From: Candidatus Omnitrophota bacterium
GTDB taxonomy: Bacteria > Omnitrophota > Gorgyraeia > Duberdicusellales > 4484-171
Direction: 5' to 3'
Length of the DNA: 64,000 nt
Assembly (NCBI GenBank): GCA_041652815.1
Contig: JBAZGN010000002.1
Location: forward strand, 174,261 to 238,260
Shown: in pieces, positions 1 through 64,000 of the stretch
Numbering within the stretch: the first letter of the stretch is position 1
How the letters are laid out: each line of letters begins with the position of its first letter
Notes under the pieces: generated by a model
Seen by the model: the letters and a program-made list of their open reading frames with translations, nothing else
Told to the model about the DNA's origin: nothing
The model's database searches: none
Translations under genes and position numbers: made by a program

Positions 1-23
1 AGAGCGAAGAAAAGTTGCGTTGT

Positions 24-92
24 CGAATTTACCCCGCCCTTTCTTACCTATGAATATTTTATTTTAAGGTATGAAAGGGCGGGGTTCAATTC
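24..92. repeat. Family C hairpin element, copy 1 (CCCCGCCCTTTC ... GAAAGGGCGGGG)
   Basis: 12-bp GC-rich stem with an AT-rich structured loop. Upstream of PilZ gene 1. Confidence 0.8.
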
Positions 93-157
93 CGACACAC
101 AAGTTATGTTCGCCTACGGCTGCCATAACTTGTGTCATCATTGAACGGAGGTGCGTT

Positions 158-469
158 ATGAATGAGGATGTTTACGGTTATAGGCGCGCGTATCAAAGGT
201 TTATGTGTTTTTTAAAAGGCACGTGTGAGTCTTCCGGTGGCAAATCGCAAGAGATATCTTGTAATGATATAAGCTATAAAGGCGCGGGTGTAATTACAGC
301 GCAGCCCTTGGCAATTAACAGCAATCTGAAGATGCAGCTTTCTAATCCTAAAATCGGGCCCATAGAAGTTGAGGGAAAAGTTTGCTGGTGCAACAATGTT
401 TATGGAAAGTGGCGCGCAGGAGTTTCGTTTAACAAAATTTTGCCTTTCAGCCTCGAGAAAATAGTATAA
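158..469 (+). CDS. PilZ-domain protein (c-di-GMP receptor-like), about 103 aa
   Basis: RxxxR-like (YRRAYQRF) and DISxKGxG motifs typical of PilZ. Start moved to the internal ATG at 158, which has a GGAG RBS, because ORF 71..469 begins inside a palindromic repeat. Confidence 0.5.
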   Translation: MNEDVYGYRRAYQRFMCFLKGTCESSGGKSQEISCNDISYKGAGVITAQPLAINSNLKMQLSNPKIGPIEVEGKVCWCNNVYGKWRAGVSFNKILPFSLEKIV

Positions 470-504
470 TATTTACAGGCTAAAAAGTAAAAGGAGGATT
501 TATC

Positions 505-816
505 ATGGGTAAACGGGCTTTCAACGAGAAAAGGTTATTTGACAGGACTCTTTGTTCAATGCCCGGCAGCTATGTATTGAAAGATATATCTTCCGGCACC
601 TTTGTTTGTAAAGATATAAGCCCGAAAGGAATCGGCATACAAACAACGCAGCCTCTGCCAGTAGATACTAAAGTGAAGATAGAGATAACCACAAAGAAAA
701 AAGTTCCGCTTATCCTGGAAGGAAAAGTGCGTTGGTCCAGAAAAGAGGGTGACGGCTACAGGGTAGGCATTGAATTTAACGAACCATTGTTTATATTGTT
801 AAGTATGCTTGTATAA
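505..816 (+). CDS. PilZ-domain protein, tandem paralogue
   Basis: EKRLFDR and KDISPKGIGI motifs. AAGGAGG RBS upstream. Confidence 0.5.
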   Translation: MGKRAFNEKRLFDRTLCSMPGSYVLKDISSGTFVCKDISPKGIGIQTTQPLPVDTKVKIEITTKKKVPLILEGKVRWSRKEGDGYRVGIEFNEPLFILLSMLV

Positions 817-869
817 ATTACAAGGCTTTCCGGTTATGTTTGTAAAATAAGTTTTTTCTGCCTCCCCTT

Positions 870-2501
870 ATGTATTTTTATCATCATTTTCGCAATATAT
901 GTTTTATTCTTGTTGCTTCGATTTCTTTCTTTAACCTGCCCGCACAAGCCCAAAGTAATTCTGGGCGTAATCCTTCCTTTGGCGATAAAATAATAATCGG
1001 CTCCGGTGCTGAGGCAAGCAATCTTATACCTATGCTTGCGTCAGATAGCGCTTCCCACGAAGTAAGCGGATTTATTTTTAATGGCCTAGTTAAGTACGAT
1101 AAAGACCTTACCTTAATAGGAGACTTAGCAGAGAGCTGGGAAATAAGCAAAGATGGTTTAGAAATAACTTTTCATCTTAAAAAAGGAATAAAATGGCACG
1201 ATGGCGTTGAGTTTACCGCAGATGATGTTTTGTTTGGATACAAAACCATTATTGACGAAAAAACGCCAAGTGCTTATAAAGAGGATTTCCTTCAAGTAAA
1301 GATTGCTGAAGTGGTGGATAAATATACTTTCAAAGTAACCTATGATAAGCCGTTTGCGCCGGCTCTTGCCAGCTGGGGAAGCCTTGTGGTTTTGCCTAAA
1401 CATATTTTAGAAAAAGAGGATATAACCAAAACCAGCTTTTCCAGAAACCCCGTAGGAACCGGGCCGTTTAAATTTAAAGAGTGGGTTCCCGGACAAAAAG
1501 TAATACTTACCGCAAATCCTGATTATTTTGAGGGAAGGCCTTACCTGGATGGCGTTACAATTCGGATTATACCTGACCCTACCACTATGTTTTTGGAACT
1601 TAAAACGCAAGGCCTTGATTGGATTGGGCTTACACCTTTACAGTATAAAAAACAAACCGAGGATAAATTCTTCAACGAAAATTATAAAAAATTCAAATAT
1701 CCTTCTTTTGCCTATACATATCTTGGGTTTAACCTAAAGCATCCATGGTTTTCTGAAAAAAAAGTGCGCCAGGCAATAGCGTATGCTTTGGATAAGGAAG
1801 AAATTATAAAAGGAGTGCTCTTGGGCATGGGCAGTATTTCCACCGGCCCTTATGTGCCGGATACTTGGCCGTATAACCCAAATGTAAAAAAATATGAATA
1901 TAATCCGCAAAAAGCCAAAGAGCTGCTTGCTGAGGCAGGTTGGAGCGATAGCGACAATGACGGAATTTTAGATAAAGATGGAAAGCCGTTTGAGTTTACA
2001 ATACTTACCAATATGGGTAATACCGCGAGGATTAAAACCGCAACAATAATACAATACAGGTTAAGTAAGGTCGGCATAAAAGTTAATATCCGAAGCCTTG
2101 AATGGTCGGCTTTTATCAACTGGTTTATCGATAAAAAACGTTTTGAGGCGGTAATCTTAGGCTGGAGTATAAGCCTTGACCCTGACCAATATGATATCTG
2201 GCATTCCACAAAGACAAAAGAAAAAGAGTTAAATTTTGTAAGCTTCGCAAATCCTGAGGTTGATAAATTGTTGGAGCGAGGAAGAAGAACATTCGATATT
2301 GAAAAAAGAAAACAAGCTTACTTTAGGATTCAGGAAATTATTGCTGAAGAGCTGCCGTATATTTTTCTATACGTGCCTGATTCTTTGCCGATTGTAAGTT
2401 CAAGATTTCAGGGAATCGAACCCGCACCAATAGGAATCGGGTATAATATAGAGAAGTGGTACGTGCCGAAGCGGTTACAAAAATATCGTATGCAAGAATA
2501 A
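870..2501 (+). CDS. ABC peptide-transporter substrate-binding protein (family 5, OppA/DppA-like)
   Basis: 543 aa with a signal peptide and family-5 SBP sequence features. Heads a 5-gene opp/dpp-like operon. Confidence 0.85.
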   Translation: MYFYHHFRNICFILVASISFFNLPAQAQSNSGRNPSFGDKIIIGSGAEASNLIPMLASDSASHEVSGFIFNGLVKYDKDLTLIGDLAESWEISKDGLEITFHLKKGIKWHDGVEFTADDVLFGYKTIIDEKTPSAYKEDFLQVKIAEVVDKYTFKVTYDKPFAPALASWGSLVVLPKHILEKEDITKTSFSRNPVGTGPFKFKEWVPGQKVILTANPDYFEGRPYLDGVTIRIIPDPTTMFLELKTQGLDWIGLTPLQYKKQTEDKFFNENYKKFKYPSFAYTYLGFNLKHPWFSEKKVRQAIAYALDKEEIIKGVLLGMGSISTGPYVPDTWPYNPNVKKYEYNPQKAKELLAEAGWSDSDNDGILDKDGKPFEFTILTNMGNTARIKTATIIQYRLSKVGIKVNIRSLEWSAFINWFIDKKRFEAVILGWSISLDPDQYDIWHSTKTKEKELNFVSFANPEVDKLLERGRRTFDIEKRKQAYFRIQEIIAEELPYIFLYVPDSLPIVSSRFQGIEPAPIGIGYNIEKWYVPKRLQKYRMQE

Positions 2502-2506
2502 GTTTA

Positions 2507-2613
2507 TAGTTACGAATGTTATGAAAGTTACGCAGGTTACGAAGGTTACAATAAAACACGCGATTCAAGGGTAACTTTCGTAACCCCCGTAACATCCGTA
2601 ACCTTCGTAACCT
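2507..2613. repeat. Family A inverted-repeat element, copy 1 (tandem GTTACGnAG 9-mers and complementary arm), between oppA and oppB
   Basis: gttacgaatgttatgaaagttacgcaggttacgaaggttac...gtaactttcgtaacccccgtaacatccgtaaccttcgtaacc. Confidence 0.85.
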
Positions 2614-2636
2614 AAAATTGGACAGTTGCAGTTACA

Positions 2637-3611
2637 ATGTTAAGCTATTTATCTAAAAAATCATTCGAGTTACTCATCACCTTCTTCGGTATAACCTTAG
2701 TTTCATTTTTTCTCATCAATTTAACTCCGGGCAAGCCCACAGATACTTTATCCGAGTTAAACCCGAAAATGACTCCCGAAGCAAGAGCTATTTTAGAAAA
2801 ACACTGGGGTTTGGATAAGCCTGTCCATATAAGGTATGTTATCTGGCTTAAAAATGTTTCACGATTAGATTTCGGCGCCTCTCTGTCCAGCGATATGCGT
2901 CCTGCCTGGGATAAAATCAGGGAAAGGTTTCCCATAACCATTCTTATAAACAGTATCGCGATTTTTTTTATTTTTCTTATTGCTGTGCCTATAGGCATAC
3001 ATTCGGCTGTTAAGGCGAACTCATTATCGGACAAATTTACGACGCTTGCAGTTTTTATAGGTTTTGCTATGCCGACATTCTGGCTTGCGCTAATACTACA
3101 GTTTATTTTTGGAGTCTGGCTCAATATTCTTCCTGTTTCAGGCATAAAATCGCTAAACTATGAAAGCTTATCTTTAGTGCAAAAAATTTTAGATAGCGCC
3201 CGCCACTTATGCTTGCCTATATTTATAACTGTTTTTGGAAGCTTAGCCGGTATTTCGCGCTATATGCGTAGCACTATGCAGGAAGCTTTAAGCCAGGAAT
3301 ACATAGTAACGGCAAGAGCAAAGGGCCTTTCTGAGAGTAAAGTAGTTTATAAACACGCATTAAGAAATGCGATTTTACCGGTAATAACAATTGTGGGCCT
3401 TTCAATTCCCGGATTAATCAGCGGTAGCGTAATTTTCGAAACTATATTTGCCATACCGGGCGTAGGCCAGCTTTTGTATCAAGCAGCAATGAGCAGGGAT
3501 TATAATGTAATTATGGCAGAAGTAGTTATGGTATCTGTACTTACGCTTTTGGGTAATTTACTGGCGGATATAGGGTATGCGATTGCCGACCCAAGGATAC
3601 GAGTAAAATGA
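2637..3611 (+). CDS. ABC peptide-transporter permease (OppB/DppB-like)
   Basis: 324 aa, multi-TM, with the typical N-terminus and a BPD-transport EAA region. Confidence 0.85.
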   Translation: MLSYLSKKSFELLITFFGITLVSFFLINLTPGKPTDTLSELNPKMTPEARAILEKHWGLDKPVHIRYVIWLKNVSRLDFGASLSSDMRPAWDKIRERFPITILINSIAIFFIFLIAVPIGIHSAVKANSLSDKFTTLAVFIGFAMPTFWLALILQFIFGVWLNILPVSGIKSLNYESLSLVQKILDSARHLCLPIFITVFGSLAGISRYMRSTMQEALSQEYIVTARAKGLSESKVVYKHALRNAILPVITIVGLSIPGLISGSVIFETIFAIPGVGQLLYQAAMSRDYNVIMAEVVMVSVLTLLGNLLADIGYAIADPRIRVK

Positions 3612-3695
3612 TATTGCAGATGCTTGATACTAGATACTCGATGCCCGTAGGAATAAATTAACGAGCATCTAGCATCTAGAATCGAGGATCATTAA
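3612..3695. repeat. Family E element, copy 1 (GATACTC/GATGCTC heptamer arms), between oppB and oppC
   Basis: tgcttgatactagatactcgatgcccgtag...cgagcatctagcatctagaatcgaggatc. Confidence 0.75.
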
Positions 3696-3706
3696 TTCTA
3701 TAAGTT

Positions 3707-4531
3707 ATGTTTTGGAAAAGATTTAAGAAAAACAAATTAGCTTTAACCGGAGGAGTTCTTGTATTTGGCCTCCTTGCCATTGCCGTATTCGCTCCATTTA
3801 TTTCTCCTTATGACCCAAACACCATCAACATGGATGATGTTTTACAGGCGCCAGGCAGTCGGCACATTTTAGGTACGGATGATTTAGGAAGAGACATTTT
3901 AAGCAGAATGATTTACGGAACGCGTATTTCTTTGTCTGTCGGTTTTGTCGCAATAGCCATTGCAACGATAATTGGCATTATTTTAGGTAGCCTCGCCGGC
4001 TATTACGGAAAATTGATAGATTCTTTGATTATGCGCCTGGTAGATATAATGCTTTCAGTGCCGACATTCTTCTTGCTGCTTACAATTATTGCGATAGTCG
4101 GCCCAAGTATTTGGATTGTAATGTTTGTAATAGGGTTAACCGGTTGGATGTCTATAGCCAGGCTCGTAAGGGCAGAGTTCTTAACGTTAAAAGAAAGAGA
4201 ATTTGTGCTGGCTGCGCGTTCGATAGGAGCAACTGACGCGCGGATAATTTTCCGGCACATTTTACCTAATGCCATGTCGCCTGTTTATGTGTCTTTTATT
4301 TTGGGCGTAGCAGGGGCAATACTTATGGAGTCTGGTTTAAGCTTCTTAGGCTTCGGGGTGCAGCCGCCAACTCCAAGCTGGGGAAATATTCTAACCGCTG
4401 GCCGTGAATATATGGAAGTTGCCTGGTGGCTTATTTTTTTCCCGGGATTAGCAATACTTGTAACCTGCCTGTCTTATTATATTTTGGGAGAAGGAATCAG
4501 GCAGGCATTGGATCCGAAGTTGAAAATATAA
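3707..4531 (+). CDS. ABC peptide-transporter permease (OppC/DppC-like)
   Basis: 274 aa, multi-TM with the OppC N-terminal pattern. Confidence 0.85.
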   Translation: MFWKRFKKNKLALTGGVLVFGLLAIAVFAPFISPYDPNTINMDDVLQAPGSRHILGTDDLGRDILSRMIYGTRISLSVGFVAIAIATIIGIILGSLAGYYGKLIDSLIMRLVDIMLSVPTFFLLLTIIAIVGPSIWIVMFVIGLTGWMSIARLVRAEFLTLKEREFVLAARSIGATDARIIFRHILPNAMSPVYVSFILGVAGAILMESGLSFLGFGVQPPTPSWGNILTAGREYMEVAWWLIFFPGLAILVTCLSYYILGEGIRQALDPKLKI

Positions 4532-4535
4532 TAAA

Positions 4536-4608
4536 GCTATCAGCCATCAGCTTTCAGCTATCAGTCAAAATATTAAAAGCTGAAGACTGACGACTGAAGG
4601 CTGATAGC
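4536..4608. repeat. Family D element, copy 1 (CAGCNAT heptamer arms), between oppC and oppD
   Basis: gctatcagccatcagctttcagctatcagtc...gctgaagactgacgactgaaggctgatagc. Confidence 0.8.
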
Positions 4609-4618
4609 TAATAAATAT

Positions 4619-5584
4619 ATGAATGAAATTTTACTAAAAGTTGAAAATCTACACACTTCTTTCTTCACCGACACCGGCGAAGTAAAAGCTGTAAGAGGAG
4701 TAAGCCTATCTTTGGAAGAAGGTAAAACCCTGGGGCTTGTTGGCGAAAGCGGCTGCGGCAAAACGGTCACGGCTTTATCGATTATGCAATTACTTCCGTA
4801 TAATGCCAAAATAACCGCCGGCAGTATATTGTATAAAGCTAAGGACTTATTAAAACTTTCGCATGAAGAATTGCGCAAGATTAGAGGCGGAGAAATTTCT
4901 ATGATTTTTCAGGAACCGATGACAGCGCTTAATCCTGTTTTTACGATAGGCGAGCAGATAAGAGAGACAATAGTATTACACCGCAACTTCAATAATAAAC
5001 AAGCAACTGATAGAGTTATAGAATTGCTCGGGGATGTAGGCATTCCCGAACCCTATAAAAGAATCAAAGATTACCCGCATCAATTAAGCGGAGGAATGCG
5101 CCAACGTGTTTTAATTGCTATGGCGCTTGCGTCTTCCCCGAGCCTTTTGATTGCCGATGAGCCGACAACCGCCCTTGATGTAACAGTTCAGGCGCAGATA
5201 CTTGAGCTTATAAGCGATTTGCAAAATAAAAAGCAAATCGCGATGATTTTGATAACCCACGATCTCGGTGTGGTTGCAGAACATGTTGACTTCGTTGCAG
5301 TTATGTATGCCGGAATAATTGTTGAATATGCAACTACGCAAAATTTATTTAGTGAGCCATTGCACCCGTATACAAAGGCGCTGCTTAGTTCCATACCAAA
5401 GCTGGAAGATAAGGATGTAAAACTTAGCACCTTGCAAGGTTCGGTACCGAAGTTTTCGCAATTGCCAAAGGGGTGCATATTTTACGAAAGGTGTGCGGAA
5501 AGGGATTCTGAATGTAAAGAGATGCAGCCGGAGCTCATCGAAGTAAAGAATGGGCATTGGGTGGCGTGTGTGAGACAAAATTAA
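4619..5584 (+). CDS. ABC peptide-transporter ATPase (OppD/DppD-like)
   Basis: Walker [17 protein letters not shown] signature and an oligopeptide C-terminal extension with Cys residues. Confidence 0.85.
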
Positions 5585-5603
5585 TCCCCTATTGATTAAT
5601 TTC

Positions 5604-5712
5604 AGGTTACGAACGTTACGAAGGTTACGCAGGTTACGAAGGTTACCATAAATCACGAGGTTTTTAATGTAACCTCCGTAACTTTCGTAACTTCCCGTAA
5701 CCTTCGTAACCT
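5604..5712. repeat. Family A element, copy 2, between oppD and oppF
   Basis: Near-identical arms to copy 1. Confidence 0.85.
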
Positions 5713-5744
5713 AAATATATGATTTGTGTTTGGGTGTATAAAAT

Positions 5745-6710
5745 ATGAATACCTTATTACAGATAAAAAACATCGTAAAACACTTTCCTGCAAAAACAGG
5801 GTTCTTCGAGGCGGGTAGTGGTGTTATTCACGCTTTAAACGATGTGAGCTTTACCGTTGAACATGGTGAAACCTTAGGGTTAGTTGGCGAAAGCGGCTGC
5901 GGAAAATCTACTTTGGCAAAAATAATTGCCAGGCTTATTCCGTCAACCAGCGGTAAAATATTTTTCGAGGGAGAGGACATAACGCATCTTGCACAAAATA
6001 AGTTAAAAAAAATCCGGAGAAATATCCAGTTTGTTTTTCAGGACCCCCAGGCATCTTTAAACCCGCATATGACTATTGTTAATACTGTGAGTGAACCATT
6101 CGTTGTGCATGGCCTATGCAGCGCTAAAGGAGCCATTCCGGAAGCCGAGCGTATTTTAAGTTTAGCCGGTGTTCCAAAAGAAATGGTAAGTCGCTATCCG
6201 CATGAATTTAGCACAGGCCAACGCCAACGCATAGCCATTGCCAGGGCATTGGCTTTAAATCCCAAGCTAATTATTGCCGATGAGCCCATTGCCTCTCTTG
6301 ATGTTTCAATCCAAGCGCAAATATTGAATTTGTTTAAAGAACTAAAAGATAAATTTAATTTAACATATATTTTTATCAGCCACGACCTAAGGGTTATCGA
6401 ATATATAAGCGATAGGGTTATCGTTATGTATCTTGGCAAAATAATGGAAGTAGCGAAAAATAGCGATTTATACAGGCATCCTATTCATCCCTACACCGAA
6501 GCCCTTATCTCGGCTATACCTGTACCGGATCCCGCAACTAAAAAGAAACGCATAATACTAAGAGGCGAAATTCCCGGCACAACCAAACTTCCTTCTGGTT
6601 GTGTATTCCATACCCGCTGTGTATATGCTAAACAGAAATGTGTCGATGAAATTCCTGAACTAACCCGGCGTGACGGCCGTTCTTTTGCCTGTCATTTTCC
6701 GTTAGAGTAG
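5745..6710 (+). CDS. ABC peptide-transporter ATPase (OppF/DppF-like)
   Basis: Walker A GESGCGKST, signature FSTGQRQR and a C-terminal Cys-rich extension. Confidence 0.85.
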   Translation: MNTLLQIKNIVKHFPAKTGFFEAGSGVIHALNDVSFTVEHGETLGLVGESGCGKSTLAKIIARLIPSTSGKIFFEGEDITHLAQNKLKKIRRNIQFVFQDPQASLNPHMTIVNTVSEPFVVHGLCSAKGAIPEAERILSLAGVPKEMVSRYPHEFSTGQRQRIAIARALALNPKLIIADEPIASLDVSIQAQILNLFKELKDKFNLTYIFISHDLRVIEYISDRVIVMYLGKIMEVAKNSDLYRHPIHPYTEALISAIPVPDPATKKKRIILRGEIPGTTKLPSGCVFHTRCVYAKQKCVDEIPELTRRDGRSFACHFPLE

Positions 6711-6769
6711 ATACGAATTGTTATTGGTGTCCCCACATTTAAATTGAATATTTTCCGTTTTGGCTTATA

Positions 6770-7741
6770 ATGAATCTTCAAAAAGGGGAGGTAAAAATGA
6801 AGATTGATGTGAAAAAAATTATATATTCAACGGCGATATTCGTGTTTCTGTCTTGCGCAAACACTAACGTTTTTGCGCAAAGCCCAACTCAAACCGGCCA
6901 GGTTAAAGTCAGCGGCCCTAAAAAAACAATTGCAGTTGCGCGCTTCGAAAACAGTTCCGGAATTAATTCGTATATAGCAATTGGCGATGATTTTGCTGCT
7001 CAACTTAGCGACGCTCTTATACAAAGTGGAGAGTTCACTGTACTAAGCCGTAAAGACTTAGGGGCCGTGCTTACGGAGCAGGACCTTGCGGATAGCGGCC
7101 GCATGTCTAAATCTCTTTCAGCGCAAAAAGGAAAGATTATCCCGGCGCAAATCCTTATAACCGGAAACATCACTGAATTTGAAGAGAACACTCAAGGCGG
7201 CGGCCAGGGTTTAAGCATCCACGGTATAACTATTGGCGGCGCAAAATCTGACGCACATGTTGCAGTGATTGTGCAAATTATAGATTCAACTACCGGAGAA
7301 ATCTTAGATTCGCAAAGAGTAGAGGGCTTAGCAGACGCCTCTGCTTTTACTATAGGCTATAGCGGTTCTTTTAGTTTAGGCAGTTCCAGTTTTAAAAAGA
7401 CGCCTCTCGGTAAAGCTGTGCAAATTGCAATAGACAGGGCAGTAGTCTATATCTCCGATAATCTTAGTAAATTTCCTTGGCAAGGCAGGGTGGTTACAAT
7501 TAAAGATGGATTAGTCTATGTAAATGCCGGTTCTGACGCAGGCATCGTACCAGGCGAGACTTTTATTGTGTGCAGAAAAGGCGAAAGCTTGATAGATCCG
7601 GAAACCGGTATGGATTTAGGCACAGAAAAAACAAAAATAGGCGATATCATAATATCCGAAGTGCAGCCTAAGTTCTCGAAAGCAAAAATATTAAGTAATA
7701 CCGACCAGATTAGAGTATCGGATTTAGTTATAAAACAGTAA
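6770..7741 (+). CDS. CsgG/HfaB-family lipoprotein (curli-type secretion channel homologue) with a C-terminal extension
   Basis: Signal peptide. Blocks align by eye to E. coli CsgG: TIAVARFENSSG; ILITGNITEFEENTQGGG..ITIGGA; IDSTTGEIL. Confidence 0.6.
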   Translation: MNLQKGEVKMKIDVKKIIYSTAIFVFLSCANTNVFAQSPTQTGQVKVSGPKKTIAVARFENSSGINSYIAIGDDFAAQLSDALIQSGEFTVLSRKDLGAVLTEQDLADSGRMSKSLSAQKGKIIPAQILITGNITEFEENTQGGGQGLSIHGITIGGAKSDAHVAVIVQIIDSTTGEILDSQRVEGLADASAFTIGYSGSFSLGSSSFKKTPLGKAVQIAIDRAVVYISDNLSKFPWQGRVVTIKDGLVYVNAGSDAGIVPGETFIVCRKGESLIDPETGMDLGTEKTKIGDIIISEVQPKFSKAKILSNTDQIRVSDLVIKQ

Positions 7742-7947
7742 ACGCAGATTAGCACAGATTTGTAAACGAATGATTACAGATAATATTCGTCAAACGGTTA
7801 CGGTTGCGCTGCTCGTTTCGTCTTACGGTTACGTTTTACGTATGACGCAACCGATACGAGCCGCGTAACCGATAGACGCAAGACGATACGCTAAATCTGC
7901 GATTGTCTGTTTTGTAATCTGTGATCATCTGTGTGTAAGAGAGGAGG
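7742..7947. repeat. Composite element: family F arms (CACAGAT ... ATCTGTG) enclosing a nested family G palindrome (CGGTTACGG.../...CCGTAACCG). 3' end is TAA plus GGAGG
   Basis: Outer arms at 7742-7790 and 7894-7947. Inner palindrome at about 7795-7880. Confidence 0.7.
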
Positions 7948-7952
7948 AATGT

Positions 7953-8132
7953 ATGAAATTTATAATCTTTAGCATGATAACATTTTTTTTAATGGCATGT
8001 GAGCCTGTCCACAAAGCTGCTCAAGAAGTAGGTAAACCTGTTGGCGCAGCTACTAAAGCAGTGGGTGGTGTTACTGAGGGAGCTGCCGAAGGCTACAGCG
8101 ACAAACAAACCGAAAACCCTTACAACAGATAA
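7953..8132 (+). CDS. Small (59 aa) putative lipoprotein, Gly/Ala-rich, below the ORF-track size cutoff
   Basis: GAGGAGG RBS 6 nt upstream. Signal-like N-terminus MKFIIFSMITFFLMAC with a candidate lipobox Cys. Hand-translated. Confidence 0.35.
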   Translation: MKFIIFSMITFFLMACEPVHKAAQEVGKPVGAATKAVGGVTEGAAEGYSDKQTENPYNR

Positions 8133-8138
8133 ATTTTT

Positions 8139-8222
8139 AAACAGACCACAGATCAGAATCGATACTCGATGCTCGATGATAGATGCTAGCTAGTATCGAG
8201 TATCCGGTATCTAGTATCAGTC
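8139..8222. repeat. Family E element, copy 2, upstream of ABC-F
   Basis: cagaatcgatactcgatgctcgatgatagatgctagctagtatcgagtatccggtatctagtatcag. Confidence 0.75.
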
Positions 8223-8227
8223 TAATT

Positions 8228-10150
8228 ATGATTGCTCTACACGGCCTTACAAAAAGCTACGGCAAGCGGGATTTATTTAAAGATGCCTCTATAACTATAA
8301 ACAGAGGGGAAAAAATTGCCTTTATCGGCCCTAATGGTGCTGGAAAATCTACGCTTTTTCATATTATACTTGGGGCAAGCGAGGCAACTTCCGGTTCAAT
8401 CCAGTTCAATAAAAATATCCGTATCGGATATCTGCCTCAAGAGTCAAGTTTTCATTCTGAGCGCACAGTATTACAGGAAATAGTTGAGGGGGATTGTGAG
8501 ATAGCGCGGCTTAAAAAAGAAAAAGAAGCGCTTGAGGAAAATAATGAAACTGCAACTAAACATTACGGCGATATCGTGCACCGGCTTGAAGCGCTCGGAT
8601 TTTTTGAGCTTGAATATAAAGGTAAAATCGTATTAAGCGGGCTTGGTTTTAAAGAAAGAGATTTTAACCGCCCCATAAAAGAGCTAAGCGGCGGATGGCA
8701 GATGAGAGTTTTGCTTGGTAAACTTTTGGTCTGCCATTACGATTGCCTGCTTTTGGATGAACCTACAAACTACCTTGACTTAAATGCCGCGCTTTGGTTT
8801 AAGGATTATCTTACAAACTATAAAGGCACATTTGTGATGATTTCTCACGATAAAGCTTTTTTAAATGAAGTCACTGGTCACTCGCTTATTTTAGAAAATG
8901 GTAAAATTGCAAAAATAAAAGGTAACTATGAACAATACCGTAAAATTTTAGATGAACAACGCAGCCACTTAGTAAAACAGGCTAAAGAGCAGGAACGCGT
9001 CCGCGAGCAATACCAGCGTTTCATCGACCGTTTTCACGCCCAGCCTAACAAAGCTTCCCAGGTGCGGGCAAAGAAAAAAGTCCTCGAAAAAATGGAACTT
9101 GTCGTTGTGCCGCAAGACCGCCGCGAAAGCATAAGAGGTTTTCATTTCCCGCCTACCAGGCCAAGCGGCCACCGCGTCCTTACGCTTACGAATATTTCCA
9201 AATCTTACGGCGATATACAGGTCTATAAAAATATCGATTTTGAAATCGTAAAAGGCGAAAAAGCGGTTTTGGCAGGCGAAAACGGCGCAGGCAAATCCAC
9301 ACTTCTTAAAATCCTTGCCGGCGTAATCGATATTAATGAAGGTACCCAGACTGTCGGGCACAATGTCACAATCGGTTATTTTTCGCAAACGCGTATGGAT
9401 GTTTTAAACGCTGACAGCACTGTTTTGGAAGAGGCCTGCTACAGCGCTAAAGAAGGCGTAACCGCAGAGGCTGTGCGTACAATTCTCGGCGCTTTTTTAT
9501 TTAAGGGAGATGATGTAGAAAAAAAAGTAAAAGTGCTTTCCGGCGGTGAAAAAAGCCGGCTGATACTTGCAAAACTACTGATAAATCCGCCTAACCTACT
9601 TCTGCTTGATGAGCCGACTACACATCTTGATGTTGACGCGGTTGAGGCACTTATTAAAGCATTAACAGAATATGAAGGAACAATTGCATTTATCAGCCAT
9701 GATATTTATTTTGTAAAATCAGTTGCCAACAACGTTTTTGAAGTGAAAGACGGAAATATTACGAAATTCCCGGGAAATTTCGAATATTATCTTCATAAAA
9801 AAGAACAAGATAGAAAACAGCCATCAGCCATCAGCCATCAGCCATCAGATTTAGGAAGCACGGAAAAAGGGCGCAGGATGTGGAAACAAGAGGAAAAGAA
9901 AGAAAAAGAGTTGACTGAGGAAGAGATTAAGAAGCATAATGAGGTGATTTCGAATAAAATAAAAAAATTACGCAAAAAGAAAGAAAAACTCGAGCTTGAA
10001 CGCTACGCAAAAGCGCGCGTATTGGAAAACCCTCGTCACGGAGAAGATCTTATCCGCTATTATCAGGAGATAGTTGAAGGGATGGATAAAGAAATTGCCG
10101 CAATTGAAGGAGAAATCGGCAGGTGGAAAGAAAAATTTATAAATACATAG
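8228..10150 (+). CDS. ABC-F family ATPase (two ABC cassettes plus a C-terminal coiled-coil; Uup/EttA-like)
   Basis: Two Walker A motifs (GPNGAGKST, GENGAGKST) and two LSGG signatures. Start moved to the internal ATG because the ORF N-terminus lies inside repeat E2. Confidence 0.8.
   Translation: MIALHGLTKSYGKRDLFKDASITINRGEKIAFIGPNGAGKSTLFHIILGASEATSGSIQFNKNIRIGYLPQESSFHSERTVLQEIVEGDCEIARLKKEKEALEENNETATKHYGDIVHRLEALGFFELEYKGKIVLSGLGFKERDFNRPIKELSGGWQMRVLLGKLLVCHYDCLLLDEPTNYLDLNAALWFKDYLTNYKGTFVMISHDKAFLNEVTGHSLILENGKIAKIKGNYEQYRKILDEQRSHLVKQAKEQERVREQYQRFIDRFHAQPNKASQVRAKKKVLEKMELVVVPQDRRESIRGFHFPPTRPSGHRVLTLTNISKSYGDIQVYKNIDFEIVKGEKAVLAGENGAGKSTLLKILAGVIDINEGTQTVGHNVTIGYFSQTRMDVLNADSTVLEEACYSAKEGVTAEAVRTILGAFLFKGDDVEKKVKVLSGGEKSRLILAKLLINPPNLLLLDEPTTHLDVDAVEALIKALTEYEGTIAFISHDIYFVKSVANNVFEVKDGNITKFPGNFEYYLHKKEQDRKQPSAISHQPSDLGSTEKGRRMWKQEEKKEKELTEEEIKKHNEVISNKIKKLRKKKEKLELERYAKARVLENPRHGEDLIRYYQEIVEGMDKEIAAIEGEIGRWKEKFINT
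9818..9848 (+). repeat. In-frame heptamer microsatellite (CAGCCAT x about 4) inside the ABC-F coding sequence
   Basis: cagccatcagccatcagccatcagccatcag encodes PSAISHQPSD. Same unit as the family D arms. Confidence 0.8.
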
Positions 10151-10208
10151 TTTAGATAGCTGTTGTAATATTTTTAGCAACGGTAACGGCCAGGGCAATA
10201 TCGATGAG

Positions 10209-10352
10209 AATAAATAACCAAGATACAAGAAACAATAACCAAACAATAAACAATATTCAAATTCCAATAACCAAACAAAACTCAATCTTCCCGTTTGGTC
10301 ATTGGTCATTGGATATTGGAATTTGTTTGTATCTTGTATCTTGGTTATTGGT
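10209..10352. repeat. Family B inverted-repeat element, copy 1 (AATAACCAAGATACAAG...CTTGTATCTTGGTTATTGG)
   Basis: About 145 bp imperfect palindrome built from 7-mer units. Confidence 0.8.
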
Positions 10353-10399
10353 TATTTAATTGATATGTCAAACATAACTGTAACCTATGAAAGAATAGC

Positions 10400-11635
10400 A
10401 TGAATATATATTTATTAATAATTCTATCAATCATTGCAATCGAATATCTGCTTAACTTAATTGTCGAGCGGCTCAATGTAAAACACGCGTCAGGCGATTT
10501 GCCTTGTGAATTTGAAGGCTTTTATGACGCGCAAAAATATAAGCTTGCCCAGTTTTACCTGAAAGAAAATACGAATTTTCATCTTATAAAAGATACAATA
10601 TCCGTAATCATTACCCTCATTTTTATATTGGCAGGCGGCTTCAATTTTATTGATAATATCGCACGAAGTTTTAACCAAGGGCCCATTGTAACGGGCTTGA
10701 TATTTACGGGAATTCTTGGAATTGTCCTGCAGCTTTTAAGCATTCCTTTTTCCGCGTATCACACTTTTGTAATCGAGGCAAAATACGGCTTTAACAAAAC
10801 TACCTTAAAAACTTTTATTTCGGATATCATAAAAGGCCTTATCTTGACTATTATTATTGGCGCAATTGTTCTTTCGATAATTTTCTGGTTTTTTTACGCC
10901 GCAGGCTCTTTTGCCTGGATTTATTGCTGGATTGCCGTAACGCTTTTTCAGCTATTTTTACTTTTTATTGCGCCAGTTGTAATCATGCCTCTTTTTAATA
11001 AATACACACCGCTTGAAGATGGAGAATTAAAAAGCGCTATAGAAAATTACGCAAAAGAGCAGAAATTTGCTTTAGCCGGAGTTTTTAAAATGGATGCCTC
11101 AAAGCGCTCAACAAAATCAAACGCATTCTTTACCGGTTTTGGAAAATTTAGAAGGATTGCGCTTTTTGATACTCTTATACAAAAGCACACAACAGACGAA
11201 CTTGTATCTGTGCTTGCTCACGAAATAGGCCATTACAAAAAGAAGCATTTTATAAAAGGAATTATCCTCTCGGTTATTACAACCGGCATTATGTTCTTTA
11301 TCCTTTCTTTTTTTATAAACAATAAAGGATTGTTTGATGCGTTTAAAATGCAAAACCTTTCCATATACGCAAGTTTAATTTTCTTTGGCTTTCTTTACAG
11401 CCCGATAAATTTATTTATTTCGATATTCTCCAACATAATTTCAAGAAAACACGAATACGAAGCAGACGACTTTGCAGTTAAAACTTACAACAAACCAGAA
11501 AGTTTCATAACCGCACTTAAAAAACTGACCGTCGATAATCTTTCTAACCTCACCCCGCACCCTTTAAAAGTTTTTCTCGATTATAGCCACCCGCCGGTTT
11601 TAAAAAGGATAGAAGCGATTAGGGAACGGGTTTAG
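10400..11635 (+). CDS. M48-family zinc metalloprotease (Ste24/HtpX-like), integral membrane
   Basis: HEIGH zinc motif with multiple TM segments, 411 aa. Confidence 0.75.
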   Translation: MNIYLLIILSIIAIEYLLNLIVERLNVKHASGDLPCEFEGFYDAQKYKLAQFYLKENTNFHLIKDTISVIITLIFILAGGFNFIDNIARSFNQGPIVTGLIFTGILGIVLQLLSIPFSAYHTFVIEAKYGFNKTTLKTFISDIIKGLILTIIIGAIVLSIIFWFFYAAGSFAWIYCWIAVTLFQLFLLFIAPVVIMPLFNKYTPLEDGELKSAIENYAKEQKFALAGVFKMDASKRSTKSNAFFTGFGKFRRIALFDTLIQKHTTDELVSVLAHEIGHYKKKHFIKGIILSVITTGIMFFILSFFINNKGLFDAFKMQNLSIYASLIFFGFLYSPINLFISIFSNIISRKHEYEADDFAVKTYNKPESFITALKKLTVDNLSNLTPHPLKVFLDYSHPPVLKRIEAIRERV

Positions 11636-11727
11636 GTTAAGGTTAAGAGTAAAGAATTCCTTCCGCTAACGGCATATTCTTATCAATAAATTTGAATTTT
11701 TAATAAATAAAAGTATAATGTTTTATA

Positions 11728-14613
11728 ATGCTTTATCTTAAATATTTTGGGTTTTTTACCCGCAGTATTTTTTTACTGCTATTTATTTTTGCCGCGCCCT
11801 TTATCGTTTTCGCCCAAACTAGCCCCAATTATGATGAGGCTAAAAAGCTAGCTGGGCAGATTGGCACAAGTCCTACAGGCTGGATCCCGCCCGATAGCGA
11901 CGATACAATTATCAGAATTCCCGGGGATGGGAGTACCGACGACCAATACGGCCTCAAGTACGATGGCGCAGGCGCCGGGAAAAAACTTATTACCAGGTCA
12001 GCAGCTTATCAATCCCGCTGGATAGATACCAGTTCCAGTAAAAAATTCGCCGGGCAAACCTATACAATTTATGGAGATGCCGACAAAAGAGCGGATTGGG
12101 TTACTACCGGCAATGATATGACTAACTTTGTTACCGACCACAAAGGATCTCTAACCGGTGTGGATATTATTAAGCTTATTGAGCGCGGTTTGGGTATGAA
12201 TAATACCGGGACGCATGACGTGGTTATAGAATACGGGATATCCCCCGACGATGATGGTAAATACGGTAATAGTTTATTGCGCCCTACGCGTAATCCCGAT
12301 ATAGAAACGTATTCGCATGACGCCAGTAAATATGGTACTAATGCTTCTTTTTCGGCAAAGCCTGCTGCAATGACTGATGCTACTTGGGAAAATTATATAG
12401 GCGATGGTACCGCAGCCAAGCCTGGATATTACGCGACTTGGTTTAAGGATGCTATTACCAATAACACCTTTCCCTGGACGCAAACCGGTTATACCTTTTT
12501 TTGGGGTAACGGTAGCAGTGACTACACAAAAATAAAAGGAATGAGCGAGTTTATTGTTTTGGGCGGGACAAATGTTACTATTGAGGGTATTTATCCGACC
12601 CAGTCCTACGCTTTTACCAGAAACGACGGCACCAATCTTAGTACTGCTGCGGGTTCACAATACGGAAATGGTTTTGCCAGTTTTCAGGTTGATGCCCCCT
12701 GCGATAGTATATGGGCAGGGCATCGTTTTCAGAGCAAGGTAAAAACAGATTTGACAAACAATAATGATATAATCATTGACAGCACCGGAAAAATTTCCGG
12801 CGGCCAGGGAATTTTAGTCTGGTCATTAAACTATGACATAGATAATAGCGGAGAAATCAGCGGCGAGACCTCTAACAAATGGGGCCTTACTAATACCTCA
12901 AACATCGCAATTCTTTTTAAAGGTATTACTGATGCGGAATCCGGAAGCAGCGTGCCGGTACCGTCAACCGGAAATAATACGGTTACTAATACCGGAATCA
13001 TCTCAAGCCCGGGCATTGCCATTAAAGCTGAAAAAGGAGTTACAGATATTACTAATGATGTGGGTGGGTTAATCTCAGGAGATAGTTATGCAATTTTAAC
13101 TTCAACCTTAGCCTCCAGCGACGATACTGTTACTTTAACTGGCGGAACAATAACCGGCAGTATAGACCTGGGCGACGGCGCAGATACGCTTAATTTAACC
13201 GGAGCAAACGGCAATGTTACGCTTAATTTCTCACTTGATAGAGATACATCTACCTCTGCGCAGCTTGTAAATGTTGAGACGGTTAATATTACTGATGATA
13301 AAGCCACTTTAGGCGTAACCCTTTTACCCGGAGTAAAAAATGTCCGTGATAACGAAAGTTTTCTTATTATCAGCGCAACAACCCTTAATGCTACTGCTTC
13401 TAAGATTGCCGTTTATGAAAATACTTCTCTTCCAATGGTTAGTTTCGCTCCGCAAAAAACTGATAACAACCTTTATCTTATAGCCAGCCGCGACAATTCT
13501 TATTACGCGCAAAATAGCGGTAATAGTTCTTTGGGTAATACTCTTGATAGCCTTGCTAATACCGCCGGCGGCGATATGTCAGCAATAATCGGCGCGCTTG
13601 ATGCATCAGGCAGCGCTTCTAATGCTACCCAGCTTGAGCCGAGCGTAGACAATGCAATGAATGAAGCCGGATATGCAACACAGGAGCAATTTATAAATAC
13701 GATAATAAACCGTATCGGCAATTTCTTAACTGCAGCGGTAAATAATGGAGCTACCGGAGTCTCTACGGGTGATGAAACTCAAAAAGCTTCGGGCGTATGG
13801 CTGGAAGGTTTTGATACTTATTTACATCAAGGCCCACGCGGCACAAGTAACGGCTATAATGCAAATGTGTGGGGCACTTCCTTAGGCTACGATAGAGCCG
13901 TCCTTGACAATTTTATTATCGGCCTAAACGCAGGCTTTGCCAAAGATAACATCAGGTCAAAAGATAACAGCACGCGCACGGATGTTGACAGCTACCAGTT
14001 TGGTATGTATGGAAATTACGCTAAAGACGCTCTTTACCTGGACGGTATTTTTTCTTTTGCTTACAACCAATATGATTCATCGCGCCACATAATGCTTAAT
14101 TCAATTGACCGCAGGCCAACAAGCGATTACGGCGGCCAGCAATATTCAACTTATTTTGAGGGCGGATATGCTTTCAAAAACAAAGGTTTCGAAATCACAC
14201 CGCTTGCCTCACTGCAATATATGCACCTGCACGTAAACGGCTATACGGAAAAAGATGCCGATGACGCAAATCTTACCGTAGACGCCCAGGATTACGATTT
14301 ATTACAATCAGGTATTGGTGGAAAATTAGCTTATCCGATGGCAATTAACAATTGCACTTTTATTCCTGAATTTCATGCAAAATGGCTTTATGAATTTTTG
14401 GGCGAAGCCCAACAGGCAACCTCAACTTTTACCGGCGGCGGAGCGTCATTTGCGACAAGCGGATTTAGCCCGGCACAAAGCAGCTATAACCTCGGACTAA
14501 AATTTACCCTGCTTGCCAGACAAAATATCAGCCTTTCGTTCGGCTACGACTTTGAAGGAAAATCAGACTTCTACAGCCATTCCGGCGCAATAAACCTACG
14601 TTACGATTTTTAA
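11728..14613 (+). CDS. Autotransporter-type outer-membrane protein with a large passenger domain
   Basis: 961 aa. Signal peptide, a Gly/Thr/Asn-rich repetitive passenger, and a C-terminal beta-barrel-like domain ending in ...RYDF (terminal aromatic). Confidence 0.65.
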   Translation: MLYLKYFGFFTRSIFLLLFIFAAPFIVFAQTSPNYDEAKKLAGQIGTSPTGWIPPDSDDTIIRIPGDGSTDDQYGLKYDGAGAGKKLITRSAAYQSRWIDTSSSKKFAGQTYTIYGDADKRADWVTTGNDMTNFVTDHKGSLTGVDIIKLIERGLGMNNTGTHDVVIEYGISPDDDGKYGNSLLRPTRNPDIETYSHDASKYGTNASFSAKPAAMTDATWENYIGDGTAAKPGYYATWFKDAITNNTFPWTQTGYTFFWGNGSSDYTKIKGMSEFIVLGGTNVTIEGIYPTQSYAFTRNDGTNLSTAAGSQYGNGFASFQVDAPCDSIWAGHRFQSKVKTDLTNNNDIIIDSTGKISGGQGILVWSLNYDIDNSGEISGETSNKWGLTNTSNIAILFKGITDAESGSSVPVPSTGNNTVTNTGIISSPGIAIKAEKGVTDITNDVGGLISGDSYAILTSTLASSDDTVTLTGGTITGSIDLGDGADTLNLTGANGNVTLNFSLDRDTSTSAQLVNVETVNITDDKATLGVTLLPGVKNVRDNESFLIISATTLNATASKIAVYENTSLPMVSFAPQKTDNNLYLIASRDNSYYAQNSGNSSLGNTLDSLANTAGGDMSAIIGALDASGSASNATQLEPSVDNAMNEAGYATQEQFINTIINRIGNFLTAAVNNGATGVSTGDETQKASGVWLEGFDTYLHQGPRGTSNGYNANVWGTSLGYDRAVLDNFIIGLNAGFAKDNIRSKDNSTRTDVDSYQFGMYGNYAKDALYLDGIFSFAYNQYDSSRHIMLNSIDRRPTSDYGGQQYSTYFEGGYAFKNKGFEITPLASLQYMHLHVNGYTEKDADDANLTVDAQDYDLLQSGIGGKLAYPMAINNCTFIPEFHAKWLYEFLGEAQQATSTFTGGGASFATSGFSPAQSSYNLGLKFTLLARQNISLSFGYDFEGKSDFYSHSGAINLRYDF

Positions 14614-15467
14614 TGTTAAGGCAGATTAAATTCCAAATATACCCCTTCATTTTATTAGCCCTGCCGTTATTATCCGGCTGCATTACAGTTGCAACATCAG
14701 GCGATAAAGGTATCACTTATTACAAAATAGCCAAATCAGCTAAATTTGAAAAAGCACACCTCAAAACAAAATATTTTACGCTGACAACTTTTTATCATTT
14801 TGCAAAGCCGGGAGAACCTGTAAATATTTACATTGAGGGTGATGGCAATGCCTGGATTTTGCGCACTCGCCTGTCGAACAATCCAACGCCAAGAAATCCT
14901 TTGGCCTTACAACTTGCAAGTATAGATGAAAGCGCAAATGTTGCTTACCTTGCGCGCCCAGGTCAATACATTGAAGAAAAATCTTTAAAGGTCGACCCTT
15001 GTTATTGGTCGGATAAACGTTTTTCGCAAGAAGTGATAACATCTATGAGTGAAGCTGTAAGCCAGCTTGCTGATTTAATTAAAACAAATAAGATTAATTT
15101 AATCGGTTATTCCGGCGGAGGAGCAGTAGCGGTTTTGATTGCCGCGCAAAGAAACGATATTGTATCTTTGCGCACTATTGCAGGGAATTTAGATACAGAG
15201 GCAGTAAGCAAATACCATAACGTAAGCAAGCTTTCCGGCTCGCTTAATCCCATTGATTTTGCGAAAAATTTAAAAGATTTACCTCAACGCCATTTTATCG
15301 GCTCAAAAGATACTGTTGTGCCTCCTTCTATCGCCGAATCTTTTGTTAAACGTATGGGCGATAAAGATTATTCCCGCATAACAGAAGTTACCGGTACAAC
15401 TCACTCAAAAGGCTGGATTAAGCACTGGAAAGAATTATTCTCTTATCCAATAAGCCAGCCAGATTGA
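14613..15467 (+). CDS. Alpha/beta-hydrolase-fold lipoprotein (putative esterase/lipase)
   Basis: Lipoprotein-like signal (LLSGC). GYSGG nucleophile elbow (GxSxG). Start overlaps the autotransporter stop. Confidence 0.5.
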   Translation: MLRQIKFQIYPFILLALPLLSGCITVATSGDKGITYYKIAKSAKFEKAHLKTKYFTLTTFYHFAKPGEPVNIYIEGDGNAWILRTRLSNNPTPRNPLALQLASIDESANVAYLARPGQYIEEKSLKVDPCYWSDKRFSQEVITSMSEAVSQLADLIKTNKINLIGYSGGGAVAVLIAAQRNDIVSLRTIAGNLDTEAVSKYHNVSKLSGSLNPIDFAKNLKDLPQRHFIGSKDTVVPPSIAESFVKRMGDKDYSRITEVTGTTHSKGWIKHWKELFSYPISQPD

Positions 15468-15557
15468 AAATCTTCGATATCGCACAAAAATTCATTATGA
15501 TTTTGGTATTGATATGAAGAAATTTATAGATATAATTAATTCATAACCGTTTTAAAT

Positions 15558-15980
15558 ATGAAAAACTTGCCTTCTTGCTTACGCTGGGGATTTGAATGGA
15601 GGAGTAAACTAACCTTATTCGGCTTGCCGTTAGTTCACATTGCGTTAGGTTTAAACAGCAACACAGGAAAATTACTTATCGCAAAAGGCATAATCGCTAT
15701 AGGCATTTTTGGTATTGGGGTAATTTCGATAACCATGGTTGGAATGGGGGTGATTGCCTTAGGGCAGTTTTCTCTGGGTATAATTGCAATTGCCCAATTT
15801 GCCATAGGCATTCTTTTCGGGCTTGGACAGTTTGCAACCGGACTAACCGCCATCGGCCAATTTGCTTTTGGCAAATACGTCCTTGCGCAATTTGGTTATG
15901 GAAAATATGTCTTATCGAGCACAATAAAAGATATACGGGCTTTAGAATATTTTAAAAATATTTTCTCGATGAAATTTTAA
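15558..15980 (+). CDS. Small membrane protein with tandem 11-residue Gly-Gln-Phe repeats
   Basis: Repeats read (A/L)IGQFAxG... at 33-nt DNA period. Hydrophobic throughout. Confidence 0.4.
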   Translation: MKNLPSCLRWGFEWRSKLTLFGLPLVHIALGLNSNTGKLLIAKGIIAIGIFGIGVISITMVGMGVIALGQFSLGIIAIAQFAIGILFGLGQFATGLTAIGQFAFGKYVLAQFGYGKYVLSSTIKDIRALEYFKNIFSMKF

Positions 15981-15998
15981 AATAATAATGGAGACAAG

Positions 15999-16529
15999 AT
16001 GAAAAAAATATTCTTTTTGGCTGTAATGTTTTCGCTTCTACCGCTAATTTCTTTTTCTAATGACAAGCCAATTGGTTTAAAAGCTCCGGATTTTATAGTG
16101 AGGTCAGGAGATAATAAAGAATTAAGCCTTTCCGATATAAAAGGCAAAGTTATAACCATATTTTATGAAACCAAAAATGAAATAGAAAAAAACCGTAAGC
16201 TAAAAACCGAATTAAATAAATTCTACGAAGAGCAACCAGAAGCAGTAAAGGAAGGTGTTTATAGGCTCGCAATTGTAAATTGCAATGGTGTGATTTTTTC
16301 CGGTGCCTGGAAGAGTGCACTTCGCGAAAATTCTGAAAAAGAAGGTATTACTATATATGGTGATTGGTCCGGCAAAATGGCTTCAGCCTATAAGGCTAAG
16401 AACAATAGCAGCAACTTTATCATTATCGATAAGCACGGCGTAATCCGTTATTATGCTTGCGGAATTGTAAATGACAAAGAGATTAATAAAATCAAAGATT
16501 TGCTGAAAAAACTTATTAAAGAAAAATAG
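15999..16529 (+). CDS. Secreted thioredoxin-fold/redoxin-like protein with no obvious catalytic Cys
   Basis: Signal peptide. Weak AhpC/TlpA-like pattern (GKVITIFY) but no CxxC. Confidence 0.3.
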   Translation: MKKIFFLAVMFSLLPLISFSNDKPIGLKAPDFIVRSGDNKELSLSDIKGKVITIFYETKNEIEKNRKLKTELNKFYEEQPEAVKEGVYRLAIVNCNGVIFSGAWKSALRENSEKEGITIYGDWSGKMASAYKAKNNSSNFIIIDKHGVIRYYACGIVNDKEINKIKDLLKKLIKEK

Positions 16530-16645
16530 AAAAATCCTTGGTAATTTGGGCAATCGGCATTTATTTTGCCTATTCTTTACCTAAGCCGATGTCGATTGGG
16601 TAATATTTTTGCGAGATGGGATTTGGTAGATAAGAGGAGAAACAA

Positions 16646-17137
16646 GTGAGCAAAAAGTTTTTTCTAATCATAAACGTAATGATTTTTTTATTCATAGGCA
16701 ATATGGGTTTTCCCTTGCCGGCACAGGAAAATAACGATCCCTTTGAAGTAAAACCGGAAAGCAACAGGCCTAATTGCGATAAAGAGTATCGGTTTAAATA
16801 TGGAGTTAAGATTAACTCAGCAGATGAATTTATCGGTTTTTTAAAAGCGCACCAGTCAGAAAGAGACCTTTATGATTTTCAGCCCACGCAGGAATTTCTT
16901 TTACCTCGTTATACGTTGGAGGCGAAAAAAAACAAAGATACGGAAAACAGTATTAATCTCGATAACCTGGAAGCAAAAGTTGAAACTATAGATTTACAGC
17001 ATTCAAAACTTTCCAATAAAAAAATTTTCATTCTCAGAGTGTGGTTTAAGGATTTCAAAGAAAATTATCCCTGGCAAATTTTAATTAAAGCTAGTGACAA
17101 CGGCTACTTTTCAGTAAAATTCTGCGCAGGAATATAA
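16646..17137 (+). CDS. Secreted hypothetical protein
   Basis: Signal peptide and a good RBS (AGGAGA). No recognisable domain. Confidence 0.4.
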   Translation: MSKKFFLIINVMIFLFIGNMGFPLPAQENNDPFEVKPESNRPNCDKEYRFKYGVKINSADEFIGFLKAHQSERDLYDFQPTQEFLLPRYTLEAKKNKDTENSINLDNLEAKVETIDLQHSKLSNKKIFILRVWFKDFKENYPWQILIKASDNGYFSVKFCAGI

Positions 17138-17248
17138 TTATTTTTTCCTGCAAATATAAGCTAAGCCATATCCCATAGTTGGCATCCTGTCGAGAGTTGT
17201 AATTTTCTCCCCATAGCAGTAAAATACTATTTTTAAAAAGGAACTAAT

Positions 17249-18514
17249 ATGAAGAAACGTTTACGAGAACAAAGAGCCATATTTTATAGTGTTTTTAGAT
17301 GGGTAATCCTGGCAACTTTTATCGGTATTATTGTTGGGGTAGCTACAGCTATTTTTTTAACAGCATTGAATAAAACTACCCTTATGGTAAGGCAGAATAC
17401 CCGTTATTTTTTCTTGCTTCCCTGTGCACTTTTTTTAAGCTGGTTTATCATAAAGAAATTTGCGCCCGATGCCAAAGGCCATGGTACGGAAAAGGTTATA
17501 GAGGCTATACATAAAAGAGCAGGCGTTATAAAACTTGCCGTTGTTCCAATTAAACTTATAGCTACTGTTATTACCATAGCATTTGGCGGTTCCGCCGGCA
17601 AAGAGGGCCCTTGTGCGCAGATAGGCGCAGGCCTCGCATCATTCTTTAGCAGAATTTTTAAATTCGATGATTACGACCGTAAAAAACTGGTAATTTGCGG
17701 TATCAGCGCAGGATTTGCTTCTGTATTCGGAACGCCTATAGCCGGCGCAATCTTCGGAGTAGAGGTTCTTTTCATCGGCAGTATCCTGTATGATGTTATT
17801 TTACCGTCATTTATTGCCGGTATAATCAGCTACAATGTTTCTGTCGCCTTTGGAATTAAGTATTTTACTTATCCTATCGAGCTTATACCGGCATTTGGAA
17901 AAACTATTTTTGTAGAAGTCATTTTGTCCGGAGTATTCTTTGGGCTTTGTGCATTTTTTCTTATTGAGATGCTTTCTTTTGGCAAGTATATTGCTTCCAG
18001 GATAAGATTAAAAGAATGGCTTAAAAGCATCATAGGAGGCTTACTTCTTATCGTGATAGCGTTATCATTTTCAGATAAGTATCTTGGTTTAGGAATTAAT
18101 ACGATTGAATCTTCGCTTAAAGGGGCCATGGAGCCATGGTATGCTTTTATTCTTAAAACAATAACAACCAGCATTACTTTAAATTTTGGCGGGAGCGGGG
18201 GGGTAGTAACACCGATATTTTTTATAGGCGCTACCGCGGGCTTGCTTTTTGCAAAAATATTTAGTTTAAACACAATACTTTTTGCTTCAATCGGATTAGT
18301 GGCAGTTCTTGCGGGTGCGGCAAATACACCGATTGCCGCAAGCATTATGGCTATAGAATTATTCGGTCCGCAAATCGCTCCTTATGCGGCTATTGCCTGC
18401 GTAATAAGTTTTTTTATTACCGGCCATCGCAGCGTCTACCCCTCGCAGGTATTAGGAATAAGAAAGTCACGCTATTTAAACATTAAACTGGGGCAGGAAG
18501 TGGAAAAGTCGTAG
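17249..18514 (+). CDS. ClC-family chloride channel / Cl-/H+ antiporter
   Basis: GKEGP and GxFxP (GVVTPIFF) ClC signature motifs. 421 aa, multi-TM. Confidence 0.8.
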   Translation: MKKRLREQRAIFYSVFRWVILATFIGIIVGVATAIFLTALNKTTLMVRQNTRYFFLLPCALFLSWFIIKKFAPDAKGHGTEKVIEAIHKRAGVIKLAVVPIKLIATVITIAFGGSAGKEGPCAQIGAGLASFFSRIFKFDDYDRKKLVICGISAGFASVFGTPIAGAIFGVEVLFIGSILYDVILPSFIAGIISYNVSVAFGIKYFTYPIELIPAFGKTIFVEVILSGVFFGLCAFFLIEMLSFGKYIASRIRLKEWLKSIIGGLLLIVIALSFSDKYLGLGINTIESSLKGAMEPWYAFILKTITTSITLNFGGSGGVVTPIFFIGATAGLLFAKIFSLNTILFASIGLVAVLAGAANTPIAASIMAIELFGPQIAPYAAIACVISFFITGHRSVYPSQVLGIRKSRYLNIKLGQEVEKS

Positions 18515-18557
18515 CTATCGTATCGGAAATTAGGGTAAATATATAACTAAATAAAAC

Positions 18558-20237
18558 ATGATTAGCATTCTGGTAAGTATAGTTATAGTTATTTTTTTAA
18601 TCGCCTATATTTTTTACGGAAGGTTTTTAGGCAGAAGAGTTACGCTTAATAATGACTCAATTACTCCTGCCTGTAAAATTAATGACGGCATAGATTATGT
18701 TCCGGCAAAACATACGCTACTTTTGGGCCAGCATTTTTCCGCAATTGCTGCAGCCGGGCCGATAGTTGGGCCGGTATTAGCCTGCCTTTGGTTTGGCTGG
18801 TTGCCGGCGCTTATCTGGATTGTGCTGGGTGCAATTTTTATCGGAGGAGCGCATGATTTCTTTGCCCTGGTTGCTTCAGTCAGGCACGATGGAGCTTCAA
18901 TCGGCGAGATTGTTAAAAAATATATGCCTGGCCGCTCTTATAAATTTTTCCTTGTCTTTGTCTGGCTGGCTTTAGTCTATGTGATTATTGCCTTTACGGA
19001 TATTACCGCGCATACTTTTAAAACTACAATTGAAGGGGCAAATTTTGGCCCTGCGGTTGCAGCTTCTTCGGTTTTATATTTATTCCTGGCGATGGCAATG
19101 GGGGTTTTGCTTTATAAGTTTAAGGTAAAACTTTTGTATGTAACCGCGATATTTTTGCCGTTATTGCTTTTTATTATCTGGGGCGGCCCGCATCTTCCGC
19201 AAGCGATACTCAATGCTTTTAATGTTTTTTCCGTAAAACAATGGGATATGATAATTTTATTGTATTGTTTGGCGGCATCGCTTATTCCGGTATGGCTGCT
19301 TCTGCAGCCTCGAGGGTTTTTGGGTGGATGGTTTTTATATCTGGTTATTACAATCGGGCTTATCGGCGCGTTGTTCGGTGGATTTAAAATAGAATTTCCC
19401 GCGTTTAATCTTAACGGCCTTGTAAGCAGCGTAAACGGGAAAAATATTTTTCCGCTTTTATTTATTACGGTTGCCTGCGGAGCCTGCTCGGGTTTTCATG
19501 GTATTGTCAGCTCCGGAACAACCTCAAAGCAGCTTAAACATGAAAGCGACAGTGTCCCCATTGCCTACGGCGCAATGCTTTTGGAGGGGTTAGTTGCCGT
19601 ACTGGCTATTGCTACAGTTATGATGCTGCCAAAGGCGAGCACGATTTTAAAATCAGACCCGAACTTAATTTACGCCCACGGTATTGCCAGGTATTTAGGG
19701 CTTATTAAAATACCTTACGGAGCTGCGTTTGCTTTTGCTCTGCTTGCGTTTTCTACTTTTGTCTATGATACTTTGGATGTCTGCACCAGGCTTGCCCGCT
19801 ATTGCCTGCAGGAGCTTATGGGCTGGAGTTCAAAAAAAGGAATGATACTCGCGGGTATCATTAGTGTTGCAGTTCCGTTTTTTTTCCTTATGCTGGCAAA
19901 AGAAAAGGGTTACCTGGTTGCCTGGCCGATTTTTGGCACAAGTAATCAATTGCTTGCCAGTTTCATTCTGCTGGCAGTTTCAGTGTGGCTTATGCATATG
20001 GGTAAAAGAACAAGGATAGCTATACTTCCAATGATATTTATGTTTGTAGTTACTCTGTGCTCATTGGTTCAGTTGATTATTCCTTTTATAAAGTCGCTTG
20101 TTGTTGGTTGGGGTAAGTCTCTGCCTTCAAGCGATATAATGCTTTCCGGAATATGTGGGATTTTGCTTTTAAGCTTAAGCTTTATGTTTATCTGGGAAGC
20201 TAAGCAGGTTTTCTCATCGAAGAAGCCTTCCTTATAA
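18558..20237 (+). CDS. cstA: Carbon starvation protein CstA (peptide/pyruvate transporter family)
   Basis: Strong by-eye alignment to E. coli CstA: DYVPAKHTLLLGQHFSAIAAAGPIVGPVLA... Confidence 0.85.
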   Translation: MISILVSIVIVIFLIAYIFYGRFLGRRVTLNNDSITPACKINDGIDYVPAKHTLLLGQHFSAIAAAGPIVGPVLACLWFGWLPALIWIVLGAIFIGGAHDFFALVASVRHDGASIGEIVKKYMPGRSYKFFLVFVWLALVYVIIAFTDITAHTFKTTIEGANFGPAVAASSVLYLFLAMAMGVLLYKFKVKLLYVTAIFLPLLLFIIWGGPHLPQAILNAFNVFSVKQWDMIILLYCLAASLIPVWLLLQPRGFLGGWFLYLVITIGLIGALFGGFKIEFPAFNLNGLVSSVNGKNIFPLLFITVACGACSGFHGIVSSGTTSKQLKHESDSVPIAYGAMLLEGLVAVLAIATVMMLPKASTILKSDPNLIYAHGIARYLGLIKIPYGAAFAFALLAFSTFVYDTLDVCTRLARYCLQELMGWSSKKGMILAGIISVAVPFFFLMLAKEKGYLVAWPIFGTSNQLLASFILLAVSVWLMHMGKRTRIAILPMIFMFVVTLCSLVQLIIPFIKSLVVGWGKSLPSSDIMLSGICGILLLSLSFMFIWEAKQVFSSKKPSL

Positions 20238-20244
20238 AAATTTA

Positions 20245-20322
20245 CACCGCAAAAACGCAAAAATCCGCAAAGTCGCAAAAAAATCTTTTGCGTTTTTGCG
20301 TCTTCTTTGCGCCTTTGCGGTG
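20245..20322. terminator. Long imperfect palindrome of CGCAAA units between convergent cstA and wzx (likely bidirectional terminator)
   Basis: caccgcaaaaacgcaaaaatccgcaaagtcgcaaaaaaatcttttgcgtttttgcgtcttctttgcgcctttgcggtg. Confidence 0.55.
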
Positions 20323-20327
20323 TTAAT

Positions 20328-21614
20328 TTAAGAAAACTTAAGTTTTCTTACCGTAAAATAAGTAATAATAAAAATTCCTGCCTCAAGCACAATCGTTGCC
20401 GCTGCTGCTCCCATATAAGAAAAAGAATATACAAGGAGAAATATTAAAGGTAGGCCTAACATCGCCATAATTACGTGAATTCTTGAATAAATATAAGTTT
20501 TTCCGCAGACAACCAAAAACTGCACGCGGAAGGCGTTAATTGCCACAAAAAATACAGAGATTAACAAAAGCCTTAAGGCAAGTACTGATTCCGTGGGGGT
20601 TGTGCCGCAGGCAATTCTGATAATTAAATCGGCAAAGACGAAAATAATTGGCAGGCAGATTAAAGAAATAATCGTTGTTATCCGCTGTATCTGCTGCATC
20701 AGCGTAAATGCTTTTAGTTTATTTTTTTGGAATATTTTATTCAGCCGCGGAAATATTGCCTGTGAGAAAGAATCAAGAGGAAAGGTTTGGCAGGCGCTGG
20801 CGATTTTCTCAGCGATTGAATAAAAACCGGTTACGGTATTATTGGTAAGCAGGCCGAGGATAAAGACGCGCGTATTGGTATAAGCGTTTATCGCAGCAAC
20901 TGAAATAAAAATATCCCAACCGGCTTTAAGCTGCTGCCTTAAGCTTTTATACCCCTCGAATTTATAGGCTATCCGGAATCTTTTAAAAACTATATATTGG
21001 CTAATCAGCCCGGTTGTCAAAGCTACAACGGAGTTTATGAATGCAACTTTAAGGTAATCTCCCGGGACTTTTATAAATAAAAAAATAAGAATTGCCAAAG
21101 TAAACCCGCCGGCAACATTTAAAATAGTAATATATTTCATCTTTTCCGTGCCTTGGAAAAACCAGACAGGAAAAATTGTGTTTCCTGCTACCGCGCCGAA
21201 ACTTAAAATATAAACCATCCAGTCTGCTCTAAATTTTGGGATAAAATAGATAATTGCGCAAAGTATCAAAAAGCTTAAAAAAGCCAGGGCAATTTTTACC
21301 GTCATCACCGAAGAAAATGCCTTGCATACTTTAGCGTGTTCTTGCTGGCAGAGAGAAATTTCTTTTGTCGCGGTAATACTAAAGCCGTAATCCGTAAGAA
21401 TCATAAAATACTGCGTCAGCGCCTGGGCAAAAGCAATGAGGCCGAATTTTTCCGCGCCAAGGACCCTAAAAAGATAAGGTATTATAATAACCGGAAGGGC
21501 GTAGGTTATTATCTGCAATATAGAAAGCGAAGCCACGTTGTGCATTACGACTTTACGTTCGTCCGGATGCGCCATCCCATAAGTTTTTTTAATCAGCCTT
21601 ATTAAAGACTTCAT
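20328..21614 (-). CDS. Polysaccharide biosynthesis protein / Wzx-type oligosaccharide flippase
   Basis: 428 aa, 12+ TM, N-terminal pattern typical of PF01943 (Polysacc_synt). Confidence 0.7.
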   Translation of the reverse strand: MKSLIRLIKKTYGMAHPDERKVVMHNVASLSILQIITYALPVIIIPYLFRVLGAEKFGLIAFAQALTQYFMILTDYGFSITATKEISLCQQEHAKVCKAFSSVMTVKIALAFLSFLILCAIIYFIPKFRADWMVYILSFGAVAGNTIFPVWFFQGTEKMKYITILNVAGGFTLAILIFLFIKVPGDYLKVAFINSVVALTTGLISQYIVFKRFRIAYKFEGYKSLRQQLKAGWDIFISVAAINAYTNTRVFILGLLTNNTVTGFYSIAEKIASACQTFPLDSFSQAIFPRLNKIFQKNKLKAFTLMQQIQRITTIISLICLPIIFVFADLIIRIACGTTPTESVLALRLLLISVFFVAINAFRVQFLVVCGKTYIYSRIHVIMAMLGLPLIFLLVYSFSYMGAAAATIVLEAGIFIITYFTVRKLKFS

Positions 21615-21888
21615 ACTTTTAATTTATATTGTTTTAAATGGGAAGTCAAGTATGCGATTATGGAGTATTCTGAATTTTTTACTCCTACACCGACGCTATG
21701 CGTCGTCATTCGTTCAGCGGTTACGCGGCTAGTTTCGTCTATCGTTTATCGGTTAAGTTTCAAATGATGCTTAACGTTCGACGTGACCGTGACAAGCTCG
21801 CCCGCCTCTGGCGGGCAGGCAACCGCAACCGTTTAACTAATATTTCCATCTGAAATCATCTATGTTTTTACTGGAGTTTGTCCTTTGC

Positions 21889-21897
21889 GCCAGATAA
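21889..21897 (+). promoter_or_regulatory. Extended -10 (TGATATAAT) upstream of the GH1 gene
   Basis: 15 nt before the ATG with no obvious RBS. Confidence 0.35.
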
Positions 21898-21912
21898 TGA
21901 TATAATCTTATT

Positions 21913-23145
21913 ATGTTTAAATTTCCAAAAGATTTTTTATGGGGCGCGGCAACATCTTCCTATCAGGTCGAAGGTAACAATAAAAATTGCGATTGGTGGC
22001 AATGGGAAAAGAAGGCCGGAAAAACAATATCAGGGGATGCCTGCCGCCACTATGGGCTTTACGAACACGACTTTGACATCGCTAAAAGCCTCAACCACAA
22101 TGCCCACCGTTTCTCTATAGAATGGAGCCGCATTGAGCCTTACGAGGGAAAATTTTCCCATAAGGAATTACAGCATTATCTTGATGTTATCTTGGCGCTA
22201 AAGAAACGTAACATTGAGCCGGTGGTTACGCTGCATCATTTTACAAACCCAATCTGGTTTACAAAGCGAGGAGGCTGGGAGAACCAACATTCAGTTGAGC
22301 GCTACTTACGTTACTGTAACTTTGTTGTGCGTGCTCTGGCAAAGCACGTCCGGTATTGGATTACCATAAACGAACCGACAATATTTATATCGCACGCTTA
22401 TATTCTTGGAGTGTGGCCGCCTCAGAAAAAATCATTGCTTAAAGCAGCGTATGTAGAGGAGCACCTGGCTTTAGCCCATATTAAAGCCTATCACCTCATA
22501 CATAATATTTATAAAGGATTGCATCTTAACAAACCAAAAGTCAGCATTGCTCATAATGTAATGGCTTTTGTGCCCTGTAAGCATAGTTTACGCAACCGTC
22601 TTGCTGCATATTTGCGCGCTAAAGTATATAACATAGGATTCCTTGAAAGAATATCCATGGGTAATTTCTTAAAGCGTATGCCGCTTGATTTTATCGGCAT
22701 TAACTATTATTCGCGGCAGGTGGTGGCTATTAAACAGTTAGGTGCAGGCAACATGGCAATGGATACTTGTGAGAAAAAACACCATCGTATCAGCAAAAAT
22801 TCCCTTGGCTGGGATATCTATCCAAAAGGGCTGTATGACGTGCTTTTAGAACTTAAAAAATACAATTTGCCGATAATGATAACGGAAAACGGTATCTGCA
22901 CGTATGATGATGGCCAGCGCTGGAAATATATACATGACCACTTAAAATATATTCACCGTGCGATGAGGAAGGGGGTTAAGGTTATAGGTTATCTTTATTG
23001 GTCGCTTATGGATAATTTTGAGTGGGATAAGGGTTTTGCGCCACGGTTTGGGATTGTCGGCATTAATTATAAAACTTACAAAAGAACCATAAGAAAAAGC
23101 GCTAAAAAATTTGCGGAGGTTTGTAAGAACGGTATTTTGAAATAA
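21913..23145 (+). CDS. GH1 family beta-glucosidase
   Basis: N-terminal GH1 signature FLWGAATSSYQVEG. Catalytic nucleophile motif ITENG. Confidence 0.85.
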   Translation: MFKFPKDFLWGAATSSYQVEGNNKNCDWWQWEKKAGKTISGDACRHYGLYEHDFDIAKSLNHNAHRFSIEWSRIEPYEGKFSHKELQHYLDVILALKKRNIEPVVTLHHFTNPIWFTKRGGWENQHSVERYLRYCNFVVRALAKHVRYWITINEPTIFISHAYILGVWPPQKKSLLKAAYVEEHLALAHIKAYHLIHNIYKGLHLNKPKVSIAHNVMAFVPCKHSLRNRLAAYLRAKVYNIGFLERISMGNFLKRMPLDFIGINYYSRQVVAIKQLGAGNMAMDTCEKKHHRISKNSLGWDIYPKGLYDVLLELKKYNLPIMITENGICTYDDGQRWKYIHDHLKYIHRAMRKGVKVIGYLYWSLMDNFEWDKGFAPRFGIVGINYKTYKRTIRKSAKKFAEVCKNGILK

Positions 23146-23289
23146 AAATTATTTATCCGCCTACGCCCTTCTCCTTGTTATGGCTGGTAGGGCTTCGGCG
23201 TCCTCCTTCGCATAAAGCTACGAAGGACGCCCTTCGAAGCCTTGGCGAAGTAGGGCGGATGTCACTGAATAAACACATTAAGGTGTTCC

Positions 23290-23658
23290 ATGGACAAAAA
23301 GAAATTAGCAATTATCCATATCGTTAAAAAAGAATTAGGCCTGGCTGATAGTGAATACAGAAAAATTTTGCAGGATGTTGCCAGTGTAAACAGCTCAAAA
23401 GACCTGGACGAAGCTGGTTTCAAAAAACTGATGAACTACTTCGTCCGCAGTAAATATTACCAGGTTAACCCTCATGGCCTTACCATAAAACAAAAAATAT
23501 TTATTAAATATCTTGCCAATAAACTCGGCTGGGAAGAGGAGCATCTTAACAACTTTTTGCACAAGTATTATCATAAAACCAAGGTTGATGAATTAACAAA
23601 AGAAGAGGCCATAAAGGCCATTGAATCTTTAAAAGGTGTAAAACAGCATCAAAAATGA
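23290..23658 (+). CDS. Phage Mu GemA/gp16-like protein (DUF1018), orphan
   Basis: IIHIVKKELGLADSEYRKIL... and the C-terminal EEAIKAIESLKG match the DUF1018 consensus (kIHvaKkqLGlddd.YR.lL ... qAskvIeaLK). Confidence 0.55.
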   Translation: MDKKKLAIIHIVKKELGLADSEYRKILQDVASVNSSKDLDEAGFKKLMNYFVRSKYYQVNPHGLTIKQKIFIKYLANKLGWEEEHLNNFLHKYYHKTKVDELTKEEAIKAIESLKGVKQHQK

Positions 23659-23836
23659 GCGTATGTTAGTAATACATTCCGTAGATACAATACTTCATTA
23701 AACCTTTTCTTCAATTAAAAAATATAAATCTGATTTTAAATTTTTATGATATTTATTGAGGGTGGGTAATCTTTTGAGGGGAGTTAGCTAATTAACTTTT
23801 ATAGATTTGAGTTTCATAAAAAGAGAAGAGAGAGGA

Positions 23837-23875
23837 ACGAGGATAGAAGAGAAAACGGCCTTTTCTTCTATCCTC
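23837..23875 (-). terminator. Hairpin downstream of minus-strand rbp copy 1
   Basis: cgaggatagaagagaaaa-cggcc-ttttcttctatcctcg. Only a short flanking U-run. Confidence 0.35.
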
Positions 23876-23906
23876 GGTTCGTTAACTGCGATCGTTTTTT
23901 CAATAA

Positions 23907-24227
23907 TTAGTATCTTTTTTCTCTGTAACCTGAGTTTCTTCCGCCGCCGCCGAAGTTATTGCTTCGTGGCTCCATTTTGCGGGCTTTGTTTACTGTCATC
24001 TTTCTTCCGTTTAGTTCCTGCTCGTTCAAAGCATCTATTGCCTGTTGAGCTTGTTCTTCGGTTTCAAACTCCGCAAAGCCAAAACCTTTAGACCTGCCGG
24101 AGAATTTGTCAGTAATAATTCTTACTTCTTTTACGCTTATCCCTTTGCTTTCGATAAGCCCTTTTAGATCACTCTCAGTGACGCCAAATTCCAAGTTGCC
24201 TATGTACAATTTCTTCTGCTCTTCCAT
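23907..24227 (-). CDS. RRM-type glycine-rich RNA-binding protein (106 aa)
   Basis: RNP2 LYIGNL and RNP1 KGFGFAEF with a Gly-rich tail. Real start is the internal MEEQ with an AAGGAG RBS. The 216-aa ORF extension upstream is rejected. Confidence 0.8.
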   Translation of the reverse strand: MEEQKKLYIGNLEFGVTESDLKGLIESKGISVKEVRIITDKFSGRSKGFGFAEFETEEQAQQAIDALNEQELNGRKMTVNKARKMEPRSNNFGGGGRNSGYREKRY

Positions 24228-24495
24228 TTTCGTTTCTCCTTTTACTTTTGAAATCCCGGTTAACGTCCTAAAAACCTCTCTATTTTGGCAGGTTTCATAT
24301 AAAATGCCGTCTACTACACCCGCCATTTCTCTTTTTTTCAATGAACAATTGCATTTACGTGAACCATTACTATACCATAAATCCGGATTTTGACAAGTAA
24401 AAAGATTGAAATTATAGCCAGTGATCCTTTGAAGCAGAGGTTTAGGCACGGTTAATATACATAACCATAGCTCTTTCTTGAGGTTATGACTGTGA

Positions 24496-25227
24496 TTACG
24501 GTTGAGAAAGGGGGTATTCTTCCAGCGCAGAACGGGCCAAATCCTTAAGCGTAGCAAAATCAGCGGGTTTATAACCGGTTGTTTCTATGGGGGGGAGAAT
24601 CTTTAATAAGGCTTTCGTTTTCGTTGTAAATACCCAGCTTCCCTTTGGTATAGCTGTGCCGGTCCCCTTAAATAATATAGGCAATATTGGCAGGTGTTCC
24701 TTTATGGCTAATTTAAAGGCGCCGTTACGGAAATCTCCCATTTCATCGGTTTGGCTTCGTGTGCCTTCAGGGAAGAAAAGAACGGAAATCCCGGATTTTA
24801 GCCAATAAGCAGCTTCTTTATAAACTTTTTTAATACTTGAAAAGTTTCCTCTTTCCAGTTTTATATGCTTGGCAAGCGACAGCGACCACCCGACAAAGGG
24901 AAGCTTAAACAGGCTTTTTTTAGCAACCCACTTAAACTGCATTTTTGTCTGATAGGCGAGGACTATATCAGCCAGGCTCTGGTGATTTGCGATTATGATA
25001 TAGGTGCGGTTTTTATCAATATTTTCTAAGCCGCTTACCTTAACTTCCCAGTAAGGATTTAGCCTAATTACCAGGTCTGACCACCAGAAACATTGCGCAT
25101 GCACTATTGCCCGTCTTTTATCGAATGGATAAAGGACGATGGTAAGCAAGAGCATCGCCAGATATAAAATAATCGTAAGTATTGAGCCGACAATCCAGAT
25201 AATTATCGATAAAAGAATTTTTTTCAT
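24496..25227 (-). CDS. plsC: 1-acyl-sn-glycerol-3-phosphate acyltransferase (PlsC family)
   Basis: HX4D (NHQSLAD) and FPEGTRS motifs, with an N-terminal TM. Confidence 0.75.
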   Translation of the reverse strand: MKKILLSIIIWIVGSILTIILYLAMLLLTIVLYPFDKRRAIVHAQCFWWSDLVIRLNPYWEVKVSGLENIDKNRTYIIIANHQSLADIVLAYQTKMQFKWVAKKSLFKLPFVGWSLSLAKHIKLERGNFSSIKKVYKEAAYWLKSGISVLFFPEGTRSQTDEMGDFRNGAFKLAIKEHLPILPILFKGTGTAIPKGSWVFTTKTKALLKILPPIETTGYKPADFATLKDLARSALEEYPLSQP

Positions 25228-25322
25228 CGATGAGCATAATAAAATATAACCGGCTTATTGTCAAGAGGAGTCTACAGAACCAAAGAATAATCCCATCACG
25301 TAAGTATGGCTCAAAACCGTAG

Positions 25323-26123
25323 TTGCATTTTTTATTTACGGCAGTAAAATACCTCTTACGATTAAAGCTTATGTTTAAATTAAAATCCATAAAAACGCAA
25401 TTAATCCTGTATCTACTTTGTTTCGCTGTCTTTCTCTCAATTAAAGATAGGGATATAGCTTTCTTGGCCACTACGCTTATTGCCGTTATTGCAAGCTCCG
25501 CCCTGGAAACAATTATTCTGTTTTTTAAAACAAAAACTTTTAAAATAACCGAAAGTTCAGTTATTACAGGCTTAATCGTAGGCTACGCGCTTTCTGCTGA
25601 TAATGTATGGTGGAATTTTGTATTGGCATCTGCGCTAGGCATACTTTCCAAGTCTTTAATTCGTTTTCGCAAAAAACACATTTTTAATCCGGCAGGTTTC
25701 GGTATCTTCTTGGCTCTTATTTTATTCGGCGCATCCACCCAGTGGAAAGGTACTTATCTCTGGTATATAGTTGTGCCTTTTGGGTTTTATTTTGCCGCTA
25801 AGATTAGAAAGATAGAAATAATTACAGGCTACGCAATGGTTTCATTTGTATTGTTTGGGGCTCAGGCGATTTTGCAAAATGTTCCTTTTTGGAATATTTT
25901 CGGTTATTTCAGTTATTTCTATATTTTTATAATGGTAATTGAGCCGCTTACCACACCCACAAGGCCAATAGGTAAATTTTTATTTGGCGCGCTTTTAGCT
26001 TTACTTATTTTTATTTTAACCGAAATCGGAGTGAAATTCGATGCCGAACTTTTTAGCTTGCTGGCTTTAAACATGGCAGTTCCTGTATTAAATAAAATTT
26101 CACATAAAGGAGGAAGAACATGA
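25323..26123 (+). CDS. Stand-alone RnfD/NqrB-like integral membrane protein (truncated relative to canonical RnfD)
   Basis: ITGLIVGYALSADNVWWNFVLASALGILSKSL...HIFNPAGFG aligns to the conserved RnfD/NqrB core (LTGLLLALSLPP..PWW...GKQLYGG..NPFNPAM). Start uncertain: 25323 or 25371. Confidence 0.5.
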   Translation: MHFLFTAVKYLLRLKLMFKLKSIKTQLILYLLCFAVFLSIKDRDIAFLATTLIAVIASSALETIILFFKTKTFKITESSVITGLIVGYALSADNVWWNFVLASALGILSKSLIRFRKKHIFNPAGFGIFLALILFGASTQWKGTYLWYIVVPFGFYFAAKIRKIEIITGYAMVSFVLFGAQAILQNVPFWNIFGYFSYFYIFIMVIEPLTTPTRPIGKFLFGALLALLIFILTEIGVKFDAELFSLLALNMAVPVLNKISHKGGRT

Positions 26124-26473
26124 AAAAGAAAGCTGTATTTATGATTGTTGTTATGTCTTTTGTATCCGGCATAGCTTATGCGCATCCGCCTTCAGATATC
26201 AAAATAAATTTTGACCCTGATACAAAAATGTTGAATGCCGTTATCTCTCATAATACGAGCAATCCTGTAAACCATTATATAAAAAAAGTGGATATTGGTT
26301 TAAACGGAAAAGAAATAATTGGCCATCTCATCAGCCGCGAGGACAATAATGAAACTCAGACTGTTAGTTATCTTATCCCCGATGCAAAAGCCGGCGATAT
26401 TTTGTCTGTTGAGGGTTATTGCAGTATCAGCGGAAAATTAAAAAAGGAAATCACGGTTAGGCCGGTAAAGTGA
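26120..26473 (+). CDS. Secreted desulfoferrodoxin/neelaredoxin-fold protein (SOR-like Fe site, one His ligand replaced)
   Basis: Signal peptide. HPPSDI, ISHNTSNPVNHYIKKVDI and YCSISG align with SOR blocks EKHVPVIE, HPNTTEHHIRYIEL and YCNIHG. The last His is Ser here. Confidence 0.45.
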   Translation: MKKKAVFMIVVMSFVSGIAYAHPPSDIKINFDPDTKMLNAVISHNTSNPVNHYIKKVDIGLNGKEIIGHLISREDNNETQTVSYLIPDAKAGDILSVEGYCSISGKLKKEITVRPVK

Positions 26474-26516
26474 TTTAAGGACAATAAAAACTGATTCATT
26501 TATTGGAGGAAAAAAG

Positions 26517-27461
26517 ATGATAAAAATAACAACAAGGAAGATTTTGTTTTTAACCGTATCCGTGTGCATTATTTTAATTTTAGGATTTTGTGCGGCGATT
26601 ATCATAAGAAAACATTCCACTCGTAAAACAATCGGCCGGCTTAATGCGGGTTATAAAGTGCTAAATACCATAAATACCTATTTTGTTCCTGGGAAAAATG
26701 TAACACTTTCCGGCAAGCCGGTTGAGGAACGTGGCCTTTATAAAGTAGACCTTGTTCTGGATAATGTTACACAGTCTTTCTATCTTACAAAAGACGGGGC
26801 CTTACTGATTTTTCCAAATGCCGTAATAGATATTGCGAAGCTTAAGAATATGCCTAAGCAGGTACCAGAAGTGGAAAGAGAAGAAATACCTAAGGCGGAT
26901 AAGCCGGTAATTGAACTATTTGTGATGAGCCTGTGCCCCTACGGAAGCCGCGCAGAAAAAGTTATTCTGCCGGTTATTAAACCTTTCGGTGACAAAATAG
27001 ATTTCAAAATAAAATTTATAGTCAATGTTAACGGTAACAGTATAAATGATGTTGCTTCGTTGCACGGCCTTGACGAGGTAAAAGAAGATGCCAGGCAGGC
27101 TGCTATAATGAAATTTTATCCCGATAAATTTGCTGCGTACATAGATAAAATAAATGAAAAGTCCTGCGTTATTTCATGCGGAGCAGTAAAGCTTGAGGAT
27201 TATTGGAAAGAGGCAGCGGGTAAATTGCAAATGGATGCAAAAAAGATTGAGAAATTTGCTTATGGCCAGGAAGGTTTGAGTTTATTGAAAGAAAATGAAG
27301 TAGATAGCCAAAAATATAATGCATCCGCAAGCCCCACTTTGATTATAAATGGCGTAAAAAGCGATGCAATTTATAAGGATGCAACAACTATCGAAGGAGC
27401 AATTTGTTCCGCATTTACTGAGGCTCCGAGTGTGTGCCTAGACAAAGAAAGCGGCTCATAG
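26517..27461 (+). CDS. Membrane-anchored DsbA-like thioredoxin-fold protein with CPYG in place of CxxC
   Basis: N-terminal TM. LCPYGSRAEKV at the DsbA active-site position. C-terminal SPTLIINGV is typical of DsbA. Confidence 0.5.
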   Translation: MIKITTRKILFLTVSVCIILILGFCAAIIIRKHSTRKTIGRLNAGYKVLNTINTYFVPGKNVTLSGKPVEERGLYKVDLVLDNVTQSFYLTKDGALLIFPNAVIDIAKLKNMPKQVPEVEREEIPKADKPVIELFVMSLCPYGSRAEKVILPVIKPFGDKIDFKIKFIVNVNGNSINDVASLHGLDEVKEDARQAAIMKFYPDKFAAYIDKINEKSCVISCGAVKLEDYWKEAAGKLQMDAKKIEKFAYGQEGLSLLKENEVDSQKYNASASPTLIINGVKSDAIYKDATTIEGAICSAFTEAPSVCLDKESGS

Positions 27462-27705
27462 AAAGTCTCATTTGCCTACCTCGCCTTATTGAAAAAGTAG
27501 TTGCTTTATTCCATTTTTTTATTATAATATGCTTTCGTAAAAAGTTTACCTGCCTGCCGACAGCCCAACAGGCTAAAAGCCTGGTAGACAGGCGGGGATT
27601 TTTAGGCTGCTAACTGGAGCCCCTCTTGGGGCGACGTCCCGAACCGCCGTTCACCACGGGCGTAGCCTGTGGTTATTTAGCAACAGGATAGCAACCCCCG
27701 GTAGA

Positions 27706-27790
27706 GATGACCCAAAGGGTCATCCTGAAGCCCGAAGGGCTGAAGGATCATAAGATCCTTCGTCGCTTCGTTCCTCAGGATGAGATGGTT
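27706..27790. repeat. Family H palindromic module (GAAGCCCGAAGGGCTGAAGGATC...GATCCTTCGTCGCTTCGTTCCTCAGGATGA), copy 1
   Basis: Shared almost verbatim with 62003-62115. Confidence 0.75.
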
Positions 27791-27852
27791 GTTTTTCAAC
27801 CACCTCACTTAATTCCAGTAAAAAACCAGCTCTAACGGGAAAAATATTGGTT

Positions 27853-27914
27853 ACAGATGAAAATATCTGTGATCATCTGTGTCTGCCATCTGTGATTATC
27901 TGTGTGTAAAGGAG
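27853..27914. repeat. Family F element immediately upstream of fusA, ending ...ATCTGTGTGTAAAGGAG
   Basis: acagatgaaaatatctgtgatcatctgtgtctgccatctgtgattatctgtgtgtaaaggag. Confidence 0.7.
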
Positions 27915-27921
27915 TATAAAA

Positions 27922-30021
27922 ATGGTACGAGTAGCAAATTTACAACAACAAAGAAATATAGGTATTATGGCGCATATTGACGCCGGTAAAACCACGCTTA
28001 CAGAACGAATACTTTTTTATACCGGTAAGACTCATAAAGTAGGCGAAGTCCACGATGGAGAAGCAACTATGGACTGGATGAAGCAGGAGCGTGAACGAGG
28101 CATTACCATTACAGCAGCGGCAACTACCTGTTTCTGGAAAGATTGTAGAATAAATATTATAGATACTCCTGGCCACGTTGATTTTACGGTTGAGGTTGAA
28201 AGAAGCCTGCGTGTGCTTGACGGTGCTATTGCTGTCTTTTGTGCTGTCGGAGGAGTTGAGCCGCAATCAGAGGCAGTTTGGCGCCAATCAGAAAAATATA
28301 ATGTTCCAAAAATAGCCTTTATCAACAAAATGGACCGTGTCGGCGCGGACTTTTATGATGTGCTTAAGGCAATTGAGAAAGATTTAGGCGCAAATGCAAT
28401 TCCTATGGTAGTTCCCATAGGGTCAGAAGACAATTTTGAAGGCATCATTGACCTTATGGAAATGAAGGCTTATATTTTTGATGAAAATTCAGAAGACCAC
28501 GAATATAGAGTAGAAGATATACCCGCGCAACTTTTAGAAAATGCAAAGAAGTATCATCATATAATGGTTGAAAAAGCTGTTGAGCTTGACGATACTTTAA
28601 TGGAAAAATATCTTGAAGCGGAAGATAAAATTACGCAGGAAGAATTAATACGGGCAATACGCAAAGGCACAATCACAAACAAAGTTGTGCCGGTTATGTG
28701 CGGCTCGGCTTTTAAGAATAAAGGTGTTCGTAAATTGCTTGATGCGGTTAATTTATACCTTCCTTCCCCGTTTGACTTGCCCGCTGTTAAAGGAACAGAT
28801 CCAAACGATCCTGAAAAGGCTATTGAAAGAAAACCCCAGGATAATGAGCCGTTTGCGGCGCTTGCTTTTAAAGTGCAGGCTGATCCGCATATGGGAAAAC
28901 TTGTCTATTTCAGGGTTTATTCAGGTAAGCTTCCCGCTGGCTCTTACGTTTATAATTCTACAAAAGATAAAAAAGAAAGAATAAGCAGAATTCTGCAGAT
29001 GCATGCAAATGAAAGAGAAAATAGAGAAGATATATATGCCGGCGACATCGGCGCGGCTATCGGCTTAGACCACACAGTAACGGGAGATACTCTTTGTGAC
29101 CTTGAGAACCCCGTAATACTTGAAGCTATAGAATTTCCGGCTCCGGTTGTATCAATAAGTGTTAAACCCGCAAGCCGCGCAGAACAGGACAAATTAAGTA
29201 AAGGTATTGCAAAGCTTGCCGAAGAAGACCCTACGTTTACAGTGCACCACGACGAAGAAACTGAAGAAACCATTCTTTCCGGAATGGGCGAGTTGCACCT
29301 GGAAATTATAGTCGATAGATTAAAGCATGAATTTAGCGTTGAGGCAGTTGTCGGCCAGCCAAAAGTTGCTTACAAAGAAACAATATTAAACAACGCAACC
29401 GAAGAGTATAAGCACATTAAGCAGTCAGGCGGCCGCGGACAGTATGGCCATGTTGAGTTTGAGATAGAGCCTGCAGACCCCGGACAAGGGTTTGAGTTTG
29501 AAAATAAAATTGTCGGTGGCGCCATTCCCAGAGAATATATCCCGGCAGTTGAAAAGGGAGTTATTGAGGCTCTTAAGAAAGGAGCTTTAGCAGGTTATCC
29601 TGTCGTTGACGTAAAGGTAAACCTTATAGATGGCTCTTATCATGATGTTGATTCCTCAGAAATTGCTTTTAAGATAGCTGCAATTGAGTGTTTTAAGGAA
29701 GCTTTCAGAAAGGCTGTACCGGTTTTACTTGAGCCTTATATGTCGCTTGAAATTGTTACTCCTGAAGACTATGTTGGTAATATCGTAGGCAATCTTTGTT
29801 CCAGGCGCGGAAAAGTGCTTGGCATAGAAGCAGGCAAAGCAGGCCAGCAGATTGTAGCTGCGGAAGCTCCTTTGTCCGAACTTTTCGGCTATACTACTAC
29901 GCTACGTTCGCTTTCCAGCGGCCGCGCAACAAGCTCCATGCATTTTGAAAAATATGTCGAGGTTCCAAGCGCAATAGCCGAGAAAATAATCGAAGATTCT
30001 AAGGAGAAGAAAAAAGAATAA
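27922..30021 (+). CDS. fusA: Elongation factor G
   Basis: 699 aa. G1 [21 protein letters not shown] and full EF-G domain order. Confidence 0.95.
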
Positions 30022-30120
30022 CTTTGTGTTTCCGCTAAAATTTTCCAACCAGTATAACTTTTATTTTTTTGCTTCCGGAGAAACTATTTAACTTTAATTT
30101 AGTTTTGGTATAATACTTAA

Positions 30121-30190
30121 ACAGATAACAGAGGACAGAGAAGAAATAAAAAAATGATTCTGTAATCTGTACTCTGTTGTCTGTATTCTA
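30121..30190. repeat. Family F-related palindrome upstream of metF
   Basis: aacagataacagaggacagag ... ctgtaatctgtactctgttgtctgt. Confidence 0.5.
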
Positions 30191-30210
30191 ACCGAGCGAA
30201 GCGAGGTTAC

Positions 30211-31071
30211 ATGAAGATAATAGATATTCTAAAAACTCACGATAAAGGCGTGTCTTTTGAATTCTTTCCGCCGAAAACAGAAAACGGGATGAATTTCTTA
30301 ATGAATACAGCAAGAGAGCTTAAGGCTTTTAAGCCCTTATATGTTTCTATGACCTATGGTGCAGCCGGTTCAACTCAGGAAAAAACAAAAGAAGCAACCT
30401 TTCTGCTGATTAAGGAAAAAGATTTTGTGGTTATGCCTCATCTAACCTGTATCGGCGCAAACGTAGGTACTATTAAAACCCTGCTTAGCGAATATAAACA
30501 AAATGGCATAGAAAATATTATGGCCTTAAGGGGAGATATACCGCAAAATATAGAGGGTTTTAATTTCAAATCTCAGGCTCTTTGCTACGCAAAAGATCTG
30601 GTTGGTTTTATAAAAGAAAATGGTAAATTTTGCACAGGGGTTGCAGTATATCCCGAGGGCCATATCGAAACAAAAACACTCGATGAAGATATTGAATACA
30701 CAAAACAGAAAATAGATGCCGGAGCTGATTTTGCGGTGACACAGATGTTTTTTGATAACAGCCACTTTTATAATTTTTTAGAAAGAGCAGGCAAAAAGGG
30801 GATTAATATTCCGGTTTTACCCGGAATTTTTCCTTTAACAGATATCGATAAGCTTAAAAAATTCTGTGCTGTAGCAAGAACAACTGTTCCCAAAAAAATA
30901 GAAGAAGAGATGTCGCGTTTCAGAGGCAACTCCCGAGATATGGAGAAATGCGGCATTGATTTCACGATAAAACAATGCCGGGACTTAATATCTCATGGGT
31001 ACAGCCACCTGCATTTTTTTACCTTCAATAAATCCGGCATGATTAGAGCTGTTTTAAACGCCATATTTTAA
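30211..31071 (+). CDS. metF: 5,10-methylenetetrahydrofolate reductase
   Basis: SFEFFPPKT, YVSMTYGAAGST and MTHFR-fold conserved blocks. Confidence 0.85.
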   Translation: MKIIDILKTHDKGVSFEFFPPKTENGMNFLMNTARELKAFKPLYVSMTYGAAGSTQEKTKEATFLLIKEKDFVVMPHLTCIGANVGTIKTLLSEYKQNGIENIMALRGDIPQNIEGFNFKSQALCYAKDLVGFIKENGKFCTGVAVYPEGHIETKTLDEDIEYTKQKIDAGADFAVTQMFFDNSHFYNFLERAGKKGINIPVLPGIFPLTDIDKLKKFCAVARTTVPKKIEEEMSRFRGNSRDMEKCGIDFTIKQCRDLISHGYSHLHFFTFNKSGMIRAVLNAIF

Positions 31072-31533
31072 TTGCTAAAACAAATAATGGTAATTGATAT
31101 ATTAGATAATTGTTATCGTTATACAAAACTGCATAAACTTTTTAAGCCGGCTTTTGAATTTTTAAGAAAAGAAAATCTTAAAAAATACTGCGAAGGCAGA
31201 TACGATATAGCCAAGAATGATGTTTATGCGCTGATATCAAAAGCAACCAGCCGCGGAAAAACAGGAGCGAGCCTTGAGGCGCATAGAAAATATATAGACA
31301 TACAGGTGGCTTTAAGCGGAGAAGATTTGATAGGGTATAAACCGCTTAGTGAATGCAGAATTAAAAGAACAGAATATGATGCTAAAAAAGATTGCGTATT
31401 TTTTAATGATAAAAGCAATTTTTGGTTTAAGATTCAAGAGAATTCATTTGCAATTTTTTTCCCACAAGACGCTCACGCTCCTCTCGCTGGCAGTTTGCCA
31501 GTATTAAAGGCAGTTATTAAAGTAAGAGTATAA
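31072..31533 (+). CDS. YhcH/YjgK/YiaL family protein (DUF386)
   Basis: Length 153 aa. Conserved pattern AFEFL...YDIAKNDVYALISKATSR...FF..DAHAP, characteristic of the family. Confidence 0.55.
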   Translation: MLKQIMVIDILDNCYRYTKLHKLFKPAFEFLRKENLKKYCEGRYDIAKNDVYALISKATSRGKTGASLEAHRKYIDIQVALSGEDLIGYKPLSECRIKRTEYDAKKDCVFFNDKSNFWFKIQENSFAIFFPQDAHAPLAGSLPVLKAVIKVRV

Positions 31534-31535
31534 AA

Positions 31536-31742
31536 ATGCTTAAAGTAATTATTACAATAATTTTCGTTTATATTCTGATTAGGTTGCTGGTAAGGCTAAT
31601 ATTTCTGGCGTTTGGAGTTTTTCTCTCGCGTACGTTGAAAGCAAAATACAGCAATACCGTAAAAAACGGATTTTCCGCTCGCAAAGAAAGCGATTCGGAA
31701 AATATCATCGACGCTGAATTCAAGGAAGTAAATAAACCCTAA
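31536..31742 (+). CDS. Small membrane protein (68 aa)
   Basis: Single TM followed by a charged tail. Coding status uncertain. Confidence 0.3.
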   Translation: MLKVIITIIFVYILIRLLVRLIFLAFGVFLSRTLKAKYSNTVKNGFSARKESDSENIIDAEFKEVNKP

Positions 31743-31859
31743 ACACTAAACTCTTCCGCCACCTTTAAAAAATAAGGCGGACCCGCCTAAGGCGGGAAAT
31801 CCTAAACAAACTGTTTAGAGTTTAGGGTTTCGAGTTTAGTGTTTATTATATAAGAGACA

Positions 31860-33050
31860 TTGTTTATGCAAACTAGCCGCTACATCGTCCATATCGATAT
31901 GGACGCTTTTTTCGCTGCTGTCGAGCAAAGAGATAACCCTTTATATAAAAATAAGCCTGTTGTTGTAGGAGCAGACCCCAAGGCCGGACGGGGAAGAGGG
32001 GTTGTTTCAACCTGCTCGTATGAGGCGCGTAAATTTGGCATACATTCAAGCCTGCCCATATCAATTGCCTATAGTTTATGTCCGCGGGCAATTTTTCTTC
32101 CCGTAAATATGGAAAAATATCTCGCTGTCTCAAGGCAAATTTATAATATACTTAATACATTTACTCCTTCTATCGAAACATTAAGTATTGATGAGGCTTT
32201 CCTTGATATAACCGGCAGTTTCTATCTTTTCGGCAGCCCGCTTGCAACCTGTAAACTTATAAAAGAAAAAATAAAAAAAGAAACTAAATTAACCGCATCA
32301 CTGGGCCTTGCACCGACAAAAATGGCGGCTAAAATTGCCTCTGATATATGTAAGCCAGATGGGCTTTTGGAAATAACAAGCGAAAAACTGTTGGATTTCT
32401 TATGGCCCTTACCAATAGAAAAAATCTCTGGATTAGGGAAGAAGTCAAAAGAGATATTAAATGAAAGAGGCATACGCACGATAAAGGACCTGGCACAACA
32501 AAAAAAAGATTATCTGGTTTCGATTTTTGGTAAATCCGGAGAATATTTCTGGTATTTGGCAAACGGCATAGATAATAGCGAGGTTATGGGCGCGCACGAA
32601 GCAAAATCAATAAGCAGCGAAACCACTTTTGAAAAGGATACTGCCGATGAGGAATTGATAAGGCGTACATTCCTCATGCTTTGCGAAGATGTTTCGGGCA
32701 GATTACGAAGTGATAGATTAAAGGCAAGGATTGTCACCTTAAAAATAAGGTTAACCGGTTTTAAAACTTATACAAGAGCGCTTACAATTCAGAAGGCAAC
32801 TAATTTTGTTGATGAGATATATAAGACAACAAGGACAATTTACAATAAATTTATTTCTTCAGGGGTTAAAGGGGCGTCGAAAATCCGCCTTATCGGAATT
32901 AAAACTTCCAATTTAATACCGCAAGATGAAAGGGATAGTTTGTTTGATGAAAAAATAGACCAGAAAAAAGAAAGTATGCACAAAGCCGTAGAGGCAATCA
33001 AGGGAAAATTCGGAAATAAAGGTATTTTTCGGGCAGCAGAGATAGATTGA
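31860..33050 (+). CDS. dinB: DNA polymerase IV (Y-family)
   Basis: HIDMDAFFAAVEQRDNP, SYEARKFGI and Y-family palm/little-finger order. Confidence 0.85.
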   Translation: MFMQTSRYIVHIDMDAFFAAVEQRDNPLYKNKPVVVGADPKAGRGRGVVSTCSYEARKFGIHSSLPISIAYSLCPRAIFLPVNMEKYLAVSRQIYNILNTFTPSIETLSIDEAFLDITGSFYLFGSPLATCKLIKEKIKKETKLTASLGLAPTKMAAKIASDICKPDGLLEITSEKLLDFLWPLPIEKISGLGKKSKEILNERGIRTIKDLAQQKKDYLVSIFGKSGEYFWYLANGIDNSEVMGAHEAKSISSETTFEKDTADEELIRRTFLMLCEDVSGRLRSDRLKARIVTLKIRLTGFKTYTRALTIQKATNFVDEIYKTTRTIYNKFISSGVKGASKIRLIGIKTSNLIPQDERDSLFDEKIDQKKESMHKAVEAIKGKFGNKGIFRAAEID

Positions 33051-33150
33051 TCCTATGTTTTGCTTGCGTCATTACTCCTTAGTTTGCTTTGATGCCAGCT
33101 TGACATATTTATATTGTTCATTACAATAGTGCACAGATGTTTTATAGAAT

Positions 33151-33296
33151 AACCAATAACCAAGATACAAGCTCCAAACAAATCCCAATACCCAATAAAC
33201 AATGCCCAAACGTTTTTGTTCTTTTTATTTGGTTATTGAATATTGGTTATTGATCATTATTTGGTCATTGGAAATTGGAGCTTGGTTATTTGTACA
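33151..33296. repeat. Family B element, copy 2 (more diverged)
   Basis: Shared ccaataaccaagatacaag ... ttggtcattgg ... ttggttatt arms. Confidence 0.7.
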
Positions 33297-33311
33297 AAAA
33301 GGAGGGCATAT

Positions 33312-33548
33312 ATGCCGTATGATGCAAGTCTTGATGAATGCTTGTTTACAAAGTCTTACGAAACTGAGAATGAGAGGTTAACCGTGAGCATTTATTCTTA
33401 TAACAGGGGGCAAAAAAAGCTGCAAATTACAAGGGAGAATAAAGACAACGCCGGCGAATTTAAATTTGCAAAATTAGGTAGAATGAATAAAGGAGAAATT
33501 ACTGCGATTCTTCCTTTGATTCAGGAAGCGATAAAAGCGATGGAATAA
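33312..33548 (+). CDS. PC4/YdbC-like ssDNA-binding small protein (78 aa)
   Basis: AAAAAGGAGGG RBS. TVSIYSYNRGQKKLQITREN...KGEITAILPLIQEAIKAME resembles the PF02229 pattern (rvtvsef..IRe.....kGisLs.eqw..L...i). Confidence 0.4.
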   Translation: MPYDASLDECLFTKSYETENERLTVSIYSYNRGQKKLQITRENKDNAGEFKFAKLGRMNKGEITAILPLIQEAIKAME

Positions 33549-33616
33549 TTAAAACTAGAAACGGATATCAGCGTAAGTATACTAGATAGTCCCTATCTGG
33601 TTAAAAGGAGAAATTA

Positions 33617-33964
33617 ATGATACGATGCAAAATCTGCAAAGTTCCCTTGACCGGTTTTCTAAGCAATATAGGTAAAGCTTTTTTTAATATAAGACGTTCC
33701 AGCTCAGACCCTGAAGTTTGTAACAAATGTGCCAATAAAGAGCAAAATAAGACTGCAGAAGGTATCAATTCTGATGATAAAACATACCAATGCCAGATTT
33801 GTTCAAGGGCTGTCCATCAGCAGCACGCGCTTGAACATGTAAAAACGGAAGAATATCTTATTAACCTTATTAAAAAAGACCACCCGGAGTTTCAGCACAA
33901 AGGCCCTACCTGCAAGGAATGTATAGAATATTATAGAAAATTAGTCAAGGATGCGGAAATTTAG
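33617..33964 (+). CDS. Zinc-ribbon protein with four CxxC motifs
   Basis: CKIC, CNKC, CQIC and CKEC. AAGGAGA RBS. Confidence 0.4.
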   Translation: MIRCKICKVPLTGFLSNIGKAFFNIRRSSSDPEVCNKCANKEQNKTAEGINSDDKTYQCQICSRAVHQQHALEHVKTEEYLINLIKKDHPEFQHKGPTCKECIEYYRKLVKDAEI

Positions 33965-33976
33965 CTAAAAAGCACA

Positions 33977-34024
33977 AGCTATCAGTCGTCAGTAGCTGAC
34001 AGCTGAAAGCTGATGGCTGATAAC
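33977..34024. repeat. Family D element, copy 2 (short)
   Basis: agctatcagtcgtcagtagctgacagctgaaagctgatggctgataac. Confidence 0.7.
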
Positions 34025-34048
34025 TTTTGTATTTTTTAATATTTTTGC

Positions 34049-34076
34049 TTGAAAAAATGATAAAATCTGATATAAT
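34049..34076 (+). promoter_or_regulatory. Sigma70-like promoter for rpsU-rbp (TTGAAA-16-TATAAT)
   Basis: Read directly about 22 nt upstream of the rpsU ATG. Confidence 0.5.
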
Positions 34077-34098
34077 TCAATGTTCATAAGGAGAAAAT

Positions 34099-34260
34099 AT
34101 GGCAGAAGTAAGAATTGATTCAAGAGAAGATTTCGAGAAAGCATTGCGCAGATTTATGATGCAATGCAAAAAAGAGGGCATTGTAAAGAATTTCCGGGAA
34201 CGGCAACATTATACAAAACCATCTCAAAAAAGGAGGGAAAAGAAGAAAAAGCGTACGTAA
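34099..34260 (+). CDS. rpsU: 30S ribosomal protein S21 (short, 53 aa; below ORF-track cutoff)
   Basis: Hand translation MAEVRIDSREDFEKALRRFMMQCKKEGIVKNFRERQHYTKPSQKRREKKKKRT. S21 signature ALRRF..C.K.GI....R.R..Y.KPS.KR. AAGGAG RBS and a TTGAAA-16-TATAAT promoter upstream. Confidence 0.7.
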   Translation: MAEVRIDSREDFEKALRRFMMQCKKEGIVKNFRERQHYTKPSQKRREKKKKRT

Positions 34261-34369
34261 AGCCCTCTTGTAGTAAGATGACGCTCCGCATCTTACGTAA
34301 AGAGTTTAAGTTAATAACCGGAGCGCCCCTTTTATAGGGAAAATTTAAGTTTGTAAAGGAGAAACGACA

Positions 34370-34699
34370 ATGGAAGAGGAAAAAAAACTGTATATCGGAA
34401 ATCTAGAGTTCGGCGTAACAGATGCGGATCTAAAGAAATTTATGGAAGAAAAAGGGCTTACCGTAAAGGAAGTCAAAATAATATCGGATAAATTCTCCGG
34501 CAGGTCCAAAGGTTTTGGATTTGCGGAGTTTGACACCCCGGAACAAGCACAGCAAGCTATAGATGTTCTTAACGGCCAGGAATTAAATGGCAGAGCGTTA
34601 AGAGTGAGTAAAGCTCAGAAAATGCGCCCGCGCAAAGAAGGCTTCGGCGGCGGCGGTGGCGGTGGCCGTGGCGGTTATGGCGGCGGATTTAGAAAGTAA
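34370..34699 (+). CDS. RRM-type glycine-rich RNA-binding protein (paralogue of 23907..24227)
   Basis: RNP2 LYIGNL, RNP1 KGFGFAEF and a GGGGGGGRGGYGGG tail. About 75% identical to the other copy. A rho-independent terminator follows. Confidence 0.85.
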   Translation: MEEEKKLYIGNLEFGVTDADLKKFMEEKGLTVKEVKIISDKFSGRSKGFGFAEFDTPEQAQQAIDVLNGQELNGRALRVSKAQKMRPRKEGFGGGGGGGRGGYGGGFRK

Positions 34700-34707
34700 A
34701 TAATCCA

Positions 34708-34755
34708 AGAGGGTAGAAAAGAAAGCCGTTCCCTTTTCTACCCTCTTTTTTTATT
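34708..34755 (+). terminator. Rho-independent terminator after rbp copy 2
   Basis: agagggtagaaaag-loop-cttttctaccctct followed by TTTTTTATT. Confidence 0.75.
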
Positions 34756-34982
34756 CTCCTTCGCCCTTCGGTAAGCAAAACGCCGGTTGTGCTTCGGAGA
34801 ATGAACTTCCGTAATTTTCTTAAATGAGCCACGTCATTTATTTTGAATAGGTTCATTTTTCTTGCCTTATTTCAAACCAGTTAGCAACAATCAAACAATT
34901 TCTTTTAAAATATCAAAATTATTAGTATAATAAATGAGGCAGCTTAATTTTCTATGCCTCTGGCATAGAAAATTAACGTAGC

Positions 34983-35050
34983 CGAATTTACCCCGCCCTT
35001 TCATACCTTGAATAAGTTATTCATGGGTAAGAAAGGGCGGGGTTTAATTC
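34983..35050. repeat. Family C hairpin element, copy 2, upstream of the NYN gene
   Basis: gaatttaccccgccctttcataccttgaataagttattcatgggtaagaaagggcggggtttaattc. Confidence 0.8.
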
Positions 35051-35118
35051 GCACTAGTATTTTTTCTTCGCCACTTTGGCTCGAAAAAATACTGTGCTCA
35101 TTAAAAAAGGAGTACCAA

Positions 35119-35670
35119 ATGGAACGTGTAATGATTTTTATTGACGCAGAGTATGTGGTTCAAAAGATTCGCGAATTAGGAGCGAAATTAAATTTAGGGC
35201 GTAAAGACATCGAGTGGAAGAATATAATAAAATGGGTGGTAAACAGGCGCAAGCTCATTCGTTGTTACTATTATTCGGCAGAGCTTAGCAAGGATGAAAA
35301 TCCAAAAACGTACCATGAACAGCAAGAGTTATTACGGAAGCTAAAAGTTAGCATACCTTATTTTGAGGTGCGCTTGGGGCGGCTCGTTAGGTTTCATCAT
35401 GAATGGGTTCAGAAAGGCCTTGATGTAAAAATCGCCGTTGATATGTTTTCTAAAGCGGTCACTAACCAATACGATACAGCAGCTCTTGTTTCCGGAGATT
35501 CCGATTTCGTTGAAGTAATTAAAGAGATAAAAGATATGCACGGTAAACATGTGGAGCTCTATACTTTTGATACGGCAATAAACGATTCTCTCAAGTTTGC
35601 TGCCGACATGCATATTGTAGTCGATGCACAAACTGCCAAAAGATATCGTTTCTGGCCGGAAACAAAGTGA
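35119..35670 (+). CDS. NYN-domain (LabA-like) protein
   Basis: MIFIDAEY, KGLDVKIAVDM and SGDSDF motifs of PF01936. Start moved to the internal ATG with an AAGGAG RBS because the ORF N-terminus lies inside repeat C2. Confidence 0.7.
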   Translation: MERVMIFIDAEYVVQKIRELGAKLNLGRKDIEWKNIIKWVVNRRKLIRCYYYSAELSKDENPKTYHEQQELLRKLKVSIPYFEVRLGRLVRFHHEWVQKGLDVKIAVDMFSKAVTNQYDTAALVSGDSDFVEVIKEIKDMHGKHVELYTFDTAINDSLKFAADMHIVVDAQTAKRYRFWPETK

Positions 35671-35674
35671 CGCG

Positions 35675-35900
35675 AATAAACACGAATACATAGAAGCGGA
35701 TCCGCGCCTGCCTCGCCAAAGCTTCAGCAAGGCGAGGATATTTACGCAGCCCCGTTACCTTATATAAATATATTAAGGTTCGGGGCGTCCCGCACCTTAA
35801 TAATTATATATAGGAAACGGGACGGATAGACGCAAGCCGATTACCGTGCGTACATCCGCGTTTAGCTCCGCGGTAATCCGCTTCTATAAATACACGAGGC
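35675..35900. repeat. Large multi-hairpin palindromic block
   Basis: Outer arms tacatagaagcggat ... atccgcttctataaatac. Inner ccgttacc..ggtaatccg and aggttcggggcgtcccgcacctt hairpins. Confidence 0.6.
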
Positions 35901-35907
35901 TAATTAC

Positions 35908-36159
35908 GTGAAAACCTTAATTATAGGCATAGCAGCCGGTATTTTGACTACCATAGCATTCCTTCCCCAGTTGATACGTGCCATAAAAACAAAACACACC
36001 AAAGATTTATCTCTGGTTACCTTTTCTTTATTTGGAGTAGGGGTATTTTTGTGGCTTATCTACGGCATCATGCTTTCCGAGCTCCCGATAATTTTAGCTA
36101 ACGCAGTTACGCTGGTTTTCGTTGTGCTGATTGCGGTTATGAAAATAAAACATGGTTAA
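35908..36159 (+). CDS. SemiSWEET / PQ-loop small sugar transporter (83 aa, 3 TM)
   Basis: FLPQLIRAIKTKHTKDLS PQ-loop motif, at the typical SemiSWEET length. Confidence 0.6.
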   Translation: MKTLIIGIAAGILTTIAFLPQLIRAIKTKHTKDLSLVTFSLFGVGVFLWLIYGIMLSELPIILANAVTLVFVVLIAVMKIKHG

Positions 36160-36170
36160 TTGAGAAAAAT

Positions 36171-36887
36171 ATGTATTTATATGGCAAAAATTCAGTTGTT
36201 GAACGTCTTAAGAAAAATCCAAAAAGCATACGTGCAATCTTTCTTGAGGAAAAATTTAACGATAGCACTATAGAAAAACTTATCCGGTCAAATAACATCG
36301 CCATAAAGAAACTGCCTCAGGATAAATTATTCAAAATCAAATACAGCTCAAATCTTCAGGGGGTAATTGCGGAAATTGACAACTTTAAATATAGTGACTT
36401 TGATGAACTTTTGCGCGAAGGCCTAGATGAGAATGATACTCTTATTTTTCTCGATAGAGTATACGACCCTCAGAATCTTGGCGCCATAATGCGCAACGCC
36501 GCCTGTTTCGGCGGTTTTTCTCTAATCATACCGAAGCATAAGGCCTGTGAAGTCAACGAAACAGTTTTGCATATTGCCTGCGGCGCGGAAAACTATGTCA
36601 AGGTGGCAATGGTGTCTAATATTTCAAACGCCGTTATAACAGCCAAAAAAGAGGGTTTATGGATTATGGGGGCTGTAATTTCTCCCGACGCCAAGGATTT
36701 AAATACTGTTTCTATGCCGTTTCCTTTGGGTGTTATTTTTGGCTCAGAAGGAGAAGGAGTCCGTTATGGAGTAGAGAAACATATAGATATAAAAGCAAAA
36801 ATACCTATGCCTGGAGCCGTGCTTAGCTACAATGTAAGCATGGCCGCGGCAATTTTTTGTTACGAGATAAATAAACAAAAAAAATGA
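36171..36887 (+). CDS. TrmH/SpoU-family RNA 2'-O-methyltransferase (RlmB-like)
   Basis: N-terminal substrate-binding-like region and a SPOUT C-terminal domain (VIFGSEGEGV). 4-nt overlap with the downstream HD gene. Confidence 0.7.
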   Translation: MYLYGKNSVVERLKKNPKSIRAIFLEEKFNDSTIEKLIRSNNIAIKKLPQDKLFKIKYSSNLQGVIAEIDNFKYSDFDELLREGLDENDTLIFLDRVYDPQNLGAIMRNAACFGGFSLIIPKHKACEVNETVLHIACGAENYVKVAMVSNISNAVITAKKEGLWIMGAVISPDAKDLNTVSMPFPLGVIFGSEGEGVRYGVEKHIDIKAKIPMPGAVLSYNVSMAAAIFCYEINKQKK

Positions 36888-37471
36888 AAAATAAAAAAGA
36901 TATAAAAGAAATTATGCAATTCATTTGTGAAGCCGGCATGCTTAAAAATGTTAAACGTTCCGGATGGCAGGTGCTTGGAATACGTTCAGGCGAAACTGTT
37001 GCCGAACACAGTTTTCGCTGCGCGGTTATAGGTTACATTTTGGCAGATATGGAAGGCGCATCTGCTCATAAGGTAATTTTACTTACTCTTTTTAATGACA
37101 TCCAGGAAGCCCGTATGACCGATTTACATAAAATGGCACAACGTTATCTAAAAATAGATAGCGCAGAAGACAGTTGTTTTACGGAACAAATCAAAAACTT
37201 GCCGGATAAATTGTCTAAAGAGTTGGCGCAATTACATGAAGAATACAGGAAGCAAAAGACAAAAGAAAGTATTATTGCGAGAGATGCCGACATACTTGAA
37301 TGCCTTATTCAGGCAAAAGAATATCACGAGCAGGGTTTTAAAAAGGCAATAGAATTTACCAAGTGCGCGCCGCGTTTTCTAAAAAGCAACAGCGCAAAAA
37401 AGCTATGGCAAGTTGCTAAAAATAATAAAATTACAAATTGGTGGGTTGCCTTAAGTAATTTTAAACGCTAA
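36884..37471 (+). CDS. HD-domain protein, YfbR-like, with the HD dyad changed to ND
   Basis: AEHSFRCAVIGY...LFNDIQEARMTDL aligns with YfbR SVAEHS...YHDASEVLTGDL. Confidence 0.55.
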   Translation: MKNKKDIKEIMQFICEAGMLKNVKRSGWQVLGIRSGETVAEHSFRCAVIGYILADMEGASAHKVILLTLFNDIQEARMTDLHKMAQRYLKIDSAEDSCFTEQIKNLPDKLSKELAQLHEEYRKQKTKESIIARDADILECLIQAKEYHEQGFKKAIEFTKCAPRFLKSNSAKKLWQVAKNNKITNWWVALSNFKR

Positions 37472-37528
37472 CATTCGTAACTTAAATATGCGATTTATGA
37501 TTAGCTATATAAAAGAGGAGATAAAATA

Positions 37529-37960
37529 ATGATAAAGAAAATTACCCCACAAAGTTTTAAATCTTTCGGCCAGCTCATACATCATCCGCAAAAGGAATTG
37601 CATGGTAGGGATGAAAATCTTTTTCATATAGTATTAAAAGAAGAAAACACTGTTGGCTGGAGGATAGCATACTTAATCGTCAGAGATAAAACAATAAATA
37701 CCCTTGAACAACACCTGCAAACTTTTGAAAGCTTTGAGCCCGTAAGCGGAAAAGCACTTCTTTATGTGGCGAGAAAAAAAGACCCGGGACAAATAAACTG
37801 CTTCAATTTAGATAAGCCTGTGATTTTGGATAAAGGAGTATGGCACGGAGTAGTTACTCTTAACGGTGACAGTGAAATAAAAATTACGGAAAATGCAAAT
37901 GTTGAGTGCATTTACTGGAAGCTCGGGTTCGACCTTAATTCGGGACACAAATCAGCTTAA
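37529..37960 (+). CDS. Cupin-fold protein, ureidoglycolate lyase (AllA)-like
   Basis: ITPQSFKSFGQLIHHP resembles the AllA N-terminus (LT.EAFAPFG.VIE). Otherwise weak. Confidence 0.35.
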   Translation: MIKKITPQSFKSFGQLIHHPQKELHGRDENLFHIVLKEENTVGWRIAYLIVRDKTINTLEQHLQTFESFEPVSGKALLYVARKKDPGQINCFNLDKPVILDKGVWHGVVTLNGDSEIKITENANVECIYWKLGFDLNSGHKSA

Positions 37961-37977
37961 AAACCTGCTTACCCAAA

Positions 37978-38412
37978 TCAATCTACCGGTAATTTAATTT
38001 TATCCAGCAGACGGTTGATTTTTTCTACTAACTCGTGGAATTTGTCTGATTTTCTTATTTTAATGTGCCCGCTCCTTCTATCTTTTATGTGTGCATCTAA
38101 TTCGTATACAATTCTGTCAAACGGGCCAACTATTCGATGCGTAATTTTATAGGCAAATATAAGTATTATTAATAGAGCGAGTGGAGCAGTAAGTATTAAT
38201 ATAGCAGTTACCCGTCTGGCTGCAGGTATAATGCTGTAAGCAATTGCTTCAGGAAAACCTACTTCTGCGGAGGTAATACCATAGAATAAATAATAGAGGC
38301 AGATGGTTACAATAGTAGCCGGCACCAGTGCTGCCATAAAGACAAGCATAAAAGTTTGCCGGTGCAAAGGATTTGCGAAAAATTTTTTTCTTCGGTTTTT
38401 GAATTTAATCAT
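37978..38412 (-). CDS. Two-TM membrane protein with a HAMP-like C-terminal helix pair and no output domain
   Basis: ITHRIVGPFDRIVYELDAHIK...KSDKFHELVEKINRLLDKI resembles a HAMP domain. 4-nt overlap with the upstream DUF3047 gene. Confidence 0.4.
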   Translation of the reverse strand: MIKFKNRRKKFFANPLHRQTFMLVFMAALVPATIVTICLYYLFYGITSAEVGFPEAIAYSIIPAARRVTAILILTAPLALLIILIFAYKITHRIVGPFDRIVYELDAHIKDRRSGHIKIRKSDKFHELVEKINRLLDKIKLPVD

Positions 38413-39191
38413 TTTTCATACCCCACTTTTATATCGGTATATAAAGCTTCTGCGGTTGACAATGTGTTATCTGTATCCGTCATCAAAGCTATTGCGCCCA
38501 CTCCGGGAGGAGTCCCGCCAAAAGCGCGTTTATAATCTTCATATATATTTCTTTCTTCATAGACCCATTCACTATTATTTTTTTTGCCTGATTCAACTAC
38601 AACCAACTTTATATTTGCAAAATATGGACTTGTCATTATGGTTCCTTTGGGCAGGTCTTCACTCCAGACGTATTCGATTGTTTTTATATTTGTAAAAATC
38701 CAGCTAGGAAATATTACATATATTCTCGCGGCATAGTCGTCTTTTTCCAGCCAACCGTTTTTATTTTTTCCTGCTTCAGGCAAAGGCACAGATTCAGGCT
38801 TTTTAGGAGATGGCTGTAGTCCAAAGACAACAAGAAGCTTGTCCCAGAAACTAATTTTTTTAGCTATTGAAGCTGCACCCGCAGAAGAACTTTTTTCAGG
38901 AAACTTTATAACCTTCCATTTCCAGCTGATCATGGGATATTTTTTTGAATCAAACCGTATTTTATAAAGCAGCCCGGAGCAGGCATTCTTGCTTTTGGCT
39001 ACCAGTTGGCCGCCATCGGTTTGCGGTTCGACTATATATAATACCCGGTTTCTAAATATTTTTTCCTGCCATTCAGAAAGTGCATCTTTTCTGTCGAATT
39101 TAAATAATTTAGGCAGATTGTATGCATAGGCAATAAAACCTATAACAGCCACTAAGAATATAACCAGTAAGAATAATTTTTTTGATTTCAT
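38409..39191 (-). CDS. DUF3047-like membrane-anchored protein
   Basis: N-terminal TM. Conserved W/K-rich pattern (SEWQEKIF...YIVEP...W.W.V) recalled for PF11249. Weak. Confidence 0.4.
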   Translation of the reverse strand: MKSKKLFLLVIFLVAVIGFIAYAYNLPKLFKFDRKDALSEWQEKIFRNRVLYIVEPQTDGGQLVAKSKNACSGLLYKIRFDSKKYPMISWKWKVIKFPEKSSSAGAASIAKKISFWDKLLVVFGLQPSPKKPESVPLPEAGKNKNGWLEKDDYAARIYVIFPSWIFTNIKTIEYVWSEDLPKGTIMTSPYFANIKLVVVESGKKNNSEWVYEERNIYEDYKRAFGGTPPGVGAIALMTDTDNTLSTAEALYTDIKVGYEK

Positions 39192-39194
39192 TTT

Positions 39195-39380
39195 ATTGAT
39201 TTGACCTATTCGACAGGCTCAGGGTCAATCCTGACCCTGAGTAAGCTTCAGGATTTTTGGTCCGAAGCGCATCGAACGGATTGATTTTAACTCCATAGAA
39301 TAAGTGAGTCAAACGATTTATTGATGAACAGATAATTTACTGCTGCCTTAAGGCAGCAGTAAATTATAGCGAAGCGTCTG
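39195..39380. repeat. Multi-hairpin block with CCTTAAGG-loop hairpin (ttactgctgccttaaggcagcagtaa) and ctcagggtcaatcctgaccctgag
   Basis: Two perfect hairpins read directly. Confidence 0.6.
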
Positions 39381-39448
39381 TGAATTAACCCCGCCCCTTC
39401 ACGCTTTGAATAAGTTATTCATAGGTAAGAAAGGGCGGGGTTAATTTG
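39381..39448. repeat. Family C hairpin element, copy 3
   Basis: Same loop ttgaataagttattcat as copy 2. Confidence 0.8.
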
Positions 39449-39532
39449 GCTATGCAATCCAGCACTCAGAAAACTGAGAGCTGGATTGCTGCCTCATTAA
39501 CTTTCTGGTATAATTAAAAAATCTGTATATTT

Positions 39533-40510
39533 ATGAACAAATACATAAAGGTAATTTTAATTGTATTCATTTTTCTCGCCGGAACATTTGCTTTTTGCCT
39601 GCCACCGGAAAGTAACAGCGAAACTAACCCTAAGACTACGGAACAGCTAGATAAGCTTACTCCACAGCACGATTCTTTGCCGGTTGAAGAAAGGGTTATT
39701 CTGGGTAAAGACGATGAATTTAAAGAGAGTGCCACCAAGCACGAAGCTGAAGCATACGTAACATTTTTACCTTCAACGAAATCAAAAGATAACAAATCGC
39801 GCATCCAAATTATTGAATCGGAATTTGATTATTCCTATGAGTATAAGCTTTTTGATAAAATACCGGTTACGCTTTCTTTAAGCAGCGAATATATCGATAT
39901 AAAAGAAAATTCGCAGCTTAATTTACCTTCGCATTTAACCGGTTTAAGCGTAGGCTGTGATGTAGTTTTGCCATTTTTTAATTTAGATAAAACCTACATA
40001 AACCTGGGGGTTAGCCCTTCGATATATAGGGATGACTGGTCTTTTAAGACATCTTCTTTCCGGATGCCAACCGACATTTTTCTTATTTATAAACCTAATG
40101 ATAAATTGATCTTTGTCGGCGGCCTTGCGTATTTCCCTGATTTTAAAGACCAATTTTTTCCGGCTGTGGGATTTGTGTATAAGCCAAATGAAAAATGGAT
40201 TTTTAATATCACGACAGACGATCCCAGCATAGCCTATATGCCCAATGACAGGCTGACTATTTTCACGCAAATGGAACTTCCCCTAGGCGCTGAATATGAA
40301 GTTAAACGCGGCGATTCTGAAAATATGGTTTTAATTTATAATGATATGCGTTTAGGTTTGGGCGTAGGGTATAAGATTAATAAATTTGTATCTGTCTCGC
40401 TTGCCGGTGGTGGAGTATTTGACCGGTACATTAAATATAGAAAGGTTGAAGAAAAATTAAGCATTGAAAACGGCGGTTACGTAAAGTTTTCTGTGGACAT
40501 ACAGATATAA
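39533..40510 (+). CDS. Hypothetical secreted beta-rich (outer-membrane-like) protein
   Basis: Signal peptide, alternating hydrophobic beta-strand pattern, C-terminal ...VDIQI. Confidence 0.35.
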   Translation: MNKYIKVILIVFIFLAGTFAFCLPPESNSETNPKTTEQLDKLTPQHDSLPVEERVILGKDDEFKESATKHEAEAYVTFLPSTKSKDNKSRIQIIESEFDYSYEYKLFDKIPVTLSLSSEYIDIKENSQLNLPSHLTGLSVGCDVVLPFFNLDKTYINLGVSPSIYRDDWSFKTSSFRMPTDIFLIYKPNDKLIFVGGLAYFPDFKDQFFPAVGFVYKPNEKWIFNITTDDPSIAYMPNDRLTIFTQMELPLGAEYEVKRGDSENMVLIYNDMRLGLGVGYKINKFVSVSLAGGGVFDRYIKYRKVEEKLSIENGGYVKFSVDIQI

Positions 40511-40557
40511 ACAGATAGCAGTTAAGCAGATAGCAGATGATTTTAATAAAATAAATT

Positions 40558-41007
40558 ATGGATAAAAAGCATATTAAATTTATGAAAGAAGCAATAAGGC
40601 AGGCGAAGATTAGTTTACGCCAAGGCGGAATTCCGATTGGGTCAATACTGGTTAAAGATGGTAAAATTATCGGCCGTGGCTATAATAAACGTGTGCAGAA
40701 AAAATCAGCAATTTTGCATGCTGAAATGGATTGTTTGGAAAATGCAGGCCGCTTGAAAGCCAAGGATTATCGCAAGTGTGCCATATATTCGACCCTATCC
40801 CCGTGCGATATGTGCACGGGGGCAATACTGCTTTATAAGATACCAACTATAGTTATAGGAGAGAACGAAACATTTAAAGGCCCTGAGAATTATTCTAAAA
40901 AGCGCGGCGCGCAAATCATTAATCTAAATATGAAAGAATGTAAAGAGATGATGCGGGATTTCATAAAGGAAAAACCCGGGCTTTGGAACGAGGATATCGG
41001 GAAATAA
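40558..41007 (+). CDS. Cytosine deaminase, FCY1 type (CDA fold)
   Basis: HAEMDCLENAGRL...YSTLSPCDMCTGAILLY...VIGEN matches yeast FCY1 blocks HGEISTLENCGRL...YTTLSPCDMCTGAIIMY...VVGEN. Confidence 0.75.
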   Translation: MDKKHIKFMKEAIRQAKISLRQGGIPIGSILVKDGKIIGRGYNKRVQKKSAILHAEMDCLENAGRLKAKDYRKCAIYSTLSPCDMCTGAILLYKIPTIVIGENETFKGPENYSKKRGAQIINLNMKECKEMMRDFIKEKPGLWNEDIGK

Positions 41008-41008
41008 A

Positions 41009-41905
41009 ATGTCATATAAAAAAATAATCGAAAGCGGATTAAAAGCTAGTCAGGATAATATTTGCGGGCAAGACAAAATTTGGTCGCGTTATAGCCATGA
41101 CAAAGTTGACGTAGGTGAGGAACTTGCTAAAGTGATACGGACATTGAGCTCTGCGTTTCCTTTGAATTTGAGGCTACGGGCTCTTTCCGTAGGTTCAAGC
41201 GATGAACCGCAATTTAGGATTTTAGAAACTGCTTTCCGCGGAGGGCTTTATCTTCTTGATATAAATGATAGCGCTCTTAATATTGTAAGAGAACGCCTAA
41301 ACCGGCAGCGTACTGACCACGTAACTACGATAAAAGGGGATTATAATAAAATTTTTATAAACGCAAAACGTAGAAGTGATTTTTTCCGGCATAAATTAGA
41401 AAATAGAAAAGTCCATCTGGTTACATTGCATCACTCGCTTTATTATTGTCCGGAATGCGATTGGTTTAATATCTTTGATAATTTATGCTCTAAATTCTTG
41501 GCGCATAAAGGAGCCATTCATGCCGTACTTATGAGTTCAAGAAGCAATAGCCAATCTACTACAACCTGGCTTTACAACCATTTTGCCGGTAAATTTTTTG
41601 GTGTGCATAACGACCAGGATTTACGTATCTTTAAGAAAAAATTGCAAAAATACCCGGCGTTTAAAAAAGCACAGGTGCTGTTACGTACTAACCGTGTATA
41701 TTTTGACGTAAGCGATTTTAAAAAGTTTATGGCTGTTGTATGGATGATTCTTCTCTATCCAAATGTTCATAAATATAACCTGAAACAGCGTGAAGAAATC
41801 ACCGAATTTATTTATAAAAAATTCTATAAAAACAGGCAGCCGCTCGTACAGGAACAGGACCATCTGGTCGTGTATAAAGGGATTAAATTTAAAGGGTTAA
41901 TTTAA
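41009..41905 (+). CDS. Hypothetical protein with a possible Rossmann-like (class I methyltransferase-like) core
   Basis: LRALSVGSSDE, YLLDINDSAL, TTIKGDYNKI and VHLVTLHHSLYY loosely resemble MTase motifs I-IV. Translationally coupled to the flanking genes. Confidence 0.3.
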   Translation: MSYKKIIESGLKASQDNICGQDKIWSRYSHDKVDVGEELAKVIRTLSSAFPLNLRLRALSVGSSDEPQFRILETAFRGGLYLLDINDSALNIVRERLNRQRTDHVTTIKGDYNKIFINAKRRSDFFRHKLENRKVHLVTLHHSLYYCPECDWFNIFDNLCSKFLAHKGAIHAVLMSSRSNSQSTTTWLYNHFAGKFFGVHNDQDLRIFKKKLQKYPAFKKAQVLLRTNRVYFDVSDFKKFMAVVWMILLYPNVHKYNLKQREEITEFIYKKFYKNRQPLVQEQDHLVVYKGIKFKGLI

Positions 41906-41913
41906 AATTAATA

Positions 41914-42648
41914 ATGCAGTATTCTGATAGCAAAGAAAGATTTGCGATAGTTTTTGTTAAAGATGAGAAGCTTTTGGATGAAGTTAAATATTTAAGAGGC
42001 AGAGTTTTTTTTGGCAAGAATGAAAAAGAGGAAGATGAGTTTGATAGCTATAGCCATCATCTTGCCGTAATTGATAAAGAAAAAAACGAAATTATCGGCA
42101 GTTACCGCCTGCTCCTGGGCTCTGATAGTAAAAACCATAGCGGTTTTTATTCTGAGACCGAATTTGACCTTACAAATATAAAGAAAAACTGCCAGGGACA
42201 AGTGCTTGAAATGAGCAGAGCCTGTGTTCTTGATTCTTACAGGAAATTTCCGATAATAAAATTTATGTGGAAGAGAATAATTTCATTTATGATGGAGAAT
42301 GAAGTAAAATACATTTTTGGCTGCCCGAGCATTGAAATTCTTGATGCCGGCTATGTGGGCAAGATGGTTTCGTACTTTAAAGCAAATTGCTTTTCAGGAG
42401 ATGACCTCAGGGTTTATCCGCTTAAAGAAAAGGCATGCAAATATAATTTATACACAGGAAACTTAGATACTAAAGAAATAATATCGAGCCTGCCTTCGCT
42501 TATCAAGGGTTACTTAAAGATGGGTGCTCTTATTTGTTCCGAGCCAGCTTTGGATGAGCGTTTTAAAACAGTGGATTTTTTTATGATGCTTGACGTAGGA
42601 AAGATGAATATTTCATACAGAAAAAAATTTAATGATAAAAACATTTAA
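41914..42648 (+). CDS. OlsB-like N-acyltransferase (lyso-ornithine lipid synthase family, PF13444-like)
   Basis: LRGRVFF...DEFDSYSHHLAVIDKEKNEIIGSYRLLLG matches the OlsB/NAS pattern (yRyrvF..e.....D.fD...hHLlv.d...g.vvGtyRLl). Confidence 0.55.
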   Translation: MQYSDSKERFAIVFVKDEKLLDEVKYLRGRVFFGKNEKEEDEFDSYSHHLAVIDKEKNEIIGSYRLLLGSDSKNHSGFYSETEFDLTNIKKNCQGQVLEMSRACVLDSYRKFPIIKFMWKRIISFMMENEVKYIFGCPSIEILDAGYVGKMVSYFKANCFSGDDLRVYPLKEKACKYNLYTGNLDTKEIISSLPSLIKGYLKMGALICSEPALDERFKTVDFFMMLDVGKMNISYRKKFNDKNI

Positions 42649-43396
42649 AATCCTGTTTTTATTCCTGCAAGTTATATTTTTTATTTCCGTGTTTGCAATA
42701 CTAAATTGTTTATTCTTTTTTTCACCAAAAAATAAATCACGTTATATTTCCCGGGCAATACACATATTCAGTGTTATCAGTGTTTTTATCATGGGCGTAA
42801 AAATAAAAGTATCCGGTTTTGAGAAAATAAGGGATAAGAAAGGCTTATTTCTCGTAACCGGCCATCTAACATATCTTGACGGTATAATCGCAAGCAGAAT
42901 CCTGCCCCTTATATTTGTTGCGCGCGGAGACCTTAAATCATGGCCGTTTTTCGGAGTCTTCAGCCTTCTTTCCCAGACCATTTTTGTTAACAGAAACACT
43001 GCCGTAAGTTTACAGAAAGAAATCGAGCGTATAAGTTTTATGCTTAAATGTGGAGTAAATGTTATGTTTTTCCCGCAGGGCACAACCACAAATTCTCCCC
43101 ATGATATTTTGTTTAAATCTTCTTTTTTTGAAGCGCCCCTTGTAAGTAGTTCGACAATAGCCCCGTTTGTAATAAAATATAAAAAGATAAATGGCAGGGC
43201 TTTGGATGAAACAAATAAGGATTTTGTTTTTTGGTATGGCGATATGGATTTTATCCCGCACTTGGTTTATTTTCTAGGGTTAAAAAGCATAGAAGTTGAG
43301 TTGGATATTCTAAAGCCCATTGAGGCCTCTTCCGGCAGTGGCAGGAAATCATTAAGTATGCTTTCCCAAGAGGCGATTAAATCCAGATTGATGTAG
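42632..43396 (+). CDS. OlsA-like lysophospholipid/lyso-ornithine-lipid O-acyltransferase (PlsC family)
   Basis: HX4D (GHLTYLD) and FFPQGTTTN (FPEGT-like) motifs. Overlaps the OlsB-like gene. Confidence 0.55.
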   Translation: MIKTFKILFLFLQVIFFISVFAILNCLFFFSPKNKSRYISRAIHIFSVISVFIMGVKIKVSGFEKIRDKKGLFLVTGHLTYLDGIIASRILPLIFVARGDLKSWPFFGVFSLLSQTIFVNRNTAVSLQKEIERISFMLKCGVNVMFFPQGTTTNSPHDILFKSSFFEAPLVSSSTIAPFVIKYKKINGRALDETNKDFVFWYGDMDFIPHLVYFLGLKSIEVELDILKPIEASSGSGRKSLSMLSQEAIKSRLM

Positions 43397-43577
43397 ATAC
43401 TTGCACAGATGGCCACAGATTGTAAATCACAGATGGTCGCAGATGAGAAATTACAAGTACCAAATTCCAAACCTAAAGAATTTCGGACACTGGAATTTGG
43501 TACTTGGTGTTTAGAATTTCATAATATCTGTGATCATCCGTTTTGTAATCTGTGGTCATCTGTGTAACAAACAGGAG
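43396..43577. repeat. Composite family F element with a nested ACCAAATTCC...GGAATTTGGT palindrome, ending ...CATCTGTGTAACAAACAGGAG upstream of the DUF1211 gene
   Basis: cacagatggccacagattgtaaatcacagatggtcgcagatg ... atatctgtgatcatccgttttgtaatctgtggtcatctgtgtaa. Confidence 0.7.
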
Positions 43578-43584
43578 AAAAACA

Positions 43585-44202
43585 ATGAATAAAGAATCTA
43601 CCAGAATGAGCGTTGGGCGCATAGTTTCACTTGCGGACGGTATTTTTGCTATCGCCATGACTCTCTTAGTCGTAACCATTGATATTCCTAAAAAAGGCCA
43701 GATGATTTCCACGGAGGGCTTGCATAGATTTATATTCGAACAATACCACGAAATCCTTAACTATATTTTAAGCTTTATCCTTTTAGCAGCGTTTTGGACA
43801 ATACACCACCAGCAATTTCATTATATAAAACACACCGACAGCAAACATCTTTGGATAAATATAATGATTTTTATGTCTATTACTCTTACGCCATTTGTTA
43901 CCTCTTTGGCTGGAGATTTTCCCGATGATTTAGTGGCTCAGCTATTTTTCCATTTTAATATGCTTGCGATGGGCATACTATTTTACCTGAATTGGTTTTA
44001 TGCTACAAAAGACAAATGTTTAGTTGAAAGCGCATTAGAAGAGGGGGAGATAACAATTGAAAAGAAAAAACTTTTAATTATCCCTTGTGCTGCCTGCTTA
44101 GCAATTATAATTTCATTTATACGCCCCCGCGTATCTGCGTATCTGTATTTATTGATTCCGGTTATATTGTCTCTAAAAAGGTTTAATATTAAAGAAGATT
44201 AA
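43585..44202 (+). CDS. DUF1211 / TMEM175-like potassium channel family protein
   Basis: RIVSLADGIFAIAMTLLVVTI matches the DUF1211 signature RxxxFSDGVFAIAITLLV. Confidence 0.65.
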   Translation: MNKESTRMSVGRIVSLADGIFAIAMTLLVVTIDIPKKGQMISTEGLHRFIFEQYHEILNYILSFILLAAFWTIHHQQFHYIKHTDSKHLWINIMIFMSITLTPFVTSLAGDFPDDLVAQLFFHFNMLAMGILFYLNWFYATKDKCLVESALEEGEITIEKKKLLIIPCAACLAIIISFIRPRVSAYLYLLIPVILSLKRFNIKED

Positions 44203-44303
44203 ACATAACAAGAAAATAGCAATTGAGTAGATAATATCTGCCATCGGATATCTGCTCAACAGGCTGAATGCTGTTAAGCTACTATCGGTCTAAGGAGGTA
44301 TAT

Positions 44304-45296
44304 ATGTCCGAATTAAGATATAATCTTATTTCCGGGGAATGGATAATTGTTGCTACAGAGCGTGCGAAAAGGCCGAAAGATTTTATAAAAGCAAAAAAAG
44401 AACAGCAATCTTTACCTGAGTATAAAGAAACCTGTCCTTTTTGCCCGGGTAACGAAATCCAAACACCCGTTGAAACATTTCGTTTGGGCGATTCAAGGGC
44501 GTGGAAGGTACGTTCGGTTTATAATAAATTCGGTGCAGTCTCCAATGAAGATAAAAAAGAAAGGCATATCCATGGTTTGTATAATTCTATGAACGGATTC
44601 GGTATGCATGAAGTAATAATTGAGCACCCGCGCCACAATAATTGTATTGCCTTAATGAGCTACGAGGATGTGGAAAACATTCTAAAAGTTTATAAATCGC
44701 GCTATCTGGCCATTCAGGAAATAAAAGGCATAGAATGCATAGTAATATTTAAAAACCATGGCCCTGCTGCAGGAACTTCTCTTGAACATCCGCATTCGCA
44801 ACTTATCGCAACACCGGTTGTACCTCCGCAGGTACGCGGACGGCTTGAGCGTGCAGCCGGTTTCTTTGATTTTAACGGCAAATGCGCATTTTGCACGATG
44901 CTTGAAAGCGAACTTAAAGAAAAAACCCGAATAGTTCTAGAGACGGATAATTTTGTTGCTTTTATGCCGTATGCTTCATTTGTCCCTTTTACAACTTGGA
45001 TTTTCCCCCGCCGCCATAGCCCTTCTTTCGGCGAAATAAACAATGAAGAAATCAGCGATTTAGCAAAGAATTTAAAAACTACCTTAAGCAAATTATATTA
45101 TGGCCTGGATAACCCAGATTTTAATTATTCTATCCGTTCAATACCGGTAGGGGAAAAGGGGACAGATTATTCCCATTGGTATTTAAGCGTTATTCCAAGA
45201 TTAAGCCAGCCTGCCGGGTTTGAGCTTGGTTCAGGAATGTTTATTAATACGGTATTGCCTGAAGAAGCAGCAAAATTTTTAAGAGATATAAAGTAA
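44304..45296 (+). CDS. galT: Galactose-1-phosphate uridylyltransferase (HIT family, class I)
   Basis: CPFCPGNE zinc motif and HPHSQ active-site motif. AAGGAGG RBS. Start moved to the internal ATG. Confidence 0.8.
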   Translation: MSELRYNLISGEWIIVATERAKRPKDFIKAKKEQQSLPEYKETCPFCPGNEIQTPVETFRLGDSRAWKVRSVYNKFGAVSNEDKKERHIHGLYNSMNGFGMHEVIIEHPRHNNCIALMSYEDVENILKVYKSRYLAIQEIKGIECIVIFKNHGPAAGTSLEHPHSQLIATPVVPPQVRGRLERAAGFFDFNGKCAFCTMLESELKEKTRIVLETDNFVAFMPYASFVPFTTWIFPRRHSPSFGEINNEEISDLAKNLKTTLSKLYYGLDNPDFNYSIRSIPVGEKGTDYSHWYLSVIPRLSQPAGFELGSGMFINTVLPEEAAKFLRDIK

Positions 45297-45450
45297 ACCC
45301 ATTACTTTATGGCTAATGGTGGCAGTATTGTATGCTAATTGCATACAAACATATGCAAAATGAATATAGAATAATTATCATCCGCTATACTTTGAAACCG
45401 AAGCCTTAGGGGTGTGCTAATGGGGGAAGCAGCTAAATAAATAATTTAGG

Positions 45451-45912
45451 TTAGGGTTCCTGCGTAAATAATTCTTTTTCCTCAGGGGATAAATCTCCAT
45501 CATAAAGCCAGAGAGAAATCTGCAAACGTTCATCAAGTATTCTTATAATTTTCCCATTCTTATTTATGCTTTGCCCTTTTTTCAGGTCTTTTACCGAACC
45601 GAAATCTTTCGATAGAAATACTACCTGATATGGAGTACCTTTAAGTGTTTTTTGTTCATTGGTTGTTACCAAATAATATTTATATACAGTATCTTTTTTC
45701 TCGCTGAAAAGATTATATTCTTCTACATTAGCAATTATTGCTTCGGCGGAGAAAGGTTTTCCGAAGAAGTCGTTTGCAATCTGATTACGCTGAAGGTCTG
45801 TGGCCTGCTTGAATTGATCAACCACATCCACAATGGCTTGCGCACCTGCAAAAGAAGAAAAACTGCCTAGAAAAACCAATCCGATAAAAAGACTTTTTAA
45901 CGCTAATTTCAT
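45451..45912 (-). CDS. Secreted hypothetical protein
   Basis: Signal peptide. No recognisable domain. Confidence 0.4.
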   Translation of the reverse strand: MKLALKSLFIGLVFLGSFSSFAGAQAIVDVVDQFKQATDLQRNQIANDFFGKPFSAEAIIANVEEYNLFSEKKDTVYKYYLVTTNEQKTLKGTPYQVVFLSKDFGSVKDLKKGQSINKNGKIIRILDERLQISLWLYDGDLSPEEKELFTQEP

Positions 45913-46208
45913 TTGCCCTCCTTAAATAATTATAATTTATTATTTTTATGCTCTACGAGAACAAAAATAGCTAATAATTATTTTAAGCCCGGAAGCACCT
46001 TTAATCAATAACATAATAATACGTTATATTGTTTGTGTAAAGCGATAAAATTGATTTAAACAGAATGATATGCAGGAGGCGGGCTTGTCCCGCCCTCTAT
46101 TGTAATACTAGAAAAATATTTGGCTGATTATTGATAATTTTTTTAGGAAATAGGGTATTATTAAGCCCTACCCCCACACATTTGTGCTGCATAAATTTTA
46201 AAAAGCTG

Positions 46209-46236
46209 TTGACAGTGTATGTATTATGCATATAAT
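46209..46236 (+). promoter_or_regulatory. Consensus sigma70 promoter (TTGACA-16-TATAAT) overlapped by inverted repeat TGCATAT-AATA-ATATGCA
   Basis: Upstream of the TolC-like ORF. TGCATA/TATGCA half-sites recur at about 45338-45360, 46187 and 46257. Confidence 0.55.
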
Positions 46237-46280
46237 AATATGCAGAAGATATATAAATATATGCAAAAAGAATATAATGT

Positions 46281-47870
46281 ATGTTAAGGCTAAGCAAAAA
46301 TACCGCTAAATTATTAAAAATTTTCCTTAAGTATCCGGACGAGTCTTTTTATATACAACAATTGGGAAGGATTTTGAAGAAGAAACCAGGAGTTTTCCAG
46401 AGGACTCTTTATAATATGGAAGAAGAGAGTATTCTCAAAAGTGAATATAAGGCAAATGCCAGATTTTTTAAAATTAACAAAGAATATCGTTTTTATCAGG
46501 AAATAAAAAGCATTATTTCTAAAACTGCATGCATCATCATAATCTTTGCAGGTTTATTTTTTTCCGGCCTTAGCAAAGGCTCATGTGAAGATCCGGCTGG
46601 CAACATTGTTATCTTATCTTCGCTTAAGGACGCCCTCATTGTTGGTTTCAAGAACAACAAAATTATTCAAATCCAAGGCAAAGAAGTGGAAGCCGCTAAA
46701 GCCGATATTTTAGGCGCAAGAAGCGAATTCCTGCCATCGCTAGATTTCGACGCGGGCTACACGCATAACGGAGCAGTTCTTCCGCAAACAAGTTCTACTT
46801 CCTCAAAAAAAGACCCAGGAATATTCACCGGTTATAAAAATAATAATTCCACGGGGCTTTCACTAAACCAGATAGTTTATAACGGCGGTGCTAATGTCGC
46901 TAATTTAAAAGAAAAACAATTGGCAATGTCAGAGCAGGAAGAGACTTTGCGGGCTGTCAAATTAAACGTGGAATTAGAAACAAAGAGGCTGTATTACGGG
47001 CTTTTGCTTGCCTATGAAACAAAAGCAATTGCTGAAGATTTAGTTAAACAAGCCCAGGCTCATTATGAACATGTGAAAAAGAGTTTTGAGCAGGGCACTG
47101 CTTCCAGGTTCGATGTTTTACAGTCAAAAGTCCAGGTATCATTGCTTATGCCGGAATTAATTAATGCAATTAACACCATTGATTTGATTATGGCTGAATT
47201 GAATAAAACACTCGGCTTAAAAGTGCAGGAAATTATTGAAGTGCAGGATGAGCTAAACTATTCTCCCGTAGAAATTAAGGAGGGAGAATTTTTAAGGCAG
47301 GCTTATTTGAATAAGCCTGAAATGATTATACAATCATTGGGGATTGATATAAATAAATGGGCGATTAAATTTGCTAAATCAGGGTGGTTGCCGCAAGTTA
47401 ATGCCGGCGCTGATTATAATTATGCGTCGAATAATTTAAATAATATGTTTAACAGCCGGCATAATAATTGGAACGTGGGCGTTGCGCTTAATTTTGCTAT
47501 TTTCGATGGTTTTGCCACTAAAGCAAAAGTAGAAGCTGCCCGTGCACGTTATGCCCAGTCGTTAATCAGCAAGGAAAATGTCGCGGATGAAATAGCAGTA
47601 AGCGTACGACAGGCGTGTTTAGACTTACGCCAGGCGCAGGCGATTATTGATTCCCAGAAGGATAATCTGGAAGACGCCAAAGAAGCTTTAATGATTGCCG
47701 AGGTGCGTTTCGATAATGGCGTGGGGATTAATTTAGATGTTTTAGACGCACAAGTTGCTTTAGCACAGGTTAGGCAGAATCTTGCCAATGGTATTTATGA
47801 TTATATTATGGCAAAAGCAAACTTAGACAGAAATATGGGCGTGGAATATTTACAGCAGGTAAAAAAGTAA
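46281..47870 (+). CDS. TolC-family outer-membrane efflux protein with an anomalous N-terminal wHTH-like 85-aa extension
   Basis: C-terminal 440 aa is a clear TolC/OEP duplicated coiled-coil/beta architecture. A hydrophobic signal-like segment (CIIIIFAGLFFSGLS) has no ATG in frame. A consensus promoter lies upstream. Confidence 0.6.
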   Translation: MLRLSKNTAKLLKIFLKYPDESFYIQQLGRILKKKPGVFQRTLYNMEEESILKSEYKANARFFKINKEYRFYQEIKSIISKTACIIIIFAGLFFSGLSKGSCEDPAGNIVILSSLKDALIVGFKNNKIIQIQGKEVEAAKADILGARSEFLPSLDFDAGYTHNGAVLPQTSSTSSKKDPGIFTGYKNNNSTGLSLNQIVYNGGANVANLKEKQLAMSEQEETLRAVKLNVELETKRLYYGLLLAYETKAIAEDLVKQAQAHYEHVKKSFEQGTASRFDVLQSKVQVSLLMPELINAINTIDLIMAELNKTLGLKVQEIIEVQDELNYSPVEIKEGEFLRQAYLNKPEMIIQSLGIDINKWAIKFAKSGWLPQVNAGADYNYASNNLNNMFNSRHNNWNVGVALNFAIFDGFATKAKVEAARARYAQSLISKENVADEIAVSVRQACLDLRQAQAIIDSQKDNLEDAKEALMIAEVRFDNGVGINLDVLDAQVALAQVRQNLANGIYDYIMAKANLDRNMGVEYLQQVKK

Positions 47871-48145
47871 TCGCATTGAGGCAGTGGCTAAATTTTTAAA
47901 ACAATATTTTAGTTTTATTCTCCTTCGCCGAAAACCACTGACTTTAGTCCGGGGATGAAGGCGAAGGAGCTCCTGCGAAGCCCTACCAGCGTTTTAAATA
48001 GCAAAGGGCGAATTAGAGTGGCTTCGGAGGAATGAACCTTTGCCAAATTTTTCAAAGAAACCCCGCTATTTTAGCGGGGAGGTTCATTTAGCGCCGGTTG
48101 GGTATACAAAAAATTTGACAAATAGTTTTTAAACGGAGGAATGAT

Positions 48146-49024
48146 ATGGAAAATAAAATTCCGGTAAAACAAAAGATTTCTGATGCAGTGAAAAAAAGAA
48201 GCAAGCTCGTAATGATTGTTATCGCTATCGGTATTATAGCTTTTGCTTCGGCAATGTATGTGGGGTATGAGCGTAACGGAAACTCGAAAGTTATTAAAGT
48301 GTCAGGAAATATTGAAGGCGACGATGTCCGTATATCTTTTCGTATCGACGGCCAAATCGAAGAACTTTTAGCCGATGAAGGCATATTGCTTAAATTAGGG
48401 CAGATAGTTGCGCGGTTAAATAAAGATGAATTGAGTAAGCGGAAAGCAGAAGCAGAAGCATCCTTAAAACTTTCCCAATACCAATACAGGCTCGATTACG
48501 ACAATTACCTGCGCGCTGAGAATCTTTTTAAGGTAGGGGCTATTTCTGCCAGAGACAGAGACGCCGCCAAGACAAAAGCTGATACGGATAGGGCTGACAT
48601 AGATAAACTTCGTGCTTCTTTGGAATTGGCTAATACGCGCCTTGGGTGGGCAGATTTAGCTTCGCCGGTCAATGGTTATGTTTTGGTAAAAAGCGCTTTG
48701 CAGGGTGAGGTAGTGCAACCGGGCGCACCGGTCTTTACCGCAATTGATTTAAATAATATCTGGGTGACAGCCTACATTAACGAAACGGATTTAGCTAAAG
48801 TAAAATTAAATCAGAAAGCATACGTGAAAACAGATAGTTATTCGAATAAGAAATACGATGGCTGGGTTTCTTTTATTTCTAACCAGACCGAATTTACTCC
48901 CAAATATATTCAAACGACGGAAGAGCGCGTAAAGTATGTTTATAGAATTAAGGTAAGGGTAGATAATTCAAGTTTGGATTTAAAACCAGGAATGCCTGCA
49001 GACGCTTATATCCAGGTTAAGTAA
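48146..49024 (+). CDS. HlyD-family periplasmic adaptor (membrane fusion protein)
   Basis: N-terminal TM, coiled-coil, and a C-terminal beta-barrel/MFP pattern. Good RBS. Confidence 0.75.
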   Translation: MENKIPVKQKISDAVKKRSKLVMIVIAIGIIAFASAMYVGYERNGNSKVIKVSGNIEGDDVRISFRIDGQIEELLADEGILLKLGQIVARLNKDELSKRKAEAEASLKLSQYQYRLDYDNYLRAENLFKVGAISARDRDAAKTKADTDRADIDKLRASLELANTRLGWADLASPVNGYVLVKSALQGEVVQPGAPVFTAIDLNNIWVTAYINETDLAKVKLNQKAYVKTDSYSNKKYDGWVSFISNQTEFTPKYIQTTEERVKYVYRIKVRVDNSSLDLKPGMPADAYIQVK

Positions 49025-49030
49025 TATAGA

Positions 49031-49104
49031 AGGCAGATAACAGAAGTCAGATGACAGAGCGCAAATTTTTTCTGTCATCTGTTTTCTGACTTCTGTCGTT
49101 TGTC
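49031..49104. repeat. Family F-related palindrome (CAGATAACAGAAGTCAGATGACAGAG...CTGTCATCTGTTTTCTGACTTCTGTCG)
   Basis: Between HlyD and the first ABC ATPase. Confidence 0.6.
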
Positions 49105-49120
49105 GTCCGAGCTCTGTAAA

Positions 49121-49861
49121 ATGGTTACTATAAAAGTAGAAAATCTTACCAAAAAATTCGGGGCTTTAACTGCTCTTGATAAACTAAATCTTGAAGTGCA
49201 GGAAGGGGAAATTTTCGGTTTAGTCGGCCCTGACGGCGCAGGCAAAACGACAACGATGCGGTTATTAACAGGCATTTTGGATCCTACAGAAGGGCAAGCT
49301 TGGGTTTACAATAAGCATACGGTAAAAGAAGCGGAAAAATTAAAAGAGTATATAGCCTATATGTCTCAACGGTTTGGGCTTTATGAAGAGTTGAGCGTTA
49401 TGGAGAATATCAATTTTTACGCCGATGTTTATGGGGTCGCCAAAGAAAACCGCCATGAAGCTATTGAACGCTTACTTGGTTTTTCCGGATTACTGCCTTT
49501 CAAGCAGCGTTTTGCAGGCAAACTATCCGGAGGTATGAAGCAAAAATTAGGTTTAGCCTGCGCACTTATTCATACACCGCGCGTTCTTTTTTTGGATGAA
49601 CCTACAAACGGAGTGGATCCGGTGTCCCGAAGAGACTTTTGGAATATACTTTACGATTTACTTAAGGAAAAAGTCACAATATTCTGTTCTACTTGTTATC
49701 TTGACGAAGCTGAACGTTGTGCAAGAGTCGGCTTAATGCATAAGGGTAAACTGTTACGCTGCGATTCACCTGAGAGAATAAAAAAAGAGTGCAACGCTAA
49801 AACTCTCGAAGAAGCGTTTATTAAGATAATTAAAGAATATGAGAAAGAATCTGAAAAATAA
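49121..49861 (+). CDS. ABC transporter ATP-binding protein (YbhF-like, first cassette)
   Basis: Walker A GPDGAGKTT and LSGGMKQK. Upstream TTG start is rejected because it lies in a repeat. Confidence 0.8.
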   Translation: MVTIKVENLTKKFGALTALDKLNLEVQEGEIFGLVGPDGAGKTTTMRLLTGILDPTEGQAWVYNKHTVKEAEKLKEYIAYMSQRFGLYEELSVMENINFYADVYGVAKENRHEAIERLLGFSGLLPFKQRFAGKLSGGMKQKLGLACALIHTPRVLFLDEPTNGVDPVSRRDFWNILYDLLKEKVTIFCSTCYLDEAERCARVGLMHKGKLLRCDSPERIKKECNAKTLEEAFIKIIKEYEKESEK

Positions 49862-50003
49862 CCAAGCTCCAAGATACAATAACCAAACAATGACCAATAA
49901 TCAAATTCCAATAACCAAACGAAAAAGAACAAAACTGTTTGGTCATTGGTTATTGGATATTGGAATTTGTTTGTATCTTGTATCTTGGTTATTGGTTATT
50001 TAA
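49862..50003. repeat. Family B element, copy 3, between the two ABC ATPase genes
   Basis: ccaagatacaataaccaaac...ttggtcattggttattgg...cttgtatcttggttattggttatt. Confidence 0.8.
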
Positions 50004-50011
50004 AAACAATT

Positions 50012-50962
50012 ATGGACAATATAGCTGTAAGCGTTCAGAACCTCGAAAAAAAATTCGGGCAATTTATTGCAGTAAATAAAATTGACTTCGAAGTTAAGCA
50101 AGGCGAGATTTTTGGCTTCTTAGGCCCAAACGGAGCGGGAAAATCTACAACCATAAGGATGCTTTGCGGGATTATTCCTCCGACATCCGGAAGCGGGCAG
50201 GTAGGAGGATACGATATTACTAAGGAGCAGCGTAAGATAAAAGAGCATATAGGGTATATGTCACAAAAGTTTTCTTTATACAATGATTTAACCATTGAAG
50301 AAAATATTAATTTTTATAGTGGCATATATAAAATTCCAAAAGAGGATAAGATAGAACGTTTTAAAGAGGTAATTAATGCCGCGGGGTTGGAGGGAATGGA
50401 ATCAAACCTTACATCCACCCTTGCCGGCGGATGGAAACAACGCCTGGCGCTTGGATGCGCTCTTTTGCATAAGCCAAGAATCATATTTCTTGATGAGCCT
50501 ACTTCCGGTGTTGACCCGATAACTCGTGCTAATTTTTGGGGTATTATTAAAAAGTTAGCTGAGAATGGCGTTACTGTGTTTGTCACCACGCATTATATGG
50601 ATGAAGCTGAAAATTGTAACCGGATGGTTTTAATTTATCATGGCACAATTATCGCCAGAGGTACCCCCCAAGAGATGAAAACCAAATGCATGAAAAATGA
50701 AGTTCTTGAAATAACACTTTCTAACGCGCAAGATTGGCTTACAGCAATTAGCAAAATAGAAGGCGTAAAAGAGGCAGCGCTTTTCGGAGCAAGCATACAC
50801 GCGGTTGTCTATGACAGCAAAAAAGCTATGCCGGCAATAAAAGAATTTTTACAGAAAATTCCGTCAGGTGAATCCAGTGTGAATAAAATTCTTCCTTCAT
50901 TGGAAGATGTTTTTGTTTCCTCAATAGAAGAATATGACCGCACAGAGCCTAAAAAGAATTAA
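50012..50962 (+). CDS. ABC transporter ATP-binding protein (second cassette)
   Basis: Walker A GPNGAGKST and LAGGWKQR. Start moved to the ATG after repeat B3. Confidence 0.8.
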   Translation: MDNIAVSVQNLEKKFGQFIAVNKIDFEVKQGEIFGFLGPNGAGKSTTIRMLCGIIPPTSGSGQVGGYDITKEQRKIKEHIGYMSQKFSLYNDLTIEENINFYSGIYKIPKEDKIERFKEVINAAGLEGMESNLTSTLAGGWKQRLALGCALLHKPRIIFLDEPTSGVDPITRANFWGIIKKLAENGVTVFVTTHYMDEAENCNRMVLIYHGTIIARGTPQEMKTKCMKNEVLEITLSNAQDWLTAISKIEGVKEAALFGASIHAVVYDSKKAMPAIKEFLQKIPSGESSVNKILPSLEDVFVSSIEEYDRTEPKKN

Positions 50963-52076
50963 GGCTGTAGCCTGGAAAGAATTTGTTCAAATCAAGCGTG
51001 ACCCGCGCAGTTTGGGGCTCGCCTTAGCAATCCCTATATTTTTGTTGTTAGTTTTCGGCTACGGGCTTAGTTTGGATATTGATCATGTCCGGACCGTAGT
51101 CTGGAACCAGGATGCCACCTCAAAGCTTTCCCGCGACTTCCTGCTAAATTTTAAAAATTCAAAATATTTCAAAATAGTTAAATATACCGATAATTACCGC
51201 GATATCCAGTATATGATTGATAGCGGAGAGGTAATGATGGCTTTAGTTATACCAAAGGATTTTTCTCACTATATAGATTCCAAGCAGCCCGCTCCCTTAC
51301 AGCTTATAATCGATGGCAGTGATGCTAATACTGCTACTATTGCCAGGGGCTATGTTAGTAGTGTTGTTTCCAGTTATAATATTCAACTTATAACCAACAC
51401 TTTGGCTGATCTGGGGCTTAAGCCGACCCAGGGAATCGATGTGCGTTCCAGGATTTGGTTCAATATGGGGCTTACCAGCACCTGGTTTATTGTTCCCGGG
51501 GTTATTGCGATGATTATAATGATTATAGCCGCGCTGCTTACTTCAATTTGTATTGCCAGGGAATGGGAAAGAGGCACTATGGAGCAGTTGATTTCCACCC
51601 CGGTTAAGGCCAAGGAATTAATCATCGGTAAATTTATACCTTATTTTGCCATAGGTTTTTTTGACTTGTTAGTCGGCGTATTAATGGCAAAGTTTTTATT
51701 TAAAGTCCCGTTTAGGGGCAGCTACTTTTTGCTTTTCTTTTTAAGCGCGCTTTTCTTGACTGGAGCTTTATCCCAGGGTATATGGATTTCTGTAGTTGCC
51801 AGGACCCAATTGATGGCTAGCCAGCTGGCAACTTTAACCACAATGTTGCCGACTGTTCTTTTATCAGGATTTATTTACCCGATTTTTAATATGCCCAAAT
51901 TCATTCAGGCGATCACTTATTTTATTCCGGCGCGCTATTATATAGTTGTATTAAGGGAATTGTTTTTAAAGGGCGGCAGTTTAGAGTCTATGTGGGACGA
52001 GGCGCTTTTTCTTTTATTGTTTGCGTTTCTGATGTTTGGTTTGGCAGTGAAAAAATTTGAAAAAAAGGTAGTTTAA
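50934..52076 (+). CDS. ABC-2 family permease (YbhS/YbhR-like)
   Basis: 380 aa, N-terminal cytoplasmic segment then periplasmic loop then 5-6 TM. Overlaps the ATPase gene. Confidence 0.75.
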   Translation: MTAQSLKRIKAVAWKEFVQIKRDPRSLGLALAIPIFLLLVFGYGLSLDIDHVRTVVWNQDATSKLSRDFLLNFKNSKYFKIVKYTDNYRDIQYMIDSGEVMMALVIPKDFSHYIDSKQPAPLQLIIDGSDANTATIARGYVSSVVSSYNIQLITNTLADLGLKPTQGIDVRSRIWFNMGLTSTWFIVPGVIAMIIMIIAALLTSICIAREWERGTMEQLISTPVKAKELIIGKFIPYFAIGFFDLLVGVLMAKFLFKVPFRGSYFLLFFLSALFLTGALSQGIWISVVARTQLMASQLATLTTMLPTVLLSGFIYPIFNMPKFIQAITYFIPARYYIVVLRELFLKGGSLESMWDEALFLLLFAFLMFGLAVKKFEKKVV

Positions 52077-52081
52077 TAAAT

Positions 52082-53209
52082 ATGTTTGAAAGAGTATTAG
52101 CGATTTTAACAAAAGAATTTAAGCAGATTTTCCGTGATCCGCGGATGAAAACAGTTATTTTTGTTACTCCGCTTGTGCAAATACTTCTATTCGGCTATGC
52201 TGCGAATAAAGACATAAATTATGTTCCTACCGGCATTTTAGACCGCGATAATACCGTAGAGAGCCGTGAGCTTATACGCAGGTTTATATATTCCAAATAT
52301 TTTATACCTGAACATTATATTTATACCGAGAAAGAACAAAATTCGCTTCTCGATAAGGGCAAGGTAACCGTAGTTATCCATATTGACCGCGGTTTCGGCC
52401 GCAATATCAACGCGGGAAAAGACGCTCAAGTACAGTTGGCTTTTGACGGAACAGACTCAAACACTGCCATGATTGTTATGGGTTATGCTAATACAATTGT
52501 CAGTGAATTCCAATATGATTTGATGAAACAAAAGGCCATTGCCTTAGGGGAAATAGTCGCCATACCAAATGTTGACCTGAAAGACCGCGCATGGTTTAAT
52601 GGTAACCTTATTTCAAGGAATTATTATCTTCCCGGAGTTATTGCAACTATCGTGACGATGATGTCCCTTTTATTAACCGCAATGGCTATAGTAAAAGAAA
52701 AAGAAATCGGTACCATGGAACAGCTAATCGTAAGCCCGATAAAACCAATTGAACTTATAGTCGGCAAGCTTCTTCCTTTTGCCGTGATTGCTTTGGTGCA
52801 GATTACTTTAATTACAATTCTCGGAGTATTGTGGTTTCATGTGCCGCTGCGGGGAAATCTACTTTTATTGTTATTTTCTACATGTATATATTTGTTTACT
52901 ACGTTGGGGATAGGTTTATTTATATCTACAGTATCTTCCACCCAGCAGGAAGCAATGATGTCGGTTTTTCTTTTTTACATGCCGACAATTTTGCTCTCAG
53001 GGTTTGCTTACCCTATTGCCAATATGCCGGTAGTTATTCAATATTCCACGTTTTTAAATCCGCTGCGGTATTTTATGGTGGTGATAAGGGGTATTTTCTT
53101 GAAAGGAGTAGGATTGGATATTCTTTGGACGCAATTGGTCCCGTTACTTGTAATAGGTATGTTGGTTATTTCTTTTAGTACGTTTAAATTCCGTAAAAGT
53201 TTAGGTTAA
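52082..53209 (+). CDS. ABC-2 family permease (paralogous second subunit)
   Basis: 375 aa, same architecture. Confidence 0.75.
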   Translation: MFERVLAILTKEFKQIFRDPRMKTVIFVTPLVQILLFGYAANKDINYVPTGILDRDNTVESRELIRRFIYSKYFIPEHYIYTEKEQNSLLDKGKVTVVIHIDRGFGRNINAGKDAQVQLAFDGTDSNTAMIVMGYANTIVSEFQYDLMKQKAIALGEIVAIPNVDLKDRAWFNGNLISRNYYLPGVIATIVTMMSLLLTAMAIVKEKEIGTMEQLIVSPIKPIELIVGKLLPFAVIALVQITLITILGVLWFHVPLRGNLLLLLFSTCIYLFTTLGIGLFISTVSSTQQEAMMSVFLFYMPTILLSGFAYPIANMPVVIQYSTFLNPLRYFMVVIRGIFLKGVGLDILWTQLVPLLVIGMLVISFSTFKFRKSLG

Positions 53210-53214
53210 TCGAT

Positions 53215-53420
53215 ATGCTAGATACCCCGGCCTTAAGGCCAGGGATGATGTGAATCGATTACTTTCCGGGATGCCTTTATACCGTGAAAATTTTGATGGA
53301 AAATTTTCACGGAGCATCCCGGAACCTATTGGCCGCCGGCCGGAGGATAGCGAGGGCGGGGCACAGGTAAATCACAGCTTTTAGTCCAGCAGACTGAAAG
53401 CCCGGTAGGTAGCCGCGGAG
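53215..53420. repeat. Multi-hairpin block (ccccggccttaaggccaggg; ccgggatgc...gcatcccgg)
   Basis: Shares the CCTTAAGG loop motif with 39195-39380. Confidence 0.55.
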
Positions 53421-53526
53421 GTTCATTTTATTCTTTAATACACTAAGAAAGCGGCAAAAAAATTGTATTTTTATTAAGCAGAGTTATAATAAGTGCCCCC
53501 AATAATGGTTATGATAAATATGGAAC

Positions 53527-54165
53527 GTGGTTGACCAAAATAAACTACCAGTGCAAGAGCCAATATTTTTTAACCAAATAAATGTTGATTTACCTTTAGA
53601 AAATATCTATAAGCGCCTTGGTTATAGAAGTGGCGCAACAATACTTTCTAAGCCGCAGAAAAAAGAAACAGAAAAAATAATTAATGACGCTTTACCGTTT
53701 ATAGAACTCCGCGGCGGCGCGGTAATTGAACCAGTTCAGAAAAAAAATGAAATAATATCCATAGGAGGTATTTCGATAGCCAGCAGGCTTTTATGCTCTT
53801 TACTCAAAGAAAGCGATGAAGTTCTTTTGTGCGCGGCAACAGCAGGAGAAAAAATAATAAAAGAAATAAAGGAATGCGGAAAAAGTGATTTAACACGTGC
53901 AGTCATATTTGATGCCGCAGCCAGTGAGATAGTGGACGCTTGTTTTGAATGGATAATAAATTATTATAACCGGCAATTGCAAAGGATAGATAAGCGCCTT
54001 ACGGATAAACGTATCTCCTGTGGGTTTGCTGATTTTGCAATAGAAAACCAGAAAAAAATTTATGATTTGCTTAAACTTAAAAAAATCGGCATAAACATTA
54101 CGCAGCAGTTCATGCTTATTCCGGAAAAGTCAGCGACTGCGGTGTTGGGGGTAATAAATATTTAG
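53527..54165 (+). CDS. Stand-alone methionine-synthase activation (AdoMet-binding) domain-like protein
   Basis: C-terminal FMLIPEKSATAVLGV aligns with the MetH activation-domain block FAMWPGASVSGW. Directly upstream of the MetH core. Confidence 0.5.
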   Translation: MVDQNKLPVQEPIFFNQINVDLPLENIYKRLGYRSGATILSKPQKKETEKIINDALPFIELRGGAVIEPVQKKNEIISIGGISIASRLLCSLLKESDEVLLCAATAGEKIIKEIKECGKSDLTRAVIFDAAASEIVDACFEWIINYYNRQLQRIDKRLTDKRISCGFADFAIENQKKIYDLLKLKKIGINITQQFMLIPEKSATAVLGVINI

Positions 54166-54271
54166 GTTACGAATGTTACGCAGGTTACGTAGGTTACGAA
54201 GGTTACAATAAACTTACGTGTTTTAAATGTAACTTCCGTAACTTTCGTAACACCCGTAACCTTCGTAACCT
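54165..54271. repeat. Family A element, copy 3, between metH-activation gene and metH core
   Basis: Near-identical arms to copies 1 and 2. Confidence 0.85.
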
Positions 54272-54302
54272 AACTCGATAGTTATGATACATATAAGAAT
54301 CT

Positions 54303-56729
54303 ATGAACGCTAAAGAAAAAATAAAGCGCCTTTTAAAAAAGCGAGTGGTTATCCTTGATGGAGCAATGGGTACACAGCTTCATAAGTATGGGATGCCGCA
54401 AGGAATACTACCTGAAATCTGGGCTTTAGAAAATCCTAGAATACTAAAACAGATTCACAGGCAATACCGGCAAGCCGGTTCGGATATTATTTACACTGCG
54501 ACGTTCGGCGCTAACCGGATTAAACTTGGGAACCAAAAAATAAAAAATGTAAAACAAATAAACAAAGATTTATGTTTATTGGCTAAAGAAGCTGCAGGAA
54601 AAAATTGCTTTGTTGCCGGTGACATTGGCCCCTTAGGTGTATTTATTGAGCCTTTTGGCGAACTTCCTTTTGAAGAAGCAGTTGATATTTTCAAAGAACA
54701 AGTGCGCTCTCAACTTTTAGCAGGAGTTGATTTATTCGTTATAGAAACAATGATGGATATACAGGAAGCCCGTGCAGCTCTTATTGCAGTAAGAGAGTTT
54801 TGCGATAAATTTACAATTGTTACGATGACATATGAGGCGAGCGGCCGAACCTTAAACGGAACAAGCCCGCAGGCAGCATTGATTACACTTCAAAGCTTAG
54901 GCGCAGATTGTGTTGGCGCGAATTGTTCAACGGGCCCGGTTGATATGCTTAAAATTGTCAAAAGCCTTAAACCATACGCAACAGTGCCGCTTGCAGTTAA
55001 ACCTAATGCCGGAATGCCTGAACTTGTTTTTGGGCAGGCTCATTTTAGTATGCAGCCACGGGATTTTGGTGTATTTGCGGAAAAATTCGCATCTTACGGC
55101 GTAAATATGTTAGGCGGTTGCTGCGGAACAACCCCAGAACATATACGTGAAGCTAAAATCAAGATAGGCAACAAAAAACCAATTGCGCCGCATAAAAAAC
55201 AATTGAGTGCTTTAAGCTCGGCAAGGAGCGCTTTGATTTTAGAAAAACAAAAAGATGTGTTAATCGTGGGGGAAAGTATAAACCCGACAGGAAAACCCGC
55301 CTTTCAGCAGGAATTAAAAAAAGGTAAAATGGCTTCGGTAGTAAGATTGGCAAATGAGCAAAAACAAAATGGCGCCAACCTGTTAGACGTAAACGTAAGC
55401 GTGCCGCAAGCCAATGAGGAAAAATTGATGATGGAGGCAATTTCCGTGCTTTCTAAGATTACGAATTTGCCTTTAGTGATTGATTCTCCAAATGTAAAAG
55501 TAATTGAAAGAGCGCTTAGGTTTTATCCCGGCCGCGCGCTTATAAATTCAATTTCAGAAGACCCCGTCAAGCTTAAGCCCCTGCTTAATTTAGCAAAAAA
55601 ATACGGCGCGATGTTTATAGTCTTGCCTGTAGCGGGACGCGCTATTCCTAAAAATATTGCCGAACGTAAAAATATAATAAAGAAAATCTTCAATGAAGCG
55701 AAAAAATCAGGTTTTTACAAAGAAGATTTGATTGTGGATTGTCTGGTGCTGACTGTTTCTTCGAAGCCGCAGGCAGCGCAGGATGTTTTAAAGACAATAT
55801 CCTGGTGCAAAAAAATTTTTAAAGCTAATACTATAATTGGCCTTTCAAACATTTCTTTTGGCCTGCCAAAAAGAGATATCGTAAATACAACTTTTCTAAA
55901 TATGGCAAAGGGCCGGGGGCTTTCTCTTGCCATAGCTAATCCTTTGCAAAAGAAAAATTTCATTGATTTAAGGGCAAAAGCGCTTTTGCTAAACAAAAAA
56001 AACGCAGCCGCCAACTTTATAAATTGTTATTCCGGAAAGGCAGACAGCGGAATCAAATACCGCAAACATAAAAAGTTTTCCCCGGAAGAAGAAATATATA
56101 AGGCAGTAATTGAAGGCAACAAGCAGGACATAGCTGTATTTATACGTAATATCTTGAAAGAAGGAAAAAAGCCATTGTCTATAATGCAGGATATTTTAAT
56201 ACCGGCCATCATTAAGGTTGGCGACCTTTTTGAGAAAAAAGAATATTTTCTTCCCCAGCTTATCGCCAGCGCCGAAGCTATGAAACTAGGCACGCAAGTG
56301 CTGCTTCCTTACATCAAAAGAAAAGGCGGAGAAAAGAAGAAAGCAATCGTTATACTTGCAACAGTTGAGGGAGACGTCCACGATATAGGTAAAAACATAG
56401 TTTCGCTTTTACTGGAAAACCACGGATTTAAAATAATTGATTTAGGAAAAGACGTTTCGGCGCAAAAAATAATTCAGGCCATAAAAGTACATAAACCGGA
56501 CATAGTCGGTTTATCTGCTTTAATGACAACCACAATGGTTAATATGAAAAAAGTAATAGAGTTGGCAAAAAGGGAAGGATTAAAGTGCGAATTTATGATT
56601 GGCGGAGCAGTGGTTACAAAGCATTTCGCCGATTCAATAGATGCTGCCTACGCAAAAGACGGAGTTAGTGCCGTGCGCGTTGCGCAAAACTTGTCGTCAA
56701 ACACCTATCTACCATCCGCAACCTCGTAG
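54303..56729 (+). CDS. metH: Cobalamin-dependent methionine synthase core (Hcy-, folate-, B12-binding domains; lacks activation domain)
   Basis: LDGAMGTQL (Hcy domain), pterin-binding region, and the DxHxxG B12 motif GDVHDIGKN. 808 aa. Confidence 0.85.
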   Translation: MNAKEKIKRLLKKRVVILDGAMGTQLHKYGMPQGILPEIWALENPRILKQIHRQYRQAGSDIIYTATFGANRIKLGNQKIKNVKQINKDLCLLAKEAAGKNCFVAGDIGPLGVFIEPFGELPFEEAVDIFKEQVRSQLLAGVDLFVIETMMDIQEARAALIAVREFCDKFTIVTMTYEASGRTLNGTSPQAALITLQSLGADCVGANCSTGPVDMLKIVKSLKPYATVPLAVKPNAGMPELVFGQAHFSMQPRDFGVFAEKFASYGVNMLGGCCGTTPEHIREAKIKIGNKKPIAPHKKQLSALSSARSALILEKQKDVLIVGESINPTGKPAFQQELKKGKMASVVRLANEQKQNGANLLDVNVSVPQANEEKLMMEAISVLSKITNLPLVIDSPNVKVIERALRFYPGRALINSISEDPVKLKPLLNLAKKYGAMFIVLPVAGRAIPKNIAERKNIIKKIFNEAKKSGFYKEDLIVDCLVLTVSSKPQAAQDVLKTISWCKKIFKANTIIGLSNISFGLPKRDIVNTTFLNMAKGRGLSLAIANPLQKKNFIDLRAKALLLNKKNAAANFINCYSGKADSGIKYRKHKKFSPEEEIYKAVIEGNKQDIAVFIRNILKEGKKPLSIMQDILIPAIIKVGDLFEKKEYFLPQLIASAEAMKLGTQVLLPYIKRKGGEKKKAIVILATVEGDVHDIGKNIVSLLLENHGFKIIDLGKDVSAQKIIQAIKVHKPDIVGLSALMTTTMVNMKKVIELAKREGLKCEFMIGGAVVTKHFADSIDAAYAKDGVSAVRVAQNLSSNTYLPSATS

Positions 56730-57447
56730 GTTGCGGATGGTAGATGTATAACTAATATGTTAATTACCGGAGAAGTATATCATACTTTAAATAGAAGTAT
56801 TGTTGATTTTAAAATATTCAACAACATTTCAGATTTTTCGCGGATGAGAGAAGTTCTCTGGTATTATCAATTTGAAAAACTCCCCATAAGTTTTAGCAAA
56901 TTTAACGAATTGGCGACCGACAAAGCAGTTTCTTTTCGAAACGAAATTTCTAGCGGAGTAGATAGCAAGCTTATTGAAATAATTGCTTGGTGCCTTATGC
57001 CTACGCATGTTCACTTAGTATTGAAACAATTAAAAGATAATGGGATTTCAAAATTCATGAGTAATATTCTTAACAGTTATAGCAGGTATTTTAATATTAA
57101 ACATAACAGGAAAGGTCCATTGTGGGAAGGCCGGTTCAAAAAAGTTCTGGTCAAAAGTGATGAACAGCTTTTACATCTGACAAGATATATTCATTTAAAT
57201 CCAGTTACCGCATCTTTGGTAAATAATCCAGAGGATTGGTTTGCTTCGTCTTATAAAGGGTATGTTGGTTTAGATTTAAATGAAAATAATTTATGTTGCT
57301 ACCATAACATTATTGATATTAAACCTGCAACATACAAAAAATTTGTAGAGGATAGGATTTCTTATCAAAGAGAACTTGAAAAAATAAAGCATTTGATTTC
57401 CGAGGAAGCGTAATTTAACCATCCGCAACCTCGTAGGTTGCGGATGG
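56712..57447 (+). mobile_element. REPtron-like unit: RAYT gene bracketed by two identical 29-nt perfect palindromes
   Basis: CCATCCGCAACCTCGTAGGTTGCGGATGG at about 56712-56740 and again at 57419-57447. Confidence 0.7.
56757..57413 (+). CDS. IS200/IS605-like Y1 (HUH) transposase, REP-associated tyrosine transposase (RAYT)-like
   Basis: EVYHTLNRS, HUH motif PTHVHLV and catalytic-Tyr region RYIHLNPV. Confidence 0.8.
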   Translation: MLITGEVYHTLNRSIVDFKIFNNISDFSRMREVLWYYQFEKLPISFSKFNELATDKAVSFRNEISSGVDSKLIEIIAWCLMPTHVHLVLKQLKDNGISKFMSNILNSYSRYFNIKHNRKGPLWEGRFKKVLVKSDEQLLHLTRYIHLNPVTASLVNNPEDWFASSYKGYVGLDLNENNLCCYHNIIDIKPATYKKFVEDRISYQRELEKIKHLISEEA

Positions 57448-57454
57448 TTAAAGA

Positions 57455-58180
57455 ATGATGGGTATGCCTATCTATAAGATAAAAGAAGAGTTAAGGAAAA
57501 ATAGCAATAAAGAAAAAGCAAGAATACTTCAGGGTTTTTTTAAAACTGCCCCCGGCGAATACGGATACGGTGATGTATTTATCGGGGTATGCGTGCCGCA
57601 TATCAGGAAAATTGCAAAAAAATATAAAGAAATAAGTTTAAATTCTATCCGCAAGCTGTTAACATCACGCATACATGAAGAGAGGTTGATTGCGCTTATT
57701 ATTCTTGTTTTAAAATTCGATGAGGCAGATACAGCCGATAGAAAAAAGATTTATGAGCTTTATCTGAAAAACACAGAATACATAAACAACTGGGATTTGG
57801 TTGATTTGACCGCTCCGAATATCGTAGGCAAATTTTTGGCAAATGCAGATAAAAAAATTTTGTATAACCTTGCAAAGTCGAAATCTTTATGGGAAAGAAG
57901 GATTTCGATAGTTTCAACTTTCAATTTTATAAGAAACAATTCTTTTTCCGATACTATTAAAATAGCAAGATTGCTTTTGGCAGATAAAGAAGACTTAATC
58001 CATAAAGCTTGCGGTTGGATGCTGCGCGAGGTTGCCAAAAGAGATAAAACTCTGGTGGACGATTTTTTATCTGAACATCACAAAGATATGCCGCGGGTTA
58101 TGCTTAGGTATACTATAGAAAGATTTCCGGAAAAAGAAAGAAAAGATTATCTTAAAAGCAAAATCGTACACATTTTATGA
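57455..58180 (+). CDS. DNA alkylation repair protein (AlkC/AlkD HEAT-like repeat family)
   Basis: N-terminal pattern ...KARILQGFFKT..GEYGYGDVFIGV..P.IRKIAK typical of PF08713. Confidence 0.7.
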   Translation: MMGMPIYKIKEELRKNSNKEKARILQGFFKTAPGEYGYGDVFIGVCVPHIRKIAKKYKEISLNSIRKLLTSRIHEERLIALIILVLKFDEADTADRKKIYELYLKNTEYINNWDLVDLTAPNIVGKFLANADKKILYNLAKSKSLWERRISIVSTFNFIRNNSFSDTIKIARLLLADKEDLIHKACGWMLREVAKRDKTLVDDFLSEHHKDMPRVMLRYTIERFPEKERKDYLKSKIVHIL

Positions 58181-58289
58181 TGTGGATATTTACTCGCTTA
58201 ATGCACTTACAAAGTTATCGCCAAAATGATAAATTATGATATAATAACATAAATAAGCTTAAAACAAGGCTTGGCGATAAGCCTTAAAA

Positions 58290-59075
58290 ATGTTAGCGCT
58301 AAGGAGGACGTATACGAATAAAAGAATTAATTATCTGCAAAAAAATTTAAGGATTACTTTGCTAATAATTAGTTTATTTTTCCTTTGTGCAACATTCCTG
58401 GTTTCTTCGGTTTTTACCGAAGACGAAGATATCGGCATTCGTTTTCGCGACGGCAGCACAAATGTCCCTATTGCTGTTTGTTCACCTACCAGTGTGTGTC
58501 CATGCACCTCGGCGCTAATGGTTCGTAAAGGTGATAGGAATTATCATATAAATCTTGTAAATACTGGCGATGCTTTGGCGACTAAGATGAGGGTGCAAAC
58601 TCCTGGCGGAGCAACGAGAGCGGCAAAGAGATTTACTCCCCCTGTTGCTAGTGGTAGTTTTACACGTGAAAGTGCTTCGCCTAAGTTTGGTAAAACATGG
58701 GTAGCTTCAATTACCTGTGGTTGCGTCGATGGCACTCAAAGAACAATAGGAACTCGTAGTGATGGTAAGTCATACCCTATAGATGTTACAGCGGCAGTTT
58801 GGAATGCTATTGATACCAAGCACTTAAACATAACTAAACCAAGCGATTATGAACCTATTCTACGCTCAACAGGAGCTTGCGGAAGGGAACCGTTTACCTG
58901 GTATGATAATGGCGGCACCGAGCAAACTGTAGCACTTACAGCTATATGCAGGATACTTGGGTATGATTCTTATATTTCATCCACGTGTCGGGATGAACAA
59001 AGAAGTTTTCCATATACCCAAGGTAAATGTAACTTTCACAGCCATCCTGGTGATCACATGTATCGTTTCCAGTGA
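58290..59075 (+). CDS. Secreted Cys-rich hypothetical protein (261 aa) in a GC-rich islet
   Basis: N-terminal TM/signal, about 14 Cys. Local GC is visibly higher than the flanks. Confidence 0.4.
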   Translation: MLALRRTYTNKRINYLQKNLRITLLIISLFFLCATFLVSSVFTEDEDIGIRFRDGSTNVPIAVCSPTSVCPCTSALMVRKGDRNYHINLVNTGDALATKMRVQTPGGATRAAKRFTPPVASGSFTRESASPKFGKTWVASITCGCVDGTQRTIGTRSDGKSYPIDVTAAVWNAIDTKHLNITKPSDYEPILRSTGACGREPFTWYDNGGTEQTVALTAICRILGYDSYISSTCRDEQRSFPYTQGKCNFHSHPGDHMYRFQ

Positions 59076-59236
59076 TCTAAACATTTAATTTGCTGGTAGA
59101 GCTGTACGATATAAAATCCTAATGATTGTTGGAATAGATATTCGGATTTTTCATATATTCACGGCTAAAAATCGCGTCTTAGGAAGAGAACTATTTGTTA
59201 ATTTTTCAAAGAAAGCTATAATAATATATACGAAAA

Positions 59237-60022
59237 TTGCTAATCTTTTTATATTTTAGGAGGTGTAAGATGGCGACAATTTTTAAATCTTTTCGTAAAA
59301 TTAGTTTTTTATTTATAGTGATTTCCTTTTCTTTTGTCTCTCAGGTTTTTTCTCAGCAGGCAGAAACTGTAACCATTACTACTTATTATCCTGCCCCAAT
59401 GGGAGTGTATGAAAACTTAAGGCTTTTCCCTATCGCTGCTGCGCAGTCTCCTGTTTGCAACGCAAATCAAGAAGGTACGATGTATTACAATAACGATGCC
59501 GGTGAAAATCGGCTGATGGTTTGCAGGGAAACCGCTACGGGTTTTGATTGGGAAGCGGTTGGCGCCAGTTTCTGGACGCAACCCGCCGGAACCGTTTTCC
59601 TTCATACTAATGATGTTAACTGGAATGTAGGTGTTGGTACGGTAGCCCCGGCGAGAAAAATGGAAGTCGCAGACACGGGAACCACGGATCTCGATAGCAT
59701 TAGGGTAACTAGAGAGAATCACAGCGCGGGCATCGGCATCGATCGTAACGGTACATTCTGGGGCACTGGAATCTACCAAGATGGTGTGGAGAGGCTTGTT
59801 CTTGATTCCAACTTTGGTGTCTTAATTGGACAGACCTATCTTGCTGGTAATCCGCCCAACAATGGCCTTCTTGTGGAAGGCAATGTCGGCATTGGAACAA
59901 CGACTCCAGATGGAAGATTGGATGTTGAGGGCGGAACAACCTATCTTGAGAGGCTGGTAATTCGTCCCAGAGCGGGAACCCCGAGCGGCGTTCAAAATGG
60001 AGAGATATGGATTGTTCAATAA
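59237..60022 (+). CDS. Secreted hypothetical protein (261 aa) with Gly/Thr-rich beta-repeat motifs
   Basis: Signal peptide and a good RBS (AGGAGG). Motifs such as NVGIGTTTPDGRLDVEG. Confidence 0.4.
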   Translation: MLIFLYFRRCKMATIFKSFRKISFLFIVISFSFVSQVFSQQAETVTITTYYPAPMGVYENLRLFPIAAAQSPVCNANQEGTMYYNNDAGENRLMVCRETATGFDWEAVGASFWTQPAGTVFLHTNDVNWNVGVGTVAPARKMEVADTGTTDLDSIRVTRENHSAGIGIDRNGTFWGTGIYQDGVERLVLDSNFGVLIGQTYLAGNPPNNGLLVEGNVGIGTTTPDGRLDVEGGTTYLERLVIRPRAGTPSGVQNGEIWIVQ

Positions 60023-60075
60023 AGATAAGTAGTTTTCGAATAAATTGATTCAAGAAAAAACTCATCAAATAGAAT

Positions 60076-60528
60076 ATGACGCTGGAAGATAAAATTTATA
60101 AAGATTACGTTGAAGCGTTAAAGAGCAAAAATCGTCCAAAAAGTGATTTTTTAAGTTTTATACGCGCGGAATTAAAAAACAGCGCAATTGAGCTTAAGAA
60201 AGATAAATTAGATGATAACGAGGTTTTGAGCGCGCTTAAAAAACAGAAGAAGCGCCTGGAAGAATCATATGAGATGATGCAAAAATCACAAAGGGCTGAT
60301 ATCTTGGAAGGCCTTAAGATGGAATTAGCAATTTTAGACGAATATCTTCCGCGTCAGCTTAGCGACAGCGAACTAGCTAATTTAGTTGAAGAGACGGTTA
60401 AAGAGTTGGGAGCCTCATCCATTAAAGATATGGGCCGCGTGATGAAAGAAATCCTTGCCAAAGCAGGCGCAAGCGCTGATTCGAAAAAGGTTAGCGAAAT
60501 TGTAAAAGCAAAACTTACTAACCAATAG
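60076..60528 (+). CDS. GatB/YqeY-domain protein
   Basis: IYKDYVEALKSKNRPKSDFLSFIRAELKN matches the YqeY family N-terminus. Confidence 0.7.
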   Translation: MTLEDKIYKDYVEALKSKNRPKSDFLSFIRAELKNSAIELKKDKLDDNEVLSALKKQKKRLEESYEMMQKSQRADILEGLKMELAILDEYLPRQLSDSELANLVEETVKELGASSIKDMGRVMKEILAKAGASADSKKVSEIVKAKLTNQ

Positions 60529-60568
60529 TAATCCTGCATCTACCGAGTTATTTTTAACGATAAAATTT

Positions 60569-61057
60569 ATGAGAAGTTTGATAGTTTTTTATTCCCATTA
60601 CGGTAATACCGCATTTGTTACTCATAAAGCGTGGAATGAATTAAGAAAGAAAGGCGAGTCTGACATTTTCGAAGTAGAATATGTCGGAGGTAAAAAGAAT
60701 ATAATTACACGTTTTTTCTACAGAATCTTTCCTTTCCTGGTTAAGATAGAACCCATTCCTGTAGATTTGAGCAATTATGATATTTTATTTCTTGGCGTAC
60801 CGGTTTTGGGGGCGCACCCTTCATCTGCCCTTTTAAAATATATAAAATCAATAATAAATGTAGATAGCAAAAGAATTATTTGTTCCTATGTATATGGGGT
60901 TGAATTAAGCGCAAAACATTGCGCAGTCCATATCTCAAAAATTTTAGAAAAAAAAGGCAATCCACTCATAATGAATATATTTATTCCCTGGAGTAACGTC
61001 CACAACGAATCCTTCTTAAATAAAACATTAATTGAACCAATAAATAAGTTAAGCTGA
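60569..61057 (+). CDS. Flavodoxin-like fold protein
   Basis: LIVFYSHYGNTAFV resembles the flavodoxin T/SxxGNT phosphate-binding loop. Confidence 0.4.
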   Translation: MRSLIVFYSHYGNTAFVTHKAWNELRKKGESDIFEVEYVGGKKNIITRFFYRIFPFLVKIEPIPVDLSNYDILFLGVPVLGAHPSSALLKYIKSIINVDSKRIICSYVYGVELSAKHCAVHISKILEKKGNPLIMNIFIPWSNVHNESFLNKTLIEPINKLS

Positions 61058-61065
61058 CTCTGCTT

Positions 61066-61548
61066 ATGAAACGCAAACTTCCGCATAAAAAATATATGCA
61101 GCTTGCAATTTGCGAAGCAAGGAAGAATCTCAGTAAGGTTTGCGGTGGCCCCTTTGGCGCTTGTATAGCAAAGGGGAATAAAGTCATTGCCATAGCCCGC
61201 AACACAGTTTTAAAGAATGATGCCAGCTGTCATGCCGAGATAAATGCCATACGCCTTGCATCGAAAAAACTTAGAACCCATGATCTTTCCGGATGCCGGA
61301 TTTATTCAACTACCGAGCCGTGCCCGATGTGTTTTGCTGCATGCCATTGGGCGAGGATTGGTTCAATAATTTATGGCAACAATATTAGCGATGCAAAGAA
61401 AATAGGTTTCAACGAGCTTTCTATTTCTAACGTTTCAATGAAAAAAATCGGTAAAGCCAAAATCAAAGTTATCCGCGGCGTTTTGCGTAACGATTGTAAC
61501 CGCTTATTTCGCGAGTGGTCAGCGCTTCCTAACAAGCAGTTATACTAA
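61066..61548 (+). CDS. guaD: Guanine deaminase, GuaD type (CDA fold)
   Basis: GGPFGACIAKG...CHAEINAIR...YSTTEPCPMCFAACHWARI closely parallels B. subtilis GuaD blocks (GGPFGAVIVKDG...HAEVTAIR...YTSCEPCPMCLGAIYWAR). Confidence 0.7.
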   Translation: MKRKLPHKKYMQLAICEARKNLSKVCGGPFGACIAKGNKVIAIARNTVLKNDASCHAEINAIRLASKKLRTHDLSGCRIYSTTEPCPMCFAACHWARIGSIIYGNNISDAKKIGFNELSISNVSMKKIGKAKIKVIRGVLRNDCNRLFREWSALPNKQLY

Positions 61549-61561
61549 TTTTTAGTATTTT

Positions 61562-61903
61562 ATGGCGAGAGAGAACTTTAAGAAAAACATAATTGTGAAG
61601 GTTTTGAATACGGCAAACTCAATAGCTTACGAGAAAAATTCTATTGTCAGTAATACAATAGTTAAAAAGAAAAGCGGGACAATTACACTGTTTTCCTTCG
61701 ATTGCGGGCAGGGGTTAAGCGAACATACTGCCCCGTTTGATGCCTTAATTTATATTATTGAAGGCCGTGCCAGGATTTATATTGCCAAGAAGCCTTACAA
61801 GGTTTCAAAGGACAAGATGATTATTTTACCCGCCAACAAACCCCACGCAGTAAAAGCCATCACAAAATTTAAAATGATGCTGGTAATGATTAAATCCAAA
61901 TAG
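61562..61903 (+). CDS. Cupin-domain protein
   Basis: 113 aa. Cupin motif region G..SEH....FDALIYIIEGRARI. Confidence 0.5.
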   Translation: MARENFKKNIIVKVLNTANSIAYEKNSIVSNTIVKKKSGTITLFSFDCGQGLSEHTAPFDALIYIIEGRARIYIAKKPYKVSKDKMIILPANKPHAVKAITKFKMMLVMIKSK

Positions 61904-61987
61904 GCGGAATTTCCAAGCCAAAATCTGTATCTTGCTTCTTTGTGCCCTGATTTAATTTGACATATATAGGTATATTATATATAATCT

Positions 61988-62115
61988 GAGAGGTCGACAG
62001 GTTGTCGACCTCTCATCCCGAAGCCCGAAGGGCTGAAGGATCTAATTAGATCCTTCGTCGCTTCGCTCCTCAGGATGACCCCCTTGCTAATAGAAGAACT
62101 TACCGAGGGGTCATA
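61988..62115. repeat. Family H module, copy 2, plus adjacent hairpin TGAGAGGTCGACAGGTTGTCGACCTCTCA, upstream of lysS
   Basis: gaagcccgaagggctgaaggatctaattagatccttcgtcgcttcgctcctcaggatga. Confidence 0.75.
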
Positions 62116-62127
62116 TAATCTATCAAT

Positions 62128-63573
62128 ATGAGCCGCGAAAAATTAGACAAAATCAGCGCAAATTTCGGTTATCCTTTCCTGGAAACAGCCTTTGATAAGC
62201 CTTTGAGTATCAAGGGAATACTTGATGCTTTTGAGGAAAATAAGGTAGTTAGCATTGCTGGAAGGCTTATTACAAGAAGAGAGCACGGAAAATCCAGCTT
62301 TGCCCACATTATGGATCATACCGGAAAAATTCAGGTTTATGCCCGGTTAGACATTTTGGGCAAGTTTTATGAGCTTTTTAAGGATCTGGATATAGGCGAT
62401 ATTATCGGAGTTAAAGGTAAGCTTTTTAAAACCCACACTGGAGAATTTACTATACTTGTGGAGGAACTTAAATTACTTTCCAAAGCACTTTTGCCTTTAC
62501 CTGAAAAATGGCACGGATTACGCGACGTTGAGATACGCTATCGTCAACGTTATCTTGATCTAATTGCCAATCCGGAAGTTAAAGAAATTTTTCTGAAACG
62601 CTCGCGTATAATTTCACTTATCAGGGAGTTTTTTGATAAGTTGGATTATATGGAAGTTGAAACTCCGATGCTGCATACTATTGCCGGAGGAGCTGCGGGC
62701 AGGCCTTTTGTTACGCATCATAATGCCTTAGACTTCGACGTTTATCTAAGAATAGCTCCCGAGCTTTATCTTAAGCGCCTGCTTGTAGGTGGTTTTGAAA
62801 AGGTCTATGAGATAAACCGAAGTTTCAGAAATGAAGGAATCTCAACCAGGCATTCGCCCGAGTTTACTATGCTTGAAGCCTATTGCTGCTATAAGAATTA
62901 TGATTATATGATGAAGGTGTGCGAAGATTTGTTTTCTCTTCTTGCAAAAGCAATTAACGGAGGCTTGATTATTAATTATCAGGGAGAACAAATAGATTTT
63001 ACACCGCCCTGGCAGAGGATTTCTTTTGCTGAAGTTTTTAAAGACGAGTTTGATATTCTGCCGCAAGACAATCAGGATGTTTTTTTAAAAAAGATTACGG
63101 CAAAACTTAATTTAGGCGGTAAGGGCCTAAGCCGCAGCCAGATTTTAAATATTACCGAGGAGCTTGTTGAGAAAAAGTTTCCCAAAAATAAGCCTGCCTT
63201 CATCGTTGACTTCTTTACCTGGAATTCGCCCCTGGCCAAGAAGAAAAAGGATGACCCTTTGCTTGTTGAACGTTTCGAGCTTTTTATTGCCGGTTTAGAA
63301 GTTGCCAATGCTTATTCGGAATTGAATGACCCGATTGAACAGAGAGAGCGTTTCCAGAAGCAGATGGAAATCGAGGAAGAGCTTCCAAAGAAAATCGATA
63401 ATGATTTTCTAATGAGCCTTGAATACGCTATGCCTCCTGCCACAGGCCTTGGTATTGGCATAGACAGACTGATTATGCTTCTTCTCAATCAGCCTTCAAT
63501 AAGAGATGTGATTCTTTTCCCGTTGCTCAAGCCTCTGAACGAAGAAGACCAAGGGTCAAAAACCGAAGACTAG
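62128..63573 (+). CDS. lysS: Lysyl-tRNA synthetase, class II
   Basis: OB-fold N-domain, class II motifs (FRNEG, GLGIGIDRL), 481 aa. Confidence 0.9.
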   Translation: MSREKLDKISANFGYPFLETAFDKPLSIKGILDAFEENKVVSIAGRLITRREHGKSSFAHIMDHTGKIQVYARLDILGKFYELFKDLDIGDIIGVKGKLFKTHTGEFTILVEELKLLSKALLPLPEKWHGLRDVEIRYRQRYLDLIANPEVKEIFLKRSRIISLIREFFDKLDYMEVETPMLHTIAGGAAGRPFVTHHNALDFDVYLRIAPELYLKRLLVGGFEKVYEINRSFRNEGISTRHSPEFTMLEAYCCYKNYDYMMKVCEDLFSLLAKAINGGLIINYQGEQIDFTPPWQRISFAEVFKDEFDILPQDNQDVFLKKITAKLNLGGKGLSRSQILNITEELVEKKFPKNKPAFIVDFFTWNSPLAKKKKDDPLLVERFELFIAGLEVANAYSELNDPIEQRERFQKQMEIEEELPKKIDNDFLMSLEYAMPPATGLGIGIDRLIMLLLNQPSIRDVILFPLLKPLNEEDQGSKTED

Positions 63574-63663
63574 GCAGGTTGAATTGGTTAAATGATGAAT
63601 ATTTCTAATTCAACTAACTGACCAATCCAACGAATTCACCAAAAGTTTTTGCCTGTATCATAT

Positions 63664-64000
63664 ATGCTTACTACCTTTTATCTAGCTGGGCGTTATTTTT
63701 TACGCGGAAGAGCGAGGCATATTTCTTTTATCAGCATAATTTCCTGCCTTGGCGTAGCCTTGGGCGTTTTTGCTTTAATCGTTGTAATTTCCGTAATGAA
63801 CGGATTTGACAATGACCTTATGGACAGGCTGCTTAAGTTTAATTATCACCTGACGATAGAAAGCCCGGATAAGCAGTTGCTTCCGAAAATAAAAGCAAGA
63901 ATCGATAGCATAAGCGGTATTGAAAGCTCCTCGGTTATTCTTCAAACCCAAGTGTTTGCAAAGGTAGATAAATATATAGTGCCGATGATGGTAAAAGCTT
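63664..64000 (+). CDS. LolC/LolE-like (FtsX/MacB-type) permease, 5' fragment running off the window
   Basis: N-terminus MLTTFYLAGRYFLRGRARHISFISIISCLGVALGVFALIVVISVMNGF is the typical LolC/E start. Confidence 0.5.
   Translation, partial: MLTTFYLAGRYFLRGRARHISFISIISCLGVALGVFALIVVISVMNGFDNDLMDRLLKFNYHLTIESPDKQLLPKIKARIDSISGIESSSVILQTQVFAKVDKYIVPMMVKA

Follow-up and report, generated by a model that had tools for sequence, protein, structure and literature searches.

Tandem-unit hairpins within operons of an Omnitrophota bacterium and their likeness to S23p-type IVS

Related repeat systems

Intervening sequences (IVS) are interruptions of the rRNA genes of some bacteria. The 23S rRNA IVS of Coxiella has an inverted-repeat stem with three to four tandem GACAGAT heptamers ahead of the S23p start; the heptamer copy number varies among strains, and the first repeat is the RNase III cleavage site (PMC4990558). 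S23p-type IVS of Coxiella burnetii and Leptospira (PMC4990558, PMC11270868) resemble the elements described here in several respects: an inverted-repeat stem, full-length members whose loop contains an ORF for a PF05635 four-helix bundle, sense to the host transcript, tandem heptamers of strain-variable number in the ORF-adjoining arm (GACAGAT in Coxiella), a sporadic, horizontally spread distribution, and the occurrence of ORF-less and of decaying versions. The elements of the window, by which we mean the whole 64-kb stretch of DNA analysed, from an uncultured Candidatus Omnitrophota genome, differ in that they lie between protein-coding genes of operons rather than in rRNA helices, are numerous, with at least seven unit families in one genome, and all lack an ORF; excision by RNase III is established for the rRNA IVS, whereas for the window elements it would be expected by analogy. 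Family F of the window and the Coxiella heptamers have an ACAGAT core in common.

Tandem-heptamer hairpins are also known among the short tandemly repeated repetitive sequences (STRR) of filamentous cyanobacteria (PMC2670836). These sequences, including the hupS-hupL hairpin (PMC2670836, PMC2408588), are intergenic tandem 7-nt units, found also within operons, that can give rise to hairpins where an array meets its inverse and that come in many unit types per genome. The original prediction called the architecture unusual compared with classical REP/BIME/ERIC elements; these hairpins and the GACAGAT stem of the Coxiella IVS are precedents for it (PMC2670836, PMC4990558). The window elements belong to another phylum (Omnitrophota), use 8- and 9-nt units as well, and occur as separate, dispersed copies whose loops are conserved. 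Family B of the window contains TTGGTCA, the STRR2 unit. The Correia/NEMIS elements of Neisseria are inverted-repeat elements of about 100-150 bp with flanking TA that are co-transcribed with neighbouring genes; RNase III cleaves the hairpins in their RNA, altering mRNA stability. They have no sequence kinship to the window elements, their arms are not tandem arrays, and they are not known to have cargo-bearing relatives.

REP/REPIN elements and their REP-associated tyrosine transposases, RAYTs (PMC3116915, PMC2817692, PMC3733652), are likewise hairpin-forming extragenic palindromes with several families per genome, and the window holds a RAYT-like gene between hairpins of its own. However, a REP is one palindrome of 20-40 nt headed by GTAG or CGTC, whereas the window elements span 70-200 nt, each arm being an array of 3-9 short units, and the abundant window repeat is not the RAYT-flanking hairpin. 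The TAACTGA repeats of Beggiatoaceae, cyanobacteria and Bacteroidetes are abundant intergenic heptamer arrays just 5' of start codons, patchily distributed across the phylogeny, but they use a single unit, are nearly all direct (one inverted case in 170) and lack the hairpin architecture (PMC4679880).

Hairpin families of the window

The arms of the tandem-unit hairpins consist of tandem 7-9 nt units followed by inverse units, and at least seven unit families are present (Table 1). A strict detector requiring at least three units and at least three inverse units inside 200 nt returned nine matches in the window and none in each of ten Markov-2 shuffles. Folding is much stronger than that of shuffles (z about -4 to -13.5), the sole exception being the one-armed second copy of family F, which shows no significant fold against shuffles (z about +0.5); the folding energies favour neither strand consistently.

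Table 1. Coordinates of the hairpin elements and associated features in the window (z, folding against shuffles)
Feature	Position (strand)	Units, context or detail	z
Family A copy 1	2506..2617 (+)	5 GTTACGnnn units, 21-nt loop, 5 nnnCGTAAC units; oppA/oppB gap	-8.1
Family A copy 2	5602..5716 (+)	oppD/oppF gap	-9.9
Family A copy 3	54163..54273 (+)	5' of metH	-12
Family B copy 1	10205..10362 (+)	AATAACC/AAGATAC heptamers pairing with TTGGTCA/TTGGTTA	-10.8
Family B copy 2	33146..33300 (+)	more diverged	-3.9
Family B copy 3	49852..50005 (+)	between two ABC ATPase genes	-11.1
Family C copy 1	24..96 (+)	69-nt GC-stem palindrome	-8.1
Family C copy 2	34982..35054 (+)	69-nt GC-stem palindrome	-10.8
Family C copy 3	39380..39452 (+)	69-nt GC-stem palindrome	-8.2
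Family D copy 1	4533..4612 (+)	AGCTATC (CAGCTAT) heptamers; oppC/oppD gap	-8.0
Family D copy 2	33975..34018 (+)	short	-4.4
Family E copy 1	3612..3692 (+)	GATACTC/GATGCTC (GATRCTC); oppB/oppC gap	-5.2
Family E copy 2	8150..8225 (+)	5' of ABC-F gene	-4.1
Family F copy 1	7740..7936 (+)	outer CACAGAT/ATCTGTG arms	-6.5
Family F copy 2	27850..27916 (+)	one-armed, mainly right-arm ATCTGTG units; 5' of fusA	about +0.5
Family F copy 3	43400..43570 (+)	B-like hairpin nested in loop, ~43452-43512	-13.5
Family F copy 4	49026..49100 (+)	GGCAGAT AACAGAA GTCAGAT GACAGAG; HlyD/ABC gap	-7.6
Family F copy 5	30117..30192 (+)	AACAGAT AACAGAG GACAGAG	-8.2
CGCAAAAA hairpin	20245..20320 (+)	8-nt unit; flanked by convergent genes	-7.3
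CTAAACA/GTTTAGA hairpin	31728..31850 (+)	heptamers; 2 small GC hairpins nested in loop	-10.5
CAGCCAT x4.4 array	9818..9848 (+)	in ABC-F coding sequence, hypervariable linker; one arm, no hairpin	
Family H copy 1	27690..27800 (+)	hairpin rich in GAAGG/CCTTC	
Family H copy 2	61985..62110 (+)	small hairpins at flanks	
Multi-hairpin block, unclassified	35671..35907 (+)	MFE -0.35 kcal/mol per nt	
Multi-hairpin block, unclassified	39192..39379 (+)	adjoins family C copy 3	
Multi-hairpin block, unclassified	53210..53430 (+)	missing from syntenic L204	
RAYT-like Y1 (IS200-like) tyrosine transposase gene	56757..57413 (+)	PF01797 E 6.7e-10	
REP hairpin copy 1	56709..56743 (.)	CTACCATCCGCAACC-TCGT-AGGTTGCGGATGGTAG; 5' of RAYT gene	
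REP hairpin copy 2	57417..57450 (.)	same hairpin as copy 1; 3' of RAYT gene	

Tandem-unit hairpins occupy 17 of the 49 window gaps of at least 35 nt and other strong hairpins ten more, so that a strongly structured element is present in 27/49 (and in 23/34 gaps of at least 80 nt); the proposal that elements fill most gaps holds when every hairpin class is counted, not for tandem-unit hairpins alone. All coordinates listed in the original prediction contain the features described, and several distinct, dispersed families exist as it proposed, with at least seven unit families of unrelated unit sequence; the common layout and the cargo gene of family A nevertheless suggest that the tandem-unit families form one element class. 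Two families, those of CGCAAAAA and GTTTAGA, were absent from that list. Tandem units, of which all families had been said to consist, make up neither family C nor the large multi-hairpin blocks; together with family H these represent another kind of hairpin, and pooling them with the tandem-unit families is unwarranted. The two family H copies are clearly homologous (alignment score 106, shuffle maximum 21), while the relatives proposed for them have no significant similarity to H. Pfam matches bear out the opp, ABC and metH contexts; at 53527-54165, labelled as metH activation, no Pfam family matched, so that this label is unconfirmed.

Family B copies 1 and 3 are 89% identical across 148 nt, and family F copy 5 recurs identically in the independently assembled contig L001. 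The loop of family F copy 1 carries a nested, unrelated and GC-richer hairpin at about 7786-7893. The right arm of family B copy 3 overlaps a mis-called TTG start codon. The predicted in-frame CAGCNAT-type array is real, and at its site the ABC-F orthologue in L002 has three different 7-nt arrays.

Family A and its S23p-bearing relatives

Family A (GGTTACGnA, 9-nt unit) is a conserved dispersed element of about 112 nt, with some 25 copies and at least 25 differing gene contexts in metagenomes, and its motifs are thus not limited to the region of the window. The copies share five-unit arms, identical mismatched linkers and a similar loop, and the recurrence of such imperfect linkers together with the loop across loci and metagenomes indicates copying from a master sequence rather than convergence. 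Relative to the downstream ORF their orientation is sense in 17/17 cases (p = 1.5e-5); for the upstream ORF the figure is 21/24.

In the contigs L115 and L119 a PF05635/TIGR02436 gene exactly fills the family A hairpin loop, and ORF-less family A loops retain its 5' junction AGTAAAA and 3' junction TTTTnAGTGTAAC. Each of eight further S23p genes on Omnitrophota contigs has GTTAC-core arrays on its upstream side and GTAAC-core arrays on its downstream side; for a distant S23p paralogue the flanks are GTGTAAT/ATTACAC instead. The flank test was passed by 7/10 S23p/GxxExxY genes versus 9/2485 other small ORFs (p = 1e-14). The layout [units]-gene-[inverse units] surrounds 8/14 plasmid-borne four-helix-bundle genes (Nostoc, Calothrix, Anabaena, Geminocystis, Picosynechococcus and Riemerella) and is partial in four more, so that it recurs in Nostocales, other cyanobacteria and Riemerella; a GxxExxY gene of a Schekmanbacteria MAG has it too. 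The arrays flanking the plasmid-borne genes suggest a connection between STRR and S23p genes, which the two STRR papers cited here do not draw (PMC2670836, PMC2408588). Module number is polymorphic, with three 27-nt modules in L178 and two in L182. In L209 an S23p gene is flanked by arrays in direct orientation; this, with the one-armed arrays in coding DNA, indicates that array formation can be uncoupled from the palindrome.

We lean, with moderate confidence, towards reading the tandem-unit hairpins as ORF-less miniatures of the same class of selfish palindromic cassettes as the 23S rRNA IVS. The evidence shows this for family A only. The window holds no S23p gene or remnant, and ORF-bearing relatives were found for family A, none being seen for B, D, E, F and the remaining families, whose link to the S23p cassettes would rest on shared architecture; families B-I probably have the same origin as family A. 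The ORF-less copies could derive from full-length ones by loss of the ORF, or the ORF could have been inserted into pre-existing hairpins, to judge from short common junctions. Since the longer relatives of family A carry the small gene of the IVS, repeat types formerly described separately become linked.

The full-length cassette would consist of n tandem 7-12-nt units, a small gene encoding a PF05635 S23p or four helix bundle protein (or, in a single instance, a GxxExxY protein) and n inverse units. Such cassettes would enter transcribed non-coding spacers in the sense orientation, here the few nucleotides separating a stop codon from the next ribosome-binding site within operons and in other bacteria the tips of rRNA helices. 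Loss of the gene by internal deletion would leave a hairpin of about 70-200 nt, in which slippage would shift the unit number and small hairpins would nest in the loop. Co-transcribed with the operon, the arms would pair to give a long stem, its helices of 4-8 bp alternating with small internal loops, which RNase III would most likely cut, by analogy with the rRNA IVS, excising the loop and splitting the operon RNA into separately stable pieces. The family A stems have a 3x3 internal loop after every 6 bp, and the covariation proposed as a check yielded no compensatory changes among the copies compared, so that RNase III cleavage is not assured, nor is selection at the RNA level supported.

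Insertion polymorphism, host function and mobility

The relatives compared have an OppC 96% or 88% identical, or a RAYT 74% identical, to that of the window, and their orthologous gaps are empty (13-46 nt) or occupied by another family. All opp-operon gaps of L003 are of this empty kind: 13 nt at the site of family A copy 1, 14 nt at family D copy 1 and 19 nt at family E copy 1. L002 has a different hairpin at the first of these sites, an orthologue of family D copy 1 with an additional small GC hairpin nested in its loop at the second and a family A element at the third, and its oppD and oppF overlap (ATGA) with no element at the site of family A copy 2. The syntenic L204 lacks four window elements, its genes abutting at those sites; they overlap upstream of metH (family A copy 3) and abut at the site of family F copy 4. 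The tandem-unit elements thus behave as mobile or fast-turnover DNA. They are recent insertions and, counting all hairpins, elements fill about half of the intergenic gaps. The TAG stop codon of the gene preceding family A copy 3 falls within the terminal palindrome.

The hairpins might instead be host-selected RNA structures (mRNA stabilisers, processing sites or translational-coupling spacers) that would be made in place by unit slippage and template-switch 'palindrome correction', their dispersal being only apparent, with similar units favoured. Their sense placement within operons, where they separate a stop codon from the ribosome-binding site that follows, would fit, as would the formation of heptamer arrays in place, even in coding DNA, the differences in unit number among populations, and the sense-strand excess of G-U compatibility among one-sided family A changes (10 vs 3, p = 0.046); for the STRR hairpins of cyanobacteria, a role in transcript stabilisation or in translational coupling has been suggested (PMC2670836). 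We consider this improbable, however, given the master copying of family A, the operons of L003 and L204 that function without elements, the different families in the same gap of close relatives and the absence of compensatory changes. Nor are the elements terminator-like: terminator-like calls in the window are at chance level, and none on the + strand overlaps an element.

The presence/absence polymorphism, nested insertions, terminal inverted repeats, small size and multiple copies are also what ordinary MITEs, or miniature inverted-repeat transposable elements, of IS630/Tc1-mariner-like or other TA-duplicating transposons would show, each family having its transposase elsewhere. The family A ends, T[TA]AG|GTTACG...CGTAAC|CTAA, are compatible with flanking TA, but the TA belongs to the palindrome, so a target-site duplication is not demonstrable. 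Among 68 window ORFs scanned against Pfam there is no transposase besides the RAYT-like gene, the longer relatives bear S23p and no transposase, and strict sense orientation is unexpected for cut-and-paste MITEs, all of which makes this origin very unlikely. With no transposase-bearing parent found, the term MITE used in the original prediction is an analogy, not a classification.

The RAYT-like gene matches NF047646 (REP_Tyr_transpos) at E 7.8e-20 with 71 bits, below the curated cut-off of 80, and has an orthologue at the equivalent position in L204. It raises the alternative that the elements are REPIN-like, REP doublets moved by RAYTs as single-stranded DNA hairpins; the tandem units would then be iterated half-sites or Y1 cleavage sites and the S23p genes passengers. 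An identical 13-bp-stem hairpin stands on either side of the gene, and every homologue in L204, L206 and L207 has co-varying hairpins of its own at its flanks. There is a likeness between the REP arm, GGTTGCGGATGG, and the family A unit (GTTGCGGATG is exact in L115, and CGTAGGTT[AG]CG is common to REP arm and family A), which spans about 10 nt and could be due to chance. Insertion by way of single-stranded DNA would produce a strong orientation bias, as seen here, where genes follow the direction of replication. We nonetheless hold this unlikely: the RAYT-flanking hairpin has just two copies in the 64 kb, at least seven unit families would require several RAYTs where one is seen, and the position of the RAYT is conserved and appears vertically inherited, L204 having a RAYT gene and no tandem-unit hairpins in 20 kb. 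The metH stop codon sits in the loop of the REP hairpin 5' of the RAYT gene.

Tandem-unit hairpins of the window

Tandem Repeats Finder, combined with direct reading of every gap, bore out the element coordinates listed in the original prediction; pairing of consensus units from that program missed half of the elements, and a custom detector was used instead. With strict detection the window yielded nine elements, and ten Markov-2 shuffles yielded none. Tandem-unit hairpins lie in 17 gaps; in each, units of 7, 8 or 9 nt form an array in the 5' arm, and the inverse array makes up the 3' arm. They comprise families A, B, D, E and F and two families that had not been listed before. Each unit has a conserved core of 4-6 nt and 1-3 variable positions, so the predicted stem is a series of short helices strung between small internal loops. 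The two-armed tandem-unit hairpins all fold much better than shuffled sequences (z from -4 to -13.5); the one-armed copy F2 has no fold. Strong hairpins of other kinds occupy another ten gaps, namely family C (a 69-nt GC palindrome in three copies), H1 and H2, a REP pair and several multi-hairpin blocks. This brings the gaps of at least 35 nt occupied by a structured element to 27 of 49. The arms of families C, H and the multi-hairpin blocks are built without tandem units, and the sequences that had been proposed as relatives of family H show no significant similarity to it. The window has a GC content of 36-44% and a positive GC skew with nearly all genes on the + strand; the folding energies of its hairpins differ between the strands in no consistent direction.

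Nested hairpins are frequent, and the loops of F1, F3 and the GTTTAGA element hold other hairpins. The arms or loops of tandem-unit hairpins, including an arm of two metagenomic family A copies, also contain small palindromes rich in GC, such as GGCCAACAGG...CCTGTTGG and CCTGCCTGCCGGCAGGCAGG, which resemble very small insertions added as a second layer. Two one-armed arrays without an inverse partner stand immediately after stop codons.

An independently assembled ENA contig matches 6.9 kb of the window, three elements included, so the repeats are not assembly artefacts. The elements are placed between protein-coding genes and not in a 23S or 16S rRNA helix; neither rRNA nor any other Rfam family was found in the window at gathering thresholds, and a tRNA scan was also empty. 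Intrinsic terminators, with a short GC-rich stem, a small loop and a 3' T-tract, were considered as well, and the elements are not terminator-like: no + strand call fell on an element in window positions 1-20000, and the number of terminator-like calls is at chance level (24 versus 20.3 ± 4.4).

Coordinates and sequence units of the features discussed (window positions unless a comparison locus, L, is named)
Feature	Unit or sequence	Position	Remark
Family A	GGTTACGnA	2506-2617 (A1); 5602-5716 (A2); 54163-54273 (A3)	
Family B	AATAACC/TTGGTTA		
Family D	CAGCTAT		
Family E	GATRCTC		
Family F	CACAGAT	49026-49100 (F4)	
Two additional families	CGCAAAAA and GTTTAGA		
One-armed array	CAGATAG x3.7	40508-40538	
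One-armed array	GGTTAA x3.2	11629-11647	
ABC-F linker array	CAGCCAT x4.4	9818-9848	encodes QPSAISHQPS
RAYT-like gene		56757-57413	
REP hairpin	CCATCCGCAACC-TCGT-AGGTTGCGGATGG	56709-56743 and 57417-57450	identical copies either side of RAYT gene
Nested small GC palindromes		L094 ~3300-3330; L116; L002 2470-2500	
S23p cassette, left arm	27-nt modules	L178 2950-3030; L182 2975-3030	three modules; two modules
GxxExxY gene	CACGAAG x3 / CTTCGTG x3	L008 13780-14250	Schekmanbacteria MAG
Plasmid four-helix-bundle genes, example flanks	GTAGGGA x8 / TCCCTAC x5; AGGGAAC x4 / GTTCCCT x7; GGTTCAA / TTGAACC		
'metH activation' gene		53527-54165	
RRM (two), NYN and candidate S21 genes		34370-34699; 23907-24557 (- strand); 35008-35670; 34099-34260	
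GemA-like gene		23290-23658	

Insertion, dispersal and the neighbouring RAYT gene

The window elements are recent insertions. OppC is 96%, 88% and 71% identical to that of three Omnitrophota MAGs. In L002, the one with 96% identity, the oppB/C gap, which holds family E in the window, contains a family A element, the oppC/D gap contains an orthologous family D element with an additional small hairpin nested in its loop, the oppA/B gap contains yet another hairpin, and oppD and oppF overlap (ATGA) at the site of A2 in the window. The opp operon of L003 is fully collinear, and all of its gaps are 13-46 nt long and element-free. The relative L204 is syntenic with window positions 46-63 kb and is without the elements at 47871-48145, F4, the block at 53210 and A3; at those four sites its genes abut or overlap. 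Among 80 loci from many phyla (1.23 Mb), the architecture was found only in the species of the window, L002, one Schekmanbacteria MAG and one Desantisbacteria MAG. The elements enlarge intergenic DNA in an otherwise compact genome, break up operons with translational coupling (opp and gatCAB, for example) and lead to mis-called start codons; they are usable as strain-level markers.

Formation in situ of RNA structures selected by the host is one rival explanation of the elements. The variable linker of the ABC-F gene carries a one-armed heptamer array within its coding sequence, and at the corresponding site the orthologue in L002 (~7500-7600) carries three other 7-nt arrays, so array formation can happen in place, even in coding DNA. 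The metagenomic copies of family A point to another origin. A metagenome collection scanned with a 21-base family A pattern gave 96 stretches, mostly GYGGY coding repeats; some 25 of the stretches are family A hairpins with both arms complete, set among different genes and coming mostly from two metagenomes. These copies have five units per arm, identical non-complementary linkers (e.g. CAG opposite TTCC) and a similar loop, and therefore derive from a master sequence, not from convergence. Folded as a consensus, they form five helices of 5-8 bp (29 pairs); the stems are invariant, with no compensatory change in the covariation check, and one-sided changes weakly favour G-U pairs on the sense strand (10 versus 3, p = 0.046). 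Conservation ends at T[TA]AG|GTTACG...CGTAAC|CTAA, and the flanking TA is either a possible target-site duplication or an extension of the palindrome, occupied and empty sites being too diverged to compare.

Family A is inserted with a strong orientation bias: all 17 of 17 cases are sense with respect to the downstream ORF, and 21 of 24 with respect to the upstream ORF. It usually starts a few nucleotides from the upstream stop codon. Some copies from a single metagenome population are followed by TATAATACAAGGAGG, a portable Shine-Dalgarno or -10 motif that was not seen after the family A copies of the window. Family A copies in metagenome Ga0172381 may bring their own ribosome-binding site or -10 box. 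In six loci of that metagenome (L091, L094, L109, L110, L125 and L156) a near-identical TATAATACAAGGAGGT directly follows family A and precedes the start codon of unrelated genes.

A further rival is mobilisation of the tandem-unit hairpins by a REPIN/RAYT system. The window encodes a RAYT-like Y1 transposase of the REP-associated type, with an NCBIfam score of 71 (cut-off 80), between its own REP hairpins, and about 10 nt of the REP hairpin arm are similar to the unit of family A. This hairpin occurs only twice in the 64 kb and is not the abundant repeat of the window; the upstream copy has the metH stop codon in its loop. REP elements are 20-40-nt palindromes with a GTAG/CGTC head, and the tandem-unit families differ from them in both sequence and architecture. 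The RAYT of L204 (74% identical protein) occupies the same position after metH with a co-varying flanking hairpin, as orthologues in L206 and L207 also have, and L204 carries it without any tandem-unit hairpin. Because of the two REP copies, the conserved gene position and the hairpin-less L204, we down-weight RAYT as the driver: the gene appears to be an ordinary neighbouring RAYT/REP unit, and its role as the mobilising enzyme is a minority candidate to which we give little weight.

Hairpin arms around S23p and GxxExxY genes

In two loci from other genomes (L115 and L119) the family A arms are about 450 nt apart and an ORF of 131-135 aa fills the loop exactly; the start codon comes after the final left unit, and the stop codon falls within the first right unit. 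The product of this ORF matches both TIGR02436 ('four helix bundle protein') and PF05635, the 23S_rRNA_IVP family (S23p; E 1.4e-16), and the nearest solved structure is 2gsc (XCC0516), a five-chain entry. PF05635 ORFs also lie in the loops of family A relatives in L178-183, L192, L193, L195 and L197, and the protein family is abundant in Omnitrophota. ORF-less family A loops from the same metagenome as the ORF-bearing ones retain AGTAAAA at the 5' junction and TTTTnAGTGTAAC at the 3' junction, so an internal deletion would be the simplest reading of their origin. Six further S23p members (P0037, P0009, P0076, P0054, P0059 and P0071), in host operons that include leuB-asd, purE-larC and fabG-acpP, all lie between upstream GTTAC-core and downstream GTAAC-core arrays; P0009 differs in layout, with a complete hairpin on either side of it. 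For a distant paralogue located between gatA and gatB, the flanks are instead GTGTAAT x4 and ATTACAC x4, which suggests that the unit sequence may track the protein paralogue.

When the flanks of 2495 small ORFs from all loci examined were tested, 16 passed, seven of which encode S23p or GxxExxY proteins (7/10 versus 9/2485 for other small ORFs, p = 1e-14). The GxxExxY gene (TIGR04256, E 1.8e-43) represents a second small-protein family with the S23p-type cassette layout. Some 1.9 Mb of fetched loci contained no S23p or GxxExxY genes beyond those named here, and for families B-I no relative with an ORF was found. Neither tblastn nor subfamily and broad HMM searches of six-frame peptides detected an S23p gene or pseudogene remnant in the window (none below E = 1). 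The left arm of one S23p cassette varies in its number of 27-nt modules between two samples.

A tblastn search of a plasmid collection with an S23p paralogue gave matches mainly in Nostoc, Calothrix and Anabaena, the classic taxa of short tandemly repeated repetitive (STRR) heptamers, and also in Riemerella. STRR heptamers have been known since 1990. Clear inverse heptamer arrays stand on both sides of eight of the 14 plasmid four-helix-bundle genes inspected; four have partial arrays, one direct arrays and one none, and several of the genes are inside cas or nrd operons. The literature covered, to which Elhai et al. 2008, reportedly on small dispersed repeats in Nostoc, does not belong, yielded no published link between STRR-type arrays in general and S23p genes. 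Three loci (L208, L212 and the Pseudanabaena plasmid L209) have four-helix-bundle genes in CRISPR-cas operons (cas6-cas4, cas10-cmr3), and L209 is the case whose arrays are direct, not inverted (AAAGCTA x15 upstream, AAAGCCA x10 downstream).

In Coxiella 23S rRNA, the intervening sequence (IVS) has an inverted-repeat stem in which three tandem GACAGAT units and GACAGAA precede an S23p ORF; the heptamer number is strain-variable, RNase III cuts at the first repeat, and the IVS has been proposed as a mobile element whose mobility is served by its ORF (PMC4990558). The function of 23S_rRNA_IVP is still uncharacterised (PMC11270868). Like this type of IVS, the window elements have terminal inverted repeats forming a long stem around a loop and tandem heptamers in the arm, the ACAGAT core of family F being that of the Coxiella GACAGAT (PMC4990558); unlike it, they are ORF-less and lie between protein-coding genes, whereas the IVS interrupts an rRNA helix and carries an S23p ORF. 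STRR heptamers form hairpins within cyanobacterial operons, with function unknown (PMC2670836, PMC2408588), and share with the window elements intergenic tandem heptanucleotide arrays able to form hairpins; the hosts differ, the genomes closest to the window being Candidatus Omnitrophota MAGs and not filamentous or heterocystous cyanobacteria. The TAACTGA repeats of Beggiatoa are almost only in direct orientation (PMC4679880).

We lean slightly towards the proposal that the window hairpins are ORF-less miniatures of IVS-like selfish cassettes. Extending what is seen in family A to the other families, such miniatures would be transcribed along with the operon that they interrupt, their stems probably cut by RNase III, by analogy with the Coxiella IVS, and their unit number altered by slippage; operon RNA processing is probably reshaped by them. 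Conventional MITEs, the remaining rival, also have terminal inverted repeats and are non-coding, multi-copy and shorter than 300 bp; the longer relatives found here encode S23p and not a known transposase, and no transposase-encoding parent with the same ends was seen. The original prediction of pervasive MITE/REP-like families is confirmed as an observation, and its interpretation is supported in part.

A broader scheme, which we regard as doubtful, would place STRR hairpins, rRNA IVSs and the Omnitrophota, Schekmanbacteria and Desantisbacteria hairpins in one mobile-cassette superfamily, in which the arms would be arrays of recognition sites for the carried protein, either S23p, an Avd-like four-helix bundle that is pentameric, or a PD-(D/E)XK-like protein of the GxxExxY type, and the unit would co-evolve with the protein paralogue, with spread by an uncharacterised mobility mechanism targeting transcribed spacers. 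This possible unification of IVS and STRR around S23p/GxxExxY cassettes is the most interesting lead. If true, it would give one explanation for three repeat phenomena so far described separately and with no agreed function: STRR heptamers, rRNA IVSs that carry S23p, and the densely packed hairpin families seen in uncultured phyla. Two highly abundant protein families, 'four helix bundle protein' and 'GxxExxY protein', would then gain a testable role.

Other genes among the hairpins

The label 'metH activation' previously given to one gene is not upheld, since neither its product nor the L204 orthologue has a Pfam match at E 1e-5. Clustered among the most structured gaps are genes for two RNA-binding proteins with RRM domains, one of which has a CGG-repeat Gly/Arg tail, a gene for a protein with a NYN domain, and a small ORF lacking annotation, a candidate ribosomal protein S21 from reading its translation. 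Adjoining a GC-rich hairpin block is a gene for a small protein that matches phage Mu GemA (PF06252, E 3e-10).

What the first reader, a model, noticed from the sequence alone, without database searches (positions are those of the whole stretch)
25323..27461. Stand-alone RnfD/NqrB-like membrane protein followed by a secreted SOR-like protein with an altered Fe site and a DsbA-like protein lacking the second active-site Cys
Three tightly linked + strand genes, with 25323..26123 overlapping 26120..26473.

(1) A 266-aa membrane protein whose core aligns to the conserved RnfD/NqrB segment (…TGL..ALS…WW…GK.L…FNPA…). It lacks the rest of an Rnf/Nqr complex and is about 80 aa shorter than RnfD. A GAS(T) tripeptide sits 16 residues after FNPA.

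(2) A signal-peptide protein with a desulfoferrodoxin / superoxide-reductase centre. Three His and one Cys are conserved. The fourth His (YCNIHG in SOR) is Ser (YCSISG).

(3) A membrane-anchored DsbA-fold protein with CPYG at the CxxC position.

Together this looks like a compact extracytoplasmic redox module: a membrane flavo-subunit feeding a periplasmic non-haem-iron protein. I do not recognise it as a described operon. It is reminiscent of the ApbE-flavinylated extracytosolic electron-transfer modules reported across bacteria.
Basis: partly seen in the sequence, partly recalled or inferred. Interest (0 to 1): 0.6.

Follow-up and report, generated by a model that had tools for sequence, protein, structure and literature searches.

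The report
Mini-RnfD paired with secreted SOR-like protein
An uncultured Omnitrophota bacterium carries a tightly coupled gene pair, a stripped-down RnfD/NqrB-type membrane protein and a small secreted relative of superoxide reductase with an altered metal site, that is conserved across about 60 species and often sits among oxygen-stress genes, so it may be an undescribed cell-envelope redox or metal-handling device; the third gene (a one-cysteine thioredoxin-fold protein) is only a local neighbour.

Summary
The three genes are real, in a Candidatus Omnitrophota MAG.

- **g1** (true start 25371, 250 aa) has an RnfD/NqrB fold (Pfam 63.8 bits; Foldseek TM 0.76). It lacks the roughly 75-residue linker carrying the flavinylated Thr. 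No rnf, nqr or apbE genes lie nearby.
- **g2** gives no PF01880 hit itself. It belongs to a large unnamed family (1,577 clusters at 50% identity) that is a divergent desulfoferrodoxin/SOR branch: one member passes the Pfam cutoff, 82 of 123 give weak hits, and Foldseek finds SORs. The signature is a signal peptide cut immediately before an N-terminal His, plus H-x7-H and C-[NS]-x-x-G. SOR's fourth His is variable.
- **g1 and g2** are adjacent in 63 of 71 loci, usually overlapping by ATGA, and fused in three proteins. About half the loci carry SOR, Tpx, Hcp or FDP genes nearby; about a quarter carry CopA or YHS genes.
- **g3** is a GILT/VSR-TRX/DsbA-like protein with invariant CP[YF]G. It accompanies the pair in only four close relatives.

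Best reading (about 0.4): a two-subunit envelope redox module. Main rival: metal trafficking. The flavinylation idea is not supported. I found no description in the literature searched.

The parts
25371..26123 (+). g1: minimal RnfD/NqrB-like polytopic membrane protein (250 aa). The upstream TTG at 25323 is probably not the start.
   Evidence: PF03116 at 63.8 bits. The identical 250-aa protein P0121 is deposited. AF2 pLDDT is 80.5. The top 15 Foldseek hits are RnfD/NqrB, TMq 0.62-0.76. Charge distribution fits N-in/C-in topology.
25683..25694 (+). g1 FNPA motif (residues 105-108). N106 is equivalent to RnfD Asn124.
   Evidence: Invariant in 58 homologues. It aligns with the NPA of RnfD chains. 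The role of Asn124 is from PMC9588780.
25728..25757 (+). g1 ten-residue periplasmic loop GASTQWKGTY. It replaces the roughly 50-residue 'five-helix linker' of RnfD that carries the flavinylated Thr.
   Evidence: The RsxD loop ...GISQATPLD... falls in a gap of the g1 family. Two-block alignment: g1 122-185 against RnfD 138-278. W125, T128 and Y129 are invariant; positions 121-123 vary. Coordinates were checked.
25941..25958 (+). g1 EPxTTP motif (residues 191-196). E191 is equivalent to RnfD Asp248.
   Evidence: P192 and T194 are invariant; E191 is at least 90% conserved. It aligns with the 'tDP/tDy..sP' motif of RnfD. Asp248 is implicated in Na+ and riboflavin binding (PMC9588780).
26107..26123 (+). 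Translational-coupling junction: AAGGAGG Shine-Dalgarno inside the g1 3' end, then an ATGA start/stop overlap.
   Evidence: The same -4 overlap occurs in 29 of 59 loci, and nearly all gaps are within 12 nt.
26120..26473 (+). g2: secreted 117-aa SOR-like beta-sandwich protein. Signal peptide 26120-26182; mature protein starts at His22 (26183). Conserved H22, H44 (26249), H52 (26273), C101 (26420), G105 (26432). The variable position 104 (26429) corresponds to SOR's fourth His.
   Evidence: Family alignments. AF2 pLDDT 87 with seven strands. Foldseek hits to SORs. hhalign and MAFFT merge place H52, C101, S104 and G105 on the SOR His, Cys, His and Gly columns. PF01880 hits in relatives.
26517..27461 (+). 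g3: membrane-anchored thioredoxin-fold protein (GILT/VSR_TRX/DsbA-like) with monothiol CPYG (26934-26945), an SPT cis-Pro-type loop and the C297/C307 pair. It is a local neighbour, not part of the conserved pair.
   Evidence: Sub-threshold Pfam hits for the window protein. Homologues pass the DSBA, GILT and VSR_TRX cutoffs. The profile hits the plant VSR TRX domain at E 2.5e-9. CP[YF]G occurs in 116 of 116 homologues. g3 is present next to g1-g2 only in L001, L002, L003 and L012.
27579..27603 (+). Terminator-like hairpin downstream of g3. None was found between g1, g2 and g3.
   Evidence: This is a consensus scan only: 2 sites found against 2.6 expected.

Best explanation
g1 and g2 encode a two-subunit cell-envelope redox module. 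g3 is unrelated to it.

Shown:
- g2 is exported with a Sec-type signal peptide. The predicted cut leaves His22 as the first residue of a seven-stranded beta-sandwich homologous to the catalytic domain of superoxide reductase.
- g1 is a minimal RnfD/NqrB-fold membrane protein. It keeps the central Asn (FNPA) and acidic (EPxTTP) residues that in Rnf lie at the riboflavin/Na+ site. It has lost the periplasmic linker with the covalent FMN.
- The two genes are translationally coupled, co-inherited and occasionally fused.

Inferred:
- The conserved residues H22, H44, H52 and C101 all lie at one pole of the sandwich and bind one redox-active metal ion. The metal would be Fe by homology to SOR; Cu is possible.
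- The free alpha-amine of His22 may supply the nitrogen ligand that SOR gets from its fourth His.
- Mature g2 docks on the periplasmic face of g1, over the cavity that the FMN linker covers in RnfD.
- g1 passes single electrons from a cytoplasmic or membrane donor, through a non-covalent flavin, to the g2 metal.
- The g2 metal reduces superoxide or another reactive oxygen or nitrogen species outside the cytoplasm.
For: Homology of g2 to SOR:
- P0254 matches the g2 profile at 135 bits and passes the PF01880 cutoff (24.2 against 22.2 bits).
- PF01880 is the commonest Pfam hit in the family: 82 of 123 members, best E 1.5e-5.
- Foldseek places N. equitans, Ignicoccus and Giardia SORs among the top hits.
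- hhalign (E 1.3e-3) and a MAFFT merge align H52, C101 and G105 with the SOR ligand His, the Cys and the Gly of CNIHG.
- Rare members still read CN[IV]HG.

Metal site:
- H44, H52, C101 and G105 are invariant and H22 is at least 90% conserved in 123 diverse members.
- The AxA|H junction is kept even in the three g1-g2 fusion proteins.

g1:
- PF03116 hit, RnfD/NqrB fold, N106 and E191 conserved, FMN linker deleted.

Coupling:
- The pair is adjacent in 63 of 71 loci.
- It overlaps by ATGA in 29 of 59 loci.
- It is fused in P0172, P0195 and P0252.

Context:
- Of 43 species-level loci with at least 8 kb, 21 carry SOR, Tpx, Hcp, flavodiiron or rubredoxin genes within 6 kb, on the same strand and with several different architectures.

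Precedent:
- Two-subunit Nqr/Rnf-like complexes have an RnfD-like subunit that also lacks the FMN-Thr and is modelled to contact its extracytosolic partner at a non-covalent flavin site (PMC8238504, PMC11334425).
Against: - No activity, metal or cofactor is known for any family member.
- The window's own g2 has no significant PF01880 hit. The hhalign probability is only 19%.
- SOR's fourth His and its Glu-Lys pair before the first His are missing.
- g1 has no cytoplasmic donor domain, no conserved Cys and only one conserved His. Any electron input and any flavin are therefore assumptions.
- The correspondence of H22 and H44 to SOR ligands rests on motif and spacing, not on an automatic alignment.
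- I had no access to model coordinates or to a complex prediction.
- A Sec-exported apo-protein would tend to pick up Cu or Zn rather than Fe (general knowledge, not tested here).
- In the window itself no stress genes are nearby.
- About 10% of g2 genes lack an adjacent g1. Distant family members pair with unrelated partners such as DUF5777 and CxxCxxCC proteins.
Confidence: 0.4

Rival explanations
1. Metal trafficking. g2 is a periplasmic metal-binding protein (Cu, possibly Fe or Zn) that uses an N-terminal histidine brace plus His/Cys, as CopC or YcnI do. It hands the ion to, or receives it from, g1, which would act as a channel or permease. The arrangement would be analogous to CopC-CopD, which also occurs as fusions.
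For: - The mature N-terminus is His-Pro-Pro, immediately after a conserved AxA cleavage site.
- Export is by Sec rather than Tat.
- A CopA-type P1B ATPase or YHS-domain genes lie within 6 kb in 12 of 43 loci and are sometimes directly upstream of g1. FeoB is nearby in 5 loci.
- The RnfD/NqrB fold is related to urea and ammonium channels (Foldseek hit 3k3f at TMq 0.53; PMC9588780).
- Natural g1-g2 fusions exist.
Against: - g2's detectable homology is to SOR, not to CopC (a single PF04234 hit at E 0.19).
- There are no Met-rich Cu(I) motifs.
- An invariant Cys next to His ligands is typical of redox centres.
- The association with ROS/RNS genes (21 of 43 loci) is stronger than with Cu genes (12 of 43).
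- No RnfD/NqrB homologue is known to be a metal transporter.
Confidence: 0.25
2. A three-gene extracytoplasmic module in which g1 is an ApbE-flavinylated membrane flavoprotein feeding a periplasmic non-haem-iron protein, with the DsbA-like g3 as a third component.
For: - The three genes are contiguous here with no terminator-like site between them.
- g3 follows g2 in the four closest relatives.
- A GAST sequence sits in the periplasmic loop of g1.
Against: - g3 is absent next to the pair in 67 of 71 loci.
- The flavinylation linker of RnfD is deleted.
- GAS is not conserved and lacks the [S/T]GA[S/T] context.
- No Ftp/ApbE homologue was detected in the window or in 74 loci (sensitivity is limited).
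Confidence: 0.05
3. The pair has another, non-redox and non-metal role. For example, g2 could be a secreted Ig-like binding or sensor domain whose conserved His/Cys bind structural Zn, and g1 an ion channel or anchor. The stress-island location would then reflect shared regulation only.
For: - The generic Ig-like fold gives many non-SOR Foldseek hits.
- 47 of 123 members give weak SoxZ hits.
- Distant family members have varied partners.
- The g2 gene is an orphan in about 10% of loci.
Against: - The conservation pattern is limited to SOR ligand positions.
- Coupling to an RnfD-like protein is tight.
- Placement inside ROS/RNS operon-like arrays is recurrent across several architectures.
Confidence: 0.2

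Closest known systems
Superoxide reductase (neelaredoxin / 1Fe-SOR; Pfam PF01880), including the predicted TAT-SOR class of SORGOdb (PMC3116461)
   Same: - Seven-stranded Ig-like sandwich of the same size.
- The H...H-x(n)-H-[YH]-I and C-N-x-x-G motifs sit at the same loops.
- Genuine SOR genes lie a few kb away in 13 of 43 loci.
- TAT-SORs show that extracytoplasmic SORs have been predicted before.
   Different: - The fourth His ligand is not conserved.
- The Glu-Lys pair before the first His is removed, because the mature protein starts at that His.
- The signal is Sec-type, not Tat-type.
- The window protein scores below the PF01880 threshold.
- The gene is coupled to a membrane protein instead of rubredoxin-type donors.
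RnfD / NqrB subunits of Rnf and Na+-NQR (PF03116; PDB 9eri_D, 8ahx_D, 7zc6_D, 8ad0_B)
   Same: - The fold of two inverted helix bundles.
- The FNPA and (D/E)PxT motifs, with the Asn and acid that contact riboflavin/Na+ in Rnf.
- N-in/C-in topology.
   Different: - 250 aa against 305-415 aa.
- The five-helix linker with the covalent FMN-Thr is reduced to 10 residues.
- The N-terminal arm that binds RnfC is shortened.
- No other rnf or nqr genes are nearby.
- It scores far below the equivalog cutoffs (39 against 207 bits).
Two-subunit 'Nqr/Rnf-like' extracytosolic electron-transfer complexes (Meheust 2021, PMC8238504; Huang 2024, PMC11334425)
   Same: - An RnfD/NqrB-like membrane subunit without the flavinylated Thr.
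- It is paired with one membrane-anchored or secreted extracytosolic redox subunit.
- The function is proposed to be one-way electron export.
   Different: - Those systems fuse a cytosolic NAD-binding domain (PF00175) to the membrane subunit.
- Their partner is an ApbE-flavinylated FMN-binding (NqrC/RnfG-like) protein.
- Here there is no NAD domain, no FMN-binding domain and no apbE. The partner is a SOR-like metal protein.
CopC-CopD and YcnI-type periplasmic copper proteins (recalled from memory, not tested beyond one Pfam scan)
   Same: - A small secreted beta-sandwich whose mature N-terminal His could form a histidine brace.
- It is paired with, and sometimes fused to, a polytopic membrane protein.
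   Different: - There is no sequence similarity (PF04234 E 0.19 in one member).
- A conserved Cys is present.
- The partner has an RnfD fold, not CopD.
GILT / plant vacuolar-sorting-receptor TRX-like domain / DsbA (for g3)
   Same: - A thioredoxin fold with a helical insertion.
- Homologues pass the PF03227, PF25011 and PF01323 cutoffs.
- The profile hits VSR1 (8r4y_A) at E 2.5e-9.
- A cis-Pro-type SPT loop is present.
   Different: - The active site is CP[YF]G (single Cys) in all 116 homologues, instead of CxxC.
- It is bacterial, with an N-terminal membrane anchor and an extra roughly 90-residue domain of unidentified type before the TRX fold.

Membership tests
RnfD/NqrB (PF03116 NQR2_RnfD_RnfE) | Significant match to the family HMM and the RnfD/NqrB fold | tested here: met
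   63.8 bits against a cutoff of 27.7. PDB profile E 4e-10. Foldseek TMq 0.62-0.76 to 15 RnfD/NqrB chains.
RnfD/NqrB (PF03116 NQR2_RnfD_RnfE) | Covalent FMN on a Thr in an [S/T]GA[S/T] motif of the periplasmic linker | tested here: not met
   The RsxD '...SQATPLD' loop falls in a gap. g1 has 64 residues where RnfD has 141. GAS(T) is not conserved.
RnfD/NqrB (PF03116 NQR2_RnfD_RnfE) | Encoded with the other Rnf (A, B, C, E, G) or Nqr subunits | tested here: not met
   tblastn with E. coli RsxA-E and RsxG found nothing in the window. In 76 loci it found one weak RsxC hit.
RnfD/NqrB (PF03116 NQR2_RnfD_RnfE) | Passes the equivalog/subfamily models TIGR01946 and NF002011 | tested here: not met
   39.4 against 207 bits, and 43.1 against 415 bits.
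Superoxide reductase / desulfoferrodoxin domain (PF01880) | Match to PF01880 at or above the gathering score | tested here: inconclusive
   The window g2 has no hit. Family member P0254 scores 24.2 against 22.2 bits; others score 17-21.5 bits with PF01880 as top hit in nearly all. 82 of 123 members hit at E<=1.
Superoxide reductase / desulfoferrodoxin domain (PF01880) | Seven-stranded Ig-like beta-sandwich | tested here: met
   AF2 pLDDT 87 with seven strands. SOR chains are among the top Foldseek hits, TMq 0.44-0.58.
Superoxide reductase / desulfoferrodoxin domain (PF01880) | [Fe(His)4(Cys)] ligand set | tested here: not met
   Three His and the Cys are conserved. The column of the fourth His (CNIHG) is S, F, G, Y, R, A or N, and His in only 3 of 142.
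Superoxide reductase / desulfoferrodoxin domain (PF01880) | Glu-Lys pair immediately before the first His ligand | tested here: not met
   The predicted signal-peptidase site AYA|H makes His22 the first mature residue. Cleavage itself is predicted, not shown.
Superoxide reductase / desulfoferrodoxin domain (PF01880) | Superoxide reductase activity and bound iron | not testable with these tools
   Needs protein biochemistry.
Nqr/Rnf-like two-subunit flavinylated systems (Meheust 2021 / Huang 2024) | RnfD/NqrB-like membrane domain lacking the FMN-Thr | tested here: met
   The definition is from PMC11334425.
Nqr/Rnf-like two-subunit flavinylated systems (Meheust 2021 / Huang 2024) | C-terminal cytosolic NAD-binding domain (PF00175) fused to the membrane domain | tested here: not met
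   g1 is 250 aa, and PF03116 is its only significant Pfam match.
Nqr/Rnf-like two-subunit flavinylated systems (Meheust 2021 / Huang 2024) | Extracytosolic partner with an FMN-binding domain and flavinylation motif, and apbE in the cluster | tested here: not met
   The partner is SOR-like. There is no Ftp/ApbE hit by tblastn in the window or the loci (limited sensitivity).
DsbA / GILT / VSR_TRX thioredoxin-fold proteins (g3) | Match to the family HMMs | tested here: inconclusive
   The window g3 is sub-threshold (GILT 17.2 against 22.4; DSBA 11.7 against 25.6). Homologues at 34-60% identity pass VSR_TRX (49.5 against 27), GILT and DSBA. The family profile hits the VSR1 TRX domain at E 2.5e-9.
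DsbA / GILT / VSR_TRX thioredoxin-fold proteins (g3) | CxxC redox-active dithiol | tested here: not met
   CP[YF]G in 116 of 116 aligned homologues.
CopC-type histidine-brace copper proteins | Mature N-terminal His, match to PF04234, and a CopD partner | tested here: not met
   An N-terminal His is predicted. PF04234 appears only once, at E 0.19. The partner is RnfD-like.

The most novel reading that the evidence does not exclude
g2 is the founding example of a large, unnamed family of secreted SOR-derived metalloproteins. In this family the alpha-amine of the mature N-terminal His (a histidine brace) replaces SOR's fourth His ligand. In Omnitrophota it forms, with a single flavin-only mini-RnfD subunit, a self-contained transmembrane electron conduit. 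That conduit detoxifies superoxide or related species in the periplasm of anaerobes. This would be a periplasmic counterpart of cytoplasmic SOR and the smallest known RnfD-based electron-transfer device.
Probability: 0.15. Interest if true: 0.8.

Novelty: new variant of a known kind. Interest (0 to 1): 0.6.

Why it matters
- **A possible missing function.** Strict anaerobes remove cytoplasmic superoxide with SOR. How they protect the periplasm is poorly understood, and only a handful of Tat-exported SORs have been predicted. A conserved secreted SOR relative, wired to a membrane protein and embedded in oxygen-stress islands, is a concrete and testable candidate.
- **A large unnamed family.** The g2 family comprises at least 1,577 clusters at 50% identity and has no Pfam or NCBIfam model. 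Its invariant N-terminal-His/His/His/Cys signature is easy to test.
- **New information on the RnfD/NqrB fold.** The fold can exist as a 250-residue stand-alone protein without covalent FMN. This bears on how Rnf and Nqr evolved from channel-like ancestors.
- **A practical annotation issue.** NCBI names g1 'RnfABCDGE type electron transport complex subunit D'. This may inflate inferences of Rnf complexes in metabolic reconstructions of Omnitrophota.

Tried and rejected
- **Direct searches for g2 found no SOR.** These were the single sequence and the narrow profile A1 against PDB sequences. The broad profile A4 gave only marginal SOR rows (2ji2_A E 0.4; 1do6_A E 0.73).
- **Weak profile comparisons.** hhalign of A1 against 12 Omnitrophota SORs gave 4.6% probability. 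A local HMM built from those SORs scored at most 14 bits on the family. Homology became convincing only through the broader Pfam model run on diverse members.
- Partners of distant family members were sampled by only five contig look-ups.
- **Wasted literature search.** One search was lost because the term 'UnbU' matched 'unburned'.
- **Flavinylation hypothesis rejected.**
- **Other negatives.** Rfam and tRNA scans of the window found nothing. The promoter/terminator scan was not above shuffled expectation.
- **Not available.** The spatial clustering of H22, H44, H52 and C101 is therefore argued only from strand order.
Full report
**Origin and gene calls**

The window comes from a Candidatus Omnitrophica/Omnitrophota metagenome-assembled genome. 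Proteins identical to g2 (P0001, locus tag M0R48_11680) and g1 (P0121) are deposited from a 448-kb contig.

g1 should start at ATG 25371 (250 aa) rather than TTG 25323. The deposited protein and all homologues begin at MFKLKSIKTQ.

g1's stop and g2's start overlap as ATGA (26120-26123). An AAGGAGG sits 6 nt upstream of the start codon. g3 follows after 43 nt. The only terminator-like hairpin lies after g3.

**g1 is an RnfD/NqrB-fold protein without the flavin linker**

- It hits PF03116 at 63.8 bits against a cutoff of 27.7.
- It scores far below the Rnf/Rsx subunit-D equivalog models: 39 against 207 bits, and 43 against 415 bits.
- A 58-sequence family profile hits A. vinelandii, A. woodii and C. 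tetanomorphum RnfD at E 4e-10 to 1e-6. The match comes in two blocks: g1 32-121 with RnfD 48-137, and g1 186-243 with RnfD 279-336. g1 therefore has 64 residues where RnfD has 141.
- The AlphaFold model (pLDDT 80.5) finds only RnfD and NqrB chains as its 15 best PDB matches (TMq 0.62-0.76). A urea transporter follows at 0.53.

According to Vitt et al. 2022 (PMC9588780):
- RnfD consists of two inverted five-helix halves joined by a 'five-helix linker'.
- That linker carries the FMN-threonine and caps the FMN.
- A riboflavin sits in the cytoplasmic leaflet.
- Asn124 (of NPA) and Asp248 are the conserved residues at the Na+/riboflavin site.

In g1 the equivalents N106 and E191 are conserved. The linker is reduced to the ten-residue loop GASTQWKGTY (25728-25757).

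In a MAFFT alignment with E. coli RsxD, the flavinylation loop ...GISQATPLD... falls into a gap. Homologues read GLS, GVS, GAY, GAT or GVP at those positions. It also lacks the [S/T]GA[S/T] context. Charge distribution fits N-in/C-in topology, with this loop outside.

tblastn with E. coli RsxA-E/G and Ftp (ApbE) finds nothing in the window or near the pair in 74 related loci. g1 is therefore a genuine stand-alone, minimal RnfD-like protein. Covalent flavinylation is very unlikely.

**g2 is a divergent secreted member of the SOR domain superfamily**

The window protein alone gives no Pfam, NCBIfam or PDB sequence hit. It has 823 close homologues of 115-120 aa, all 'hypothetical' and nearly all from Omnitrophota. 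A profile search of 1.84 billion cluster representatives finds 1,577 clusters at E<=1e-3 and 772 at E<=1e-10. This is a large unnamed family.

Across 123-142 diverse members the signature is:
- a signal peptide ending in a small residue immediately before His22 (130 of 142), followed by Pro at position 24;
- H44-x7-H52-[YF]-[IV], with both His invariant;
- C101-[NS]-x-x-G105, with the Cys in 139 of 142 of the larger set and invariant in the 123-member alignment;
- a variable position 104 (S, F, G, Y, R, A or N), with His in only 3 of 142.

The AlphaFold model (pLDDT 87) is a seven-stranded sandwich. From the strand order, H22, H44, H52, C101/G105 and the conserved 71-78 loop all lie at the same pole.

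Foldseek against the PDB returns SORs interleaved with generic Ig-like domains and SoxYZ. The SOR hits are 6gq8_A (E 6e-4, 21% identity), 4brj, and 4d7p (TMq 0.58).

Sequence evidence for homology emerged at family level:
- PF01880 is by far the commonest Pfam hit (82 of 123 members, best E 1.5e-5). SoxZ is second, with 47.
- P0254 matches the g2 profile at 135 bits and passes the PF01880 gathering score, 24.2 against 22.2 bits. Other members score 17-21.5 bits over nearly the whole domain.
- hhalign of the broad family against 12 bona fide Omnitrophota SORs gives E 1.3e-3 but only 19% probability. It places H52 on the SOR ligand His of 'HHI' and C101xxxG on CNIHG.
- A MAFFT profile merge agrees. 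It puts S104 on the column of SOR's fourth His.
- Rare members still read CN[IV]HG (P0358, P0378, and the L074 homologue).
- IMG labels two members 'desulfoferrodoxin (superoxide reductase-like protein)'.

The correspondence of H22 with SOR's first ligand (EKH-V-P-V-I against H-P-P-S-D-I) rests on motif and spacing only. The same is true for H44 and the second ligand.

Differences from SOR:
- no conserved fourth His;
- no Glu-Lys before the first His, because the mature chain starts there;
- a Sec-type rather than Tat-type signal, unlike the TAT-SORs of SORGOdb (PMC3116461).

**g1 and g2 form the conserved unit**

A scan of one genome per species returned 74 loci. g1 lies immediately upstream of g2 in 63 of 71 loci. 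The overlap is -4 in 29 of 59 cases, and almost all gaps are within 12 nt.

Three mutually divergent proteins (P0172, P0195, P0252; 365-369 aa) are g1-g2 fusions. All keep the hydrophobic segment and the AYA|HPP or VYA|HPP junction. This fits a cytoplasmic g1 C-terminus and an external g2. It also suggests that cleavage before the His matters.

About 10% of g2 genes are orphans. Distant family members sit next to other partners: DUF5777, a CxxCxxCC protein, and a small 4-TM protein.

**Genomic context**

In roughly half of the loci with enough flank, the pair is embedded in same-strand arrays of anaerobe oxidative and nitrosative stress genes. Of 43 loci with at least 8 kb, 21 have such genes within 6 kb. 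Two examples:
- CitMHS, YHS-ArsP, G1, G2, Rrf2, Hcp, SOR, Tpx, FNR-like, FDP, PNPOx (L058);
- Tpx, SOR, OFOR-alpha/beta, PNPOx, TrxR, G1, G2, rSAM, AzoR, FeoB, Rrf2, Fer4, Hcp (L056).

Neighbour identities were confirmed by Pfam and NCBIfam: Hcp 714 bits, Tpx 176, flavodiiron 498, rubredoxin 99, and AmmeMemoRadiSam rSAM 357.

Twelve of the 43 loci carry a P1B ATPase or YHS-domain genes. The ATPase has Cu+-type motifs, judged from my own knowledge of those signatures. It is sometimes directly upstream of g1. Five loci carry FeoB.

The window itself has none of these genes. Here the pair lies between a divergent plsC-like acyltransferase gene and g3/fusA.

**g3 is a separate matter**

The window protein gives only sub-threshold GILT, Thioredoxin_4 and DSBA hits. 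Among its 178 homologues are proteins that pass the VSR_TRX (49.5 against 27 bits), GILT and DSBA cutoffs. The family profile matches the thioredoxin-like domain of plant vacuolar sorting receptor 1 at E 2.5e-9.

CP[YF]G is present in all 116 aligned homologues. They also share an SPT (cis-Pro-type) loop and a C297/C307 pair. The 'missing second Cys' is therefore a family trait, not a local loss.

g3 follows g1-g2 only in the four closest relatives (L001, L002, L003, L012).

**Mechanism**

The best-supported reading (confidence about 0.4) is a two-subunit envelope redox module. Mature g2 binds one redox-active metal through His22, His44, His52 and Cys101. The N-terminal amine may act as the fourth nitrogen donor. 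g2 docks on the periplasmic face of g1 where RnfD's FMN linker used to be. It receives electrons through a non-covalent flavin at the conserved N106/E191 site. It then reduces superoxide or a related species outside the cytoplasm.

- **Shown:** the homologies, the ligand-position conservation, the loss of the FMN linker, the genetic coupling and fusions, and the stress-island context.
- **Inferred:** the metal identity, the docking, the flavin, the electron donor and the substrate.

The nearest described analogue is the two-subunit Nqr/Rnf-like complex (PMC8238504, PMC11334425). Its RnfD-like subunit also lacks the FMN-Thr. It differs in having a fused NAD-binding domain and a flavinylated FMN-binding partner.

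The main rival (about 0.25) is metal trafficking of the CopC-CopD type. It is favoured by the N-terminal His-Pro, the Sec export route, the CopA/YHS neighbours and the channel ancestry of the RnfD fold.

**Novelty**

Full-text searches found no description of this pair or of the g2 family. The searches covered flavinylation systems, RnfD-like proteins, SOR classes and Omnitrophota genomics. Subscription-only literature was not searchable. I classify it as a new variant of known kinds: an SOR-domain protein combined with an RnfD-like electron-transfer subunit.

Noticed in passing
window 26517-27461 (g3) and homologues P0392-P0511: A bacterial family of membrane-anchored thioredoxin-fold proteins with invariant monothiol CP[YF]G. 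Its closest solved relative is the TRX-like domain of plant vacuolar sorting receptor 1 (8r4y_A, E 2.5e-9). Members occur in Omnitrophota, and in MAGs labelled Levyibacteriota and Nanoarchaeota.
   Followed up: partly
P0172, P0195, P0252 (proteins from other contigs): Natural g1-g2 fusion proteins of 365-369 aa that retain the signal-peptidase-type AxA|H junction. P0245 (136 aa) looks like a deletion or assembly chimera: the g1 N-terminus joined to the g2 C-terminus.
   Followed up: partly
window 25371-26123 and homologues: NCBI PGAP names this stand-alone 250-aa protein 'RnfABCDGE type electron transport complex subunit D', although it scores 39 against 207 bits on TIGR01946. IMG names some homologues 'RnfD subunit' and one 'enediyne biosynthesis protein E5'. 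Such labels may inflate Rnf calls in metabolic reconstructions.
   Followed up: partly
L083:3161-4003: Directly downstream of a distant g2 homologue lies a 280-aa paralogue. Its N- and C-terminal parts resemble g2 but lack the H44, H52 and N-terminal His ligands. It appears to be a degenerate duplicated derivative with a long insert.
   Followed up: no
L078:8367-9101; L080:5064-5714; L082:6378-6887: Distant g2-family members are paired with other partners instead of a mini-RnfD: a DUF5777 protein, a CxxCxxCC (PF03692) protein, or a 169-aa four-TM protein. The SOR-like module may plug into several different partners.
   Followed up: partly
Related loci, e.g. L029, L053, L056, L057, L059, L064 (cluster c13): An ~80-aa Cys-rich protein with no Pfam or NCBIfam hit is conserved between the Fer4-domain gene and hcp in 10-12 loci of the stress islands.
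   Followed up: no
Related loci L024, L036, L054, L056 (cluster c25): An AmmeMemoRadiSam-type radical SAM gene (TIGR04337, 357 bits) follows g2 directly. It overlaps g2 by 4 nt in three loci and follows it after a 4-nt gap in a fourth. No AMMECR1 or Memo genes were noted nearby.
   Followed up: no
window 23290-23658 and 23907-24242 (- strand): Upstream of the plsC-like gene lie a 122-aa ORF and, by eye, a small glycine-rich RRM-type RNA-binding protein. The 122-aa ORF recurs near the pair in L009. Neither was scanned against the profile libraries.
   Followed up: no

What the first reader, a model, noticed from the sequence alone, without database searches (positions are those of the whole stretch)
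46209..46540. TolC-like efflux gene whose signal peptide has no ATG and is preceded in-frame by an 85-aa winged-helix-like segment, downstream of a consensus promoter overlapped by TGCATAT inverted repeats
The ORF 46281..47870 begins MLRLSKNTAKLLKIFLKYPDESFYIQQLGRILKKKPGVFQRTLYNMEEESILKSEYKANARFFKINKEY. This pattern is typical of small wHTH DNA-binding proteins (AbiEi / MarR-like HTH). It then runs without a stop into a hydrophobic signal-like segment (KTACIIIIFAGLFFSGLSKG) and a canonical TolC body. There is no ATG/GTG/TTG in frame just before the signal segment and no clear RBS at 46281. Explanations are a frameshift or lost stop fusing a regulator gene to tolC, a non-canonical start (ATA/ATT), or a sequencing error near the T7 run at about 46551.

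The promoter TTGACA-16-TATAAT at 46209-46236 is overlapped by TGCATAT-AATA-ATATGCA. Similar TGCATA/TATGCA half-sites occur at 45338-45360 and 46257. These are candidate operator sites for such a regulator.
Basis: partly seen in the sequence, partly recalled or inferred. Interest (0 to 1): 0.55.

Follow-up and report, generated by a model that had tools for sequence, protein, structure and literature searches.

The report
Regulator domain fused ahead of TolC
Across the phylum Omnitrophota, the gene for an outer-membrane export channel starts with a small DNA-binding domain placed in front of the channel's secretion signal, so the channel precursor seems to carry the repressor of its own operon; I found no description of this layout in the searchable literature.

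Summary
ORF 46281-47870 encodes an 82-aa winged-helix domain, then a signal-peptide-like segment, then a TolC body. It lies behind a perfect TTGACA-16-TATAAT promoter overlapped by TGCATAT/ATATGCA repeats.

It is not a frameshift, sequencing error or odd start codon.
- 153 unique Omnitrophota orthologues share the contiguous architecture, including the closed genome of Ca. Velamenicoccus archaeovorus.
- The N-terminal domain is as conserved as TolC (66% vs 63% pairwise identity). The linker between them evolves like a signal peptide (22%).

The domain folds as an ArsR/MarR-type wHTH. It is homologous to the N-terminus of wHTH-nucleotidyltransferase antitoxin-like proteins (PADLOC PDC-M05A).

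Every gene carrying this domain sits behind 2-5 phased 21-bp units of TATATGC-N5-GCATATA over a consensus promoter. Orthologous tolC genes without the domain lack these sites.

Rare split forms exist, with a separate wHTH gene followed by tolC with its own Met-led signal peptide. An unrelated XRE-type HTH is fused at the same junction in three loci.

Best reading: the wHTH is an autoregulator built into the pre-sequence of TolC and probably separated from it by signal peptidase. DNA binding and cleavage are inferred, not shown.

The parts
45329..45368 (.). Distal operator doublet: units 45329-45347 TGTATGCTAATTGCATACA and 45350-45368 CATATGCAAAATGAATATA. It lies just 3' of the divergent 153-aa gene and has no -35 box.
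   Evidence: (repeat D1). Equivalent doublets sit 400-1300 nt upstream in 9 other loci, always just beyond the 3' end of the 153-aa gene where that gene was mapped.
45451..45912 (-). Divergent gene for a 153-aa secreted protein of unknown function, bracketed by the distal and proximal operator clusters.
   Evidence: ORF, with an N-terminal signal peptide ending AQA. No Pfam family. Syntenic in about 25 orthologous loci.
46209..46236 (+). Consensus sigma-70 promoter: TTGACA (46209-46214), 16-nt spacer, TATAAT (46231-46236).
   Evidence: 12/12. 26 of 44 fused loci have a perfect 12/12 promoter at the same place and 37 of 44 score at least 11/12.
46216..46234 (.). Operator unit 1, TGTATGTATTATGCATATA. 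It spans the promoter spacer and the first 4 nt of the -10 box.
   Evidence: unit 1 starts 15 nt before the -10 box in 37 fused and 17 NTase-type loci.
46237..46255 (.). Operator unit 2, AATATGCAGAAGATATATA, over the predicted transcription start.
   Evidence: (21-nt spacing is the dominant spacing).
46258..46276 (.). Operator unit 3, TATATGCAAAAAGAATATA. It ends 4 nt before the ATG.
46227..46244 (.). It is the right half of unit 1 plus the left half of unit 2.
46281..46526 (+). Codons 1-82: winged-helix domain (H6-17, H25-32, recognition helix H36-48, wing 52-65, C-terminal helix from 72).
   Evidence: - AF2 pLDDT is above 90 for residues 11-70.
- All top Foldseek hits are ArsR/MarR repressors.
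- PADLOC PDC-M05A N-terminus, E=3.1e-13.
- Mean pairwise identity is 65.7% over 153 orthologues.
46527..46586 (+). Codons 83-102: signal-peptide-like segment. The h-region is A83-L97. The c-region is S98-C102, with small residues at S98/G100 or G100/C102. The n-region lysines K76 and K81 belong to the last wHTH helix.
   Evidence: uncharged stretch averages 19.5 aa, 2-4 K/R precede it, and an acidic residue follows it in 122/153; 21.8% identity; the helix runs 72-97, then residues 98-114 are disordered. Split forms use an equivalent Met-led signal peptide.
46587..47870 (+). Codons 103-529 plus stop: TolC-family outer-membrane factor body.
   Evidence: Pfam OEP x2, E=8.6e-71. 62.8% mean identity across orthologues.
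48146..53209 (+). Rest of the operon: HlyD-type adaptor (48146-49024), ABC ATPase 1 (49100-49861), ABC ATPase 2 (50012-50962), and ABC-2 permeases (50934-52076 and 52082-53209).
   Evidence: The same gene order follows the fused gene in all 46 species-level loci wherever the contig reaches that far.

Best explanation
ORF 46281-47870 is a genuine tripartite precursor conserved across the phylum: [ArsR/MarR-like winged-helix domain, aa 1-82] - [Sec-type signal peptide, aa ~76-102] - [TolC outer-membrane channel, aa ~103-529]. It is the first gene of a TolC/HlyD/ABC/ABC/ABC-2/ABC-2 exporter operon.

**Shown by comparison**
- The fusion is ancient and under purifying selection.
- The wHTH domain always travels with its own cassette: a near-consensus sigma-70 promoter overlaid by 2-5 helically phased (21-bp) palindromic units TATATGC-N5-GCATATA. 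This holds whatever is fused behind the domain (TolC, a nucleotidyltransferase, or nothing).

**Inferred**
- The wHTH binds these units as a dimer and auto-represses a promoter that would otherwise be very strong. Three units cover -10 to the start codon (46216-46276). A distal doublet (45329-45368) may assist by looping.
- The hydrophobic segment targets the nascent chain to Sec with the folded wHTH left in the cytoplasm.
- Signal peptidase I cuts after the small-x-small site (G100 or C102). TolC goes on to the outer membrane. A ~100-aa wHTH-plus-signal-peptide fragment stays anchored in the inner membrane, or is released by signal-peptide peptidase.
- Regulator is therefore made 1:1 with exported channel, which gives negative feedback on the operon.
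- In cells 0.2-0.3 um across, a membrane tether would hardly limit access to DNA (cell size from my own knowledge of the Omnitrophota literature, not checked here).
For: **Conserved fusion**
- 784 homologues at E<=1e-30; the 120 best cover 91-100% of the ORF at 56-100% identity.
- 153 unique fused sequences were examined.
- 46 of 80 species-level genomes found through the wHTH carry the fusion, including the complete genome NZ_CP019384.
- 44 of 69 orthologues found through the TolC body alone carry it.

**Selection**
- Mean pairwise identity: wHTH 65.7%, TolC 62.8%, linker 21.8%.

**Fold**
- Canonical wHTH topology, pLDDT above 90.
- All 50 best PDB matches are ArsR/SmtB or MarR repressors, prob 1.00, rmsd about 2.1-2.6 A over about 80 residues.

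**Operators**
- At <=1 mismatch: 1.05 sites per 150-nt upstream region of fused genes and 0.63 for wHTH-NTase genes, against 13 sites in 727 kb of flanks. All 13 turn out to be distal doublets upstream of fused genes.
- In an independent 375-kb set, 97 of 98 sites lie within 1.5 kb upstream of a wHTH coding region.
- The 24 tolC orthologues without wHTH have 1 weak site in 20.7 kb.
- Two distant wHTH paralogues with a different recognition helix have a different palindrome.
- Fixed geometry relative to a 12/12 promoter.

**Signal peptide**
- Tripartite n/h/c composition; Met near the junction in only 28/153.
- Split forms L049, L007 and L112 carry a Met-led signal peptide ending in the same xCx|QE-type site.

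**Convergence**
- An XRE (HTH_3, E=4.9e-12) domain is fused at the same junction in L119, L134 and L136. The same XRE is a separate gene in L117, L137 and L148.
Against: - Nothing is experimental. DNA binding, the sign of regulation (repressor or activator) and cleavage are all inferred.
- The N-terminal domain reaches no Pfam or NCBIfam threshold. Structure-search E-values are modest (5e-4 at best).
- No signal-peptide predictor was available, and an internal signal peptide behind a folded 82-aa domain is atypical.
- The window's own c-region (SKGSC) contains a lysine. The conserved Cys (58% of sequences) leaves a lipoprotein-type or other processing site open.
- The AF2 model shows one continuous helix from the wHTH into the hydrophobic segment. 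This might constrain DNA binding while the domain is membrane-anchored.
- 24 of 69 orthologous tolC genes do without the fusion, so it is not required for the exporter.
Confidence: 0.7

Rival explanations
1. Artefact or recent lesion: a frameshift, lost stop codon or sequencing error in this genome has joined a small regulator gene to tolC. The fused ORF is then a pseudogene or a mis-assembly.
For: - Split arrangements exist in a few lineages (L049, L007, L112).
- One relative (L036) is broken by a frameshift in an A5T5 run.
- A T7 run lies in the signal-peptide region of the window.
Against: - The same in-frame junction is present in 153 unique sequences from independent assemblies, including a closed genome, at 56-83% identity.
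- The N-terminal domain is conserved at the amino-acid level as strongly as TolC.
- The identical protein occurs in two other public assemblies, which may derive from the same sample.
Confidence: 0.01
2. Two products from one ORF. TolC is translated on its own from an internal non-canonical start (for example the conserved Ile78 codon ATT, or ATA75) just before the hydrophobic segment. The long fused protein is then a minor or irrelevant product.
For: - Ile78 is 97% conserved and always encoded by a near-cognate codon.
- The window has AGGA 10 nt upstream of ATT78.
- 28 of 153 orthologues have a Met near the junction.
Against: - SD-like motifs before codon 78 are no more frequent in TolC-fused genes (9/47) than in NTase-fused homologues, which need no internal start (7/23).
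- Ile78 is equally conserved in the NTase family, so its conservation is structural.
- Met near the junction is absent in 125/153.
- Even if internal starts occur, upstream-initiated ribosomes would still read through and make the fusion.
Confidence: 0.06
3. Uncleaved signal anchor. The protein stays intact as a ToxR/CadC-like membrane-tethered regulator, with its wHTH on DNA, one transmembrane helix, and the TolC part reaching the outer membrane. This would physically couple the locus or inner membrane to the channel.
For: - The topology (cytoplasmic wHTH, one hydrophobic helix, periplasmic domain) is that of ToxR-like receptors, which do bind DNA while membrane-anchored (PMC6320335, PMC7888679).
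- AF2 predicts a continuous 26-residue helix, 72-97.
Against: - The uncharged stretch averages 19.5 aa including a c-region with helix breakers and small residues at -1/-3, followed by acidic residues. That is signal-peptide-like, not anchor-like.
- Only about 10-15 residues separate it from the first TolC helix, which by my own geometric estimate is too short to span from the inner membrane to the TolC N-terminal region.
- Split forms make TolC with an ordinary cleavable signal peptide ending at the same kind of site.
Confidence: 0.12
4. The N-terminal domain is not the factor that reads the palindromes. It serves another cytoplasmic role (export timing, chaperone-like function, or docking to the ABC ATPases), and a different protein binds the conserved repeats.
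For: - No curated DNA-binding family is matched above threshold.
- Winged helices can mediate protein-protein contacts.
Against: - The repeats follow the domain, not the cargo. They are present before wHTH-NTase and stand-alone wHTH genes in several phyla, and absent before orthologous tolC genes lacking the domain.
- Paralogues with a changed recognition helix have changed palindromes.
- The invariant residues sit in the recognition helix and wing: K35-R41 and A58-F63.
Confidence: 0.08

Closest known systems
ToxR/CadC-type membrane-integrated one-component regulators
   Same: N-terminal cytoplasmic winged-helix DNA-binding domain, a single hydrophobic helix, and a periplasmic C-terminal part. 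DNA is bound from the membrane (PMC6320335, PMC7888679). CadC can also be activated by proteolytic cleavage (PMC11484849).
   Different: Those have an OmpR-type wHTH and a periplasmic sensor domain, and the helix is a stable anchor. Here the wHTH is ArsR/MarR-like, the hydrophobic segment looks like a cleavable signal peptide, and the periplasmic part is a complete outer-membrane channel that is the regulated product itself.
wHTH-nucleotidyltransferase (MNT-like) partners of HEPN proteins; PADLOC candidate system PDC-M05
   Same: The N-terminal domain is homologous (PDC-M05A E=3.1e-13; 55-65% identity). It has the same domain boundary (...KSI[IV]xKT) and the same promoter/operator cassette.
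   Different: No nucleotidyltransferase domain and no HEPN partner here. The C-terminal fusion partner is a secreted protein, which none of the other fusion partners seen is.
MarR/ArsR-family repressors of efflux operons (for example MexR of mexAB-oprM, MepR)
   Same: Same fold class; MexR and MepR are among the best structural matches. Same logic: a small dimeric wHTH repressing an efflux operon from palindromes over the promoter.
   Different: Those are separate soluble proteins with ligand-binding or dimerisation helices. This domain is a minimal 82-aa wHTH, matches no Pfam MarR/ArsR model above threshold, and is covalently part of the outer-membrane factor precursor.
Long signal peptides with post-targeting functions (MMTV Rem/Env 98-aa SP; HERV-K(HML-2) 13-kDa SP; 'NtraC' long signal peptides)
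   Same: A pre-sequence of about 100 aa, whose N-terminal part is a functional nucleic-acid-related module released by signal peptidase from a secretory precursor (PMC8725593, PMC2649029, PMC2447879).
   Different: Those are eukaryotic or viral and ER-targeted, and bind RNA or act in the nucleus. I found no bacterial case with a folded DNA-binding domain in the searchable literature.
E. coli YbhG-YbhFSR ABC-2 exporter with TolC, regulated by the TetR-type CecR (my own knowledge, not tested here)
   Same: HlyD-type adaptor, two ABC ATPase units and two ABC-2 permeases, working with a TolC-type duct under a local repressor. Some Omnitrophota orthologues also have a TetR gene upstream.
   Different: In E. 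coli, tolC is unlinked and the regulator is a separate gene. Here tolC leads the operon and carries the regulator domain.

Membership tests
TolC / outer membrane factor (Pfam OEP, PF02321) | Two OEP repeats above the Pfam gathering score | tested here: met
   E=8.6e-71, 238 bits against a cut-off of 22, two stretches.
TolC / outer membrane factor | NCBIfam TIGR01844 (type_I_sec_TolC) or TIGR01845 (NodT) subfamily cut-off | tested here: not met
   159.7 bits against 225.15, and 96.6 against 210.05. It is a member of the superfamily but of no curated subfamily.
TolC / outer membrane factor | N-terminal cleavable signal peptide at the very start of the precursor | tested here: not met
   The signal-like segment starts at residue ~83, behind an 82-aa folded domain.
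Winged helix-turn-helix DNA-binding fold (ArsR/SmtB-MarR class) | Topology H1-b1-H2-H3-b2-b3 with a recognition helix and a wing | tested here: met
   AF2 gives H6-17, strand 23-24, H25-32, H36-48, E52-57, E60-65, with pLDDT above 90 for residues 11-70. The top 50 PDB matches are all ArsR/MarR regulators.
Winged helix-turn-helix DNA-binding fold (ArsR/SmtB-MarR class) | Match to a curated sequence family (Pfam MarR, MarR_2, HTH_5/20 and similar) | tested here: not met
   No Pfam or NCBIfam hit for aa 1-85. MarR_2 reaches only E=0.091 in a homologue. Best PDB sequence hit is 3r0a, E=0.05.
Winged helix-turn-helix DNA-binding fold (ArsR/SmtB-MarR class) | Sequence-specific DNA binding | not testable with these tools
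   Supported only by co-occurrence and covariation of the domain with its palindromes.
PADLOC PDC-M05 (wHTH-NTase + HEPN) / HEPN-MNT type VII toxin-antitoxin | Nucleotidyltransferase domain in the A protein and an adjacent HEPN protein | tested here: not met
   Only the N-terminal ~80 positions of PDC-M05A match. There is no NTase, and the next gene is HlyD. True members (L033, L066) have Polbeta/NTP_transf_2 plus an overlapping HEPN gene.
Sec-type signal peptide | Positively charged n-region, 10-15 aa hydrophobic h-region, polar c-region with small residues at -3/-1 | tested here: met
   By composition only. There are 2-4 K/R in the 8 aa before the stretch. The uncharged stretch is 19.5 +/- 3.0 aa. 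A/C/S/G are frequent at the last positions. An acidic residue follows in 122/153. No dedicated predictor was available.
Sec-type signal peptide | Cleavage by signal peptidase | not testable with these tools
   Inferred from the c-region and from the equivalent Met-led signal peptides of split forms.
ToxR-like membrane-integrated regulators | OmpR-type wHTH plus a stable transmembrane anchor plus a periplasmic sensor domain | tested here: not met
   The fold matches ArsR/MarR, not OmpR. The hydrophobic segment is signal-peptide-like. The periplasmic part is TolC.

The most novel reading that the evidence does not exclude
A new class of bacterial bifunctional precursor, 'regulator in the leader'. 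The signal peptide of an outer-membrane channel is also the membrane anchor of the channel's own transcriptional repressor. Each TolC molecule exported through Sec leaves behind exactly one wHTH-signal-peptide fragment. That fragment, either tethered or released by intramembrane proteolysis, sits on phased operators over a consensus promoter. Transcription would then be set by the number of successful export events, a secretion-counting feedback. The independent XRE-HTH fusions at the same junction would mean selection has found this solution more than once.
Probability: 0.35. Interest if true: 0.85.

Novelty: new variant of a known kind. Interest (0 to 1): 0.72.

Why it matters
- **Textbook expectations.** Signal peptides are expected at the extreme N-terminus and transcription factors in the cytoplasm. 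Here a folded DNA-binding domain is conserved in front of a secretion signal across a phylum, in more than 150 sequences that databases label only 'TolC family protein'.
- **A new coupling mechanism.** If the leader fragment is the operon's repressor, it is a compact way to couple gene expression to protein export and to fix regulator:product stoichiometry at 1:1. It would be a bacterial counterpart of the functional long signal peptides known from retroviruses.
- **Testable cis-elements.** The work yields a defined operator (TATATGC-N5-GCATATA, 21-bp phasing) and a portable promoter-operator-wHTH cassette, shared with candidate defence and toxin-antitoxin modules. This gives uncultivated Omnitrophota a first experimentally testable cis-regulatory code.
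- **Annotation.** Gene callers that restart at Met46 (one JGI call does) destroy the domain. Curators should not 'repair' the ORF as a frameshift.

Tried and rejected
- **Curated families for aa 1-85.** Pfam and NCBIfam gave no hit. A PDB sequence search gave only 3r0a at E=0.05.
- **Other copies in the window.** tblastn of the domain found none.
- **Simple k-mer statistics.** Window-wide counts of TGCATA/TATGCA are at expectation; only the clustering and the comparative test are informative.
- **Lipoprotein reading of the conserved Cys.** Position -1 relative to Cys is mostly F/L/Y/I, not G/A/S. Cys is present in only 58% and is replaced by A/S/Q in the rest. I therefore prefer signal peptidase I, but cannot exclude other processing.
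- **Internal start hypothesis.** No SD enrichment.
- **Programmed frameshift at the T7 run.** The signal region is not conserved in sequence (21.8% identity), so there is no conserved slippery site.
- **Origin of the fusion.** A neighbour-joining tree of the 82-aa domain did not resolve whether TolC-linked domains are monophyletic or where the split forms branch. I draw no conclusion on the number or date of fusion events.
- **Exhaustive search at 50% clustering.** The representatives search returned mostly 180-200-aa NTase fusions. The TolC fusions do not appear as ~530-aa representatives among the 150 listed, so it could not be used to count them.
- **Distal doublet as a second promoter.** No -35 box is conserved there.
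- **Literature.** No paper links Omnitrophota, TolC or efflux with an HTH fusion.
Full report
**1.

- The reading frame opens at 46278, so ATG 46281 is the first possible start.
- In-frame ATG/GTG/TTG codons occur only at codons 1, 28, 32 and 46. There are none between codon 46 and beyond codon 115.
- Pfam finds two OEP (TolC) repeats over about aa 114-520 (E=8.6e-71) and nothing in aa 1-85. NCBIfam agrees.
- TTGACA-16-TATAAT at 46209-46236 is a 12/12 consensus promoter.
- TGCATAT-AATA-ATATGCA at 46227-46244 is a perfect inverted repeat, with further half-sites at 45340/45352 and 46259.
- A 40-nt unit recurs at 45329, 46216 and 46237.
- The start lacks a Shine-Dalgarno motif, but only 9 of 41 long ORFs in this window have one.
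- The identical protein is encoded in two other public assemblies.

**2. It is not an error: the fusion is conserved**

A search with the whole ORF returned 784 homologues at E<=1e-30. The 120 best are nearly all from Candidatus Omnitrophota, 484-562 aa long, and cover 91-100% of the query at 56-100% identity. Their N-termini all read wHTH, then a Lys-rich stretch, then a hydrophobic segment, then TolC.

In one genome per GTDB species, a search with the N-terminal domain found 80 loci:

| Architecture | Count | Notes |
|---|---|---|
| Domain fused to TolC (505-556 aa) | 46 | Includes the complete genome of Ca. Velamenicoccus archaeovorus LiM |
| wHTH + nucleotidyltransferase (188-225 aa) | 24 | |
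| Other (split, truncated, other partners) | 10 | |

Over 153 unique fused proteins, mean pairwise identity is 65.7% for the wHTH, 62.8% for the TolC body and 21.8% for the segment between them. So the N-terminal domain is constrained at least as much as the channel, and the linker evolves as signal peptides do.

**3. What the N-terminal domain is**

- AlphaFold2 on an alignment of 38 sequences gives H6-17, a short strand, H25-32, H36-48, a beta-hairpin 52-65 and a helix from 72. pLDDT is above 90 for residues 11-70 (a shallower model agrees).
- Foldseek against the PDB returns only ArsR/SmtB- and MarR-type repressors among the top 50: 3r0a, AntR, MepR, MexR, CadC, HlyU, CzrA, SmtB. Probability is 1.00, E is 5e-4 to 9e-3, and rmsd is about 2.1-2.6 A over about 80 residues.
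- By sequence it matches no Pfam family. It does match the N-terminal ~80 positions of PADLOC's PDC-M05A at E=3.1e-13.
- True PDC-M05A-like proteins (192 aa) have a Polbeta/NTP_transf_2 domain and an overlapping downstream HEPN gene. They are MNT/HEPN-like pairs.
- An exhaustive profile search finds 2063 clusters with this domain at E<=1e-3, mostly 180-200 aa. Occasional other partners are a zeta-like kinase, a methylase, Fn3 repeats and low-complexity tails. None of those partners begins with a signal peptide.

**4. The repeats are the domain's operators**

This rests on comparative evidence.

The 150 nt upstream of every fused gene align by eye: cTTGACA, 16-18 nt, TATAAT, overlaid by 2-5 units of TATATGCAAAAnGcATATA, which is the palindrome TATATGC-N5-GCATATA.
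- 26 of 44 loci have a perfect 12/12 promoter and 37 of 44 score at least 11/12.
- Unit 1 begins 15 nt before the -10 box, unit 2 at +6 and unit 3 at +26/27.
- The dominant spacing is 21 nt, two helical turns.
- In the window the units are 46216-46234, 46237-46255 and 46258-46276.

Enrichment at <=1 mismatch:

| Region | Sites |
|---|---|
| 150 nt upstream of fused genes | 1.05 per region |
| 150 nt upstream of wHTH-NTase genes | 0.63 per region |
| 727 kb of flanking DNA | 13 in total |

All 13 'background' sites are doublets 400-1300 nt upstream of fused genes, so there is essentially no true background.

The wHTH-NTase genes of Omnitrophota, Aminicenantes and Stahlbacteria have the same two-unit operator over their promoters. 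Two distant paralogues (36% identity, different recognition helix) have a different palindrome, TGTAA...TTACA.

In an independent set of 80 metagenome loci retrieved with the TolC body alone, 97 of 98 sites (<=2 mismatches, 375 kb) lie within 1.5 kb upstream of a wHTH coding region. The 24 tolC orthologues without the domain have one weak site in 20.7 kb.

The operator therefore follows the domain, not the cargo. A maximal-strength promoter buried under phased palindromes argues for auto-repression. The sign of regulation is inferred.

**5. The hydrophobic segment behaves as a signal peptide**

In 153 sequences:
- The uncharged stretch is 19.5 +/- 3.0 aa.
- It is preceded by 2-4 Lys/Arg, which are the end of the last wHTH helix.
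- It ends in a c-region rich in G/S/P, with A/C/S/G at the last positions.
- It is followed by Glu or Asp in 122/153.
- Only 28/153 have a Met nearby.

AF2 predicts a continuous helix 72-97, then a disordered 98-114, then the first TolC helix.

Natural split forms are informative.
- In L049 the wHTH gene ends (89 aa), and AAGGAG-N6-TTG starts TolC with LPDKKKYKILVLIILISFISSYCFS|QE.
- In L007 a TAG is followed four codons later by MPKRIIYLSLIFTSLVCFYTPRVYSG|EV.
- L112 is similar.

The mature N-terminus is thus the same kind of sequence, whether the signal peptide is led by Met or by a wHTH. Cleavage by signal peptidase I is the simplest inference, but it is not shown. A conserved but non-obligatory Cys (58%) leaves other processing possible.

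**6. Context and a second, independent fusion**

The fused gene always heads the operon TolC, HlyD adaptor, two ABC ATPases and two ABC-2 permeases.

Orthologous operons without the wHTH usually have another small regulator gene just upstream:
- XRE-type (63-66 aa)
- MerR-like (86 aa)
- TetR-like (197 aa)
- AbrB/MazE-like (83 aa)

In three loci (L119 512 aa, L134 526 aa, L136 513 aa) the XRE domain (Pfam HTH_3, E=4.9e-12) is itself fused in frame to the TolC signal peptide, with the junction ...KVDDLI|hydrophobic. L119 and L134 are only 62% identical. Their promoters carry different repeats.

This XRE family is overwhelmingly stand-alone: 769 hits of 63-79 aa and one fused fragment. For XRE the fusion is rare, and it could in principle include assembly errors. 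But it requires an in-frame deletion of the stop, the Met and the n-region, not a simple indel.

Regulator-to-TolC fusion has therefore happened with at least two unrelated DNA-binding folds, and the wHTH version became the majority state.

**7. Mechanism proposed**

Shown:
- A conserved tripartite precursor.
- A domain-specific operator array on a consensus promoter.
- Split and fused states that are interchangeable in evolution.

Inferred:
- The wHTH dimer represses its own operon.
- The nascent chain is targeted to Sec by the internal signal sequence, with the folded wHTH remaining cytoplasmic.
- Signal peptidase frees TolC.
- The ~100-aa wHTH-signal-peptide fragment stays in, or is released from, the inner membrane and feeds back on the promoter in 1:1 proportion to exported channel.
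- The distal doublet (45329-45368), conserved just beyond the 3' end of the divergent 153-aa secreted-protein gene and lacking a -35 box, may be an auxiliary operator for looping.

Membrane-anchored DNA binding has precedent in CadC/ToxR (PMC6320335, PMC7888679). Functional ~100-aa signal peptides have precedent in MMTV and HERV-K (PMC8725593, PMC2649029).

**8. Rivals**

| Rival | Assessment | Confidence |
|---|---|---|
| Sequencing error or pseudogene | Refuted (section 2) | 0.01 |
| Internal non-canonical start | No support: SD-like motifs before the conserved Ile78 codon occur in 9/47 TolC-fused against 7/23 NTase-fused genes | 0.06 |
| Uncleaved ToxR-like anchor | Possible, but the segment is signal-peptide-like and the linker to TolC is short | 0.12 |
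| Domain is not the DNA reader | Contradicted by domain/operator co-occurrence and covariation | 0.08 |

**9. Novelty**

Searches of the open literature found nothing that links TolC or efflux with an HTH fusion in Omnitrophota or elsewhere. The two main Omnitrophota genomics papers mention neither TolC nor efflux. Public annotations call these proteins 'TolC family protein'.

The parts are known kinds: a wHTH autoregulator, a Sec signal and TolC. Their arrangement is a new variant.

Confidence by claim:
- The fusion is real and conserved: about 0.97.
- The wHTH reads the operators: about 0.8.
- The precursor is cleaved as proposed: about 0.6-0.7.

Noticed in passing
L119:520-2058, L134:2222-3802, L136:2249-3790 (metagenome loci): An unrelated XRE/Cro-C1 HTH domain (Pfam HTH_3, E=4.9e-12) is fused in frame to the signal peptide of orthologous TolC proteins. 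The same XRE is a separate 63-66-aa gene directly upstream of tolC in L117, L137 and L148. This is a second, independent regulator-to-TolC fusion.
   Followed up: partly
window 45329-45368 and 45451-45912 (-): A doublet of the same operator units lies just 3' of a divergent gene for a 153-aa secreted protein with no known family. The arrangement (distal doublet, 153-aa gene, promoter region, proximal operators) recurs in at least 9 other loci. Its role (looping, or control of the 153-aa gene) is unexplained.
   Followed up: partly
L016, L018, L033, L066 and about 20 other loci; e.g. L033:6001-6922: The same wHTH and operator cassette heads 188-225-aa wHTH-nucleotidyltransferase genes, each with an overlapping HEPN gene (PADLOC candidate PDC-M05). 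These occur in Omnitrophota, Aminicenantes, Stahlbacteria and others. The domain is a portable autoregulatory module that is also fused to a zeta-like kinase, a methylase and Fn3 repeats.
   Followed up: partly
window 49100-49861: The first ABC ATPase gene (253 aa, TTG start) is missing from the gene list of the public record that carries this region (L001). It is nevertheless 75-92% identical across Omnitrophota loci. It was probably missed because of its TTG start.
   Followed up: no
window 47871-48145, hairpin 48061-48079: The tolC-hlyD spacer is 275 nt here and contains a strong 8-bp GC-rich hairpin (CCCCGCTATTTTAGCGGGG). In many relatives the two genes abut. It may be an attenuator that sets the TolC:pump ratio.
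   Followed up: no
window 46416 (Met46); protein P0020: One public gene call (JGI, 484 aa) starts this gene at Met46, cutting the winged helix in half. This is an annotation hazard for the family.
   Followed up: no
L036:6001-6260; L022, L064, L052: A few relatives carry damaged versions.
- L036 has a frameshift in an A5T5 run at the junction.
- L022 and L064 have premature stops about 30 aa into TolC.
- L052 has a 376-aa chimera of TolC with the C-terminus of the ABC ATPase.
These are either assembly errors or decaying copies.
   Followed up: no
window 43000-64000 and loci L003-L082: The exporter proteins are unusually conserved across the phylum: ABC ATPase 1 at 75-92% and permease 1 at 71-84% identity. 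This suggests an essential housekeeping export function rather than an accessory drug pump.
   Followed up: no
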